Part shown: positions 1-64,000 of the stretch, piece after piece
Position numbering within the stretch: position 1 is the stretch's first letter
Layout: the number at the start of each line of letters is the position of its first letter
Origin: Eledone cirrhosa
Lineage: Eukaryota
Length of the DNA stretch: 64,000 nucleotides
NCBI GenBank assembly: GCA_964016885.1
Contig: OZ024740.1
Location: forward strand, 78,492,001 to 78,556,000
Direction of reading: 5' to 3'
The notes under the pieces: model-generated
What the model was told of the DNA's origin: nothing
Seen by the model: only the letters and a program-made list of their open reading frames with translations
Database searches by the model: none
Program-made: the position numbers and the translations under genes

Positions 1-190
1 CTAAATCGCCTAATGCGGTCCCTAGGGCATTGAAAATTTGACATTTTCTTTGCTCAGAACACTCTCTGAAACATAAGTATTACATGTGTAAAGTTTGAAA
101 ACAGTCGGTTGTGTGGTTCTCGAGTTTTGGGGATTCAAACTCACACACACACACACACACACAGACATCCTCAGTTTTATATATATAGAT
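1..190 (+). mobile_element. 3' end of a Helentron-associated (HINE/DINE-1-like) non-autonomous repeat
   Basis: aagtttgaaaacagtcggttgtgtggttctcgagtt, then a (CA)n/cagac tract and atcctcagttttatatatataga; this is the typical HINE 3' layout. Recognised by pattern only. Confidence 0.45.
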
Positions 191-990
191 AGCCTCGTTT
201 AAATGATTTTTTGTGTGGTTGATTTATGCTGATTTGGAGAAGAAATACTGTATATATTTTTATCTAATGATTCTATCGACTTACTTTTTATATATTGCTC
301 TGATTATTAATTATTTAATTAATTCATCATTGAACCACACCGTCAATGGTTGCCAAAAACATATATATATATATCTATGGCTTTGTCTAGTTTATATGTA
401 TATACCCTTTAAATTTTATATACTCCCGTAAGGTTGAGTAAAACTTTAGGCAGTATTCGGCTGCGCTTTCTAGCAACCAGCCTACTCGCCGACAGGCACC
501 AATCATAAACTTTCTGCCTTGACTACTAGCCACGTGATGATTCTTAGCCATTTTGAATTCGTTTCTGGCGGGGATCATGTAAGAAAAATCTTTGTCCAAT
601 TGAGTTATCTCCTGATGATTTCCAACCTCTTTGCTTTATCCAAGATCGGATATATCCCAAAATGGAATGAAATCGTCGGGGGTAGAGATATTTTGATGAT
701 TTTGGTAGGTTTTATATACATTTTTTCTTCTAACTTTGATTTTGTACCTAATTATGTATGGTTAACTATATGTCTAGTCAATTTCTATAGGCTATTAGAA
801 ATACTAGGTAAATTTTCTGTAGCTATGAGTCGCGAATAAAAAGCTATATAATTTATCTATTGTTTCTTCATAAGTATATTTTAAACTTATAGCCTCGTTT
901 AAATGATTTTTTGTGTGGTTGAATTATGTTGATTGGGAGAAGAAATAGTGTATATATTGTATCTAATGATTCTATGGAATTACTTTATAT
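189..990 (+). mobile_element. Penelope-like (pLTR-type) module with ~100-bp terminal direct repeats, flanked by (TA)n
   Basis: atagcctcgtttaaatgattttttgtgtggttga... at 189 and again at 889; hammerhead motif inside. Confidence 0.55.
606..690 (+). ncRNA. Type I hammerhead ribozyme motif with long stem II insert
   Basis: tatctc CTGATGA t ttcca...tggaa t GAAA tcgtcgggg GTA gagata; stem I tatctc/gagata, stem II ttcca/tggaa; stem III degenerate. Confidence 0.65.
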
Positions 991-1190
991 ATATATATAT
1001 ATAACTACAAGGCTCCGGACTGATTCTTTGTAAATTTATTTTCAACCTAAAAACTTTTCGGACTTTCGCACTTATCTATCTCCCTTACACCTCTCGCACG
1101 CAGTCTAGTATTGCCTGTGTGAAGTCACGGGGTTTCTGCGCATGCGCGTTCGTACGGTTGTCCTTCATGTTCCTATAACCATGCCCATTG

Positions 1191-1228
1191 CGAGCTGAAG
1201 ATCCGCTAAGGTGAAACAATTGTTCTCG
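1191..1228 (+). ncRNA. Minimal type I hammerhead ribozyme motif within a (TA)n-flanked module (about 1003-1327)
   Basis: cgag CTGAAGA t cc gctaa gg t GAAAC aatt GTT ctcg; stem I cgag/ctcg, palindromic stem III acaattgt. Confidence 0.7.
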
Positions 1229-1323
1229 GTATGGTGAACTAACTGTTGTGTAACCACTTCTACCTAACTCGTCCCTTGGACTGAGTGCTCTACCACTACG
1301 GATATTACCTTCCAGTGTTCCAC

Positions 1324-1401
<78 letters not shown>

Positions 1402-1633
1402 ATTCTCTTTTCTTCCTTTTTTCCCTTTTCCCATCTATTTTCCTTCTCTCCCTCCTCCGTTTCCCAATAACTTACCCAGTTATTGAACGCTTTGGGGGTA
1501 GATATATTGTCTTTAAAGCGTTGAAATATCCGAGACCCTCAGTAGACAACTGTCGAGGACCCGCCTCCCACTCTGGCTTCTTATTCTCATTCCATTTTTA
1601 AGCCTAACTTAACTAGCAGCTACACAGCCATCC

Positions 1634-1768
<135 letters not shown>

Positions 1769-1782
1769 TAGATATATATATA

Positions 1783-1950
1783 GTCCTGGTGTGGGCTAAT
1801 GACCCAGAAACATGTTAATTGTTCCTCAAAGCCAATGTTGAACAAACAGGTGACGATCGGTCAACAGCACGGCACAGCTTCAAAATGGGCCTTTGTTTAC
1901 AAACGAATCGAACATTATTATTAATGTTCGATATAACCCATACGTACATA
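1783..1950 (+). mobile_element. Diverged Penelope-like fragment related to 26950-27120, with a decayed hammerhead
   Basis: Shares tgttgaacaaa..gtgacg, tttgtttacaaac and cattat..taa.tgttcg with 26998-27100; ctggtgt ggg ctaatga ccc a GAAAC at GTT. Confidence 0.4.
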
Positions 1951-1966
1951 TGTATATGTAAATATG

Positions 1967-2031
<65 letters not shown>

Positions 2032-2137
2032 GTGTGCGTGCGTGCGTGTGTGTACTTACAATTACATATATATATATATGTAAATGTAAGTATACACACA
2101 TATATATATAAATGTAAGTATATATATATATATTCGT

Positions 2138-2232
2138 ACCCCACCTCGGTTATGAATAACCATGTGCCTGCACCCAGAAAATGTCTATCCTGAGGCAAGG
2201 TGTTTTTGTGGAAGACCAGCAGTGGTTCATGC
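2138..2232 (-). mobile_element. 3' fragment of the SINE family at 5612-5949
   Basis: cctcggttatgaataaccat...cacccagaaa...gtggaagaccagcag matches 5620-5720. Confidence 0.55.
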
Positions 2233-2250
2233 CTATCTATCTATCTATCT

Positions 2251-3198
2251 CGAGTGCCTACAGGCGCTCACAGCCCTCTACCAAGCGGAAACAGCAATCA
2301 GCGGGGACTCCACTTTGACACTCTATACGAGATTAGTGGAGGATAAGTGCGACGACGTTCTCGGGGAAACTCTAGGCATCGAGGAGGACGAACTGACCAG
2401 TCTGTTCGGGAGGACTTTCCGTCCAGGGCCTATGGATAACTTCCAGAGGTCTCTGGCCTGGCAGTGCTACCGAGGAGCTCTACTAGTTCGAGACAAAATC
2501 TACAGGCACGGACGCCCTGGCAGAGATCCTGCAAAAAGGACCTTTCCAAGATGCGCGTAGGACATCGAAACCGTTCTGCACGCAATTGTTCAGTGCCCAG
2601 GGGTGACCGACCTGTGGAATTATGTCGAACAGCTGCTGTCACGTGTGGGACGCATCCAGTCGTCAGCCGAGTCCATCGTGAGGATCCCCCTGCCGCCTTC
2701 ATTTAAAAACGAAGGAGAGGCGGTTTTCCTCTGTCTGGTGGCTATGGCGAAAGAGGTAATATGGTGGACGAGGTTCAAAGGACTGAGGGCAAACACCTTT
2801 CTCTCCGGACAACAACTTATCCCCTTCTTTAAGTATCACTTCAGAAGGAAGGTGAGAGTGGAGAGAGAGGTGCTACACCCCAGTAATTCGCTGAAAGGTG
2901 GGTGAATGTGGTGAAAATGGCCCGAGTGAATGGGCCTTCTCTGTATATAAACCTGTAGGTTGAGGAAGATAAACAGAGGGAAGACAGGAACACCTACAAA
3001 ATGTGTTCCTGGTGTTGAGGGTTGTTCTATCCACGGGGTGTAAAACAACCCTGCAGTAACGTTCCCCCCTATTGGGATTTCAATTGTTATTTTATTATAT
3101 ATAGTTTATTGTTATTTATTAATGTTAAAGTTATTTTTATGTAAAACCTCCGTCTTGTAATGTCCCATTTTTGTACGCCCCTGTGGCAAATAAAGAAA
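2251..3198 (+). mobile_element. 5'-truncated Tx1-type LINE (ORF2 C-terminus plus 3' UTR) in (TATC)n
   Basis: Translates as ...MDNFQRSLAWQCYRGAL...ETVLHAIVQC...AMAKEVIWWTR with a stop; near-identical to 59003-59960; ends gtggcaaataaagaaa; ctatct repeats on both sides. Confidence 0.9.
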
Positions 3199-3457
3199 GC
3201 TATCTATCTATCTATTTATCTATCTATCTTTCTTTTCTCCATTCTTTCCTTATTATCATGGAGTAAAGACGATAGCTTTACCAACACAACCGTCACGTTC
3301 AGTCTAAAATGAAAAGTAAAATCTTTAAAATTCCAATTTTAATATATTTTCTTAAAAATGTAGCTATTATTGTCAATTTTCAATGCTGCTATCAGCTTTT
3401 TCAGGCAAATACATATAGCTTATCACAGTTTTACTGCTACTTCCTGTCTCCATTTAA

Positions 3458-3701
3458 CCCATATGATACCAAATCACCTAAAACCGGCTCTGTTTCTATG
3501 ATACTAAACTGTTTGTTTATTTATCTAAAAACTTTCCCTCCTAATTTTATATAAGAACATTTGTTAAATTATGCTTCAAACATCAACTAAATAACGATAA
3601 AATTAGTTATGTTACTAAATTCTTCCAAATCGTTGAATATTTTCAAAATTATTTAAAAATCATAGTCAGTGTATTTCATTAGAAATATGGTCATGAAAGG
3701 G
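3458..3701. mobile_element. piggyBac-like MITE
   Basis: TTAA|ccc...ggg|TTAA; imperfect TIRs cccatatgatacca / tggtcatgaaaggg. Confidence 0.55.
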
Positions 3702-3799
3702 TTAAAATTTTTCTTTTCTTTATCACCCCGGGTCGATATTTTGGATATATTGCTTTAAAATTTCGATAATCTTCAAATCAATTATACATAAACATATTA

Positions 3800-4225
3800 T
3801 GTCAACTATATTTTACACAAAAAAGTTATACAATCAAAGTTATACAATGAAAAGTTATACAAAATTAAATAATGAAAAGAGGAGGAAGGGGTAAAGAAGG
3901 GCAGTTCTGGCTGATGGGGGAAGTAGAGGAAAGACTTATAAATGCCATGAATAAGAGGAAAAAGGGGGAAAAAGCAAGGACTATTGGCCACGGAAGAAAG
4001 GGAAAAGAAAGAGGTGGGGGGGGGGGGTTTCGGCTGCGCCCCGCGGACAAAACTACAAAGGCATTTCTGTGGACAATGGTCAGCGACACCCGCTGCAACA
4101 GCCAACCCACCTCGCGGGTCTCCTTCCTCAGACGGGCTGCTGGCGTTCCGATTTTACGGAGGAACTCGACAGTACGGAGTCCGAGGACGCCTGAGGTCTT
4201 GACGTCGAATGTTAATTTGCTCAGA
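3800..4225 (-). mobile_element. 3' fragment of a CRE-type (RLE) non-LTR retrotransposon
   Basis: FDVKTSGVLG...KIG...REVGWLLQRVSLTIVHRNAFVVLSAGRS fits the CRE C-terminal pattern AVETxGxxG...FLxQRISxAIxRGNA. Confidence 0.7.
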
Positions 4226-4354
4226 ATTGTTGCATCCAAATGATCTGGAAGATGGTTCAAGTTGAATTTCACAAAAATGCATAAAAAAGAAAATAATTAT
4301 AAAAAAGAAAATCTAATTTTACTTTTATACTCTTCTTATTTTCTCTCCATGATA

Positions 4355-4645
4355 TCCGTCTACCGAAGAAAAGCTGACTATTCAGCTATATACACAATTT
4401 ATTGATCAATTCGAGGAAATAGTAGAAGACAATTGGCTAAAGTGCTTTGCATTAGGATCTGATCCGGAGCTACGTGGCTGCAAAGCCAATCACATTACCA
4501 TGCATGGGACTTATTTTATCGTTCCTTGAACGATGAAAGGCAAAGTCGACCACAATTGAATTTAAACTCAAACATATAAAAGAACGCCACTAAACACTGC
4601 AATGTATTGTGTCCGATCTTCTACCGACACCGCCATTCTATCGTC
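4355..4645 (-). mobile_element. Two adjacent decayed tRNA-derived SINE copies
   Basis: ttattttatcg...gatgaaaggcaaagtcgacc core at 4510-4570; the preceding part resembles the family at 27535-27693. Confidence 0.5.
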
Positions 4646-5072
4646 TTTTACACTAGAAAATGAAAACAAAATACTGAGTGGAAATGGGAGTTGAATGAGG
4701 GTCTAAAGCAACGGCATCGCTTCAAAGAAAATTTCGTAATTTAGACAAACAATGACGTGCTGGGACCTGTTGCACCTGTATATATCCAACAGAGAACTCT
4801 GGCTGTTAGCGTTGATTTCTGTTGTATGTAGAAGTGTGTGTGGAGGTGTGTGTAAAAGTGTGTCTTGAAGTGTGTGTAAAAGTGTGTATGGGGATGTATG
4901 TAGAAGCTTGAATATTCGTGTTTTTTAACCCAGATGGTAACATCTGCTCATCTATCCTACCTAAACACGCACTCTCACACATGTATGTCTCAATGTATGT
5001 GTGTGCGTGTGCATGTGTGTGTGCGTGTGTGTGCATGTACGCGTGCGTGCGAGCGTGCGTGCGTGTGTGTAT

Positions 5073-5154
<82 letters not shown>

Positions 5155-5611
5155 GTGTGCGTGCGTATGTTTGTATGTGTGTTTTAATGGGGCAGCATGA
5201 CAGTGTTTTGTCTCCTTGATAAAACACAAACAACGTTCCAAGGATTTCGTCAGTTTTCACAGATTATCTCCCAGTTTTTCTTATTGTTTTATGAACGCAG
5301 CCAAACTTCAGAATTGCTTGAGTTAGAATGCTAGAATACATTGTGGGGTTTCTTCCAGTTTTCAATGCTCTGAGTTCAAATCCCATTCGGAGTTGATTAA
5401 ATAAAGTACCAGTCGATTCTTCTCTCTTTCTTTCTTGTCATATTATGTCACGTTGATTCAACTAGAGTCCGACTGGAAATCTTTTAAGAGTAGGTATCCT
5501 TAGCCAGGGCCGATTCGAGGTTAAACAACAGCAATGCTAACAACAATATCACAAAGTTGGCTGAAATAATTTATTGGTATCTGCCAAAATGCTTAATTGT
5601 AATGATTAGAG

Positions 5612-5949
5612 TAAGGACCCCTTCGGTTACGAATGACCATAGCATTTGAACCCAGAAAGTTACCCTCCGAGGCACAAGTCCGAGCAAGGTTGTTTGTGGA
5701 AGACCAGTAGTCGCCCATGCATATCAGTCTCCCATCTCTTTGCCACCGATGATGTCTAAAGGAAAGGCAATGGCCGACACAGCTTGGCACCAGTGACGTC
5801 GCAACTCCTTTCTACAGCTGAGAAAACTGGAGCAACGTGAAATAAAGTGTCTTGACCAAGGAAACAACGCATCACCCGGCCCGAGAATCGAACTCACAGC
5901 CTCCCGATTGCAAGCCCCATGCTCTAACCACTAACTCATACGCCTTCAC
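5612..5949 (-). mobile_element. tRNA-derived SINE with conserved central domain
   Basis: Minus strand: A box tgagttagtggttagagc, B box gagttcgattctc, then gttgtttccttggtcaagacacttta core. Confidence 0.75.
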
Positions 5950-6089
5950 AATGAAATGATTTGAGTAAAAAAATAACACAAAAAAAAACAAGTATTAAAT
6001 TTTGAAATGATATTTGCTAGCTGTTGCTCATGTGATAGACATTGTGCAGAAACCTCACCCATCTTTCGGTTAAACTGACCCAATCACGC

Positions 6090-6500
6090 ACACCATTTTT
6101 ATCTCTTACTTAGAAGGAAGGACAGTAGTGGATAAGAGCGATTATATTTTAGGGCGACTCTAGTTGTCGAATAGCATCTGAATAGTGAATCTATACCAGA
6201 GGTTATAGACAACTTTCAGTAAGCTAAACGACGTATAAATATTTTTTAGAGTAATCACAGACATCACATTTGGCCAACAGAAGCAAACAACATTGTTATA
6301 GAAACAATACATTAGATCCATCATGAACTATACTAGTCCTGCCTAGACTTCTAGTCTCTCCATAACAAACCACATTAAATTATAAAGACCATAAAACACC
6401 AGATTACATATCATATCAGATTGTAGAGAGAGCCCACCCACAGATCACTTACATAACGAAACAAAAGTATTAAAAATGAAAGACCGCCTAAACATGTGAG
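6090..6500 (+). pseudogene. Degenerate I/Jockey-group LINE RT C-terminal fragment
   Basis: FGQQKQT..KQYIRSIMNYTSPA*..KL..NTRLHIISDC...TDHLHNETKVL with several stops. Confidence 0.55.
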
Positions 6501-6595
6501 GTACTCAACTGACTACAGTCACAACGACATCATGAAAACCCTATCTCTCCCACTCAGTCAAAACAAGCACACACACACGCGCGCGCGCGCGCGCG

Positions 6596-6645
<50 letters not shown>

Positions 6646-7259
6646 ATATGTATATACACACACACATATATACACACACACATGCCAACACGCACACACA
6701 CACACATATTTATACAATATATTCTATAGCTATATATATATAAAACAATGTACATGCGTATATGTGTGTGTGCTTGCATGCGTATGAGTAGCTACGTGTT
6801 TCCAATACGTACATATGCAGACATACATACACATACATACACAGAGAGAAATATCTGCAATATCGCTAACCTTACTGGCTCTAAACACTGTGTTGGGATG
6901 CACACCGCTAACTATAAGTACAGGGGAATAACAGTTGCTACGTCAGCTCAAGTGTTTCTTGCCCAGCTCCGCACCGAAATAGACTGCACTGGGGAGAGAA
7001 CACAACCTGTACAGTTTCATCACTGCATGTTGGAGTGTGTAGCATGGTCGTTAGCTAGATAGAGACATAGTATTAAACTAGGAAAATGGATCTATCTGAA
7101 CCGAACCTCGACGTTCAGTCGACTATCTGTGTTTTATAGGACTGTTTGGTTACGGCAGACTTGGAGCTACAACAACAACAACAATATCGCAAACAATACC
7201 ACTAACACCAGCCACCCAAATCAACAGCTCCATCAGAAATACAATCACCATCATATCGC

Positions 7260-8065
7260 ATAACTACAACAACAAAAACAACTGTAACAATACCACAGCC
7301 AATACTACCAATAGTTCCACCACAAACACAACCACCCCCATACCTCACAACAACCAAATCAACTAACAATACCACAGCCAATACTACCAATAGTTCCAAC
7401 ACAAACACAACCACCCCCATACCTCACAACAACCAAATCAACTGCTACAACAACAACAACAACAGCTCCACCACTAACTCAACACCACCACCATATCTCA
7501 CAACTACAATACTACAACCAATACCACCAACAGCTGCACCACCATACCTCACAACAACAAAAACAACTGCTACAACAACAACAATAACAGCTCCGCGACT
7601 AACTCAACACCACCACCATATCTCACAACTACAATACTACAACCAATACCACCAACAGCTGCACCACCATACCTCACAACAACAAAAACAACTGCTATAA
7701 CAACAACAACAACAACAGCTCCACCACTAACTCAACACCACCACCATATCTCACAACTACAATACTACAACCAATACCACCAACAGTTCCACCACCAAAC
7801 CTCACAACAACAAAGACAACTGCTATAACAACAACAACAGCTCCACCACTAACTCAACACCACCACCATATCTCACAACTACAATACTACAACCAATACC
7901 ACCAACAGTTCCACCACCAAACCTCACAACAACAAAGACAACTGCTATAACAACAACAACAGCTCCACCACTAACTCAACACCACCACCATATCTCACAA
8001 CTACAATACTACAACCAATACCACCAACAGCTGCACCACAAACACAACCACCACCACATCTCACT
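7260..8065. repeat. ACA/ACC-rich tandem repeat, unit about 122-127 bp
   Basis: ctccaccactaactcaacacc recurs, e.g. at 7841 and 7963 (122 bp apart). Confidence 0.85.
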
Positions 8066-8549
8066 ACATTATCTCTCCAAATGATTTGACATAGTGAAAA
8101 CAAGGAGGCTACAAAGTAGACATAACCTGATTGTCATTCAGTTTCATGACAGGTAACAATCTTAGTGTCTCTGCTTCCCTACTCTTGTTGTCATTTTTGG
8201 TCGTGGCTAAATAGAGACTCCTTGCTATCAAAAACGAGTGGTTGGGATTGTTGGATTTTTTTATGCGTGCATGGAGGAACTTTAGAATAGACTATAGATT
8301 TTTGTATATTTTAAAGGGGCCATGTATGTGTATGTGTGCGAGATTATATGTATTTGTTTGTGATGAACAATAGGCACTGTTGTTCTCCTCATTTTACATA
8401 AGTAGCTATAAGTTACCATATATATATAAGTTACCCATATATATATATAGTAATAGTAATAAATGTGAAGACTAAAATCCAAAGAGGGATCGATAAGGAT
8501 AAATATATATATCAAATATACAAGAGTCCTAGAGCAAATATTTATTAAA

Positions 8550-8667
8550 ATAACAGATTAAAGTTTAAGCAAAGAATCGCTGCTTTCACCCTTAACGGGA
8601 TTTTCTGAAACTTCAGAAGATCCCGTTAAGGGTGAAAGCACCGATTCTTTGCTTAAACTTTAATCTG

Positions 8668-8671
<4 letters not shown>
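8550..8671. repeat. Near-perfect palindrome abutting (TA)n; each arm carries a hammerhead-like remnant
   Basis: ataacagattaaagtttaagcaaagaatc...gattctttgcttaaactttaatctgttat; cAgaaga t ccc gttaa ggg t GAAA. Confidence 0.8.
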
Positions 8672-8735
<64 letters not shown>

Positions 8736-8738
<3 letters not shown>

Positions 8739-9256
8739 AATATAAATTCAGCGAGAATCGTATTTCGGCGGGTAGAAATAAGCGAAACGCAATTTCCGAG
8801 TTGTGTTGGCAAGCGCTCCATGGACCAAAAGAGACCAGAGCAATACACACATGTTATAAAGGCTATACAAACTGAGACGGCGGTTAAGAAGCTAGCAACC
8901 ACCTAAGCCCCCAAAAACGAGGCAAGCTAAACGGGTCAGACAAAATAAATAGTTGGAAATGAACGAACAAAACACAGGAGGCAATTGTACACAGTTATAT
9001 TAGGTTCAGACTTGGTGGAAGTGGAGGAGGTTTCAACATTTCGGAAATAAGTCGTTCTTCAGGAAAGTTCGGATAGTGGGAGAACAAGAACTCCGAGAGA
9101 GAATAAGGAGGGTTTTAAGGAGGGAAGTTACAAAGTAAAAAAATACAATATAATGATGAAAATAAAAATAAAAATAAAGGGTGTAGAGGGTATAGGTCCA
9201 GAGTGGAGGGTGGGGGATGGCATGGATGTAATAATTATCTTATGTTGTTTATTACA

Positions 9257-9260
<4 letters not shown>
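8736..9260 (-). mobile_element. Penelope-like module; 8736-8950 has a diverged inverted homolog at 11130-11342; decayed hammerhead at about 9030-9067
   Basis: aaatataaattcag...tttcggcgggtaga vs tctacccgccgaaa...ctgaatttatattt; minus strand tttc CTGAAGA ...c GAAAT GTT gaaa. Confidence 0.5.
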
Positions 9261-9331
<71 letters not shown>

Positions 9332-9336
9332 ATATA

Positions 9337-9404
<68 letters not shown>

Positions 9405-9483
9405 TGTAATAAACAACATAAGATAATTATTTCATTTACCAGTGGTTTCTTGAAAGCAACCAAAATTGCTTTCATTCATCATA

Positions 9484-9523
<40 letters not shown>

Positions 9524-9704
9524 AGTATGAATTCCTACGTGTAAAAAATACATATAGGGAAACAAGTATTATCCAACCGTATGCCAATGTGGTTCTATGG
9601 CGGGTTAATAAATTAACAAGCCAGAACATATAAAAACAAGGTCTAGCAAATAGAGAAAAAGTTTTAAAATAAATTTTAAAAAATTCTCAGTACTTACCAT
9701 ATGT

Positions 9705-9786
9705 GCCTTTACCGCGGTTTCATGCTCCAGAATAAACGGAAAATCCAAGCGGACTTCCATTGAGAAGGGAGCAATCTTCAGGAGGC
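9705..9786 (-). ncRNA. Type I hammerhead ribozyme motif with intact core and long stem II
   Basis: gcctc CTGAAGA t tgctcc...ggagca t GAAAC cgcg GTA aaggc. Confidence 0.75.
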
Positions 9787-10191
9787 TCTTCTCCCTCGGA
9801 GAATATAAAATTCCCGAGTTCAAATCACAAACTGACGCCATACGAAATGAGAGCGAAATGAGAGCGAATGATGAAAGAAATAATTATGTATGGTGCCGTG
9901 TGCAAAGACAAATGGCAGGGTGGACAGGTCAATATCCTGCCACTAGAAATAGCAGCAGTTCAAACGGCCAAAATGTTATCTCTACCTTAGGGGGAGATCA
10001 ATAATAATAAAGTATGAATTCCTACGTGTAAAAAAATACATATAGGGAAACAAGTATTATCCAACCGTATGCCAATGTGGTTCTATGGCGGGTTAATAAA
10101 TTAACAAGCCAGAACATATAAAATCAAGGTCTAGCAAATAGAGAAAAGTTTTAAAATAAATTTTAAAAAATTTGCAGTACTTACTATATGT

Positions 10192-10272
10192 GCCTTTACC
10201 GCGGTACATGCTCCAGAATAAACGGAAAATCCAAGCGGATTTCCATTGAGAAGGGAGCAATCTTCAGAAGGC
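10192..10272 (-). ncRNA. Second hammerhead copy, core damaged (GAAAC to GTAC)
   Basis: gcctt CTGAAGA t tgctcc...ggagca t GTAC cgcg GTA aaggc. Confidence 0.55.
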
Positions 10273-11340
10273 TCTTATCCCTCGGAGAATATAAAATTCC
10301 CGAGTTCAAATCACAAACTGACGCCATACAAAACCATTCCGAAATGAGAGCGAATGATGAAAGAAATAATTCTGTCTGGTGCCGTGTGCAAAGACATATA
10401 GTAAGTACTGCGTTTTTTTTAAATTTATTTAAAAACTTTTTCTCTATTTGCTAGACCTTGATTTTATATGTTCTGGCTTGTTAATTCATTAACCCGCCAT
10501 AGAACCACATTGGCATACGGTTGGATAATACTTGTTTCCCTATATGTATTTTTTACACGTAGGAATTCATACTTTATTATTATTGATCTCCCCCCTAAGG
10601 TAGAGATAAAATTTAGGCCGTTTGGACTACTGCTATTTCTAGTGGCAGGACATTGATCTGTCCACCCTGCCTTTTGTCTTTGCACACGGCACAATATATA
10701 ATCGCTGAATTTATATTTGTATTAATCTCCCGAGTCTTACAATTAACCTGTTAATAATTCTATTGACAGATTAATTGCATAAGTTTATTTTAAAACTACT
10801 CGGTTGAGTGCTTATTCGATTTGTGCTATTTATGCAATTTTTTGCATGATTTCACATCCTGAATTCATTTGCCAAAATCTGGGATTTTCCCCTTGTGACG
10901 CATGTGCTTTTACAAAGCCCTGCGTCATTCACAAAGTTGGCGCAGAGCAAAATACCTGTTGATAACGTGATATTCCTTGTTCGATCATTATACCAAAAGC
11001 TTATAGTTTTAAGCAGACAGTATTATTGATTTAGGTGTGATAGAAACCCTGCATTTGGAATTTACCATCAATTCCAATGGGTCCAGGTCGGTTATATATG
11101 TGTATATGTATATATATATGATTTTATCATTTATTTTGTTTGACCTGTTTAGCTTGACTTGTTTTTTGGTTTAGGTGGTTAATGCCTTCTTGGCCACGTT
11201 TTCAGTTTTGTATGGCGTTTTAACATATATTGTTTAGCTCTGGTTTTTTAACTATGGAGCGCTTGACAGCATAACTCTGATTTTGAGATTCGTTTCGCTT
11301 TTTCTACCCGCCGAAATGCGATTCCCCCTGAATTTATATT

Positions 11341-11430
<90 letters not shown>

Positions 11431-11492
11431 CGTAAAATAAGAAAATTTAAAAAAAAAATTTTTTTAAAAACATTAACTTACTTAAATTTTCA

Positions 11493-11572
11493 CTCCAACT
11501 AATTAGTTTCTGCAATGGGATAAAGACAGTTACGTAATGAACCGTTGAGAATTTCATTGCGTCATCAGGGAG
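11493..11572 (-). ncRNA. Type I hammerhead ribozyme motif with long stem II, in a (TA)n-flanked module (about 11425-11870)
   Basis: ctcc CTGATGA c gcaatg...cattgc a GAAAC taatta GTT ggag. Confidence 0.7.
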
Positions 11573-11868
11573 GTCATTCTCAGCCGAGTCTCCAGGCGAT
11601 GCGCGGACACTGGCGACTCATATAAAAATAATAATAATTCGGTAAATGGAACAGCTATCGAGGACTGGATTCCAGCTACTGAAAATTCTCACTGCCACTG
11701 ATCATATGGCCGATTCTAAAGAATCAATCACGTGACACAGAGGCTAGTCAGTAGGAATGGGGTGGTAAGATGACAAGCGCCTACTAACACCCCCCAAAAA
11801 AATTTTTAGAAGTGGTTTTGGCAGGTTTGCTCGACAAATCAGTGATTTGGAGATAAATATAGATAATT

Positions 11869-11981
<113 letters not shown>

Positions 11982-12156
11982 AGAGAGAGAAGGATCGAAA
12001 TAACACTCCAGACTTGTTCGTTAAAACAAACTAAACTAGTTCTCTAGAATGGGATTTAACCATGTAGCCAATTTTGTCGGCATGGCTAGATTCATGTTTA
12101 TTGGACGTAGGAATGTATATTTATTTACAACTCATCCATGTGTTTTGATTGTTCAA

Positions 12157-12209
<53 letters not shown>

Positions 12210-12239
12210 CTCTGTGGGTTGTGTGTGTGTATATATAAA

Positions 12240-12270
<31 letters not shown>

Positions 12271-12289
12271 GTATATATATATGTATATG

Positions 12290-12426
<137 letters not shown>

Positions 12427-12709
12427 CTTGTGTTGAATGCTCAACGAAATCTAGAATGATGATATCTTGCCACAAAAACCAAACAGTTATAATCCCGGTC
12501 TCATTGGGATTTTTACTCCTGTATTACATGGAGTTCTAAGAGCGTCATTTGTCTACCATAGACAGGTAGATACCAATATATATACATTCTCTAAGATGGC
12601 CGACTAAATACGCACATGTATGATTTTTTCTCCCCAACTTTTTTACTCATTTTCCCTGTTCTTTCCTCACGTCACTCTTTACTTTCTATTTATCTTCTAT
12701 TTCTAACTA

Positions 12710-12745
12710 TCTTCTGATGAAGGACTAGTGTCCAAAACGTTAGGA
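12710..12745 (+). ncRNA. Minimal hammerhead motif with G12-to-A core change
   Basis: tctt CTGATGA a ggac tagt gtcc AAAAC GTT agga. Confidence 0.55.
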
Positions 12746-13079
12746 GTCTTTTTCAAGCGTTAAACTAATATATTTCTTCCATGTACTGTGCCGTTTGTTT
12801 TGTTATTTTTATTATTATTTTTACTTATATCTATATCTATCTATCTATCTATCTATCTATTTATCTATCTATCTATCTTGATAGAGTGAGACACGCTTCA
12901 CATCGGCTCTGCTATTCTATCGGAATTTACCCTTACTATAGTAAGTACCAGTGAATTTTTTCAGTGCAACACATTTGGAACACTTACCCCTGTTATTTAG
13001 GGAAACATTTTTACATTTACCCCCTTTTTAGGGGGTAAAATAAATAACTATTTTTCTGTAAAACTTCTTTCTTGGACGC

Positions 13080-14763
13080 ATGGCGGGAAAGATGGCAGAC
13101 ATGGCTGCCATTAACTCTGCCACGCCCCCCAAGTCTGAAGAACAAAAAATGGATACAACAAAACTAGACAACGAAACAAACAAGGAAAATGAAAAAACAA
13201 ATGTTACGGAAAATGAGCAAACGGAAAACAAACAAACAGAAAATAAGAATACAAAAAACAACAAGGCAACTTTCGCCCAGACAACAAAAAATCTATAATA
13301 TATACACCTATTGACTTGACTGCCGCCAGAGAAAAACTGGCAGAAGCAAAAAAGCACATAGTCTTGGGGGAGAACGGAATGTTTTCCATTAATCCCCCCC
13401 CCCCCCCCATAATTTAAGAAAACGAGACTAGAAAACACTGTTCTGTTTAGAACAATTCTAAACCACACGAGAAAGCCAGCACAGCCCAGCCAAATGGAGA
13501 TAGAGTTGGTCCTAAAAGACTATATGAAGAATATTCTCTTCATACGAAAGGACCGACTCTATGGCAGCATTTCTGTTTTAACAAAAGACAAGGAAACTGC
13601 ACAGAGGCTTTCCCTAAGCCCACTCTCATCAACAGCATACAGTTTCTATCCCTCCTACATGGGTAGAACTCAGAGAGTCAAAATACAGACAATGCTGCCC
13701 ACAATGGACTTCTGGTGGGCTATTGCTGGCTTCATAGACATGGGCGAGGACACAGTGCTGTCAATGGGGAAGGCATCTGGAGATGCGTTCCTGGGAATGG
13801 GCGTCGACCTACTAGTCCAAATGAGGCCCGAAAGAATAGCGCAAATCCCGGATCGCATCTGGCTGGATGACCTCACCCCAATATATATAATTGTAGAGGG
13901 GAGAAGACCAGCATGCTATTCATGCATGGAAAGGGGACACGTTAAGGCTAACTGCCCGAATCGTATCCCCCAAAAAGGACTATTGCCCACACCCACCACA
14001 AACAGTACACCAACACCACCCACCTCCAAAAATACACTAATACCACATACAGCAAACAAAATACAGACACCACCAACCACAAGCACAACACAAACATCAC
14101 CACCACCAGCACCAAACACAAGCACGACACAAAAATCACCACCACCATCACCATCACCAACCACAACACAAACATCACCACCACCATCACCAACCACAAG
14201 CACGACACAAACATCACCACCACCACCACAAAACACATTCCAAACTAATAATAAAAAAAAACAGCAACAAATCTACCCCTCCCGCAAAAAAATAACAACC
14301 AGACACCACGTCCCTCCCACCTAGCGCTGAAGAGTTTCCCCCAACTTCTGAAGAAGAAGGAGGAGAAGCCTTCAGACAAGTTAAAAGAAAAAAACGAAAG
14401 CACACACCCAGCACACCACAACAACAAATAACTCACACACAAACACCAACTCCAATCAAAAACACCCCACCCTCGACGAACAAAAATAAATCTGCGCCTC
14501 CCCTCTTCGAAACATTGACAGCATCACAAAAAAAGACTTTGCAATACACATATATAAATAAAGAAAACAAAAAACTGTTTAAATTAATAAACAATAACCC
14601 TTTGGTGCAGACCGAAGGGCCAAACTTTATCTCAACAGAGAACTTCACCCATTTAAAAATGATAAAGGTCCCTCTGGACCTTTATCGTTCCTTAAAAGAA
14701 CAATTTAAAACCGTTAAATCGCGTCCTCTTGAAAGATTTCCCCATAACCTCCCCTCTCCCTGA
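13080..14763 (+). pseudogene. Tx1 ORF1 (gag-like, CCHC knuckle), frameshifted
   Basis: VEGRRPACYSCMERGHVKANCP knuckle and T/P-rich linker; homologous to the ORF1 at 32000-33718; frame breaks near A and C homopolymers. Confidence 0.8.
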
Positions 14764-14916
14764 CACAACTCCAAATACCTCAACCCCACCACACTCGGAT
14801 ACCCCCACACCACCACAAAACATCCCTCCACCCAACACACCCGACCCCATGGAAATTACACAACCCGGAGAGGTAGGTGCTTTTCTTTCTTCACTTTCAA
14901 CACCAAAATAGATCAA

Positions 14917-17806
14917 TTGAGAGTTGGCTGTTTGAATGCGCGTGGCCTGGGCTCAGCTTGGAAGCAAGCAAAGCTTCTAAGTGACCTCAGGTCACGAAGT
15001 ATAGATGTGATGGCTGTTTGCGAGAGTCGGATCAGCAGCGTGCGACAGCTGGCTCCCGCCTTCGATGACTTTGAGATGCACGCATCTCTCTGTCAACCCG
15101 GAGGCGGGGGTGGGGTTGCCGTACTGCTGGATAAACGTCTGGCTCTCGACGTACAGATTGTTCACTCGGACCCGGGGGGTCGATTACTGGTGCTGGACGT
15201 CGGAGGCGGTGAAGGCGGGGCTTTCAGACTGGTCGGTCTTTATGCCCCCTTCGGGGCTGAAAGAGCCGACTTCTTCCAGCGTATGGAGACTTTTCTAGGA
15301 ACGTCGCGTTCCCTGCTTTTAGTGGGGGACTGGAATGGAATCCTAGATGCGCGTTGGGACTATGCAGGGGCATGTCCCGATAGAGGGTGGTGTAGCAGCC
15401 TCAAGGGGTTACTCCATCGATTCGACCTGGTCGATAGATTTCGACTAGATTTTCCAACTGTGCCAACCTGGACCTGGGCAAACCGCAGTGGTCAATCTAG
15501 ATCGTACCTAGATAGGTTTTTGGTTAGGATTAAGGATAGGGACGTATTTAGTTGTCCAGAATTGCTCATGGTTGGCTATTCAGATCACAAAATAGTGACC
15601 TGCGTGGTCAACCTTGATAGAACGCATAGACAGGGTCCCGGTTACTGGAAGATGAACTTGTCCTTGCCGGCAAAGGAAGCTTACAGGAACCGGATTAGTA
15701 GCTTAGTTAAGATGCGGTTAACGGGAGCGATCGTCAACAGCAGGTGGTGGGTATCTCTAAAGAAAGAGATTAGAGTAAGTTCGATAGGTTACAGTAAGGA
15801 ACTAGCGGCAAATAGAAATAGGAGGGAAAGGGAGTTAACAGATAAACTAGAAGAGGTGATTAGGAGCGGAGACGTGACCAGAGTGTTAGCGGCGAGAACG
15901 GCGTTGAGCCAGTTCTTTGACGCGAAGCACGAAGGCTGCGTTGTCCGAAGTAAAATACGTGCTTTAGGAAACGAGGGGACCAAAGCTGTTAGCTGGGCCC
16001 GCGTGACAGAAGCCAAGAGTGGGATTAAATCCACCATTCGGTCTTTGCAAGACCAGGATGGACGGGTGATCCTTGAACCTGAGCGGATGTGCGAGGCCTT
16101 TCAAAGGCACTTTGCTCGACTGTTCGGAGGGGGCGGAGGGCCGGACGGGGAAGTGGACTTCGGTCCAACCTCGACGGTCTACCGCGTCTTTCGAGCGGCG
16201 AAGCGGAGTGCTGCGAAAGGCCAATCACAGCCACTGAAATCGGGGAAGCGCTCAGCCAATGCAGCAGACGCAAATCTCCGGGTCTCGATGGTCTACCATA
16301 CGAACTTTATTTAGCTATGCCGGTCTTGTTCTCCGAACTCCTCGAGGCTGTCTATTACAACTGGCAACAGAACGGGAGAATTCCCTGTTCTGTGACCAAG
16401 GGCGTAGTCACGCTAGTGAGGAAGGACGAGAGCAAGGGGGACGACTTAATTAACTTTAGGACCATAACTCTGCTGAATGCAGAGTTACAGATTTTGGCCA
16501 AGGTGTTGGCGAAGAGGTTGGCGCTTGTGGTGGGTGGTTTGGTGGGAGACGCGCAGACATGCACTATCCCGTCCAGGTCCATTCACGACAACCTCCACCT
16601 CATGCGATACATCGTAGAGAGGGTTGGGAACGAACCCGGCTTTGGTAGGGCCCTGATCAACTTGGATCAATCTAAGGCGTTCGATAGGGTCGACCATGGT
16701 TACCTGGATGCGGTGCTAGCGGCGGCGGGCTTCGGACCCGTTTTCAGGGGCTGGATTTCTGCCATGCACAGTGGCAACATCTACTCTAGGATTAAAGTAA
16801 ACGACTACCTCTCGGAGCCGTTTCAAATCACCCGGTCCATCAGACAGGGGTGCCCCCTCTCCTCCCTTCTGTACGTATTGACTCTCGAGCCACTGCTGCG
16901 GAAGTTGGAGTTGCTGCGGGGCATGCCCCTGGAACCGGGATTGCACAAAGCGGTCTCGGCCTATGCCGACGACGTAACAGTAATGGTGGCGGACGCCTCG
17001 GAAATCGGGGCGATCGCCACCCTACTGGAGGAATACGAAAGGCTGACGGGGGCTAGGCTGAACCGGGACAAGTCAGTCGGTTTGCAACTCGGAACGTGGA
17101 GGGGCAAACCGATGCCGTTAGACGGTGTCGTCGGGCGGTGGACGGAGGGCCCGGTGAAGCTGCTCGGGATCTGGTTCGGACCGGACCTCCAGGTGGAGAA
17201 GAATTGGGGCGAGGTGACGAGCAGGGTGTTTGCGCTGACCAAGAAGTGGGCCAAGTGCAAACTATCACTGAAAGGTCGGGCGGAGGTGACGAACGCTTAC
17301 ATAGCGTCCGTCATCTACTACCGCCTGACCGTCGTGCCTTGCCCCAAGGAAACGCTCACCATCATGGAGCGCATGCTCTTCCAGTTCCTCTGGAAGAAGC
17401 GGCCTCCCATGGTGAGGAGATCCATCTGCTGCCAGCACCCTTCGAAAGGAGGGCTGGGTATACCGTGGCTGTTGATGCGTAGGCACGCATTGAGGCTACG
17501 GCATCTACAGGTATTCCTCACCGGTCAGCCGGTGTGGGCCCCGTTTGTGAGGCGAGCCTTCCCACAGCTCGTCTCGCTCACCGAGCTGCAATGATGAAAG
17601 AGGTTGTGTGGTGGACGCGCCTGAAAAGTCTGAGGTCGGGTGACTTTCTCTCCGGCCAACACCTGGTTTACTTCTTCCGATACCACTTCGGAAGAAGGAT
17701 CAGGATGGAGAGAGAAGTGCTTGGCCCCAGACAGTTTTATGAAAGGTGGGTGAAAGAAGCGAGAATGGCTCGTGTAAATGGGCCTTCTCTCTATATTGTT
17801 CTGTAG
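14917..17806 (+). pseudogene. Tx1 ORF2 (APE endonuclease plus reverse transcriptase), with a frameshift near 16160 and an internal deletion near 17592
   Basis: CLNARGL, VGDWNG, SYLDRF, SDH (APE); SPGLDG, DQSKAFDRV, RQGCPLS, AYADD (RT). Confidence 0.92.
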
Positions 17807-18052
17807 GTGAAGAAGTGAAGAGGAAAGGGGGAGCGCCTCCTCTCTGGGCTTCCCCCGCGAAAAGAGTTGCACACTTTTCGGGGGTATGTGCAATCCCCAA
17901 CACGCCCCCTCCCTTTTGAGGACTTTTTATTATTATATTATTCTTATTGTTATGCCTTTTTCTTTACTCGCATTTATGTAAACTCCCCCCTGTGTATTTG
18001 TCCCTTTCTCTTGTGCCCTAGTGGCAAATAAAGAAATATATCTATCTATCTA

Positions 18053-18166
<114 letters not shown>

Positions 18167-19211
18167 AGCTACATGGCTGCTTAGTCATGTGCCTGGCACT
18201 GTTCGGAGTGACTTGGTCAGTGCCATGCTTAGACAGCTCAGGCAGATGCTTAGTTAGAAGAAGCGCCATCCTTGTCAATCTTTTGCTGCATATTCCCAAA
18301 AGAACAATAGAAATATGTAGTGTTTCAGGGTCTGTTGAAGATCGTCCTTGAAACACTTTTTCTGTCCGCTTTATAGAATTTCTCTACATGTAAGTTCACT
18401 CTTGAGGGTGGCTTTTAACATACATATACAATAGATTCCGATTAACGAGGCTTCTAATAGTAAGGTTTTCGAATTAACGCGGTTCATGAATTGACACCAA
18501 ATCTCGAAAAAAACACAGTGTATATATAGAAACTACAATGTCATAGCAGAGAACAACTTAACAAAGATTAAATCTATCAATATAACAATAAATCAAAGCA
18601 ATACATACAGCAACAACTGTTACCTGCTAGTTAGCTGAAATATAACTACCCACCTTGTCTGTATTTATGCGAATGTCTCTTATATAAAGGGAGACAGTCT
18701 TACTTCACTTAACACAGTAATATACACCAAAATACAATATGTAATCTAACCTAAATGACAATGGATAAAATAGACTGATGAGAAAAGATCTGGTGTCAAG
18801 AAGGAGTTGAAAGTGTTATCTCTAAATGATAAATTAGGAGCTATAAAAAAGAGAACATTGTGATTGTAAAATAAAAACATGGCGAGACATGGGAATGAAT
18901 GAAGAAACAGTAAAGCACCACTAACTGTTGACAATACATTCCATTTCCTTTCTCTTGAAAATGAAATTTCATGAAAGTGTAAATTGTTTTGTTCTCCTTA
19001 CTTTACTCTACTTTTCACTTTTGTGTTTCTAATTTGAATTGTACCAACTTTCCCAATTATAACCTTACATATACCCCCCCCCTCCCCACGGACACACACT
19101 AATACACACACACACACACATACATACATGCATACATACATAGTACATACATACATAGTACATACATACATACATACATACATACATACATACATACATA
19201 CATACATACAT

Positions 19212-19312
19212 GATGATGGCTGCCCCCTCGTTATCGAGTATGGCCATTGCACGAGGAGAAAAAATAATTAATAAATAAATAAAACATAAAAAAAAGAAAT
19301 ATATATATATAT

Positions 19313-19382
<70 letters not shown>

Positions 19383-19614
19383 ATACACATATACACACAC
19401 ATATACACACACATACACACACATACATTAATAACAATAATAATAATAATAATAATAATAACAACAATAATAATAATGACAACAACAATAATAATATACA
19501 TATACATATATACACATACACGCACACACATAAACATATCTATACACACACACACACACACACGATAGCAACTAACAGCGCTGCGATCGAATGTGGGTTT
19601 TTAGCCCAGCCAAT
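19212..19614 (-). mobile_element. 3' fragment of the RTE family at 35069-39467, inserted in (CATA)n
   Basis: Matches ...LAGLKxHIRSQxC*, the microsatellite-rich 3' UTR and the tggccatactcgataacgagggggcagccatc terminus. Confidence 0.9.
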
Positions 19615-19659
19615 ACATACATACATACATACATACATACATACATACATACATACATA

Positions 19660-20330
19660 CATTAAAAGCTACAGCAATGTGGAAGACATACATGTACATA
19701 ATATGAAAGAGTACTGGTGGAATGTTCCAGTAAAAACCCCAATAAAATGCAGGCATAACAGACCAGATATTATGATATGGGACAGGGAAAAGAAGTCATA
19801 CACAGTAGTGAAAGTTAGCTGTCCAGCAGATGCCAATAAATATTAAAGAATAGCGAAAAGGAGAATATTTATGCAGAACTGATGAGAAATCTGCAGATAC
19901 TCCACCCTGATTACACCTTCAGATTTATACCTGTGGTTATTGGGGCCTGGGGTATGTTAGTAACTGCCTCAATACAAATCTTGAGAAACTGGGCTTCACA
20001 GGAACAGAAAGAACACGACTGGTTAGGAAATTACAAGTCCAATCCATTAATGGAACAGAAAAAATATGTAAAACATTCCAAAATTTCTGCATCTAATAAC
20101 TGTATATATACTTGTACAGATACAAAGTATATACACATGCACACATACAACTCAAAACATCCACATCTACAGATTCAATAACATCCATATCTACACATAC
20201 ATGCATGCAGACATGCAGACATATCTACCAAGTTGATGTGTAAATTCCAATGAGAGAGTCTTGTATCTATGTTAGAAACCGACTATCTCTCTATTGGCAA
20301 AAATTTGTGAAATCATAAAACCAGAAGAAC
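19660..20330 (+). mobile_element. 3' fragment of an R4/Dong-type RLE retrotransposon in (ACAT)n
   Basis: Highly similar to 52144-52790; encodes HNRPDIMIWD...LMRNLQILHPDY. Confidence 0.88.
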
Positions 20331-20376
20331 ATACATACATACTGTATGTATGTATGTATGTATGTATGTATGTATG

Positions 20377-20965
20377 GTGCTACTAGTAACATGTATCCCA
20401 GTACAACCTGTCTCATGGTCGGGTCGTTGGCGACTAAACTGGCAACCCCACCAAGGTTTCTTGGTGAGGAGGGTGACTTTGGACATCCTGCAGGACTAAA
20501 AACAAAACCTGTCAAAGGGCAAAGGAGCTCTTAAGAGTCAATGGCCATCAAAAATCACCGGGAGAGATGACCCCTTAGCCTTTGTCAAGGCAGAATTCTA
20601 GGAGAAGGAAAACTCTGATATAACACCTGCAACTCTGATGGTATCCAATGATGTTGACTTGTTTTTCTTTTTGGTAAATAACATCTTGGTTAAGAGAGTG
20701 GGACTGGTTTTGTGCAGTGCCTTTGCTCACTATAAAAGCTTCACGGCACAGGCATTGCTTTATATCTGGATCTCTCTGCACTTGTCATCACATGGTACCA
20801 TGGGCCCAGCACTATGTGTCAATAATTGTCACAAGTGTAGTGTTTGTACCAGAGTTATCAAGTCGCTGGCTGGACTAAAAGTCACACTCGTTCAGCGCAT
20901 CGGTAGGGGTTCTCCTACATGGATATAAAGAAGTGGCCGTACTCGAAAGCGAGTTGGCAGCCACC
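20377..20965 (+). mobile_element. Non-autonomous bipartite RTE derivative (5' UTR joined to last zinc finger and 3' terminus) in (ATGT)n
   Basis: 20565-20758 resembles 35130-35342 (ttctaggagaagg, actc.gatataa, agagagtggga.tggtt, gcacaggcattgc); CSVCTRVIKSLAGLK; terminus tggccgtactcgaaagcgagttggcagcca. Confidence 0.75.
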
Positions 20966-21353
20966 ATGTATGTATGTATGTGGATGTTCAGCTAGCTAGT
21001 TAAAAAGACGACCGAGAGTTGTCGCGCTCCCCTAGCTTAATAGTCTAGAGCGCCTAGTCGGTATCTGGGAGATATGAGGTTCTACCCTTCCAAACTGCTT
21101 TTCACATCTTCACTGTATTTTATAAGCTATTTTATAGCATCTCTGAGCTTTGGCCCCCAAACAACGAACATTACTTACCACTTAAGTTTTTATACCAAGT
21201 GTTTCTTGATGTATTGTCTGGTACTTGGAACATAACTTAACAAAGATTCGTATTATATTTAGAAGTAACCAAACTAATTACAAACCAGTATCCAACGTGT
21301 CTATGAAACAAAAATATTATCCAGGGTGATAAAAAATGGACAATTTCTAGTAA

Positions 21354-22260
21354 CTAGAGAGACACCAGGTATAGTGATGGGTGCTCAACCAACTTTCTAG
21401 AGAGAGACCAGGTCTAGTGATGGGTGCTCAACCAACTTACTAGAGAGAGACCAGGTCTAGTGATGGGTGCTCAACCGACTTACTAGAGAGAGACCAGGTC
21501 TAGTGATGGGTGCTCAACCAACTTACTAGAGAGAGACCAGGTCTAGTGATGGGTGCTCAACCGACTTACTAGAGAGAGACCAGGTCTAGTGATGGGTGCT
21601 CAACCGACTTACTAGAGAGAGACCTGGCCTAGTGATGGGTGCTCAACCGACTTACTAGAGAGACACCAGGTATAGTGATGGGTGCTCAACCAACTTTCTA
21701 GAGAGAGACCAGGTCTAGTGATGGGTGCTCAACCAACTTACTAGAGAGAGACCAGGTCTAGTGATGGGTGCTCAACCGACTTACTAGAGAGAGACCAGGT
21801 CTAGTGATGGGTGCTCAACCAACTTACTAGAGAGAGACCAGGTCTAGTGATGGGTGCTCAACCGACTTACTAGAGAGAGACCAGGTATAGTGATGGGTGC
21901 TCAACCAACTTTCTAGAGAGAGACCAGGTCTAGTGATGGGTGCTCAACCAACTTACTAGAAAGAGACCAGGTCTAGTGATGGGTGCTCAACCGACTTACT
22001 AGAGAGAGACCAGGTCTAGTGATGGGTGCTCAACCAACTTACTAGAGAGAGACCAGGTCTAGTGATGGGTGCTCAACCGACTTACTAGAGAGAGACCAGG
22101 TCTAGTGATGGGTGCTCAACCAACTTACTAGAGAGAGACCAGGTCGAGTGATGGGTGCTCAACCAACTTTCTAGAGAGAGACCAGGTCTAGTGATGGGTG
22201 CTCAACCGACTTACTAGAGAGAGACCAGGTCTAGTGATGGGTGCTCAACCAACTTACTAG
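21354..22260. repeat. 43-bp minisatellite, about 21 copies
   Basis: ctagagagagaccaggtctagtgatgggtgctcaaccaactta head-to-tail with no spacers. Confidence 0.95.
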
Positions 22261-22294
22261 CCAATAAATACATTGCTGATAATAAATGACTCGT

Positions 22295-23323
22295 ATGTGG
22301 TGTGTGTGGTCTGTGGTGTGATGTGTGTGTGGTGTGTGGTGTGTGTGGTGTGTGGTGTGTGGTGTGTGGTGTGGTGTGGTGTGTGGTGTGTGGTGTGTGG
22401 TGTGTGGTGTGTGTGTGGTGTGTGGTGTGTGGGGTGTGTGGGGTGTGGTGTGTGGTGTGCGGTGTGTGGTGTGTGGTGTGCGGTGTGTGTGTGTGTGGTC
22501 TGTGGTGTGTGTGGTGTGTGGTGTGTGTGGTGTGTGTGGTGTGTGGTGTGGTGTGGTGTGTGGTGTGTGGTGTGTGGTGTAGTGTGGTGTGTGGTGTGTG
22601 GTGTGTGGTGTGGTGTGTGGTGTGTGGTGTGCGGTGTGTGGTGTGTGCGGTGTGGTGTGAGGTGTGTGCTGTGTGGTGTGTGGTGTGTATGGTGTGTGGT
22701 GTGTGGTGTGTGGTGTGTGTGTGGTGTGTGGTGTGTGTGGTGTTTGTGTGGTGTGTGGTGTGTGGTGGTGTGTGTGTGTGGTGTGTGTGGGGTGTGTGGT
22801 GTGTGTGGTGTGTGGTGTGTGGTGTGTGTGGTGTGTGTGGTGTGTGTGTGTGTGGTGTGTGGTGTGTGTGGTATGTGTGGTGTGTGGTGTGTGTGGTGTG
22901 TGTGATGTGTGGTGTGTGTGTGGTGTGTGGTGTGTGTGGTGTGGGTGGCATGTGGTGTGTGTGTGGTGTGTGGTGTGTGTGTGGTGTGTGGTGTGTGTGT
23001 GGTGTGTGGTGTGTGTGTGGTGTGTGGTGTGTGGTGTGTGTGGTGTGTGTGTGGTGTGTGTTTGGTGTGTGGTGTGTGGTGTGTGGTGTGTGTGTGTGGT
23101 GTGTGTGGTGTGTGGTGTGTGGTGTGTGGTGTGTGTGTGTGGTGTGTGTGGTGTGTAAGGTGTGTGGTGTGTGGTGTGTGGTGTGTGGTGTGTGGTGTGT
23201 GGTGTGTGGTGTGTGTGGTGTGTGGTGTGTGTGTGGTGTGTGGTGTGTGTGTGGTGTGTGGTGTGTGTGTGTGGTGTGTGCGGTGTGTGGTGTGTGTGTG
23301 GTGTGTGGTGTGTGTGTGGCGTG

Positions 23324-23354
<31 letters not shown>

Positions 23355-25750
23355 GTGTGTGGTGTGTGGTGTGTGCGGTGTGTGGTGTTTGTGTGGTGTG
23401 TGTGTGGTGTGTGGTGTGTGTGTGGTGTGTGGTGTGTGTGTGTGGTGTGTGTGGTGTGTTGTGTTTGGTGTGTGTGTGGTGTGTGTGGCATGTGGTGTGT
23501 GTGTGGTGTGTGGTGTGTGTGTGGTGTGTGGTGTGTGTGTGGTGTATGGTGTGTGGTGTGTGTGGTGTGGTATGCATGTGGTGTGTGTGTGGTGTGTGGT
23601 GTGTGTGTGGTGTGTGGTGTGTGTGTGGTGTGTGGTGTGTGTGTGGTGTGTGGTGTGTGGTGTGTGTGGTGTGGGTGGCATGTGGTGTGTGTGTGGTGTG
23701 TGGTGTGTGTGTGGTGTGTGGTGTGTGTGTGGTGTGTGGTGTGTGTGTGGTGTGTGGTGTGTGTGTGGTGTGAGGTGTGTGTGTGGTGTGTGGTGTGTGG
23801 TGTGTGTGGTGTGGGTGGCATGTGATGTGTGTGTGGTGTGTGGTGTGTGTGTGGTGTGTGGTGTGTGTGTGGTGTGTGGTGTGTGTGTGGTGTGTGGTGT
23901 GTGTGTGGTGTGAGGTGTGTGTGTGGTGTGTGGTGTGTTAGTGTGGTGTGTGTGGTGTGTGGTGTGTGTGGTGTGTGTGGCATGTGGTGTGTGTGTGGTG
24001 TGTGGAGTGTGTGTGGTGTGTGGTGTGTTTGTGTGGTGTGTGTGGTGTGTGGTGTGTGTGGCGTGTGGTGTGTGTGTGGTGTGTGATGTGTGGTGTGTGT
24101 GTGGTGTGTGGTGTGTGTGTGTGGTGTGTGTGTGTGGTGTGTGTGTGTGGTGTGTGTGGTGTGGTGTGTGTGGTGTGTGTGGCATGTGGTGTGTGTGGTG
24201 TGTGTGTGGTGTGTATATGTGGGCGGTTTGTGAGTGATGTCTCTGCTGTGTGTGTGGTGTATGGTGTGTGTGGTGTGTGTGGTGTGTGTGTGGTGTGTGG
24301 TGTGTGTGGTGTGTGTGGTGTATGTGTGGTGTCTATATGTGGGCGGTGTCTGTGTGCGGTGTGTGTGTGGTGTGTCGTGTGTCTATATCTGTGTGGTGTG
24401 TGTATATGTGTGCGGTGTGTGTGTGCGGTGTGTGATGTGTGTATGTGTGTGGTGTGTGTATATGTGGGTGGTGTGTGTATATATGTGTGGTGTGTGTATA
24501 TGTGGGCGGTGTGTGTATATATGAGTGGTGTGTGTATATGTGTGTGTGTGGTGTGTCTGTATGTGTGCGGTGTGTGGTGTGTGTGTATATGTGCGGTGTG
24601 TGTTGTGTGTATATCTGTGTGGTGTGTGTGTGTGTGTGTGGTGTGTGTGTGTATGTGTGTGGTGTGTGTGTGTATATGTGTGTGGTGTGTATATATATGC
24701 ATGTGGTGTGTGTATATGTATGTGGTGTGTGTATATGTATGTCGTGTGTGTATATGTGTACGGTGTGTGTATATGTATACGGTATGTGTATATGTGTGGT
24801 GTGTGTATATGTATGTTGTGTGTGTATATGTATGTGGTGTGTGTATATGTATGTCGTGTGTGAATATGTATGTCGTGTGTGTATATGTGTACGGTGTGTG
24901 TATATGTATGTGGTGTGTGTATATGTGTACGGTATGTGTATATGTATGTGGTGTGTGTATATGTGTATGGTGTGTGTATATGTATACGGTATGTGTATAT
25001 GTATGTGGTGTGTGTATATGTATGTCGTGTGTGTATATGTGTACGGTGTGTGTATATGTATGTGGTGTGTGTATATGTATGGCGTGTGTGTATATGTGTA
25101 CGGTGTGTGTATATGTGTGTGGTGTGTATATATATGCATGTGGTGTGTGTATATGTATGTGGTGTGTGTATATGTATGTGGTGTGTGTATATGTATGTGG
25201 TGTGTGTATATGTATGTGGTGTGTGTATATGTGTATGGTGTGTGTATATGTGTGTGGTGTGTATATATATGCATGTGGTGTGTGTATATGTATGTGGTGT
25301 GTGTATATGTATGTGGTGTGTGTATATGTATGTGGTGTGTGTATATGTATGTGGTGTGTGTATATGTGTATGGTGTGTGTATATGTATGTGATGTGTGTA
25401 TATGTATGTGGTGTGTGTATGTGTACGGTGTGTGTATATGTATGAGGTGTGTGTGTATGTGTATGGTGTGTGTATATGTATGTGGTGTGTGTATATGTGT
25501 ATGGTGTGTGTATATGTATACGGTATGTGTATATGTATGTGGTGTGTGTATATGTGTATGGTGTGTGTATATGTATACGGTGTGTGTATATGTGTGTGGT
25601 GTGTGTATATGTGTATGGTGTGTGTATATGTATACGGTATGTGTATATGTGTGTAGTTTGTGTATATGTATACGGTATGTGTATATGTGTATGGTGTGCA
25701 TATGTGTATGGTGTGTGTATCTGTATACGGTGTGTATATATATGTGTGTA
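22295..25750. repeat. 3.4-kb complex (TG)nG array grading into a 19/21-bp GT/AT minisatellite
   Basis: tgtgg/tgtgtgg units to about 24200, then gtggtgtgtgtatatgtat-type units. Confidence 0.92.
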
Positions 25751-25818
25751 CGAGTGCAAGGCATGCTTACACATGCTTAGAAAAGAGGGCACCATTTTAT
25801 TCAAATTAAATGTATTTT

Positions 25819-25850
<32 letters not shown>

Positions 25851-25972
25851 GGGGGCCGACATTGTAATCTTTTGTGTGCTTAGGGCCTCAAAATGACATA
25901 ATCCAGCTGTGTGTGTATGTATGTGTGTGTGTATGTATGTATGTATGTATGCATGTATGTATGTATGTATGT

Positions 25973-26011
<39 letters not shown>

Positions 26012-26414
26012 CGTGTCTAATATATTATTGTCGTTAAGCCAGAGATCAGCACGGATCAAACATGTTCAGGATCAAAGGCATTTCAATCTTGATCGGCCAA
26101 TTGTTTTCTATATTTAGCTGTTATTTCTAGCTAGTAGAACGACCACAAAGAGGCTTCCTTGTCAACACGATTTATTTTGTTTGGATTAATGCAGAGGTTT
26201 TCAAATCTTTTGTGCCACCGGCCCCCTCACAGCCATGTAATACCCTCAACGCCCCTTGCCCCTATTTCCAGAGAGACCTACCTACACGCAAATTGTAAAT
26301 AATATATAATAAATAAAATCGCTAATTTATATATAATAAATAATATAATATATACTATCTATAAGTAATATAATATATATACTTTTTATTTCACTATATT
26401 TATATATAATGGTT

Positions 26415-26612
26415 TCTTATATAGGCACAAGGCCAGCAATTTTGGGGAGGTTAAATGGACCCCAGTGCGTGACTGGTTCTTTATTTTATCGACTCTGTAA
26501 GGATGAAAGGCAAAGTTAACCTTGGCGGAATTTGAACTCAGATCATAAAAGGCCATAACTCTATGCTGCAAAGCTTGGTGTCCGACCCTCTACCGATACT
26601 GCCAATCCACTA
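26415..26612 (-). mobile_element. Abundant tRNA-type SINE (major family of this window)
   Basis: Minus strand ctgagttcaaattccgcc...ctttgcctttcatcc...gtcgataaaataaag...aattgctggccttgtgcc. Confidence 0.8.
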
Positions 26613-26649
26613 CTATATTTATTTGGTAGGTGAAACTGTGCAGAAGCCT

Positions 26650-26705
<56 letters not shown>

Positions 26706-26710
<5 letters not shown>

Positions 26711-27270
26711 GTAAGTATGTATGTATGTATACGTACATACATATATGTATACAGACGTACAGTAGTATGTATATATATACATACATGCACACACATATAT
26801 ATATATATGCACGTATCGGTTTATCGTTTTCGGTGCGGCCGGCCGACTGAACTCACTCGATATGCAAATTAGGCTGCTCACCCGTTAATATGCATAAGGA
26901 AAGTATATACTTTCAGACGTTCAACTATCTGGCAGGAAGGTATACGATGCTGACGATAGCTAATAAGCTTGAAACTAGTACATCGTCCCTGTGTCAGTGT
27001 TGAACAAAAACGTGACGTGGTTGCCTAAACACTGTACGGCGTAATTCGGGCTGTTTGTTTGTTTACAAACAAACAAACCGAGCATTATAATAAATGTTCG
27101 GTAAACCGATACGTGCATATATATATGTGTGCATGTATGTATATATATACATACTACTGTACGTCTGTATACATATATGTATGTACGTATACATACATAC
27201 ATACTTACATTTAAGTAAGTGCCGTACTAAGAGTGAGAAATGAAATTTCGTTTCATTCTATTCCATTTAT
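26706..27270 (+). mobile_element. Penelope-like module with ~115-bp inverted arms enclosing a hammerhead
   Basis: 26706-26826 is the reverse complement of about 27099-27212; flanked by (TA)n. Confidence 0.7.
26944..26986 (+). ncRNA. Minimal type I hammerhead ribozyme motif (best preserved)
   Basis: acgatg CTGACGA t agct aata agct t GAAAC ta GTA catcgt; 6-bp stem I, GUA triplet. Confidence 0.8.
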
Positions 27271-27488
27271 ATATATATATATATACAAAATTTAGTACAT
27301 CAACGAAGCTCTGGTTGCAGCCAAGCTAGCGAATGCAGTCTCGGTGTGCAGCTAAGCACTCAATAGGGTATATTACCCTAGAGTTATAACATTACGTTTA
27401 GACAGCTTTGCAAATCGAATACAGCGACCGATAGACGGGCCGCAGTGACCTTAGCGACGAAAAAAACTGAACTCAGGAAAAATTTTTT

Positions 27489-27833
<345 letters not shown>

Positions 27834-28150
27834 GAAGTTGGAAATAGCACGGAAATATATTTTTTTTCCGTTTTTCTTTTTTCCCTTTGTTTGATTCGTC
27901 AAAGTGACATTATTGAAAAGATATGTCATTATTGAAAAAATGTGAGGGACAATTCTTTTAAAAAAGAATTTTATAATGTATATAAAGTATTACCGGTTTC
28001 GGTGTATTATTAAAATTCATCTTATCAAATGTTGAGTGTTACGATTAAAAAGAATTAATAAGAATAAAAAACTAAAAAATTAGATTTCAAAATAATTGTT
28101 GGAGTAAGTTTTTTTTCATCTTATATATATATATATATATACTATATACA

Positions 28151-28206
<56 letters not shown>

Positions 28207-28211
<5 letters not shown>

Positions 28212-28410
28212 AAAATGTTCAGGACCCCGACGACAGAGCTCAAGCCGTTTCGACGGCTATTTCTGGACTCCAGAAATAGCCGTCGAAATGGCTTGAGTAA
28301 TGCCATCGGGATCCTGAACATTTTCCTATTACCCACTCTACTACCCAAAGTATTGAGTACTCTGGTGCGTTATGGTCCACCTGGTTCCTTGCCACACTTT
28401 CTTCGTTATA
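28207..28410 (+). mobile_element. Penelope-like terminus with ~120-bp fold-back in (TA)n; same terminus inverted at 50768-50816
   Basis: ggaaaatgttcagga...tcctgaacattttcc palindrome; tggtccacctggttccttgccacactttcttcgtta vs taacgaaggaaatgtggtaaggaaccaggtggacca. Confidence 0.65.
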
Positions 28411-28535
28411 TATATATATATATATATATATATACAAAATTAATTTAAATTAAGGGTGTCATGTCAGATAGACATGCGCCATATCACCCGTAAAATATGC
28501 TCCAAGATTCCAATGAAGAGATCCGAGCATTTTTT

Positions 28536-28875
28536 ATCAACTAGAAATTGATTGACATATAAATATATCTAAAATAAACATATGAAACAATCACAGGGGA
28601 TAATTTATAAAAGTGTGTAAGCACACATAGCTATGTAGGTAACTAAATAAAGTTTAACTAGAACTTCAAAAATAGATACCTTATAAATTGATTAATGGAA
28701 TATATACAAGGAAGATTAATCAATTTATAAGGTATCTATTTTTGAAGTTCTAGTTAAACTTTATTTAGTTACCTACATAGCTATGTGTGCTTACACACTT
28801 TTACAAATTATCCCCTGTGATTGTTTCATATGTTTATTTTAGATATATTTATATGTCAATCAATTTCTAGTTGAT
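28536..28875. repeat. Near-perfect inverted repeat with ~160-bp arms and ~18-bp spacer
   Basis: atcaactagaaattgattgac...ttgattaat / attaatcaa...gtcaatcaatttctagttgat. Confidence 0.92.
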
Positions 28876-28889
28876 ATATATATATACAT

Positions 28890-29098
<209 letters not shown>

Positions 29099-29619
29099 CA
29101 AATGGAAGTTTAGTAAAATCGAAGCTTCGGCTTTAGCCAACCCAACGAAATACAATTAGGAATTATACAGCCAATCAGTCCTTGAGAAAGCTCAGATTAA
29201 TATCATTCGTTAGACGGCATGACAAATTGAAAACTGTGGCAGGTAAGCCTAGCCACGATACCAAAGCAACAAAAAGACTAACTGCTTGGTTAATAAACAA
29301 ACCTGGACCGTCTTGGAGGCAGAGTCGTTTCTCCGATAGGTAGGTTTCTATGAATTCCAAATCAACAATCCTACTTGCGCAAGTATGCAAGTTTTTGGTG
29401 TTTGAAGACCGAACTGTGGATTCATGTTATCAACAGGTTTCCGTTCTATGCCTTGACCCGGTGTGGTATGAAGTATCAAGCCACTGTTGTTGGCAGTGAC
29501 TATGCCTCAACTATCACGTGCTTTTTCCCCAAAAGGGAAACAACTCCGGGTATATATACACTAAAATTAGGAGGGTTGACAAAGGAAGATAACGAACGGA
29601 AACATGGCAAAGATTTTTT

Positions 29620-29770
29620 TTAAATAAAAAGACAAACGAAAGACACAGAACTTCAATGTCTTCAGCCGTTTAGATCGAATTCTGGCACTTTCGACCCCTA
29701 CCGACGGTATTGCTGGTCCACCTGGGGTCACTGCGTTTGACCTAAGCCAAAGCGCTGCCCGTGGTGTGAA
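29620..29770. repeat. Unclassified interspersed repeat; second copy at 55310-55440
   Basis: aaataaaaa..caaacgaaagacacagaact...tgctggtcc..ctggggtcac...aagccaaa in both. Confidence 0.7.
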
Positions 29771-29840
29771 AGACAAGACAAAATAACAATTCATAGCAAT
29801 TAAGCCATAACAGATACGCGCGCGTGTGTGTGTGTTTGTA

Positions 29841-29925
<85 letters not shown>

Positions 29926-30102
29926 ATACCATGTAGCTTAGATGTTCGACAAAAATTCAACAATAAAATAAGTACAAGGGTTGGTACGTTGGGTTAAATC
30001 CCTCGAGGGTAGCACCCCCAGTTTAGCCGCAATTTTATGATTGAAACCAGTAAACGAGTAAAAGAATATACAGGCTATATCATATGTTCGTGTATATATA
30101 AT

Positions 30103-30292
30103 TGTTTCTACATTTGGCACAAGGCCAGCAATTTGAAGGGAAGAGGAAAGTCGACTAAATAGACTCCAGTGCGTTTATCGACCCCGTAAGGATGAAAGGC
30201 AAAGTTAACCGCGGCGGGATTTGAAATCAGACCGTAAAGGGACGTAACTATGCTGGAAAGCATGGCGTCCAACCCTCTACCAATCCACCATC
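30103..30292 (-). mobile_element. Major-family SINE
   Basis: ggcacaaggccagcaattt...gatgaaaggcaaagttaacc. Confidence 0.8.
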
Positions 30293-30472
30293 TACTTTAG
30301 TCTTAAATTGTGGTTACCCCGGCTTTTTAAACCACATGATATATAACAAACCTAACACACACAAACCCACACACTATACGTAAACACACGTGTCTATGTG
30401 TGTTTGTGTGTATAGATCTATATGTGTTTATGTGCATGCGTGTTTATGTGTGTGTGTGTGTGTGTATGTTTA

Positions 30473-30567
<95 letters not shown>

Positions 30568-31047
30568 ATGTGCATATGTGCATGTGTACGTACTGATACA
30601 TACGTAGTCGGGGTGGGTAAAGCTGGAGTGTGTGTGCGGTACGTTAAGCTGTAGTAGTGAATGTGTGTGTGTATGTGTATGTATGTGTTTGTGTGTGCGT
30701 GTATGAGTATGTCCAGCAGCTGTAAGCACTATTAGAAGGGATCCTATTAATTACACTAACCCTCACCCTCCTATGCCATCCAAACCTACCCCATCCTACA
30801 CCCCGTCCTCGCCCATCTCCACCCTACCCCTGATACCCACACCTACACAGAGCAATGAGGGCAGGGCAGCAATTAGAACCAGTGCACTGCCTCACCCCTT
30901 GGATTACAACAGTGCAGCTCTGGTTGCCCTGTATAGTAGTGGTGGCGGTGGTGGTAGTAAACTTCGCTTCCTTCCTGTTTCCTTCTGTTACACACACACA
31001 CAGGCATATATATATATACATATACACACACACACATATCACACACA

Positions 31048-31117
<70 letters not shown>

Positions 31118-31145
31118 TACACGTACACACACATATATTAAGCAT

Positions 31146-31191
<46 letters not shown>

Positions 31192-31299
31192 ACTGAAACA
31201 CATATAAACATTTTAATTGTAGATGTGTTAGTTTTGTTTTGTACTCAGTTTCGTGTTGTTGATTTTTAATGCCTCAGGTCAGCTCTAGAACTGACCTAT

Positions 31300-31789
31300 A
31301 ATCAATTTGGAGTAACATAACTTAATAGAGTACGTAGCTCAGAGATCAGAGTGTCACTTCAGGTAGAGCCGCTACTCCTCTGAATTGAGAGATCCCCGCT
31401 CCGGTGTTATAGACATTGAATTAGAATGTCTCAGGAAAGAATGGCTGGACAGATTTTACGGGCAAAACCAGTCGGCAGGAGACCCAGAGGTAGACCCCGA
31501 GTAAGTTGGTTGGATAACATATATCAGAATCCAAAGAAGAAAGCAGCATAAAGTTTATATCTTTAAGAGAAATGGACCTGAAGATGAGAGTAATTGCAGT
31601 ATATGTACATGTGGATCTAGAAGAAGAAGAAGAAGAAGAAGAAGAAGAAGAAGAAGAAGAAGAAGAAGAAGAAGAAGAAGAAGAAGAAGAAGAAGAAGAA
31701 GAAGAAGAAGAAGAAGAAGAAGAAGAAGAAGAAGAAGAAGAAGAAGAAGAAGAAGAAGAAGAAGAAGAAGAAGAAGAAGAAGAAGAAGA
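31300..31789 (+). mobile_element. RTE (Rex3/Expander-like) 3' fragment ending in (GAA)n (31620-31789)
   Basis: LQVEPLLL*IERSPLRCYRH*IRMSQERMAGQILRAKPVGRRPRGRPRVSWLDNI. Confidence 0.7.
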
Positions 31790-33925
31790 CTCTAGACGCT
31801 TAAAGAAGTCTGGCCGTGATTGCGATTGCCCGCCGGTCGGGGCATAAACGGCCACCAGTCTACCCTTCGGGTCCAAGTGTACTTGCTGTACTTCGACGTC
31901 CAGGTTCTTCCGAAACATGACAGCCAATCACCCTCCAACTCCCGGCTGACAGAGAGATGCGTAGATCTCAAAGTCGCCGAAGGTAGGGGTTAGTTGCTGC
32001 CTGTTGTGGATCCTGGACTCGGTGATGGCTATCGAAACCTTTATTAGTTTTAGACGTGGAGACGATTCTGCTTTGACGAATGTTTTGCCCTCCGTCTCCA
32101 CCTTGGGGTTTTGGGAGATGACCTCCATCAAACTCTTGTTGTTTGTGTTGATGTATGCGCATTGTTGTTTGTGTTGATGTATGCGCATTGTTGTTTGTGT
32201 TTTTTTGTGTTGTTTTAGTTTGTTGTTCGTCCGGAAGTTTTCTTTTTATGGTGGGTGCTTGTGTTTGGGGTGGTGTTGGTGCTGGTTTTGCTGATAGGGG
32301 GATGTTTGACTGTGGTGTTGTTTGTGTCTGTGGTTGTGTTTTGGTGTTGGTGATTGGCGTTTTGGAGGTTTTGTGGTGTCTTTTTTTTTGTTTTTTAGAT
32401 TTCCGAGGCTCTCCTTCTTCTTCACTTAAAGAAGGAGAAGCAGCCTCATCTGTCGGTGAATAATCATCGTCAGGCGTGTGGAGTAGAGGTATGTTGTGTG
32501 GTGGTGGTGTTACAGTGTGTGTGTTCTGGTAGTGCTTGATGGAGTGGGATGAGGTGGGGCTGTGTTCTTCAGGAGTGTTGTCTGTGTTTTTTCTGTTATT
32601 GTTGGTTGAGTGGCTGTTTGTTTTGGTGTGTTTTTTAAATGATGTTGTTGTGGTGTGTTTGTGAAGGACAGGAGGCCTTTAGGTGTGTTGTGCTACCACA
32701 GCGAAAGCAATGAAGTTTACAACCCTCCACCGAAATGTTTATTTTGTTGTTGTCGTCGATGACGACTTTTTCGGGTATTTTGGAGATTCTCTCCGGCCTC
32801 ATTTGCATCAGAATCTCCAAATCAGTACCCGCCCACCTTTGTCTAATAGTCTTTCGTATCGAAAGAATCATATCAGTCTCTGGGTCTACGAAGCCAGCCA
32901 AGATCCACCAGATGTTAATGTTTGGTGGTATATTTTTTTTTTTTTTTTTGTGTCCTTTTTCCCATGTACGTAGGGAAAAAGGTGAATGCTTTTGACACCA
33001 TTGGAGTCACAGAATATTTTTGGGCGAGTGCCTCGCTTTTAAACAGTACGGAAACACTTCCGTACTGTTTTCCTCGTTGGAGAAAGTCAATATTTGCTAG
33101 AGTCTCCTTGAAGGTGGCTTCTATATCTCCTTGACTAACAAATATTGGCTTTCTCGTTGTTTTGGAGACAGTCCTAAAGGTCACTGTCCTTCGAACTGTC
33201 TCTTCTTTTATTTCGAGGGGTGAGTTAATTCTAAACCCACCCTTGTCTTCGAAAGTTACAAATTTTCTCCCTTGCTGGAGCATATCTCTTACATTGGAGA
33301 TGTCAAAATTTATAAAATCTTGTTTTTTGTTCAGTTTCAGTGAAAGACATTTTTTTTGTGTGGTGTTGCTGTTGTTGTTGTTGTTATCGGTGTTAGCCTC
33401 GGTGTTGGAAATCTCAATTTCTTGACGAGGTGAAACTTTATGTGTAGATGTATCTATGGAGTTGTTGTTGTTGTCTTGTTCATGTGTATGTATGTTAATA
33501 GGTTTAATTCCTGTGTTTTCCTGTGTGTTATTGTTATTTTTCTCCGCTTCGACGATAGAAATTTTAAAATCTTCAAGTGGTAATATTTTTTTCCCTTTGT
33601 TGACAGTCGTATCTATGGCGACGTCCATAGTAGCAGAAGCAGATATAACGTTAATAGCTGCCTCTCTACCTCTCTTCTCTCTGTCGACGTTCTCTAGCGT
33701 TCTTTCCGAACTATTCATGTTTTATAGTTGGCAAAATTTCATATTTTAAAACAATTTTTAAATTAAATTTTCGCCCCTAAAGGGGCGAAAAATGGGATTA
33801 CCACCCAGCTGACAATTCAGCTTGGGGGTTAATCTACAAAATGATATGTTTTTTCAAATAATTAGTTCGGTTTTTTGCATAGAAATTAACAAAAAAGCTT
33901 ACCGGCGATGTTCCACGCGTCAGGC
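31790..33925 (-). mobile_element. 5' part of a Tx1-type LINE (5' UTR, ORF1, start of APE) with internal deletions; 5' end abuts (GATA)n
   Basis: ORF1 32915-33718 and 32635-32901 (VEGCKLHCFRCGSTTHLKASCP); IAITESRI and VAVYAP (APE). Confidence 0.85.
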
Positions 33926-33984
<59 letters not shown>

Positions 33985-34330
33985 CCGATGCATTTAACAT
34001 AAGACAGTATCGACACCACATTTGGACAGCAGCGAAAAATACCAAACAAAACAAATAAACAGCACTGCTTTATATTCAGTAATAAAGCTAGAAATTTAAC
34101 TTGACAGCTTGGTATCTGTGTGCGTGTGTGTCTGTGAGTGTGTGTTTGTGGGTGTGTTTGTGTGTGTGTATGTGTGTGTTTGTGTGTTTGTGTGTCTCTG
34201 TGTGTGTTTGTGTGTGTTTGTGTGTCTGTGTGTTGTGTGTGTTTGTGTGTCTCTGTGTGTGTTTCTGTGTGTTTGTGTGTCTTTATGTGTCTGTGTGTGC
34301 GCGTGTGTGCGTGTGTCTGTGTGCATGTGT

Positions 34331-34372
<42 letters not shown>

Positions 34373-34644
34373 GTGTGTGTATGTGTATGTATTTGTGTGT
34401 GTTATCGTGTTTGTTTTGGTTTTTGGTTTTGATGTTGTTGTGAAGAGAAAAAGAAAGCATGTGTTGTAAGAATGATAAGAGAGTTCTGGGTTTCAGTTGA
34501 GTGTTAAAAAGTGCAGTTTTAGCCACGAGAACAGACATTTGTTGAACAGGTGGATAGATTTCTTCAAATGATTGACAATATTTCTTACATTTTACACAGC
34601 GTTAGATTAATAGATGAAAGCGAGGAGGAAGTAGTACAAATGTT

Positions 34645-35029
34645 TAATGTATGTATGTATGTATTTACGTATGTATGTATGCCTGTATGTATGTATGTAT
34701 GTATGCCTGTATGTATGTATGTATGTATGTATGTATGTATGTATGTATGTATGTATGCCTGTATGTATGTATGTATGTTTTTACGTATGTATGTATGTAT
34801 GTATGTATGTATGTATGTATGTATGTATGTATGTTTGTATGCATGTATGTATGCCTGTATGTATGCCTGTATGTATGTATGTGTTTACGTATGTATGTAT
34901 GCCTGTATGTATGCCTGTATGTATGCCTGTATGTATGTATGTGTTTACGTATGTATGTATGCCTGTATGTATGCCTGTATGTATGCCTGTATGTATGTAT
35001 GTGTTTACGTATGTATGTATGCCTGTATG

Positions 35030-35035
<6 letters not shown>
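34645..35035. repeat. Complex (ATGT)n array with ATGCCTGT and TTTACGT variants
   Basis: Seen directly; the variant pattern continues at 39468 after the RTE insertion. Confidence 0.9.
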
Positions 35036-35068
<33 letters not shown>

Positions 35069-35070
<2 letters not shown>

Positions 35071-35369
35071 GCGGGGACATAGAAATAATCGGGCTGGATG
35101 CCCGATCGCGCAGTTAAACCACTGGGAGTGAAGAACCCCTAGCCCATGTCAGGGTATTCTTCTAGGAGAAGGCATCTCAGGAAACTGGGTTAACTCCGAT
35201 ATAAAACCTGCGGCTCAGTAGTTACCGATGATGTTGATCTTTTCTTCTTTTCGGGTTATAGCTACTGTCGCTCAGAGAGTGGGATTGGTTCAGTGCACAG
35301 TCTTTCCTCACTTTAAAAATATTCGTCACGCACAGGCATTGCACGAGTGCATTAATAATTATTAGTAGT

Positions 35370-35406
<37 letters not shown>

Positions 35407-35411
35407 TATTA

Positions 35412-35444
<33 letters not shown>

Positions 35445-38400
35445 CCCAATTCAATGATGTTCCAGAACAATGTAAACGAGATAATTGCCAATTTGGGTTC
35501 TGGAACAAAAAAGATCATTGGCAATAAGGGCAGGGGCCCCAAGTTATCACAACCTGGGCCCGCCCGTCATCGTGCCATTGTAATAGAGCCAAACAGGGCA
35601 TTTAGTCTTGGCTGCTGGAACGTACGGACGCTGCTTGACAGGGATTCTTTGGAGCGTCCTGAACGAAGGACCGCTCTTGTTGCGAAGGAGCTTCGACGTT
35701 ACGATCTTGACATCGTGGCTTTGTCTGAGACGAGGTTAGCTGGAGATGGTCATCTTACGGAATTTTGTGGAGAATATACATTCTTCTGGAAAGGAAGAGA
35801 TGAAGGAACCAGAAGAGAGGCTGGGGTAGGATTTGCTGTTAAGACTGTACTGGTGAATAAATTAGAAGAATTCCCAGTGGGGATTAGTGAGCGTCTTATG
35901 TCCATGAGAGTTCCGCTGGACAAGGGAAGATATGCTACCCTGGTGAGTGTGTATGCTCCAACTATGAATTCTGTCGATGAAGAAAAACTGTCCTTTTACC
36001 ATGCCTTGAAAGGTGTTTTAAGAAATATCCCTCAGGCAGACAAAGTCATCGTGCTTGGTGACTTTAATGCTAGAGTGGGTAGGGATTTTAACACATGGAA
36101 TGTAATCGGAAGGCATGGGGTGGGAAAGTGTAACAGCAATGGTATGCTCTTGCTGCAGATGTGTGAGGAGCTGGATCTGTGTGTTACCAACACCATGTTC
36201 CAACAAAAGAACAAATTCAAGACCACATGGATGCATCCTGCATCTAAGGAATGGCATCTTTTGGACTACGTCCTAGTCAGGATGCGTGACAGACAGGATG
36301 TGCGGTGTGTTCGTGTTCTTCGTGGAGCTGAGTGCTGGACGGACCACCGCCTGGTACGCGCAAAAGTGAATCTAATCACCAAACGTAAAATCCGGGCTCC
36401 TGGTGTTACCCTGCCCAAAAGATTGAATGCTGCTCGTCTTAAGGATAAAAATGTGAAGAGGACATTGGAAGAAGAGATGCAGGCTGCAGATCTTGGTGAG
36501 GATTGGCCGACCCTTAAAAAGTCGGTTTATGATGTAGGCAGACGTGTTCTGGGATTGGTGCAGAGAAAACATCAGGACTGGTTTAATGAGAAAGATGTGC
36601 ATATAGATGACTTGTTGGCTGATAAGAGGCGCGCTCTGTCACGCTACTTGACGGCAAGACCACAGGAGAGGAATACGTTGCATGAGGAGCTCAGGGATGT
36701 AAAATCACGTGTTAGGCGGAGTCTTTCTCAGATGAAGGATCAGTGGTGGAGTGAGAAGGCTGGTGAGATACAAACTGCGTCTGATTGCAATAACACAAAG
36801 CTGTTGTACAGTCTCTTGCGTGAGGTTTATGGACCGTCTTCTTCTCTGGTGACACCGATTCGCAGCAGGGATGGCAAAGAACTTCTTCGTGACTCACAGG
36901 GAATTCTACGAAGGTGGCGAGAGCACTTTGATGATCTTTTGAATCAGCCGTCTGTCGTCAGTGAAGATTTCCTCAATCTCATTCCGGAAAGTCCTGTGAA
37001 AGTAGCTCTCGCAGAGCCTCCGACACTTGTGGAGGTTGCAGTGGCTATTTCGAAGCTGAACAGTGGAAGATCTCCAGGTATGGATGGCATACATGCTGAG
37101 CTCCTACAATATGGTGGTGAGAGACTCCTGCAACATCTTCACTCTCTGTTTGGAAGGATATGGGCTAATGAATCCGTGCCTGAGGACTGGAGAGATGCAG
37201 TAATGGTGGTCTTGTACAAGGGAAAGGGTAACAGGAATGATTGTGGGAACTACAGAGGTATATCATTGCTTTCTGTCGTGGGGAAAGTTTTATGTAGGGT
37301 GCTTCTGGACCGTCTGCTGACACACATTGCAGATTGTGTCCTTCCTGAAAGTCAATCTGGTTTTCGTGTTGGACGCGGCACTACTGATATGATCTTCTCA
37401 GCTAGACAGCTCCAGGAGAAGTGCATTGAACAGGGCTTGGATCTGTATCAGGTTTTTGTCGATCTGACAAAGGCTTTCGATACTGTCAACAGAGATGCAT
37501 TATGGAAGGTTCTCCAGAAACTTGGTTGCCCCGATAAGTTCCTTGCTTTAGTTAGGTCTTTCCATGACGACATGAAGGCTTGGGTTAATGTCGGAGGTAA
37601 CATGTCGGAGCCTATCTCAGTAAAAAATGGAGTGAAACAGGGGGATATTCCAGCACCGACCCTGTTTGCCATATACTTTGCAATGGTTTTCTGTATTGCA
37701 TTCAGGAATTGCGAGCATGGTGTTTACATCCGATATCGAACCTCAGGCAGCATATTTAACACCAGGCGCTTTGCTGCGAAGACAAAAGTATTTACATCAG
37801 TCATAAGAGACCTCTTGTATGCAGATGATTGCGATCTTGTAGCGCACACAGAGAGTGATATGCAGCACATTTTGAATGTATTTTCTGACGCTTGCACTGC
37901 CCTGGGTTTGACTGTCAGTCTCAAGAAAACCGTCGTCATGTACCAACCTGCACCTGGTAGGCAGTACACTGAACCAAACATCTATGTGTATGGCAAACGA
38001 CTTGGAGTGGTTGATCAGTTTGTCTACCTGGGAAGCACTGTCAATCGATACGGCAACCTTGACAGTGAAATCTCACTTAGGATTAGGAAAGCAAGTGATG
38101 CTTTCGGAAAGCTAGAAAGGCGACTCTGGGGTCGGCGAGACATATGCAGGAGGACAAAGGTAAAGGTGTACAGGGCATGTGTACTCTCTTGTCTTCTTTA
38201 TGCCTGCGAGACCTGGGTCACATATCGACGCCACCTTAAGCAATTGGAGCGTTTCCATCAGATGTGTCTCAGACGGATACATGGCGTTCACTGGGGGGAC
38301 CACATCAGTGATGTCGAGATTTTGGAAAGCTCTATGTGTGACAGTATAGAAGCTCTTGTGCTTAAGCAGCGACTCCGTTGGAGTGGTCACCTTGCCAGGA

Positions 38401-39007
38401 TGAAGGATTCTAGAATACCAAAACAACTCTTCTATGGAGAGTTGGTTAAAGGAAAACGACCGCCACATAAACCAAAAAAGAGGTATAAGGATTCCTTGAA
38501 GGCCTCTCTGAAAGACGCTAACATCTCTGCTGATACATGGGAAAATATTGCTGCTGATCGTAATAAATGGAGAAAGACTGTATATGAGGGAAAAGTTGCC
38601 TTTGAGGCATCTCGAATCGCACACGAGAAAGTAAAGCGGGACGTGAGGAAGGGTATTGCTGTTGCACTTCCAGACGGCGAGGGTCCTCCTATGTTTCTGA
38701 CATGCAGCGTCTGTGCGAGACTCTGCCTAAGCAAAGCTGGACTCGAAAGTCATCTTCGCAGTCATAAAGTAAGACCAGTGGTTGACTACCAGGCTGCTGT
38801 TGGAGATGCTACTCATCATGCTTGCCAAACATGTGGTAGAGAATGTAAATCAGCAGGAGGACTCAAGCGACATGCAAAAGTACACGAACTCCAACCACAG
38901 CCGACTATTCCCAGTAAATGTTTTGGTTGCCGACTCTGTGCAAGACATTTTGGATCATTGGCTGGGCTAAAAAGCCACATTCGATCGCAGCACTGTTAGT
39001 TGCTATC

Positions 39008-39049
<42 letters not shown>

Positions 39050-39128
39050 GCTTATGTGCGTGCGTGTGTGTGTATATATATATGAATATGTATATTATTA
39101 TTGTTGTTGTCGTTATTATTATTATTGC

Positions 39129-39177
<49 letters not shown>

Positions 39178-39348
39178 GTTATTAATGTATGTGTGTATAT
39201 ATGTGTGAGTGTATGTGTATGTATGTGTGTGTGTATATATGTATGTATGTGTATGTATGTGTGTGTGTATATGTATGTGTATGTATATGTATATGTATAT
39301 ATATGTGTGTATGTATATATATATATATATCTTTTTTTTTTTTTTATT

Positions 39349-39405
<57 letters not shown>

Positions 39406-39467
39406 TTTTTTTTTTTTTTTTTTTTTATTGTGCAATGGCCATACTCGATAACGAGGGGGCAGCCATC
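35069..39467 (+). mobile_element. Intact RTE-clade LINE with 9-bp TSD (atgtatgcc) and 5' poly(T)
   Basis: TSD at 35027-35035 and 39468-39476; T33 at 35036-35068; single long ORF. Confidence 0.92.
35454..38999 (+). CDS. RTE polyprotein: APE endonuclease, reverse transcriptase and three C-terminal C2H2 zinc fingers (1181 aa)
   Basis: WNVRTL, LSETRL, GDFNARVG, TDHRLV; DLTKAFD, GVKQG, LYADD; CSVC..HLRSH, CQTC..HAKVH, CRLC..HIRSQH; no stops. Confidence 0.95.
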   Translation: MMFQNNVNEIIANLGSGTKKIIGNKGRGPKLSQPGPARHRAIVIEPNRAFSLGCWNVRTLLDRDSLERPERRTALVAKELRRYDLDIVALSETRLAGDGHLTEFCGEYTFFWKGRDEGTRREAGVGFAVKTVLVNKLEEFPVGISERLMSMRVPLDKGRYATLVSVYAPTMNSVDEEKLSFYHALKGVLRNIPQADKVIVLGDFNARVGRDFNTWNVIGRHGVGKCNSNGMLLLQMCEELDLCVTNTMFQQKNKFKTTWMHPASKEWHLLDYVLVRMRDRQDVRCVRVLRGAECWTDHRLVRAKVNLITKRKIRAPGVTLPKRLNAARLKDKNVKRTLEEEMQAADLGEDWPTLKKSVYDVGRRVLGLVQRKHQDWFNEKDVHIDDLLADKRRALSRYLTARPQERNTLHEELRDVKSRVRRSLSQMKDQWWSEKAGEIQTASDCNNTKLLYSLLREVYGPSSSLVTPIRSRDGKELLRDSQGILRRWREHFDDLLNQPSVVSEDFLNLIPESPVKVALAEPPTLVEVAVAISKLNSGRSPGMDGIHAELLQYGGERLLQHLHSLFGRIWANESVPEDWRDAVMVVLYKGKGNRNDCGNYRGISLLSVVGKVLCRVLLDRLLTHIADCVLPESQSGFRVGRGTTDMIFSARQLQEKCIEQGLDLYQVFVDLTKAFDTVNRDALWKVLQKLGCPDKFLALVRSFHDDMKAWVNVGGNMSEPISVKNGVKQGDIPAPTLFAIYFAMVFCIAFRNCEHGVYIRYRTSGSIFNTRRFAAKTKVFTSVIRDLLYADDCDLVAHTESDMQHILNVFSDACTALGLTVSLKKTVVMYQPAPGRQYTEPNIYVYGKRLGVVDQFVYLGSTVNRYGNLDSEISLRIRKASDAFGKLERRLWGRRDICRRTKVKVYRACVLSCLLYACETWVTYRRHLKQLERFHQMCLRRIHGVHWGDHISDVEILESSMCDSIEALVLKQRLRWSGHLARMKDSRIPKQLFYGELVKGKRPPHKPKKRYKDSLKASLKDANISADTWENIAADRNKWRKTVYEGKVAFEASRIAHEKVKRDVRKGIAVALPDGEGPPMFLTCSVCARLCLSKAGLESHLRSHKVRPVVDYQAAVGDATHHACQTCGRECKSAGGLKRHAKVHELQPQPTIPSKCFGCRLCARHFGSLAGLKSHIRSQHC

Positions 39468-39499
39468 ATGTATGCCTGTATGTATGTATGTATATATGT

Positions 39500-40174
39500 A
39501 TGGTCGTGTAACTTCCGATAGAGACGCCAGGGCGCCGTATTAACATACAACGTTTTTTGGGCATTTTAAGTCTGCCGGAGCCCATCCCCCCCCAGGCCTG
39601 AGTACAGTAGATTTCTTCTAGAGAAAGATAAAGAGTGGGAGAGAGGAAATGAGAAAGAGATATAGAGGAAGAATCGACCCCAGTACTAGAGCGGTACTTT
39701 TTTTTATCGACCTGGAAAGGATGAAAGGTAAAGTTGACATCGGTGGGATTTGAACTCAGAGAGCAGAGAGCCGGAAGGAATACCATAAGGCATTCTATCC
39801 GACGTTCTAAAGACTCTGCCAATTCGCCGCCTTGTTTAATGTTTGGCCTTTTTCTAAATACAGGGGACGAATTGGCAGAATCGTTAGAACATCAGCTAAA
39901 ATGCTTTGTGGTATTCGTTCCGGCTCTTTGCTCTCTTAGTTCAAATCCCACCGAAGTCAACTTTGCTTTCATCCCTTTTGCACCATTCTAGTACTGGGGT
40001 TGATTCTTCCTCTATATCTCTTTCTCACTTCCTCTCCCCGCTTTCCATCCTTCTCTGGAAGAAATCTGTTGTGTTCAGACCTGAAGAGGTATGGTCTACG
40101 CCAGACTTAAAATGTTCAAGAAATGCCGTATGCTACAACGGCCCCCTTACGACTCCATCAGGAGTTATGGGACC
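39500..40174. mobile_element. Head-to-head pair of SINEs (39500-39830 minus, 39862-40174 plus) with an alternative tail
   Basis: Both have ggcagaatc-type heads, the gttcaaatcccacc core and ttcttcctctatatctctttctca tails. Confidence 0.75.
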
Positions 40175-40255
40175 ATACCGTATCGTACCATACTGTACCA
40201 TACTGTACCATACTGTACCATACTGTACCATACTGTACCATACTGTACCATACCT
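40175..40255. repeat. 10-bp tandem repeat (tactgtacca)n
   Basis: Seen directly. Confidence 0.9.
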
Positions 40256-40697
40256 TTTCTAAATATTTTACAAAGTCGAACCAAGTGAATTAGTATCAAC
40301 CTAGTTGCCGGTCATGGCTGTGTACCTAAAAGTTACGCTTCACAACCATATCAAGTGGTCCTGTTGTATTGGCATCTCTTATGCCAGAACCACTTCGGAT
40401 CATCTGTGTAATCAAAAATGGGGACCTGGGATTGATCCATTGGAAACCCGTAACCGATGTTTTCAGAAAATGCATAATATAACTCCTACCTCCCCCAAAA
40501 CAGGAATGTATAGCTAATTTTCAGACCCACCAGCCTGGAACCTTCTTCTGTGATACCAAAAGTAGAGAATACTGATTTTGTAAAAATTATTTCGACGGTA
40601 ATTTTAGATAAACGGTACGAAGGAAAATTGAAGTTGTGATGTTCCTTCTTGTCTTCAAGGAAGCTACTTCTGAGAATCTAAACTAGATTGCTTAGAC

Positions 40698-41169
40698 CAG
40701 AGGAGGAGAACCTTTTCATATTGAAAGGCCGCATTAAGTTACTTGCAATATAATAGGGTCACATTCAGAAACCATAAAGAAAAATTCTTAAAATCTGCAA
40801 TATTTTGTAAAAATCTAATTACTATGTATTAATTATCTAAAAAAACGCAAAGGAAATTTAATTTTAAAGCTGATTACTTTTACTTCTTAATGACTTTGGT
40901 GTGACTGCTTGTTGTGGGAAAGTATTTTGATATTTGGTTGCAACATGGAAGTCCGAAGTTTCGGAACCTCTGGATGGGCATCTGTCATTTGTGATCTCAA
41001 AAGCGTCTTGATTTTGGTTAGGTAGGAGAATGTAGATTCGCAGCAATAAGAGAGTATTATTTGTGCAGGATGCCGAACATATGGGTATTCCATTGCATTT
41101 TGCACATTTTTTTATTCTTTCAAAAGGCCGTACAGAATGACATAGAAGGACCCAAGTTCCCCATCTCTG
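40698..41169 (-). mobile_element. Internally deleted hAT (Charlie-type) transposon
   Basis: TIRs cagaggaggagaac / gttccccatctctg; degenerate 8-bp TSD gcttagac/gcttaagc; SYCCESTFSYLTKIKTLLRSQMTD...HQSH is the hAT dimerisation C-terminus. Confidence 0.8.
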
Positions 41170-42814
41170 GCTTAAGCGATGAATATTCTAAGTGTTCGAT
41201 CAATAGAGCGGCATTATGTTAAGTATACTGTGTTATCCCATTTTACTTGAACATGACTAAGGCATAACTGTGTAGTTAATTTGCCCAACAACTACATCGT
41301 TTCAGGCTTTATTCCATCGCACAGCATCTTGGGCAAGTATTTCTATCATAGCCTCATGTCCATCAAAGCCAACAAGTGAAATCGTTTAATACCCCCACAT
41401 AGCCTTTGGATACTTTTAGCTGATTCCATTATGTGGCAAGCATTCGCATCACGTCTTCGACATAAAGATACTTTTCTCTTCCTCCTATCAGTTCTCGAAG
41501 GCTTTGAAAGAGTTAATCGGTGCTTCCCACTTCTTCTAACTAAGTCACACGCACACACAAAGAAAGAATTAAAACAAGATAGAACGCAATCACTGTATTT
41601 TTAATGAAAGAGAAATCTTTATTTCCAAGAGGGAATATTTTTATATATAAGTTTGTGACACAGTTTTAACCTTCAAATATGGTTTATTCATTTAAATCAG
41701 TGGTTGTCAAAAAAAGAACGCGTGAGGGGTTCATACTTAAAGTGTGATGTACATCGGAGTTGTTAGAATTGATGTGGTTTGGAAAGTCCCACTGTCAGTC
41801 AATTCAAACTGGAAACACACAGTAGGAGAGGCCTAGTATGGTCCTGTGGGTGTCAGCTAGACACTATACTGCAATATACAGCCAGCGAGTAAACCTCTGT
41901 ATGGCTGCTCGGGCTGCTAGAAATAGCAACGAAACTTCATTCAAAGGCGCGCCTAATGTCTTTGGAAAAGACGAGCATGTTGGACAATGTCAGCTATAAA
42001 TATTTATAAAAATATAATGGTAAGAGCCATAAGTCTGCTGAACCTGAGCTGACCAGTGGCTAAAAAATAACAATAACTGTAACATACAGTAATTAATACC
42101 TTGGTGAGATGGTTACAATAACTCGTTTTCTTTCTCTGTTAAGGTTAATTCAGTTCTCTTGCGGTTTAGCCCATGGTCAACCCTGATCAAGCAAATCTAT
42201 GATAAAGAAAATTACACTCGTGCTCAACTCTTCCTTAGTGGTACGCAGGAATAATTTATCTGATGTTTCCATCTTTTGTTAACGTAGTAGAGTTTGATTT
42301 ATTTAAAGGAAATTTGGCTGCTAAACATAGCAGGTCAGATAAAAAAAAATGATCTGCGGATGGCAATCATGTATATCAATACAACCTAATTTATGCTTGG
42401 GCCGTCGGTGACTAAACCAACAATGTCACTCAAGGGTCTCACTCTGGTATGTGGAAAGTGAATGGATACTCTGACAAGACAAACAAAAATAAAATCTAAA
42501 AAAGAAAATACTTGCTTCCATAGGTACATGAACTCAACAAGAGATCAACGGCCATTCATCATGCCTACACTGAGTAGAGGCCTCATTAAGCTGAGTCTAG
42601 CATTGCTGAGTCTCCTAATAATCCCTGGCTTTGCTCCTTTGACACTGGGTGACCTGGACGGGAGAAACCTGTTGCTAAGTGCGAGGAACACTCAAATTGG
42701 AATAAATCAGTTCTCATTGTCGAAAGCAACCAACGTATGCCATGACTAATTGACAGAGGGTCCAGCGACCACATATAGCAAGAAGCCCCAAATAATGTTG
42801 TAGAACATCAACTC

Positions 42815-43056
42815 ATTCATCCGACAGGAGACTCAGGGGTAGAACACCAGCAGGAGGTTTGGATAACATCTACGAACTCGGCTTGTCTCGCTTGGGGTTC
42901 TAGCTGGATCAATTGGAGACAGTTGCTTCTGACAGGACCCGTTGGAACTCTTCTCCCTCCCCCTCCCCCATGATCCTCCCTGGAATAAGTGGGCGGAGAA
43001 GAAGAAGAAGAAGAAGAAGAAGAAGAAGAAGAAGAAGAAGAAGAAGAAGAAGAAGA
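42815..43056 (+). mobile_element. RTE-type 3' fragment with (GAA)n tail
   Basis: PTGR..RGR..LDNI..LGLSRLG...VASDRTRW then gaa repeats; related to 31300-31789. Confidence 0.5.
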
Positions 43057-43779
43057 ACTAATTCGTGGAATACTTGACCCCCTCATCGACCCCCAGGCAT
43101 GTACAAAACCAAGTGAATCAGTAAATAAATCAATAAACAGAATATGAATTAAATAGACAATAAAACTAGTTATATATAAATCAGAAACCTGTATAAATCT
43201 CATGTATTTTATTGTAGTATTTTATGTGTTTTCATTTCTTACACAAATGTTACTTTGGTTCAAAAGTTCAATCGCCATTCCTGGGTAGTCCCATCGACAC
43301 TTGGGGATCAATATAATTTATTTCGGGAACTCCTTGCATAGATATCCGTCCCATTCTTGACTAGAATTTACTCATGCCATTCGTATTTTCGAGAAATTTG
43401 TCAAGGTTTCACAATGTCACACTTTGACAAGCAGCTTTCAAAAATTCTTTCAGTATTCTTGGTTGCAGTCTCTTCATTGAAGAATTCTGAGAGACATTAG
43501 AATTAGTCGATTAAATCGACACCTGTACTTCACTGGTACTTTATATTTTATCGACTCCAGAAAGATGAAAAGCAAAGTTGACCTCGGTGGAATTTGAACT
43601 GAAAACATAAAAGACTGAAACAAATGCTGCAAAGCATTTTGTCTGACTCTCTAATTATTTTGTCAGTCTTAATTATTTGGTCTTCAATTTAAGTAAGAAG
43701 ACAGTCTATAAAGAGTGTTCTTCCAGGAAGAGGCACCCCTTTGATAGAAATATGGTAAATACATTATTAACTTCATATG

Positions 43780-44520
43780 TTCAGACGCTCCTTATTGTCC
43801 ACACAAAAATACTGACTGAAGCAGAAATATAAAGTTGATTTCATATGAGTCATTTCTATCTTATGAGTGATAGCGCATCGCCTAGTGGTTATACTGTTAG
43901 GTTCATTATTGGAGATTATGAGTTCGATGCTGTGTACATTCTTTTGCGTTGAACGTGCTAAAAAAACATCCAACGTCTTTTGGGTGTTTCTGTTTTACAA
44001 TATGATGAAATATTGATGTGGTTTTCACCAACACCCCATCTTCTGCCTGTTTCCTGTATATGGTCCCACGTATCCCCCTTCTCAACCGGTATATCGTCAT
44101 TGTTATTTATTTTGTAGAAGTTTAGCTATGATCTCAGTCAGTGATACATTGCTTGTTTTTACGACCATAAACTTCATATTCTCCAGCGGAATTGGATGAT
44201 CTTCATAGGTTTTGTACTATCTTTTCTTTTGCTTGTCATAACATTTCGGTGGCGTTTTTGTGTGGGGGTTCTGTTTTGTCTTTTTCTCTGCAACAATCTG
44301 CCGCTTCTTTCCACTCTCTATCTGTACTCCATCTTTGGAAGTAGATTCAGTGACATTGCTAGAAGAAAGGGCTTCAATATTGTCTGTATTTCGGACCGAG
44401 GATAAAGCGTTACCCTCCGCCATTATTGGGGATCCTATTAACGGAGTTATTGAAACAGAAACCTCTAAGACCTACTGTTGTTGTTACTGGTGGTAGAGGT
44501 GCTTTTGTTATTGCCATTTA
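43780..44520 (-). pseudogene. Possible decayed Tx1 ORF1 fragment
   Basis: MAEGNALSS...K/Q-rich segment, then RLRRGIRGT resembling FLQRGKQYGS; weak. Confidence 0.25.
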
Positions 44521-44548
44521 AATGTGCGTGTTCATTCTTTTGCCTTCA

Positions 44549-45010
44549 TGGGTTCACGTGTTACGACACGTTCTCTGCTACAAACGTCGCTTCGACCACA
44601 AAACTGAGAACTGACGCCTGTATCAGAGAGTAAAAGAGGATAGCCAAATACCGGGACTTCACAGTCTGCTACCTTTTCGTGTCGGTTGCCATCGAGACCT
44701 TGGGTATCCTCGGCCCCAAAACTGCTGTTTTTCTCCACAAAATTAGGAGGAACGCAGCCAACCTGAAGAAGGATAACCGTGAGATTTAGTGGGTGATGCA
44801 ATGGGTGTCATTGACTTATCTTCGTGGCAATGTCTTCGCTATTTTGTCTGCAGGACGTAGCTGAGATATACTACATAGACTGGGATGTAGAGTCTACCAC
44901 CCTCTTCCCCTTCCCCTTTCGTCATTATATTTGTTGTCTTTCTGTTTTTGTCTTTTTTAATCGTTTTTTATTATCTCCATTTGTTTGATTATTTGTTAAT
45001 AAATAAATAA
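44549..45010 (+). mobile_element. CRE-type RLE 3' fragment
   Basis: W.FTCYDTF...KRIAKYRDF...FVSVAIETLGILGPKT...REI*WVMQWVSLTYLRGNVFAILSAGRS*. Confidence 0.75.
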
Positions 45011-45284
45011 ATGACTAAATAAATACAGTTAATAGCCTTAACATGAGTCACAATACAACTGTTTCAGGATGCGTATCAAATTGGAACTGTCTTTGTTTAA
45101 TTAATATTTGTTTGTTTTATTTTTAAACATGCCTGTGCTTCCAAATATTTTGATGGCCTATTCACAGCTACCCCCAATGTAGCTGATACATCTTCCAGCT
45201 CCAGCAGAGGTAATCATTTTGAACTACAAATATATGAAGCAAATGATTGTTTGCAGAAACGTATGTAAGGTAAGTAAAAAATCC

Positions 45285-45568
45285 TTAATTCCTGACGGGC
45301 GGGAAGAACTCGCAGGGGCGCCATCGTTACACACTTGGACATTTTAAACCTGGTGGAACTTTCCAGGCTGGAACACAGCCGATTTCTTCCAGAGAAAGAG
45401 GTAGAGAAAGATTCGACCCAGTTCTAGGCTGTTACTTTATTTATCGACCTCGAAAGGATAAAAGGCAAAGTTGCTTTTGGCGCAATTTGAACTCAGAACG
45501 CAGTGAACTGGAAAAATACCGAGGCATTTTTTAATCCGACACCCTAATGACTTTGCTAATTCGCCGCA
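45285..45568 (-). mobile_element. SINE with alternative tail
   Basis: aaaggcaaagttg core; gacattttaaacctgg...atttcttccagagaaag tail as at 39560-39630. Confidence 0.6.
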
Positions 45569-45576
45569 TTGAAATA

Positions 45577-45773
45577 CTAGGGTCGGCTGAAAAGTTCATA
45601 GCTGACGATGAAGGATTGATACTAGAGCTGTGAAATCTAACTTGCATTAATTCCAACTCTTCTTATTAATAACTGCATTGTTACTTTCTAGGGACTATGT
45701 TGAAAAATAAACCTCATTTAGTCATTCCATGAGAGTACCTTGGTCAGCCTATGAATTTTTCAGCCGACCCTCG
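45577..45773. mobile_element. Tc1/mariner-type MITE
   Basis: TA|ctagggtcggctgaaaagttcatagctgac ... gtcagcctatgaatttttcagccgaccctcg|TA. Confidence 0.85.
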
Positions 45774-45964
45774 TATATGTTCATAGTAGACAATATCTAA
45801 GAACTATCCTTTTTTCCTGCCTCTGGAGAATCGTGTGAATGTTTAAATATTTCAAATCACTTTGTTTATAAAAAGAACCACGCAAGAGCTTTTATTCATC
45901 AAATAAATAGGGGAGAAATTACCTTCCACCCGGGAGCTCTGTAAACACATGCTTTCACGTTAAT

Positions 45965-46444
45965 GGTTTCAATTTAGGCAAAAAGCCAGCAATTTGTGGG
46001 CAGTGGAAAGTCGATTATATCGACTACACTAGTACTTTATTTTATTGAATCTGGAAGGATAAAAGGCAAAAGGCCAACACTTTGGAGAAGTGAGAAATAT
46101 ATCAACCTCAATATTTAGCTGGTATTTCATTTTATCGACCTCGGAAGGATGAAAGGCAAAATTGATTTTAGCTGGATATGAGCTCAAAACGCGGAGAGCC
46201 AGAAGGTAATAATAAAAATAATAATTGTTTCTACTATAGGCACAAGGCCAGCAATTTGAAAGGGAGAGGAAAGTCGATTAAATCGACCCCTATTCATTAC
46301 TGGTACTTTATTTTATCGACCCCGTAAGGATGAAAGGCAAAGTTAACCTCGACGAGATTTGAACTCAGAATGTAAAGGGTCATAACTCCATACTTGCTTG
46401 CAAAGCATCGTATCTGACACTCTACAGATACTGCCAAACCACCG

Positions 46445-46445
<1 letters not shown>
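45965..46445 (-). mobile_element. Cluster of three major-family SINE copies/fragments
   Basis: gaaggat.aaaggcaaa core repeated at about 46055, 46145 and 46328. Confidence 0.75.
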
Positions 46446-46491
<46 letters not shown>

Positions 46492-49400
46492 TTTCTTTAT
46501 TAACCACAAGGGTTTACATAAAGTAGACATTAAGGACAGTACAGGACAATACAGGGCGGTACAAATGGGCATTTCTGCGTGTAAAAAAAACAAGAAACAG
46601 AGGATGTAATAATAGAACAATGAAAAAAATTCCCCAATAGGGGGGAGACTTCCGAGGGACATTGGTGGAGAAAGCCCATTAAAAAGCCACAGTGACCCTG
46701 ACCACCAGGGCAAGTGCCCTCTCCCAGTTTTCCACCTTTAATTTACAGACACATACTCAGAGTAGGCCCATTCACTCGAGCCATACTTGCTTCTATCACC
46801 CATCTTTCAACAAAATGCTGGGAAGAGAGCACTTCCCTTTCTACCCTGATTTTCCTTTTCAAATGAAATTTGAAAAAGTTAATCAGGGCATCACCGAAGA
46901 GGTAAGTGCTCGTCTTCAGCCCTTTCAAACGTGTCCACCATACTATCTCTTTCGCCATGGCCACCAGACAGATAAAAACTGCTTGCCCTTCCCGGCTAAA
47001 GGAAGAGGGCGGGGCAATCCTCACGATGGACTCAGCTGATAGCTGGATCCGTCCCACACGCGACAGCAGGTGTTCTACATAAACCCACAAGTCAGCAATG
47101 CTCGGACACTGGACGAGTGCGTGCAGGACGGTTTCGTCGCCCTGCGCGCATCTCGGACATGCCCGGCTGACGGCACCTCCATGCCTGTAGAGTTTATCCC
47201 GAACTGGCAAAGCTCCTCGGTAGCACTGCCAGGCCAGGGATTTCTGGAAGTTGTCCATAGGCCCCGGCCCGAAAGTTCTTTCGAAGAGATTGGCTAGTTG
47301 ATTTTCGTCGACGCCTTGAGTTTCCCCAAGTACGTCGTCGCTCTTCCCCTCCACTAATCCTCTATAGAACACCAAGGCGGAGTTTCCACCGATCACATTG
47401 CCCGATTGGTCGAGGGCTGTGAGCGCCTGAAAACATTCCAGTCTCCAAGCGCTCCCTCTCGATCTTCGCTTGACCCAGGACTGCAACTCCGTCAAGGAGA
47501 CGAGCTGGAGAAAGACGTGTCTAGCAAACGGAGACCACACCTGATCACCGTCGAGGAAGAGGTGGAGATGTCGTAGCCTGAGCACGTGTCTGCGCATCAT
47601 CAGCCACGGCATTCCCAGCCCTCCACGTAGCGGGTGTTGACAGCAGATGGACCGCCTGACCATCGGAGCGCGTCCCTTCCACAAAAAGCGAAAGAGCAAA
47701 CGCTCCAGCGCAGTCAGGCGGGGCTTAGGACAAGGTACGACGGTCAGGCGGTAGTAGATGACGGACGCGATGTACGCGTTAGCCACCTCCGCTCGACCTT
47801 TCAGGGATAGCTTCCTCTCGGCCCATTTCTGGGTGAGAGAAGCCACCCTGCTCGTCACCTCGTCCCAGTTTTTGTCCGTCTGGAGGTCTGGACCGAACCA
47901 GACCCCGAGCAATTTAACTGGTCCGTCCGTCCAGCGCCCGACGACGTTGTTGGACGGCATGGACCTGCCTCTCCAGGTGCCGAGCTGCAGGCCCACTGAC
48001 TTTTCCTGGTTGATCATTGCTCCTGTCACCGCTTCGTATTCTCTTAGTGTAGTGCCGATCGCCTCGATGTGTTTGGCGTTCGACACCACTACGGTGACAT
48101 CGTCCGCATATGCTGACACGGATCTTCCGCATCCAGGTTCGCGCGGTACCCTCCTCAACGTCTCCAGTTCGTGCACTAATGGCTCGAGAGTCAATACGTA
48201 CAATAGGGACGAGAGGGGACATCCTTGGCGGACCGAGCGCATGATGTTGAACGGTTCCGAAAGGTGACCGTTCACTCTCACCACAGAGGAGATGTCGCTG
48301 TGCATGGCAGCGATCCAGCCTCTGAAGACGGGCCCAAAGCCAGCCGCCCTCAGGACTGCCGCTAGGTAACGATGGTCGACCCTATCGAAAGCTTTCGACT
48401 GATCTAAATTGATCAAGGACCCACCCGTGCCAGGTTCCCTAGCTACCCTCTCTACGATGTATCGCATGAGGTGGAGGTTGTCGTGGATAGATCTGTCGGG
48501 AACGGCGCATGTCTGCGCCTCTCCCACCAGACCACCAACGACAAGCGCCAACCTCTTTGCTAGCACCTTCGCCAAAATCTCGAACTCTGTGTTTAGCAGA
48601 GTTATGGGCCTAAAATTATCTATGTTATCCCCCGTGTTCGGATCCTTTCTCAGCAGCGCCACAGTTCCTCGGCTCACAGAGCTGGGAATTCTCCCGTTCT
48701 GTTGCCAGTTGCAGTAGACGTCCGCCAAGAGGCCTCCGAACAAGTCTGGCATCTGTACGTAAAGTTCATAGGGCAGACCATCCAAACCAGGCGATTTACC
48801 CCTTGTGCAGCTAGTCATTGCCTCCCGTACTTCAGCGGCTGTTATCGGCTTTTCGCAACACTCCGCCTCAGTGGCCGAGAGCCGCGGCAGTCCGTCGAGG
48901 TAGACACTAAAGTCCATCCCTCGATCCGGCCCGCCGCTTCCCCCGAACAACTGAGCGAAGTGTCGCTGAAAAGCTTCACACATTTGCCCGGGATCGAGTA
49001 GCATGCGCTCGTCGTGGTCCACCAAAGACCGGATCGTGGCTTTGTTGCCACGATGCGCCTCCGCCACTCGGGCCCATTGGACGGCTTTCGTCCCCTCGTG
49101 TCTGAGAGCACGCACCCTAGCTCTGACAACGCAGCCTTCGTGCTTTGCATTGAAGAATTTGTCAAGGGCCAATTTCGCCGCAAGTACGTCGGTCGCGATG
49201 CCTTTGCTAAGCGCCTCGTCTAATTTTCTAACTAATTCTCCCTCTGCTCTATTTTTCTCTATTGCTAAAGCCTTACTAAACCTAATGGACTCTATTCTAA
49301 TTGCTCTTTTCAGAAACCACCACTTGTTGACGATGGCCCCCGTCAACGCCTGCTTAACTAGTTCGCTAATCCGGTCTCTGTAGGCCTTGCGCGCTGGTAA

Positions 49401-49840
49401 GGACGCATTTAGCTTCCAGTAGCCGGGTCCTCGTCTATGAAGCCTATCTAAGTCAAGTACACAGATCACGAATTTGTGCTCCGTGTAGCTGACTATCTTG
49501 AATTGTGGACAGCCTATGCTAGACCTATCTATTTCTCTACAAAATACTCTATCTATATATGATCTGGATGACCCTATGCGATTTGTCCAAGTCCACATTG
49601 GCACATTCGGGAAATCCAATCGGTACCTGTCAGACAGTTCAAAACGCCTGAGCAGGTTGGTCAGGCTCTTGCACCCTCCTCCCCTATCCGCTAATCCCAC
49701 ACAGTCCCAGCGTGCATCTAAGATCCCGTTCCAGTCGCCCACTAACACTAAAGAGCGCGACGCTCCAAGAAAGGTCTCCAAAAGCCGGAAGAAATCAGGC
49801 CCCCCTGCTCCTGTCGGGGCATAGACGGCCACTAGCCGAT
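46492..49840 (-). mobile_element. 5'-truncated Tx1-type LINE flanked by (AAT)n on both sides
   Basis: 3' end gtggttaataaagaaatc then (att)n; aat array at 49863-49890. Confidence 0.9.
46743..49832 (-). CDS. Tx1 ORF2, uninterrupted but missing the N-terminal ~100 aa of APE (APE-RT-CCHC)
   Basis: VGDWNG, SYIDR, DQSKAFDRV, RQGCPLS, AYADD, CPRCAQGDETVLHALVQC. Confidence 0.9.
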   Translation of the reverse strand: MAVYAPTGAGGPDFFRLLETFLGASRSLVLVGDWNGILDARWDCVGLADRGGGCKSLTNLLRRFELSDRYRLDFPNVPMWTWTNRIGSSRSYIDRVFCREIDRSSIGCPQFKIVSYTEHKFVICVLDLDRLHRRGPGYWKLNASLPARKAYRDRISELVKQALTGAIVNKWWFLKRAIRIESIRFSKALAIEKNRAEGELVRKLDEALSKGIATDVLAAKLALDKFFNAKHEGCVVRARVRALRHEGTKAVQWARVAEAHRGNKATIRSLVDHDERMLLDPGQMCEAFQRHFAQLFGGSGGPDRGMDFSVYLDGLPRLSATEAECCEKPITAAEVREAMTSCTRGKSPGLDGLPYELYVQMPDLFGGLLADVYCNWQQNGRIPSSVSRGTVALLRKDPNTGDNIDNFRPITLLNTEFEILAKVLAKRLALVVGGLVGEAQTCAVPDRSIHDNLHLMRYIVERVAREPGTGGSLINLDQSKAFDRVDHRYLAAVLRAAGFGPVFRGWIAAMHSDISSVVRVNGHLSEPFNIMRSVRQGCPLSSLLYVLTLEPLVHELETLRRVPREPGCGRSVSAYADDVTVVVSNAKHIEAIGTTLREYEAVTGAMINQEKSVGLQLGTWRGRSMPSNNVVGRWTDGPVKLLGVWFGPDLQTDKNWDEVTSRVASLTQKWAERKLSLKGRAEVANAYIASVIYYRLTVVPCPKPRLTALERLLFRFLWKGRAPMVRRSICCQHPLRGGLGMPWLMMRRHVLRLRHLHLFLDGDQVWSPFARHVFLQLVSLTELQSWVKRRSRGSAWRLECFQALTALDQSGNVIGGNSALVFYRGLVEGKSDDVLGETQGVDENQLANLFERTFGPGPMDNFQKSLAWQCYRGALPVRDKLYRHGGAVSRACPRCAQGDETVLHALVQCPSIADLWVYVEHLLSRVGRIQLSAESIVRIAPPSSFSREGQAVFICLVAMAKEIVWWTRLKGLKTSTYLFGDALINFFKFHLKRKIRVEREVLSSQHFVERWVIEASMARVNGPTLSMCL

Positions 49841-50509
49841 ACGATTTACTACGTAGGTCGCCAATAATAATAATAATAATAATAATAATAATTACAATGC
49901 CAATAATAATATTAATGGTGTAGATATTTTATCTTTTACCTCCTTGGGGAGAAAAGGCTTCAAACTCCCCCACCACCACCACCACCACCACCACCACACA
50001 CAAAAGAAAAACGCAAACAAAACAACAACAACAATAACAACAGCATGCAACAATAAATCGTTGCGAGCTTAAACGCCTTAAACATTAACAGCCACAACAA
50101 AAACAAGAACAAAAATAGTGTTTGGCTGTGATTTTTTTAGTTGGAAGCAATATTTAACCCTGTCTATTTTTCTCTTCTGATGGAACTTCCCCTAACCATT
50201 GATGAATTAAAATACGATAATTAAAACGTTGTTAGCAATGCACCGAGTGGCCTCGTGAGAGAACATCTGATGGTAATTCACCCATATCTACATAGAAATG
50301 TTTGGATAATTATGGTGCCAATATTATTAAATTTTAGTCATCATGAGAAATGAATGGTATAGTTTACTTATATATTTATATGTGTGTATGTGCCTGTGTG
50401 TGTGGGTGTGAGTGTATAAATATATGTATATATATATGTGTGTGTATGTATATATATATGTACATATATATATATATATATATATGTACATATATATATA
50501 TATATGTAC

Positions 50510-50598
<89 letters not shown>

Positions 50599-50633
50599 TA
50601 TATGCATAAGTATAGTTATATATATAAGTATAG

Positions 50634-50675
<42 letters not shown>

Positions 50676-50687
50676 TATATATATATG

Positions 50688-50770
<83 letters not shown>

Positions 50771-50815
50771 CGAAGGAAATGTGGTAAGGAACCAGGTGGA
50801 CCATATATTGGTTCC

Positions 50816-50899
<84 letters not shown>

Positions 50900-50924
50900 T
50901 ATATATGTAGTTATGCATAAATAT

Positions 50925-51095
50925 ATATGCAGGCTTAGGCGTGGGAGACGATGTCGGCAGTGGGTTGATAATGTGAAACAGTGGATGAGCAGGCAAGCTA
51001 TATACCATCTGCTGAGTACAGCTTCGAACGAAATAGAACGAAGAACGTTTGTCAAGGAAGTCACCAAGGCTCATACGTTAACCTGGTTACAACGT
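50925..51095 (+). mobile_element. Short RTE-type 3' fragment
   Basis: [17 protein letters not shown]...[15 protein letters not shown]. Confidence 0.55.
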
Positions 51096-52790
51096 TCTCA
51101 AAGGATTTAGGAATGGAGTTTGGCCGAGATAAGTGCTCATAAATGACTGTAAAGCGGGAAAAAACAACAACCCAATCTAGCAACATTGTCATCAATGGCC
51201 TAACTGTTGCACCGATATCTGATGAGGACTGCTACATATACCTGGGGATAGATGAGAACATATCCTATAATGGTATCTGTAACAAAGAACCCGATTAAGA
51301 AAGATCTGGTCATCAGAACCCTCTGCGCAAAACAAAACAGTGGCTCACAATGTGTTTGCTGTGCCTCTCCTAACACCAACGTTTGGAATACTCAATTGGA
51401 CGATAGACGAAATCCGAGCAGTTGATTTTAGAACTCGAAAAATACTAAACAACACCGGAAACTTCCACATCAACAGTGACATAGACCGCCTTTACTTGAA
51501 ACGTAAACAGGGAGGCAGAGGCCTAACATCAGTCCAGACAGCATTTGAATGTCGCATCATATCTCTCCGACAACATCTACGAACCTCGAAGCGTAGGAGC
51601 CCGTCTCTCGAGCAAGTCTATCTGCATGAAACAGATAAGATCATGAGAGTTGGGAAGGAACTCCTCGGGAGATATTCCCTGTGTGATAATCAAAAACTCA
51701 CACCCAGGGAAGTCGCAGTGAATCCATGGATCGCAGTATCGCAGTGAATCCATGGATGAAAAACTTAATGATTATCAGCAAAAAATCATGCATGTATATG
51801 TTGCCAGGAAGCTCCAGAGTGAGAGTAATATAGATAAGGAAAGTAGTCTATCTTGGACCAACAACTGCTATATTGGCTCCCACTTTGAAGGATACGCTTT
51901 TGCAATCCAAGAACAGGAGATTAACACGAAATACCTGATACACAAAAGAGATAGGGATGCAGGAAAAACACCTAGATGTGATAACAAGTGCAGACTCTGC
52001 AGAACTAACATCGAAGATATCACCCATGTCATCAGCAGCTGTCCAAAGATGTCATCGCGGTACTATCTACCTATGAGGCATGATGTAGTGGACAAAACAC
52101 TGTACGATGCAGTTCGTAAAAAAGATGGCCCCGATAATAAACACATTAAAAGCTACAGCAATGTGGAAGACATCCATGTACATAATATGAAAGAGTACTA
52201 GTGGAATGTTTCAGTAAAAACCCCAATAAAATGCAGGCATAACAGACCAGATATTATGATATGGGACAGGGAGAAGAAAGCATGCACAGTAGTGGAAATT
52301 AGCTGCCCAGCAGATGCCAATATAATATCAAAGATTAGCGAAAAGGAGAATATCTATGCAGAACTAATGAGAAATCTGCAGATACTCCACCCTGATTACA
52401 CCTTCACATTTATGCCTGTGATTATTGGGACACTGGGGTATGTTAGTAACTGCCTCAATACACATCTTGAGAAGCTAGGCTTCACAGGAACAGAAAGAAC
52501 ACAACTAATTAAGAAATTACAAGTCCAATCCATTAATGGAACAGTAAAAATATGTAAAACATTCCAAAAATATTGCATCTAATAACTGCATATACACATG
52601 TACAGATACAAAGCATATACACATGCACACATACAATCAAAACATACACATCCACACATACAATAACATCCATATCTACACATGCATGCATGCATACATA
52701 ATCTACCAAGTTGATGTTGTGTAAATTCAAATGAGAGTCTTGTGTCTATGTTAGAAACCGACTATCTCTCTATTGGGAAAAAAAAGAACA
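51096..52790 (+). mobile_element. 5'-truncated, disrupted R4/Dong-type retrotransposon (RT C-terminus, CCHC, RLE)
   Basis: [78 protein letters not shown]. Confidence 0.88.
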
Positions 52791-52793
52791 TAC

Positions 52794-52886
<93 letters not shown>

Positions 52887-53377
52887 TAGATCACTATAGT
52901 TATTGTTGATGTTCAGCCCCAGGTCCACCCTGACTGAGCACGCCTATAGTCAAAGGCATTTCGCCATGAGTAATCATTCTTTTTATGGAGTTTGATGACT
53001 GCTTCATATAAGATGTCATTTCCTGATTTTAAAAGATGATAGAATATTATTTGAGGGAAATGTGACTCCTATTTCTAGCAAGTCATACAACCACTTAGAG
53101 ACCTCCCTGTATAGTTTTGATTGAACTGACTGGTCTTAGGTTCAGACACCTGAAGTACATCACCATGCGAAACCATCAGATAAGGAACCAGGATATGAAG
53201 CTGTGAATTAATACTAGTTGATTGGAGTGTTTGAAGGTCACGTGACATCAGCTTAATCAGTACCTGGTGACCTCTTGTAGATTTTTCAACTTCACACAGT
53301 CACTGTGCCATTTTTATTCTTTATGTTGTTTAGCCCAAGGTCATTAATAACGACGTCTGCTCGTTATTATTATATAA

Positions 53378-53822
53378 GGGCGGTGAATTGGCAGTATCGG
53401 TAGGAGGCTGGACGCCATGCTTTCTAGCATAGTTACATCCCATTACGGTCTGAGTTCAAATCCCGTCGAGGTTAACTTTGCCTTTCATCCTTACGGGTTG
53501 ATAAATAAAGTACCAGTAATGTACTGGGCTAATTGCTGGCCTTGTGCCAAAAGTAGAAACAGTTATTATATAGGAGTGTGTTATAGTTGGTGCAATGTAA
53601 GGATATCATGTCTTGCAGTATTTAGTTACATTAGAGCACCTGGAAAATTCTTAGCAGTATATGTTTCGGCACTTTACGTTCTGAGTTCGGATCTCAGCAA
53701 GGGTAACTTTGCCGTTCAACCTTCCATGGTGGACAATATGTAGCACCAGTCAAGTACTGGGGTCGATTTAATCGACTTTCTCTTTAGCCAAAATTTTCTG
53801 GCCTTAAACCTAAATTAGAAAT
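53378..53822 (+). mobile_element. Two major-family SINEs
   Basis: ggcggtgaattggcagtatcggtag head; ctgagttc...actttgcc.ttca cores. Confidence 0.75.
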
Positions 53823-53892
53823 CAGTATTTAGTAACATTTGGCTTCAAATCCCACCATGCTTAAGTATGTATGTGTGCGATCGCGCGCGCGC

Positions 53893-54204
53893 GTATGTAT
53901 GTATGTATGTATGTATGTATGTATGTATGTATGTATGTATGTATGTATGTATGTATGTATGTATGTATGTATGTATGTATGTATGTATGTATGTATGTAT
54001 GTATGTATGTATGTATGTATGTATGTATGTATGTATGTATGTATGTATGTATGTATGTATGTATGTATGTATGTATGTATGTATGTATGTATGTATGTAT
54101 GTATGTATGTATGTATGTATGTATGTATGTATGTATGTATGTATGTATGTATGTATGTATGTATGTATGTATGTATGTATGTATGTATGTATGTATGTAT
54201 GTAT
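53893..54204. repeat. Pure (ATGT)n microsatellite, about 310 bp
   Basis: Seen directly. Confidence 0.95.
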
Positions 54205-54344
54205 GTGTGCGTGTGTGTGTGTGTGTATACGAGGTATGTCAAAAAAGAAACAGGACTGGGGGTCGCAAAAAGAAAACTTCCATTTGTGTGTGTATATATA
54301 TATATATATACATATCTCTCTCTCTATCTATCTCTCCCTATATA

Positions 54345-54377
<33 letters not shown>

Positions 54378-54519
54378 GTACCTTCATATACGTATTTATA
54401 TATGTCGTAACAAAACATGCCAAAACAAGACATACATGACAAAGTCTAGCGGGAATTCTCTGTTGTTGTGACGACGTGCCTCGACAATTGACGAAACCCA
54501 ACCATGCCAGTATTATTTT

Positions 54520-55190
54520 ATTCAAATCCCGCCGAGGTTAACTTTGCCTTTCATCCTTACGGAGTCGATAAAATAAACCACCAGTAAGTACTGGAGTCGA
54601 TTTAATCGACTTTTCCCTCCTCATCAAATTGCTGGTCTTGTGCCTAAAATAGAAACAATTATTTTATTTCAATATTTTAGTTCGGCAGCGTCGGACGCCA
54701 TACTTTGACGTATAGAGTTCAAATCCCGCCGAGGTTGACTTTAGCCTTTCATCCTTACGGGGTCGATAAAATAAAGTACCAGTAATGTACTGAGTAATTG
54801 CTGGCCTTGTGCCAAAAGTAGAAACAATTATTTTAGTTGGTTTGGATTGGCAGTGTCGGTAGAGAGTCGGACGCCATGCTTTGAAGCATAGAGTTGCGTC
54901 TCTTTATGATCTGAGTTCAAATCTCGCGGAGGTTAATTTTGCCTTTCATCCTTACGCGGTCGATAAAATAAAGTACCAGTAATGCATTGGTTAATTGCTG
55001 GCCTTGTGCCAAAAAGTAGAAACAATTATTATTAATGGCCTTTTATGTTCTGAGTTCAAATCCCGCCGAGATTAACTTTGCCTTTTATCCTTAGGGGTCG
55101 ATAAAAAAAGTGCCAGTCGCGCACTGGGTCGATTTAATCGACTTTCCTCCTCCCCCCAAATTTCTGGTCTTGTGTCTATATTAGAAACCA
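54520..55190 (+). mobile_element. Tandem cluster of four major-family SINE copies
   Basis: ttcaaatc.cgc.gag core at about 54521, 54718, 54916 and 55055, each ending tagaaac.attatt. Confidence 0.85.
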
Positions 55191-55437
55191 TTATTTTAGT
55201 TAGTTTCAGGCGCTCGACTGCGGCAATGCTGGAGCACGGCTTTAATGTTTGTTTCAGTTTTGTTATTTGTTTTGTTTTTTAAGGGGAAATCTTAAAAGAT
55301 TATTTTTTGAAAATAAAAATTCAAACGAAAGACACAGAACTCCAGAGTTTTCAGCCTTTGAGGTGGACTTCGAGTACTACCAACGGCACTGCTGGTCCTA
55401 CTGGGGTCACAATGTCTGACACAAGCCAAAACGCTGT

Positions 55438-55499
<62 letters not shown>

Positions 55500-55503
<4 letters not shown>

Positions 55504-55900
55504 TTACGAGGTTTTTGATATGAAATCGTGTGCTGAAACAAATATTGTTATTCTTGGGGAGGGTCATATTTGTGTAATAATATTGCCAGAATTAATAACA
55601 GAACACACTCACAGACTAAATAAAGATGGTGTAAGCATACAATACAACGGGAGGAAACATAATAGCACCACTGACGATGTTGCAGATGTGCAACGAAAGA
55701 ACTTTGTTAGTCTATATATATGTGTTTGTGTCTATATTGTATCTGTATTTTTGACCGTTGGTCAGTCAATGGTAAACATTGAGGACCGAATAAATTACCT
55801 GATATAAAAGATACAGAAGCGGAAACCAACCAAACAGTGAGTGTGTTCTGTTATTAATTCTGGCAATATTACACAAATATGACCCTCCCCAAGTATAACA

Positions 55901-55903
<3 letters not shown>
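55500..55903 (+). mobile_element. Penelope-like module with ~68-bp inverted arms enclosing a hammerhead motif, flanked by (TA)n
   Basis: 55542-55612 is the reverse complement of 55837-55903. Confidence 0.7.
55667..55708 (+). ncRNA. Minimal hammerhead motif
   Basis: acca CTGACGA t gttgca gatg tgcaac GAAAG aa CTT tgtt; stem I imperfect. Confidence 0.6.
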
Positions 55904-55939
<36 letters not shown>

Positions 55940-55997
55940 GCTGTTCGGATCTATTGAAACGACCGGAGCTCAGCCGTTGGGGTCCCGACTCAATTCC

Positions 55998-56029
<32 letters not shown>

Positions 56030-56061
56030 CACACATATATATATATATATATATACACACG

Positions 56062-56123
<62 letters not shown>

Positions 56124-56284
56124 TATTTACATATATACATATACATACATATATACATATACATATATATGTATATATCTATGTGTGTAAGTGTTAGTGT
56201 GTATAAATACATACATATACTTACGTGGAAACACACACCTAAACTGTTGCGTATACACACATACCACATAATTACACACACACA

Positions 56285-56358
<74 letters not shown>

Positions 56359-56935
56359 CATACACATACACACATCAATCTTTGGTGATATTTCTCCGTC
56401 TCTGCCATTCTGTCGTTTTTCTTCTCTTGTCTCCATCTGCAAAATATTTGAAATGGTTCTCAGAGCATTTACTGAAGGCGGGGTAGAGGAGGGTGTGTGA
56501 GTGAAGGAGGGTGTGGGTGGAGGAGCAGGAGGAGGAGGAGTAGGTCAGTTTTAAGACATCCGATGTACCCAGTGACCTTGCACTCTGCCATATGGGTGTG
56601 GTAAGGAGTTCAGGGCGGTGCCTTCATTAAGTATATTCTTTCTTCAGCTTTCACACAGGTGTGTTTGTTGTTGTGCTCTGCTCTGCTGCTGTGCTATGTC
56701 ATGTGTGTGTGTGTGTGTGTGTGTGTGAAGGGGGGGGGGTGAGAGGGGAAGAGATGTGTATGGGGGGAGTTGGTGTGTGTGCGGAGGAAGAGATGTGTGT
56801 GTGGATGTGGGTGGAGATGTGTGCGTATGTGTGACTTTGTATGTGTGTGCGCGCGCGTGTTTCTCGGAATAAATAGGAGTGTTGATTATGTGTATGTATA
56901 TATACAAAGAGAGATTCCTCTCACATCATACACTC

Positions 56936-56974
<39 letters not shown>

Positions 56975-57107
56975 TGTGGATGATGTGAGAAGAATCTCTC
57001 TCTCACACACACACATATATATATATATGTATGTGTGTGTGTATATATATAAATATATATGTGTGTGTGTGTATATGTATATATATATATAGAAAAGGCT
57101 TCTACAG

Positions 57108-57249
<142 letters not shown>

Positions 57250-57662
57250 GCATGCACTAAAACACGCACACACATACACACAGACACGAACTCACACACA
57301 CATATACATATATGCAAATAGATAGTTAGACAGATAGATGGACAGACAGATAGACCTACAGACAGATAGATAGATAGATGACTGTAAGTAAACAGAAATT
57401 AATATTTATGTAGAGCGTATATAAATTGATATGCACTCATAAAATCACATCCAGTTGTACACAATGACCTACAGACAGACAGATTGACAGTCAGACAGAG
57501 CTATAGACTGAGAGATAGATAGAGAGGGGGGGGGGGGGAGATAAACTGCTAGAGAGAGAAGGGAAGAGAGAGAGATAGAGAGGGAGAGAGAGGTGGAAGG
57601 GATTTGTATACGGACATTCCAAAAGACTGACAAACGGACATACAGATAGATAGATATATATG

Positions 57663-58683
57663 TTTCTTTATTAGCCACAGGGGCACAAAAGAAGGGGACA
57701 AATACAAAGAGGGAAGTTTACATACAATAAAAACGTGTAAAATACTATCACAAATGCAATTTAAAAATTAATCGATTTTCCCCAATTGGGGGAGACATTT
57801 CATATGGGTAACAAATACCCCCGAAAAAAATGTGCAACCCTCACCTCCAGGAGTACGAAGAGTTTGTACCTCTTTCCTCTCTTCCTCTTTTTCCTCAACC
57901 TACAGGCTGATATAGAGAGAAGGCCCATTCACTCGGGCCATTCTCGCCACTTTCACCCACCTATCATAAAACTTGCTGGGGTACAGCACCTCTCTCTCTA
58001 TCCTGATTCTTCTTCCAAAGTGGTATTTGAAAAAAAGATCAGTTGTTGGCCGGAGATAAAGGTGTCTGACCTCAGCCCTTTTAACCACGTCCACCATACA
58101 ACCTCTTTCGCCATAGCTATCACACAGAGGAAAACCACCTCTCCTTCGTTTTTGAAGGAGGGAGGCGGTTTGATCATGACAATGGACTCGGTGGTCAACC
58201 GAATTGGTCCCACCCGCGACAATAGTCGTTCTACATAGCCCCACAAGTCGGTAACACCCTGGCAGTGTATGAATGCGTGCACGACGGTTTCTTTGTCTCG
58301 TACGCATCTCGGACAGATCTTTTTGGAAGGGTCCCTGCCCAGGCGTCCATGTCTGTAGAGCTTGTCTCGAACTGGTAGAGCTCCTCGGTAGCACAGCCAG
58401 GCCAGGAACTTTTGGAAGTTGTCCATCGGTCCTGGGCTGAAGGTCCTACCGAACAGACTGGCCAGTTCGTCTTCCTCTACGCCTAGAGTTTCTCCGAGCG
58501 CGCCGTCGCACTTGCTGCGGATCAACCCTCTATAGAATGACGAAGTGGAGTCTCCACTGATCGCCGGGTCCGCCTGCCAGAGGGCTGTGAGCACCTGAGC
58601 ACATTCGATGTGCCAGTCGCCCATTTACTCGGTCTTTGCTTGACCCAGGACTGCAGCTCGGTCAGCGAGACGAGTCGTGGGAA
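57663..58683 (-). mobile_element. 5'-truncated Tx1 copy (stack member 1)
   Basis: LVSLTELQSWVK...CPRCVRDKETVVHAFIHC; 3' end gtggctaataaagaaa then tatct repeats. Confidence 0.9.
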
Positions 58684-58713
58684 GATAGATAGATAAATAA
58701 ATAGATAGATATA

Positions 58714-58967
58714 TTTTTTTATTTGCCACAAGGTCGCACAAGAAAAGGGGACAATACAGGACAAATGCCGGAGATTTTACATACAATCGTGTAAAAAATA
58801 CATTTTCAACAAACAAATTTAACAATCGAAATCCCCAATAGTGGGGAGGCGTTACAAATGGGTTGTTTAATACCCCGTAGATAGAACAACCTCCAACTGC
58901 AGGAGCATGTTGTGCAAGTGCTCCTTTCTTCCTTTTGCTCTCTTCTTCAACCTACAGGTTTGTATAC
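58714..58967 (-). mobile_element. Tx1 3' UTR-only copy (stack member 2)
   Basis: aacctgtaggttgaagaag...ctattggggatttc...gtggcaaataaaaaaa, between GATA tracts. Confidence 0.85.
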
Positions 58968-59002
58968 AGACAGACAAATAAATAGATAGATAGATAGATA
59001 TC

Positions 59003-61306
59003 TTTCTTTATTTGCCACAGGGGCGTACAAAAATAGGATATTACAAGACGTGACGGCGGAGGTTTTACATAAAAATAACTTTAACATTAATAAATAACAA
59101 TAAACTATATATGATAAAATAACAATTGAAATCCCCAATAGAGGGTACGTTACTGCAGGGTTATTTTACACCCCGTGGATAGAACAACCCTCAACACCAG
59201 GAACACGTTTTGTAGGTGTTCCCGTCTTCCCTCTGTTTATTTTCCTCAACCTACAGATTTATATACAGAGAAGGCCCATTCATTCAGGCTATTTTCGCCA
59301 CATTCACCCACCTTTCAGCGAATTTACTGGGGTGTAGCACCTCTCTCTCCATTCTCACCTCCTTCTGAAGTGATACTTAAAGAAGGGGATAAGTTGTTGT
59401 CCGGAGAGAAAGGTGTTTGCCCTCAGTCCTTTTAACCGCGTCTACCATATTACCTCTTTCGCCATAGCCACCAGACAGAGCAAAACCGCCTCTCCTTCAC
59501 TCTTAAATGAAGGCGGTGTGTTGATCCTCACGATGTACTCGGCTGACAACTGGATGTGTCCCACATGTGACAGTAGCTGTTCGACATAATTCCACAGGTC
59601 GGTCACCCCTGGGCACTGAACAATTGCGTGCAGAACGGTTTCGATGTCCTGCTCGCATCTTCGACAGGTCCTTTTGGCAGGATCTCTGCCAGGGCGTCCG
59701 TGCCTGTAGATTTTGTCTCGAACTGGTAGAGCTCCTCGGTAGCACTGCCAGGCCAGAGACCTCTGGAAGTTATCCATAGGCCCTGGACGGAAAGTCCTCC
59801 CGAACAAACTGGTCAGTTCGTCCTCCTCGATGCCTAGAGTTTCCCCGAGAACGTCGTCGCACTTATCCTCCACTAATCTCCTATAGAGTGTCAAAGTGGA
59901 GTCTCCGCTGATTGCCGTTTCCGCTTGGTAGAGGGCTGTTTCCGCCTGAAGGCACTCGAGGTGCCAGGCACCCATTTTCGGTCTTCGCTTGACCCAGGAC
60001 TGCAGCTCTGTTAGTGAGACGAGTTGTGGAAGAGCTTGTCTCACAAACGACAGCCACACCGGTTCACCGGTCAGGAATACCTGGAGATGGCGTAGCCTCA
60101 GCGCGTGTTTGCGCAACATCAGCCACGGCATGCCCATTCCTCCGTTAGAAGGGTGTTGACAACAGATGGATCTCTTCACCAATGGAGCCTGTTTCTTCCA
60201 GAGGAACTTGAAGAGTAGGCATTCCATTTTGGTGAGGTATTCGCGGGGACAAGATGTCGGACGACCTTTCAAGGAGAGTTTGCACTCAGCCGACTTCTGG
60301 GTGAGTGCAAACACCTTCGCCGTGACCTCGTTCCAGTTCTTGTCCACCTGGAGGTCTGAACCAAACTAGACCCCGAGCAATTTCACCGGTCCTTCCGTCC
60401 AGCGTCCAACGACACTGTCGAAAGGCATGGGTTTGCCTCTCCATGTGCCGAGTTGCAAACCGACAGACTTGTTTGGGTTTAGTCTTGCTGTATTCCTGTA
60501 ATAGGTTGCCGATTACCCCTATTTCCGAGGTTTTCGACACCATTACGGCTATGTCGTCGGCATAGGCCGACGCTGCTTTCTGCAGTCCTGGTTCGATCGG
60601 GATGCCCTGCAACAGCTCCAACTTCCGCAGTAATGGCTCGAGAGTCAGTACATACAGAATGGAGGAGAGAGGGCATCCCTGACGGATGGAACGCGTGATT
60701 TGGAATGGCTCCGATAGGTAGCCATTCACCTTGACTGCCGAGCAGATGCTGGTGTGCATGGTAGCGATCCAGCCTCTGAAGGCGGGACCAAAGCCGGCCG
60801 CCTTGAGAACCACTTCAGAGTATTGATGGTCGACCCTATCAAATGCCTTAGACTGATCTAAATTGATCAGAGCCCCACAGAAGCCAGGTTTACACCCTAC
60901 CCTCTCTATGATGTATCGCATGAGGTGGAGGTTGTCGTGTATGGACCTGGTCGGGATTGCACACGTTTGCGCTTCCCCTACCAGGTTCTCGACGAAAAGC
61001 TCCAGCCTCGCTGCTAACACCTTGGCCAAAATCTTTAACTCTGGGTTGAGCAGAGTTATGAGCTGAAATTGCTTATCTCATCCCCCTTGTTCTCATCTTT
61101 CCTGATCAGCGTTACTACGCCTCTGCCTACTGCCAGTTGCAGTAGACCGCTTTGAGGACGCTAGAGAACAAGTCTGGCATGCCTATGTAAAACTCATAGG
61201 GTAGACCATCGAAACCGAGTGATTTGCGTTTCCCACAGTGGCCTAGGGTATCTTCTATTTCGCCCACTGTGATCGGCCTTTCGCAGCTCTCTGCATCTGT
61301 GCTCGA
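59003..61306 (-). mobile_element. 5'-truncated, disrupted Tx1 copy (stack member 3), same subfamily as 2251-3198
   Basis: RT motifs DQSKAFDRV, RQGCPLS, AYADD; CRRCEQDIETVLHAIVQC; GATA tracts on both sides. Confidence 0.92.
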
Positions 61307-61567
61307 GATAGATAGATAGATAGATAGATAGGTAGATAGATAGATAGATAGATAGCTAGACAGGGAGAGAGAGGGGGAGAGGAGGGAGAGATAAACTGCT
61401 AAAGAAATAGAGAGGGGGAGGGAGAGAGAGAGAGTGGAAAGAGATGGAAGAGAGATGTATACGGACATTCCAAAAGACTGACAAACGGACATACAGACAG
61501 ACAGATGAGGAAATTGATTGCTGGATTGGTTTTTCGGTATAGAAAAATATAAGGGTCCTATATCATA

Positions 61568-61925
61568 GGTGGGGGGGGGGGATAAGTGTGGGGGGGGGAT
61601 ACGTTTGGGTGTTGGAATAAGCGGGTGTTGGCATAAATGGAGGAGCGGATAAGTGGGGGTGTTGGAATAAGCGGGGGGCGGGGGTAAGTGGGGGTATGGA
61701 AATATGCAGGGATGGGGGAGAGATAAGCGGAGGTGTTGGATTAAGCGGAGTGGGAGATAAGAAGGGGAGTGTTGAAATAAGTGGGGGTGGGGGAAATAAG
61801 CGGGAGGAGAAGGTGGAATAAGCGGGGTGGGGGGATATGCGGGGGATATGCGGGGGATGTTGGAATAAGCAGGGAGGGGGGATAAGCTGGGATGAGTAGG
61901 AGTAAGCCGCGGAGAGGTGGTGGGA
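61568..61925. repeat. Degenerate G-rich tandem repeat (ataagcggg / gtgttggaataag units)
   Basis: Recurrent ataagcggg and G runs. Confidence 0.7.
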
Positions 61926-62162
61926 AATTGGTTAATTTTTCTAGATTATCTCTGTTGATTTTTTTAAAAACCAGAATTAGTCGTTTAGTTTACATATTGA
62001 GACGACGACCCATCCTATTTATCTTATAACATATGGGATTTCTAGTAATGTACTTTTTTTGGTGATATGTAATGTTTTTTAGTGTCTAAAGAAAATTAAT
62101 TGTCGCAGGAATGCTGCTAGTTAAATTAAAATTTAGTCCGAGATAGATTAGCAAAATTTAAT

Positions 62163-62347
62163 TGTTTCTACCTTTGGCACAAGGCCAGCAATTACCCAGT
62201 ACATTACTGGTACTTTATTTATCGACCTCGTAAGGATGAAAGGCAAAGTTAACCTTGGCGGGATTTGAACTCATAATGGAAAGGGCCGTAACTCTGTGCT
62301 ACAAAGAATAGAGTCCAACCCTCTACCGATACTGCCAATCCACCACT
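62163..62347 (-). mobile_element. Major-family SINE
   Basis: ggcacaaggccagcaatt...gatgaaaggcaaagttaacc...accgatactgccaat. Confidence 0.8.
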
Positions 62348-62977
62348 ATTAGAATAGCAACATTTAATAAGCGGGTGTAGGGTTAGATGAGTTTGGAATA
62401 AGAGGGGGGGGGGGGGGGGGTACCTGAAAATTTGATCAGCTGGGTGTGGGAATTATTCGCGACTCAAGAGTATATTCTTCTAATCATTCGTTTCAGTTAT
62501 ATGACCATGCTTTGTGTGTTTTTGTGTGTATGTGTGTACGTCTGTGAGTTCGCGTGTGAATGTGTGTGTTTGCGTGTGTGCGCGCGTGTCTGTGCACATG
62601 CTTGTGTGCGCGCGCGCGCGCATGCGTGTCTGTGTACATGCTTGTGTGTGTGTGTGTACGTGTGTGTGTACGTGTGTGTGTGTGTGTATACGTGTGTACG
62701 TGTGTGTGTTTGTATGTGCGCGCGTGTATGAATGTATGTGTGTGTGTATATACATGCGCGCGTGTGTGTATGTGTGTGCATGCGCGCGTGTGTATGTGCG
62801 CGCGCGTGTGTGTGTGTGTGTCTGCGCGTGCGTGTGTATGTGCGTACGTGTGTGTGAATGCGTGTGTGTGTGTATGTGTTTACATTTATTGTAAAGTCCC
62901 ATGACTTAATATTTCGATAAAAGAAGATCGATAAATGAGTAGTAGAGCTCCAGCCGCAACCTGGTGCAGTCTGCAAC

Positions 62978-63250
62978 TAACCCAGGTCTGCTGCAGGTCG
63001 GGCTGAGGAGGCCAAACTCTCCAAATACCTGTCGCTCTCCGACAGGTTTGCGGTCGTACCCTTGGCAGTGGAGACTTCTGGTGTCCTCGGCCCTAAGGCT
63101 ACCTCCCTACTCACCACCATAGGCGCTGAGCTGGCCAGACGCAGGTGTGAGCCTCTCGAGTTTGAATGATTCTTCCAGCGTGTCTCCCTTGCCGTCCTCC
63201 GGGGAGACGCCTTCTCCATTCTGTCCGCCAGGACTGTGGGGAGGCCATCA
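62978..63250 (+). mobile_element. CRE-type RLE 3' fragment
   Basis: SAAGRAEEAKLSKYLSLSDRFAVVPLAVETSGVLGPKA...FQRVSLAVLRGDAFSILSA. Confidence 0.75.
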
Positions 63251-63582
63251 ATATGATTGACTGACTTGTCATTTTATCATGTACTGCCTCTGTCTATGTC
63301 CCTAAATCTCCCGTCACTTTCATCTTTCCTCAACACATGGCAGAGTTGATTTATCAACTAAGTCCTTTCAAGGTGATGTTCCAGCATGGCCGTAGTCTAA
63401 TGATTGGAACAAATAAAAGAATGAAATAATATAAGTATATATTCCTATATCTATTCTATCGATCCATCAATCAATCTAGTGCATATATGTTTGTCATTTC
63501 AAGTGTTAAACTAATATATTTCTTCAATGTACTGTGTCGTTTGCTTTGTTATTTCTGTTTACTTTTTATACAAATATACACA

Positions 63583-63639
<57 letters not shown>

Positions 63640-63841
63640 TTAATACATACATATGTTCCACTGTCAATCAGCTCCTCGATGAACGATCTATTAATGATGG
63701 AACCTGACTCTGTAATCGGAAGTTCCTCAGATATGTTTTAACATGAATACTATTGATATTCTGCTCCCCAAGAGCGTTGAGTGCTCATCCGGCAGACCGC
63801 CTACGGACGCAATTAACTTGCACCTTAACACCTATATATAC

Positions 63842-63965
<124 letters not shown>

Positions 63966-64000
63966 TTATTTATATATATACATATACATACAAAGAGAGA

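Follow-up and report, generated by a model that had tools for sequence, protein, structure and literature searches.

A Tx1-type LINE lineage at TATC/GATA microsatellites, with a sister copy in ATT repeats, in the octopod Eledone cirrhosa

Do the copies of a LINE lineage that abut TATC repeats in Eledone cirrhosa owe their positions to insertion into those repeats, and how far would such a preference extend over the lineage? Microsatellite targeting by Tx1 elements is already known as a concept, with the endonuclease as the main determinant (PMC4494074, PMC3812793, PMC1950540). The whole stretch of DNA analysed here, 64,000 nucleotides of contig OZ024740.1, is referred to as the window. A first-pass annotation had described six related copies from at least four subfamilies at TATC repeats, and both pairwise identities and junctions agree with this, copies A and F being 93.6% alike and the remaining pairs 67-78%. 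F, E and D form a single tandem array, so that copies A-F represent four independent TATC loci, and the positions 57663, 58714 and 59003 listed for this array are 3' ends. A seventh copy, G, absent from that annotation, belongs to the lineage and is flanked by ATT, not TATC. All of this comes from a single window, with TATC at four independent loci and ATT at one (Table 1), and this limit weighs against the targeting reading. Copy B carries frameshifts and an internal deletion of ~520 nt near 17590, and its downstream TATC run passes into (CT)n. The 3' part of copy C is lost, with the break inside the endonuclease at (TTC)57 (31619-31789).

Table 1. Element copies, adjoining repeats and coding regions in the window
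Feature	Position	Strand	Remarks
Copy A	2251..3198	+	5'-truncated: ORF2 end and 3' UTR
TATC arrays beside copy A	2233-2250 and 3200-3229
Copy B	12879..18036	+	apparently full length: 5' UTR, ORF1, ORF2, 3' UTR
TATC arrays beside copy B	12834-12878 and 18039-18059
Copy B ORF1	13080..14763	+	broken by frameshifts; Thr/Pro-rich repeat
Copy B APE endonuclease (predicted)	14908..15630	+	motifs LNARG, CESR, GDWN, SYLDR, SDHK intact
Copy B reverse transcriptase frame (predicted)	16083..17594	+	RVT_1, E 4.8e-24
Copy C	33925..~31790	-	5' end, ORF1, rearranged endonuclease start
(TATC)14 upstream of copy C	33926-33984
Copy D	58682..57663	-	5'-truncated; last in tandem array F-E-D
Copy E	58967..58714	-	254 nt, essentially 3' UTR
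Copy F	61305..59003	-	5'-truncated within RT, decayed
TATC array upstream of copy F	61306-61355
Copy G	49862..46492	-	sister subfamily, (ATT)n on both sides
(ATT)n beside copy G	46446-46489 and 49863-49892
~190-bp direct repeat, copy downstream of F-E-D array	57473..57655		42 identical nt in core
~190-bp direct repeat, second copy, upstream of F	61314..61506

The association with TATC exceeds chance. Ten of the 12 ends of copies A-F lie at most 16 nt from a perfect (AGAT) array of at least three units, positions that make up 0.94% of the window, and nine of its ten AGAT/TATC arrays abut an element end, the unoccupied one lying at 57364. No element end occurs at any of the 94 AT (44), AC (38) or ACAT (12) arrays of the window, and no 5' junction at its eight AG or two AAG arrays; only the secondary break of copy C abuts (TTC)57. 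TATC stands on both sides of five of the six copies and 5' of all six, A and F among them, which are truncated and lie at independent loci, and the strand of the repeat relative to the element is constant across copies. The earlier proposal that TATC is the target rather than a mere tail is supported by the repeats that lie 5' of B, of C and of the two truncated copies A and F. In the window the flanks are TATC at six of the seven copies and ATT at one; the published definition of a target-specific Tx1 family, more than 20% of flanks being one repeat, applies to copies across a genome (PMC4494074).

The flanking unit follows the phylogeny. TATC-flanked A, F, B and D form one clade (UFBoot 100) with ATT-flanked G outside; copy C groups weakly with B (support 69), and the UTR of copy E matches A/F at 72-74%. 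The broader claim of a TATC-specific lineage is not supported as made, because the sister copy, G, has (ATT)n as its surroundings; TATC specificity is a property of a sub-clade, not of the whole lineage. Since copy G adjoins a short repeat, the ATT preference rests on one copy. The first ~22-24 nt of copy G have no homology to relatives, and these unexplained bases at its 5' junction speak against targeting.

Pfam assigned the domains Exo_endo_phos, RVT_1 and zf-RVT to ORF2, and copy G holds the sole long open frame among the copies, an ORF2 of 1040 aa (partial EN, RT and zf-RVT). Human L1 ORF2p was the best solved-structure match in the profile search (E 1e-176, with R2 at 6e-54), and the endonuclease model of copy B (pLDDT 94.8) has a predicted L1-EN fold (TM 0.84). 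The endonucleases of B and G share 61% identity across 135 common residues, and their putative targeting hairpins, ANRSGQSR and TNRIGSSR, differ at 3/8 residues. A weak CCHC zinc knuckle (PF00098, E 0.0048, under the curated cut-off) appeared in ORF1 of copy B, and the scanned part of ORF1 in copy C gave no Pfam match; such a knuckle in ORF1 is a feature of the Tx1 clade. With an N-terminal APE endonuclease, reverse transcriptase and C-terminal zinc motif in ORF2 and a separate ORF1, the lineage belongs to the L1 group of non-LTR retrotransposons.

The Tx1-type identity given in the first-pass annotation held in an RT tree with target-labelled anchors (a fast tree with an RTE outgroup, curated Tx1L, Keno and L1 sequences left out), in which the lineage is nested among elements flanked by U2 (node 93.5) and by 5S (node 91.3), with a protein named Transposon TX1 among the neighbours; by RT phylogeny it falls in the Tx1 clade. 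The nearest named relative comes from Argonauta. Oryzias, Takifugu and turtle proteins occur in the sister group of the cephalopod clade (SH-aLRT 96.9), and RT identity to these vertebrate proteins is about 35-41%. A metagenome protein scan supplied 80 of 484 relatives as tree anchors, nearly all at 23-33% identity, and none of these 80 lies beside a TATC/GATA array of at least four units. An element-specific DNA pattern had 0 matches in the metagenome and genome collections, and no relative was found for the RT frame of copy B in genome contigs or for the element in viral contigs. Read mapping from four runs covered 30/30 bins over D-E-F in each; among 24 of 5831 loose read ends listed, none lay at a 3' junction, and three junctions were skipped as repeats, so that these reads have no bearing on targeting.

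Several known systems resemble the lineage in part. The Tx1 elements Keno (U2 snRNA) and Mutsu (5S rRNA) share its clade, and U2- and 5S-flanked relatives are among the best metagenome matches and bracket the lineage, but their targets are RNA genes and identity is about 28-31%. Dong (TAA), Waldo (ACAY), Mino (AC) and Togen (TG) are likewise non-LTR elements targeting microsatellites, and Dong has the TAA/ATT unit in common with copy G; Dong belongs to the R4 clade and the other three lie outside the Tx1 clade, whereas in copy G an APE endonuclease is combined with a Tx1-type RT. Kibi, in (TC)n, and Koshi, in (TTC)n, are described in later papers citing Kojima and Fujiwara 2004 as Tx1-clade elements of teleost fish (PMC4494074, PMC3812793). 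As far as these descriptions go, the likeness is that of an APE-bearing Tx1-clade LINE in microsatellites with a unit specific to the family, and the difference is the unit, here TATC (ATT in copy G), and the mollusc host. The target of our lineage is neither (TC)n nor (TTC)n, and the fish and turtle proteins of the sister clade may be kin of Kibi and Koshi. A crocodilian Tx1 group (Tx1-1_Crp and its kin) prefers (TTCC)n or (TTTC)n (PMC4494074), which, compared by description only, resembles the present case in a tetranucleotide preference over several related families but differs in host and in its pure-pyrimidine units, the unit here containing A. Human L1 also shows 5' microhomology at truncations (PMC2912911) but is promiscuous (TTTT/AA), has a poly(A) tail and is about 19% identical in EN. 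For Octopus vulgaris, 80 L1-Tx1 families have been counted with targets unnamed (PMC13282606). No TATC-targeting Tx1 element was found in the literature searched, Repbase and Dfam lying outside its scope, and 3'-end motifs searched in paper text matched only unrelated papers.

The junctions constrain how insertion might proceed. TCT stands directly 5' of all six copies A-F, as TATCT in A, B, C, D and F and TGTCT in E, in agreement with the earlier reading. A 3' end much as described there, AATAAA(G/A)AAA followed by 2-6 nt and TATCT, was recovered in A, B, D, E and F, without a poly(A) tail, and that of copy C is lost; the pattern GTGGYWAATAAARAAA-N0-8-TATCTATCT matches five distinct 3' ends, whereas 100 shuffles gave no match. 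Copies A, B, E and F have a spacer of 2 nt and D has one of 6 nt, the bases being GC (A), TA, TA, GA (F) and CATATA. As to the fixed register claimed for the junctions, their phase is real. ATCT occurs at 7/13 TATC-run ends of the window other than 5' junctions and, leaving aside five internal interruptions, at 7/8 natural array ends. A register fixed by the enzyme is not supported as claimed, because this phase is also that of natural array ends and the junctions of truncated copies show microhomology of 2-3 nt; the likeness to natural ends also speaks against targeting. The CT/TCT microhomology at truncated 5' junctions reached at least 2 nt against at least one reference in 4/4 truncated copies (null 0.0009), that of copy F depending on the reference (3 nt against G, 1 nt against B). 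Microhomology supply as the sole cause of the phase was rejected, since CT (6.5%) and TC (6.1%) are about equally common in the element. Among other candidates, a three-pair hairpin before AATAAA, which shows a compensatory change in G but has a broken pair in E, was dropped, single folds not being significant (z -1.6, -0.5); a hammerhead-like CTGATGA...AAA word near 12716 was set aside too, with z -0.12 and no Rfam match, and neither Rfam nor ARAGORN gave a hit anywhere in the window.

The reading that we prefer, at a probability of roughly two in three, is that this Tx1-type LINE copies itself into TATC/GATA arrays, and in one sister into ATT, by nicking pre-existing arrays with its own endonuclease followed by target-primed reverse transcription, the preferred unit likely depending on the subfamily. 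The endonuclease would guide insertion, probably with help from RNA that reads through into the repeat. The association holds over subfamilies only 67-78% alike, and the modelled L1-EN fold and intact catalytic motifs of copy B also speak for this reading. The strand nicked by the endonuclease would be (AGAT)n, with the nick probably falling at a T^A step, and RT would prime there on the 3' end of the RNA; the 2-6 extra bases might reflect slippage or else a brief read-through of the repeat that anneals to the target. A second nick ~13-17 nt further would leave a top-strand end in TATCT, to which truncated cDNAs could be joined via the CT/TCT microhomology seen at their junctions. Duplication of 3-4 repeat units would restore the target on both sides, so that later copies could stack in tandem, as in F-E-D. 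Target duplications within repeats are upper bounds, at most 14 nt being possible for copy A, and the flanks of copy E have 25 nt in common with 2 mismatches. No empty insertion site was found, the 63.5-kb paralog of the upstream flank of copy B being rejected as not clean, since (AT)n follows.

Other readings were weighed against insertion guided by the endonuclease. Site choice could instead lie in the RNA: transcripts would continue past AAUAAAGAAA into the downstream repeat, pairing between tail and target would pick the site, the endonuclease would need only a loose T^A, and the lineage would switch target once a master copy landed in a new repeat. The missing poly(A) tail, with the repeat beginning 2-6 nt after AATAAAGAAA, would suit this, as would an out-of-phase A before TATCT common to 4/5 TATC copies, as if inherited, the fit of TATCT/A, TGTCT/G and TATT/A to one loose Y-T/R pattern, and the similarity of the B and G hairpins. 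The Tx1L endonuclease, however, by itself nicks its own target almost exclusively (PMC1950540), and the spacer bases differ between A and F within one subfamily, so we regard this account as unlikely. Still less likely is its extension, that an octopod Tx1 radiation retargets between microsatellites (TATC, ATT, perhaps more) by the repeat at the RNA 3' end, not by endonuclease change, with target duplication seeding much of octopus GATA.

The element might also make its microsatellites, inserting at a short TATC match and adding a TATC tail, after which duplication and slippage would grow both arrays. The occupancy of nine of the ten TATC arrays fits arrays seeded or lengthened by the element equally well and to that extent counts against targeting; the array upstream of A begins at the break of another repeat's copy, near a TATC-like word, and the generation of microsatellites has been ascribed to RTE elements (PMC9115989). 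Yet the upstream arrays (17-57 nt) are longer than the possible duplications, interrupted patterns (ATTT) are present on both sides of copy E, and the array at 57364 stands unoccupied, all of which makes this improbable. Unselective insertion with survival in repeats, or a quirk of the window, would draw on its repeat density (261 tandem-repeat rows) and on its having been picked for this pattern, but the avoidance of the far commoner AT, AC and ACAT arrays, the constant strand and a flank unit that tracks the tree leave it very remote.

Targeting by the endonuclease, as preferred here, would add molluscs to the hosts of microsatellite-targeting Tx1 elements and A-containing units to their targets, and the lineage is likely a repeat-targeting one akin to those of fish, with new repeat preferences. 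It could serve to test how such elements choose their landing sites. Site choice by microsatellite-targeting APE elements is described as poorly understood (PMC3812793), and specificity was not carried over when loops of Tx1L or R1 were grafted onto the distant L1 enzyme (PMC1950540); B and G, a much closer endonuclease pair at different repeats, could separate enzyme preference from RNA-tail pairing. Given that L1-Tx1 elements make up 56 Mb in O. vulgaris, with 13 recently active families (PMC13282606), such targeting could shape the location of L1-Tx1 copies in that species and disturb GATA microsatellite markers.

Window self-comparison and translated searches located seven copies (A to G) of one LINE lineage, whereas the first-pass annotation had listed six, without copy G. 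A and F share 93.6% identity and the remaining pairs 67–78%, so that A/F, B, D and E represent at least four subfamilies. Copy C has lost its 3′ end: it breaks off at (TTC)57, where a plus-strand sequence that is probably the tail of another element interrupts it, and the remainder of C was not found elsewhere within the window. Since F, E and D stand in tandem, the independent TATC loci number four. A ~190-bp direct repeat, with 42 nt identical, brackets the entire F-E-D array; it could have arisen as a target duplication of unusual length or from tandem duplication at an earlier time.

Positions of the LINE copies, other features of the window and metagenome relatives beside U2 or 5S sequence
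Feature	Position or contigs	Strand	Basis or remark
Copy A	2251..3198	+	self-comparison, translated search
Copy B	12879..18036	+	self-comparison, translated search
Copy C	33925..~31790	-	self-comparison, translated search
Copy G	49862..46492	-	self-comparison, translated search
Copy D	58682..57663	-	self-comparison, translated search
Copy E	58967..58714	-	self-comparison, translated search
Copy F	61305..59003	-	self-comparison, translated search
Direct repeat around F-E-D	57473-57655, 61314-61506		~190 bp
Sequence interrupting C	31200-31789	+	ends in (AAG)57
Second LINE	35100-39000	+	open 1245-codon frame: EN, RT, C-terminal C2H2 fingers
Minisatellite	21353-22260		43 bp, 21 copies, 95% match
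Degenerate GT-rich satellite	22296-25748		3.4 kb, next after minisatellite
Thr/Pro/Asn-rich tandem repeat	7166-8068		122-bp unit, 5 copies; open frame 7206-7700
Short interspersed repeat	26400-26610, 30093-30284, 46200-46446, 53380-55200, 62156-62349, others		>15 copies
Nested direct and inverted repeats	9513-10702		94-96% identity
U2-adjoining Tx1 contigs	L002, L009, L012, L013, L016, L019		metagenome
5S-adjoining Tx1 contigs	L017, L024, L025, L026		metagenome

The presence of these Tx1 elements in TATC arrays (AGAT on the opposite strand) is a real feature. All six of A–F have TCT directly upstream, as TATCT in five copies and TGTCT in E, and the 5′ junctions read in the first pass were thus confirmed. 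The 3′ ends reported with them were recovered in five copies, as GTGG(C)(A/T)AATAAA(G/A)AAA, a spacer (GC, TA, CATATA, TA or GA) and then TATCT, but not in C; the pattern had no match in 100 shuffles. Of the 12 ends of A–F, ten lie no more than 16 nt from a perfect (AGAT)≥3 array, and positions of that kind make up 0.94% of the window; the exceptions are the break of C and the 3′ end of E, which has a two-unit run only. An element adjoins 9/10 of the AGAT arrays in the window. Copy G also carries the 3′ motif, yet lies between two (ATT)n arrays; its initial 22–24 nt showed no homology to relatives and no second occurrence within the window.

Under random-phase breakage, six junctions sharing one phase would have a probability of about 0.001. 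Nevertheless, the in-window control speaks against the special, fixed register suggested earlier: 7/13 other TATC-run ends also stop at ATCT, or 7/8 once five interruptions inside runs are set aside. Three of the seven mark the distal ends of arrays that lie downstream of an element. Microhomology at the truncated 5′ junctions, as supported for such ends in passages of PMC2912911, comprised CT in A (reference F) and D (reference B), TCT in E (reference A), and in F either TCT (reference G) or only T (reference B), with null probabilities of 0.0009 for 4/4 truncated copies and about 0.02 for 3/4 (hand arithmetic). As the element contains CT as often as TC, microhomology does not itself set the phase. 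Possible target duplications, all upper bounds within repeats, reach 14 nt in A, 17 in B, 13 in D, 17 in F and, with two mismatches, 25 in E.

The most likely origin of these insertions (probability about 0.7) is target-primed reverse transcription, with endonuclease nicks in pre-existing arrays, microhomology joining and target-regenerating duplication. Element anatomy and junctions are observed directly, and we infer nick sites, step order and enzyme preference. The endonuclease would nick existing arrays, probably at T^A steps, and prime reverse transcription; a second nick would follow about 13–17 nt further, after TATCT; the truncated cDNA would be joined through microhomology, and the duplication would restore the target, which could lead to tandem arrays. 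Guidance by a read-through repeat tail is an unlikely alternative. It is rather improbable that the element itself made the arrays. The window is dense in microsatellites (261 tandem-repeat rows), and none of the ends of A–F lies at its 44 AT, 38 AC or 12 ACAT arrays; passive accumulation appears very improbable.

Copy B comprises a 5′ UTR, ORF1 with a weak CCHC knuckle match, and ORF2 with endonuclease and RT, its frames disrupted by frameshifts and a deletion; zf-RVT is present in G and D. A 42-sequence profile best matched human L1 ORF2p (E 1e-176), with R2 at 6e-54. The modeled B endonuclease (pLDDT 94.8) has an L1-EN fold (TM 0.84), and its catalytic motifs are intact. B and G endonucleases share 61% identity over 135 residues, and the stretch lying between motifs W-T-W and S-Y-x-D (ANRSGQSR in B, TNRIGSSR in G) is, by analogy with L1, a putative targeting hairpin. 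PMC1950540 supports the role of the hairpin.

Argonauta hians holds the closest named ORF2 relatives, at 68% and 57%, followed by Acanthosepion pharaonis (37–45%), which makes an octopod the probable host of this eukaryotic sequence. Among the best 80 of 484 metagenome relatives, an Rfam scan of 40 found U2 snRNA in 6 and 5S rRNA in 2, and BLAST found 5S fragments in two more; we take these elements to be Keno-like and Mutsu-like. Positions 1–80 of contig L021, upstream of a Tx1 element grouping with the 5S-flanked ones, appear by eye to be a histone H2A start, and an insertion in a histone cluster is possible. The RT tree (46 sequences over 449 alignment columns, including 22 proteins and 21 of the 80 loci, picked for coverage or names) united B, G, Argonauta and Acanthosepion (SH-aLRT 100), with Oryzias, Takifugu and turtle proteins as sister (96.9); U2-flanked elements attach to these at a node of 93.5, 5S-flanked elements at one of 91.3. 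Deep nodes of an earlier FastTree run were weak (0.18–0.41). Sequence evidence supports Tx1 membership well, which is not formally fixed because curated references are absent from both trees. In the ORF2 tree (15 sequences; C and E excluded for insufficient overlap), A, F, B and D formed a clade (UFBoot 100) with G outside, the placement of G versus an unnamed relative supported at 45 only, and Argonauta outside both. C groups weakly with B (69; 91 endonuclease residues), and the E UTR is 72–74% alike to A/F. Among the window copies, the flank repeat unit tracks phylogeny.

Part of F was present in 5/8 listed sequencing runs, and four of these, from three organisms, covered D-E-F over 30/30 bins each, with contig counts of 26,252, 54,540 and 3,571 and a read count of 152,362. 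The lineage is abundant in those runs, depth not being equal to copy number. Four of six listed loose ends were compared in the raw-read run; since all four match G (0–3 of 30 bases off, one slightly better with B), G-like copies are common there.

Elsewhere in the window, the second LINE, presumably RTE-like as recognized from its sequence, seems to have landed in another repeat, and GT and ATT microsatellites come after it. The short interspersed repeat is likely a SINE, one copy standing directly past the downstream ATT array of G. The Thr/Pro/Asn-rich repeat may represent a mucin-like gene's exon, and the nested repeats resemble a young foldback or MITE cluster.

Known targets include TC (Kibi), TTC (Koshi), and TTCC and TTTC (crocodilian families) in PMC4494074, whose main text lacks 'GATA', 'TATC' and 'octopus' and whose supplement may list further targets; passages of PMC3812793 give ACAY, AC, TC, TTC and TAA, and those of PMC4640811 give TG (Togen). 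O. vulgaris has 80 L1-Tx1 families, 13 recently active (PMC13282606), although 'target' does not occur in passages of that paper or its supplement; passages of PMC8967140, PMC9115989, PMC5753468 and PMC8869645 hold no statement on a TATC/GATA target. A TATC/GATA-targeting Tx1 was not found in searches of open-licence literature, with subscription journals, Repbase and Dfam outside this scope, and an earlier catalogue entry is quite possible. The present lineage works like Kibi and Koshi, but membership in them is not demonstrated. Relative to known microsatellite-targeting Tx1 elements, the TATC repeat unit and the host group are new, and a close sister with a different repeat unit, copy G, makes target choice testable.

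Follow-up and report, generated by a model that had tools for sequence, protein, structure and literature searches.

An RTE-clade retrotransposon with three C2H2 fingers, likely from a lineage that inserts into (ATGT)n microsatellites

The window analyzed here, the whole 64-kb stretch of Eledone cirrhosa DNA, carries at positions 35454–38999 a stop-free open reading frame (ORF) of 1181 amino acids (coordinates refer to the forward strand unless stated otherwise). The encoded protein combines an N-terminal APE endonuclease domain (residues 55–301, 35616–36356; motifs WNVRT, SETR, GDFNA and TDH), a reverse transcriptase (RT) domain (residues 595–862, 37236–38039; QGD at 729 and YADD at 789) and three C2H2 fingers, and the first two domains are matched in Pfam by Exo_endo_phos (E = 1.4e-11) and RVT_1 (E = 1.6e-30), in agreement with the uninterrupted APE-RT ORF of the preliminary description. 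The element has no RNase H, and no ORF1 was found between the 5’ junction and this ORF. Based on architecture and characteristic motifs, the element is probably a member of the RTE clade of LINEs; the trees built here include unnamed, Branchiostoma and Spirometra homologs and no named RTE references. The ATC/ATGT end, the 9–10 bp target-site duplication (TSD) and the occurrence of truncated copies are RTE-like as well.

A run of 33 T residues (35036–35068), also reported previously, lies at the 5’ junction and is followed by a residual 5’ UTR (35069–35453) that contains (ATT)n, T29 and a conserved block shared with a second element in the window (copy 3, below) and with a distant relative, L008. 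Homology to this 5’ UTR continues upstream of the element’s start for ~130 nt in copy 3 and ~270 nt in L008, and for this reason the T33 run likely marks a truncation point and the main copy likely lacks 130–270 nt of 5’ UTR. The earlier term “intact” therefore holds for the ORF, but the element itself is probably less than full length. The 3’ UTR (39000–39467) consists mainly of (GT)n, (TAT)n and T runs. The main copy may be active, the two grounds for which are its intact ORF and the high share of its words in sequencing runs; no RNA data are listed among the runs that share these words.

The element sits inside an older (ATGT)n array (34647–35035) that is interspersed with ATGCC variants and shows a higher-order repeat of ~60 bp. 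The 9-bp TSD ATGTATGCC (10 bp if the next T is included) occupies 35027–35035 on the 5’ side and 39468–39476 on the 3’ side, where the remainder of the array extends to about 39501. A count of this 9-mer on the forward strand of the window gives 13 occurrences in the array upstream of the element and a single further one, at 39468; its reverse complement is present once, within the ORF. The variant specific to the array lies within the TSD, which contains no more than one tail unit, and the 3’ flank resumes the ATGCC-TGTATGT pattern of the array, which indicates that the array predates the insertion, as had been proposed. At this one defined TSD (n = 1) the duplication opens at a T|A step, with A after T; the other part of the Tn-TA signature, a stretch of T about 10 nt farther upstream, is absent inside the array. 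The genome from which the window derives is rich in microsatellites.

The 3’ UTR terminates in a stem-loop (39435–39467) that ends in ATC and is conserved across the lineage with compensatory changes. In the alignment 90.5% of cells are paired and five of eight pairs show two-sided change, and the covariation score was reached by none of 500 shuffles for a structure that was read off the alignment by the analyst. Single-sequence folding is unremarkable for the main copy (z = 0.01) and copy 2 (z = −0.43) and gives z = −2.83 for copy 3, so that support for the hairpin comes from covariation.

Two further copies had been counted as members of the same family within the repeat. Copy 2 (19212–19614, reverse strand) is indeed a 5’-truncated member (52/54 and 38/39 positions identical in unique parts), with one additional ATC at its 3’ end and with (ATGT)12 upstream and (ATGT)13 downstream. 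Copy 3 (20375–20965), by contrast, is a bipartite non-autonomous sister element of a very high-copy family, composed of a 5’ UTR (69% identical to that of the main element), a finger-3 remnant (SLAGLK) and the 3’ stem-loop, and is flanked by (ATGT)8 and (ATGT)4. An Rfam search with copy 3 returned nothing near a gathering score, and “Twhin”, a candidate name for an octopus SINE, was dropped after no paper on it was found in the literature. All three copies in the window thus have ATGT on both sides, with upstream arrays of 34–390 bp. The per-site background of an ATGT run just upstream is 1.4% on the forward and 0.4% on the reverse strand, from which the chance of upstream ATGT at both non-discovery copies is ~6e-5.

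Are the 5’ flanks of such elements random on the genome scale, the outcome that the preliminary description had named as fatal to its proposal? This was addressed with the sister family in RAD reads, which favor sites near cut sites and come from an organism assumed to be conspecific; runs with only a small share of the element’s words were left out. The loose 5’ ends (5,372 and 5,757 reads) yield a consensus that ends in CATGTATGTATGT before the sister-element head, with an agreement of 0.74 overall and roughly 0.6 over the flank part. This outcome does not refute the proposal: in each run, the 5’ flank consensus drawn from more than 5,000 reads is (ATGT)3, and equally abundant other microsatellites are not dominant in it. 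Depth over the upstream ATGT stub is 63–65% of that in the next bin. In all nine contig joints shown, the stub is joined in phase to truncation points inside the element (20510–20711), which argues that the 5’ ATGT is not the head of the element, although the joint table can display only ATGT-joined truncations and hence yields no fraction. Raw reads are consistent with the contigs on these truncated, ATGT-joined copies. Joints that “go back 624” were considered as tandem copies and rejected, as the match is confined to the stub, and a fall in depth 7 nt beyond the 3’ junction is most simply explained by how far reads extend from the AATT site at position 20824 rather than by a short flank. 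Contig loose ends in X2 carry only about ATGT or TATGT before AT-rich unique flanks, the 3’ junction reads ATAT in 17% of reads, and some of the flanks on the 3’ side consist of (AT)n. For these reasons the targeting is a strong preference and is not strict.

The same target recurs in distant relatives. Among 44 metagenome and 8 viral loci examined, 33 and all 8, respectively, were non-RTE matches, which leaves 11 distant relatives with ~50% identity; a search of the viral collection for RTE relatives and a GTDB scan with the finger alignment returned none. Every relative that reaches the 3’ end (10/10, nine families) finishes in C|ATGT, and three of the five whose sequence extends 850 nt or more beyond the endonuclease match on the 5’ side begin with ATGT. 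No 5’ array is seen in the other two (L001 and L004), whose contigs either end within a longer UTR or have a non-ATGT flank, and an inverted (ACAT)10GT flank at the in-clade locus L055 belongs to a chimeric contig. As a weak control, ATGT arrays were found at contig ends of none of 41 non-RTE loci. A single RT clade holds 39 triple-finger proteins together with nine ATGT-ended loci (support 99), and an unfinished IQ-TREE run with the 41 of 68 proteins retained by a motif filter recovers the same clade, again with a support of 99. In the outgroup, all three single-finger loci whose 3’ end is visible lack ATGT there. A distant single-finger relative (L067) lies between (GT)n arrays, which suggests from one case that a microsatellite site is possible without three fingers, and proteins with one or two fingers also exist within the clade (P0044 and P0020). 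Together with the sister-family reads, these relatives provide good support for the earlier claim of microsatellite targeting, and the element likely represents a previously undescribed microsatellite-seeking branch of RTE.

A fundamental question is how these elements find their target. The reading that we favor, with a probability of roughly 55%, is that of a deep RTE lineage that enters (ATGT)n arrays by target-primed reverse transcription, guided by a T|A nick and RNA-primer pairing, with the fingers as an accessory clamp. The endonuclease would likely nick the strand that reads (ACAT)n, across from the T|A step that opens the TSD, and AUG or AUGU at the end of the RNA (from the tail or from read-through) would anneal to the freed primer. 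Slippage at this stage could produce the additional ATC units seen in copy 2 and L008, and a second nick 9–10 nt away would generate the TSD. The hairpin would serve as a cis signal that also mobilizes the non-autonomous sister family. T|A nicking together with RNA-primer pairing, which have been proposed for other RTEs, can also explain the junctions, and the fingers are predicted here to act as a nucleic-acid clamp rather than as proven base readers. The ATGT target is constant across families of ~50% identity, which makes it likely that a constraint on the protein side, in the fingers, the endonuclease or the RT pocket, helps to keep it fixed.

The fingers themselves were described correctly as three CxxC-x12-H-x3/4-H units with similar helices: SKAGLESH (residues 1084–1104, 38703–38765), SAGGLKRH (1124–1144, 38823–38885) and SLAGLKSH (1159–1180, 38928–38993). 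Their zf-C2H2 matches in Pfam fall under the curated cut-offs, and Foldseek, a PDB sequence search and the ESM Atlas returned only generic C2H2 matches. Canonical base-reading C2H2 arrays are joined by short and conserved linkers of the TGEKP type and carry long side chains at helix positions −1, +3 and +6. The fingers of this lineage have the Cys2His2 fold and depart from such arrays in both respects, with Gly at +3 in 115 of 117, Ser or Thr at −1 in all 117 and variable linkers of 6–27 and 9–19 residues.

An alternative hypothesis, possible yet clearly less probable, is that the three fingers read the (ATGT)n duplex, one short core per spaced finger, and thereby position the endonuclease. 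The union of triple fingers and ATGT ends in one clade and the absence of ATGT from the single-finger outgroup are consistent with it, as are helix residues that hardly vary while overall identity is ~45%, the pattern to be expected with a fixed ligand, and an Arg at +6 of finger 2 in 37 of 39 proteins. Moreover, in plant QALGGH proteins long-linker fingers with small residues can read short cores. Against this stand the helix and linker features listed above and an AlphaFold2 model with three separate finger units (pLDDT 84) and no defined inter-finger geometry (pTM 0.34). The helices also follow a lineage-wide motif resembling the single, ancestral RTE finger (S/A-x-I/F-G-L-x-S-H), and the tree traces both finger triplication and the use of ATGT to one common origin, so that their co-occurrence counts as one event and offers no independent contrast. 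Slightly more doubtful still is the extended proposal that the lineage became (ATGT)n-specific through finger triplication, with aiming confined to a separable, long-linker module of ~110 residues.

Could the endonuclease or the RT active-site region set specificity alone, with the fingers bound to the element’s own RNA hairpin? The clade-diagnostic RT changes adjoin catalytic motifs (QGD versus QGC, YADDCD versus YADDCA), the fingers give weak matches, under curated cut-offs, to the zf-met and dsRNA-binding jaz families, and cleavage specificity is believed to be the main determinant in Waldo- and Kibi-type APE elements, according to the available text of PMC3812793. This explanation is nevertheless unlikely, as members and non-members of the clade have nearly identical endonuclease segments, also in the WMHP hairpin region. 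The sole clade-diagnostic endonuclease residue is V286 and triplication is the most conspicuous trait of the clade, which, with the co-occurrence of fingers and ATGT in the loci seen, favors a role for the fingers and speaks against the reading preferred above. Finally, the notion that there is no targeting, with ATGT as an element-made tail and the 5’ arrays as large TSDs, tandem insertions, survivors in neutral DNA or assembly artefacts, can appeal to the abundance of microsatellites in the genome, to consensus contigs that can mis-join at repeats (L055) and to the 3’ microsatellites that RTE elements produce (PMC2887409, in the part available), but is very improbable and already largely refuted by a TSD that carries the variant and lies in an older array of 390 bp with no hairpin upstream, by the 5’ arrays of all window copies against a background of about 1%, by the read-supported truncated copies joined to ATGT and by the lack of other dominant microsatellites in the 5’ consensus.

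If true, the existence of a deep branch of RTE elements committed to (ATGT)n would mean that target specificity arose anew among APE elements. The lineage would make it possible to test what selects microsatellite targets, be it pairing of the RNA tail, the endonuclease or an acquired DNA-binding module, given that the RNA end, endonuclease and fingers are separately swappable and that one-, two- and three-finger members occur naturally. It may also partly explain the clustering of LINE and SINE load with microsatellites in a repeat-rich genome, and the element could serve as a compact tool for writing into a target that is multicopy and mostly non-coding.

A literature search, with Repbase entries outside the comparison, found no ATGT-targeting RTE. 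RTE-clade LINEs such as RTE-1, BovB and RTE-1_MD show a Tn-TA signature and have been explained by tail-guided priming (PMC6007223, PMC13295347). The present element resembles them in its one APE-RT ORF, microsatellite-like 3’ end, TSD with A after T and bipartite non-autonomous derivatives (PMC5786205); it differs in that, where they have a short split motif, its copies concentrate in one tetranucleotide array across a deep clade and carry three fingers. RTE elements are otherwise described as dispersed or random integrators, one of which has been used as a random gene writer (PMC13708176, as far as its available text states). In cephalopods, RTE-2_OV of Octopus vulgaris (1109 residues) shares with the main element an intact ORF, a C2H2 finger (one in RTE-2_OV), UTRs of ~600 nt and a microsatellite-rich 3’ UTR, and the available part of PMC9115989 states no target preference for it. 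The two belong to different families, as all five published primers tried have 3–7 mismatches at best. For an RTE of O. bimaculoides with a consensus of 3.2 kb, 18 rows of MELT calls were read, of which five had a TSD and none an ATGT array, a set too weak to be informative.

Because one repeat flanks independent insertions on either side, truncated ones included, the element is a probable member of the functional class of microsatellite-specific non-LTR retrotransposons. Waldo elements are two-ORF insect elements of the R1 clade with a gag-like ORF1, and differ in both clade and organization from the single-ORF element described here. The available main text of PMC3812793, in which the word RTE is absent, describes Mino (AC), Kibi (TC), Koshi (TTC) and Dong (TAA), which are likewise microsatellite-specific but belong to other clades and have other targets, and also WaldoAg1/2 and WaldoFs1, APE-type non-LTR elements that insert into ACAY microsatellites. 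Since ACAT is the reverse complement of ATGT, Waldo targets the same repeat class, and the use of ATGT by RTE and Waldo elements would be a convergent use of one repeat.

The main element, on the forward strand at 35036-39467, is bounded by two copies of ATGTATGCC and carries an open reading frame of 1181 aa (35454-38999). As the preliminary description had claimed, this frame is intact and encodes APE endonuclease and RT domains, with the catalytic motifs of both present, and three C2H2 fingers at the C-terminal end. AlphaFold2 models each of the three as a finger (22-row alignment; pLDDT 84) without fixing their mutual geometry (pTM 0.34). Among named hits the closest, a fragment from Octopus bimaculoides, is 70% identical, which makes an octopod host likely. 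The upstream array contains the 9-mer ATGTATGCC 13 times; beyond that, it is found once, at 39468, and at no other forward-strand site in the window, and the variant pattern of the array carries on in the 3′ flank. The array therefore predates the insertion, as had been proposed, and the RNA of the element contributed at most one ATGT unit. The 5′ UTR lacks ~130-270 nt that are present upstream of the shared block in copy 3 and in the metagenome locus L008, and the T33 run (35036-35068) is therefore likely a truncation mark, which may derive from an internal T tract of the family or from untemplated addition.

Two further elements lie in ATGT repeats. Copy 2 (19212-19614, reverse strand) is a 5′-truncated member of the main element’s family, preceded by (ATGT)12 and followed by (ATGT)13. 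Copy 3 (20375-20965, forward strand; flanks (ATGT)8 and (ATGT)4) is a bipartite non-autonomous element whose 5′ UTR is 69% like that of the main element; it retains a remnant of finger 3 and shares the main element’s 3′ hairpin. The earlier assignment of both to one family thus holds for copy 2, whereas copy 3 represents a sister family; the ATGT flanks stand for both, against a background for an upstream ATGT run of 1.4% and 0.4% per strand. Copy 3 lacks ~12 nt of the element head, and its family has at least two 5′ head variants. Elsewhere in the window, a near-pure 336-bp (ATGT)n array (53893-54228) with no element at its edges is an empty potential target, and a 43-bp satellite (21353-22260; 21 copies, 95% matches) adjoins a 3.4-kb TG-rich complex array (22296-25748). 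Broken two-ORF endonuclease-RT elements at 13494-17594 (forward), 46743-49598 and 57998-61071 (both reverse) are 24-27% identical to the RTE protein, and we take them to be L1/Tx1-like.

Flanks were sampled by mapping reads from 4 of 24 listed runs to copy 3 with short ATGT stubs, which covers the sister family; organism A is a coded run label assumed to be the window’s species, and RAD sampling is biased. The share of the ORF’s sampled words is 0.69-0.79 in four organism A runs and 0.28-0.60 in six runs with six other labels, equivalent to ~96-99% identity if coverage is full. Organism B (run X5) holds 0.60 of these words (~98% identity), yet its copy 3 matches are mostly below 95% (1567 of 1847 contigs), a contrast that may reflect vertical conservation or horizontal transfer. 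Approximately 100,000 reads per RAD run match copy 3, and the sister family is therefore very abundant. The 5′ loose ends in 5,372 and 5,757 reads have the consensus (ATGT)3 followed by a 12-nt head missing from copy 3, with an agreement of 0.74 over 30 letters and roughly 0.6 over the flank part; the 5′ flanks, which the preliminary description had proposed to compare, are in this family not random. The upstream stub has a mean depth equal to 63-65% of that in the following bin. Among the matches listed for organism A contigs (12 rows; 469 more), in a table able to show ATGT joints only, all nine joints lead from the stub, with the repeat phase kept, to internal positions 20510-20711; because truncated copies likewise follow ATGT, the stub is not the element head. 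Loose ends of 28 and 84 contigs show just ATGT or TATGT, then AT-rich flanks. In the copy 3 mapping, the 3′ junction is ATAT in 17% of reads and (AT)n stands at some 3′ flanks. In our reading, (ATGT)n is strongly preferred as a target, but the targeting is not strictly specific.

The last 232 aa of the protein, used as a query, matched 67 proteins; with the query included, three fingers are present in 39 of 68, two in 4, one in 19 and none in 6. Scanning metagenomes returned 44 loci, of which 11 are RTE (~50% identity; L002 and L003 being one family), and all ten of these that reach the 3′ end join the array as C|ATGT, with 2 to ~30 units. Five loci extend 850 nt or more upstream of their endonuclease match, and three of these start in an ATGT array (L003, L007, L008); L001 and L004 have no 5′ array, and their contigs may end inside a longer UTR. 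The 3′ hairpin, its structure taken from the alignment by reading, covaries over 12 sequences (90.5% paired; two-sided changes in 5 of 8 pairs; 0/500 shuffles). In L001, L003, L004 and L012 the ORF runs into this hairpin and the proteins end MALV or MALI. In an RT tree of 78 rows, a single clade (SH-like support 99) unites all 39 triple-finger proteins with the nine ATGT-ended loci included; its other members are three rows with two fingers, two with one finger and one with none. At aa 731 and 794 of P0001, a homologous protein, this clade has QGD and YADDCD versus QGC and YADDCA in 11/11 aligned outgroup rows. Scanning GTDB gave 25 RTE-like contigs (L053-L077), eukaryote-type LINE sequence in bacterial genomes or MAGs, treated as contaminants and likely from hosts. 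One, the chimeric L055, belongs to the clade and is flanked by an inverted (ACAT)10GT (211-252); an inverted (ACAT)n also lies at window 20329-20376, ahead of copy 3’s 5′ ATGT flank, and for either, twin priming at an AUGU tail and an assembly artefact are possible explanations. None of the three single-finger GTDB contigs with a visible 3′ end has an ATGT end: L053 ends otherwise, and L060 and L067 end in (GT)n. L067, a distant RTE-like element, lies between long (GT)n arrays (4234-4339 and 7972-8087), and together with L060 is possibly a second, GT-targeting lineage. We consider an RTE lineage with a triple C2H2 tail and a conserved preference for (ATGT)n well supported as real and new.

How would the array be chosen? 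Insertion would open with a nick at a T|A step, after which the RNA 3′ end would pair with the primer, a model proposed for RTE elements (PMC6007223, PMC13295347). T|A steps recur with each unit of an ATGT array, four bases apart, and an RNA end bearing AUGU would, by pairing, favour such arrays. This scheme fits the invariant C|ATG junction, the target-site duplication starting with A after T, and the additional ATC units that copy 2 and L008 carry; we give it, with the fingers as accessory, a probability of about 55%. That the fingers themselves read the repeat is a weaker candidate. They are strongly conserved across the lineage and go together with the ATGT clade, and no other innovation of that clade is as obvious, its endonuclease having one diagnostic residue; however, their helices carry Gly at +3 in 115 of 117 and Ser/Thr at -1 in all, unlike canonical base readers, the linkers span 6-27 and 9-19 aa, and the helix is close to that of the single RTE finger. 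Triple fingers and ATGT use have a single origin, and therefore cause and passenger are inseparable. Specificity residing in the catalytic domains is improbable, although the clade has several diagnostic RT residues, two adjoining catalytic motifs. An absence of any targeting is very hard to credit, and the microsatellite targeting first suggested holds.

RTEs are known to generate 3′ microsatellites (PMC2887409) and bipartite non-autonomous forms (PMC5786205), and a review from 2026 includes RTE-1_MD among random integrators (PMC13708176). The open literature yielded no ATGT-targeting or triple-finger RTE, and the accessible parts of PMC12988792, PMC13282606, PMC3124438 and PMC4758252 hold nothing on targeting; a prior entry is possible because Repbase, Dfam and subscription papers lay outside this search. 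The octopus RTE-2_OV (PMC9115989) is similar in that it encodes a C2H2 finger and its 3′ UTR contains microsatellite sequence, but its published primers do not match the main element, and the large sequence supplements of that paper, outside this comparison, might hold the main element’s family. Microsatellite-specific non-LTR elements are known, namely Waldo, Mino, Kibi, Koshi and Dong, in an account whose accessible part makes no mention of RTE (PMC3812793). Among them, Waldo targets ACAY, the same repeat as the (ATGT)n of this lineage (PMC3812793).
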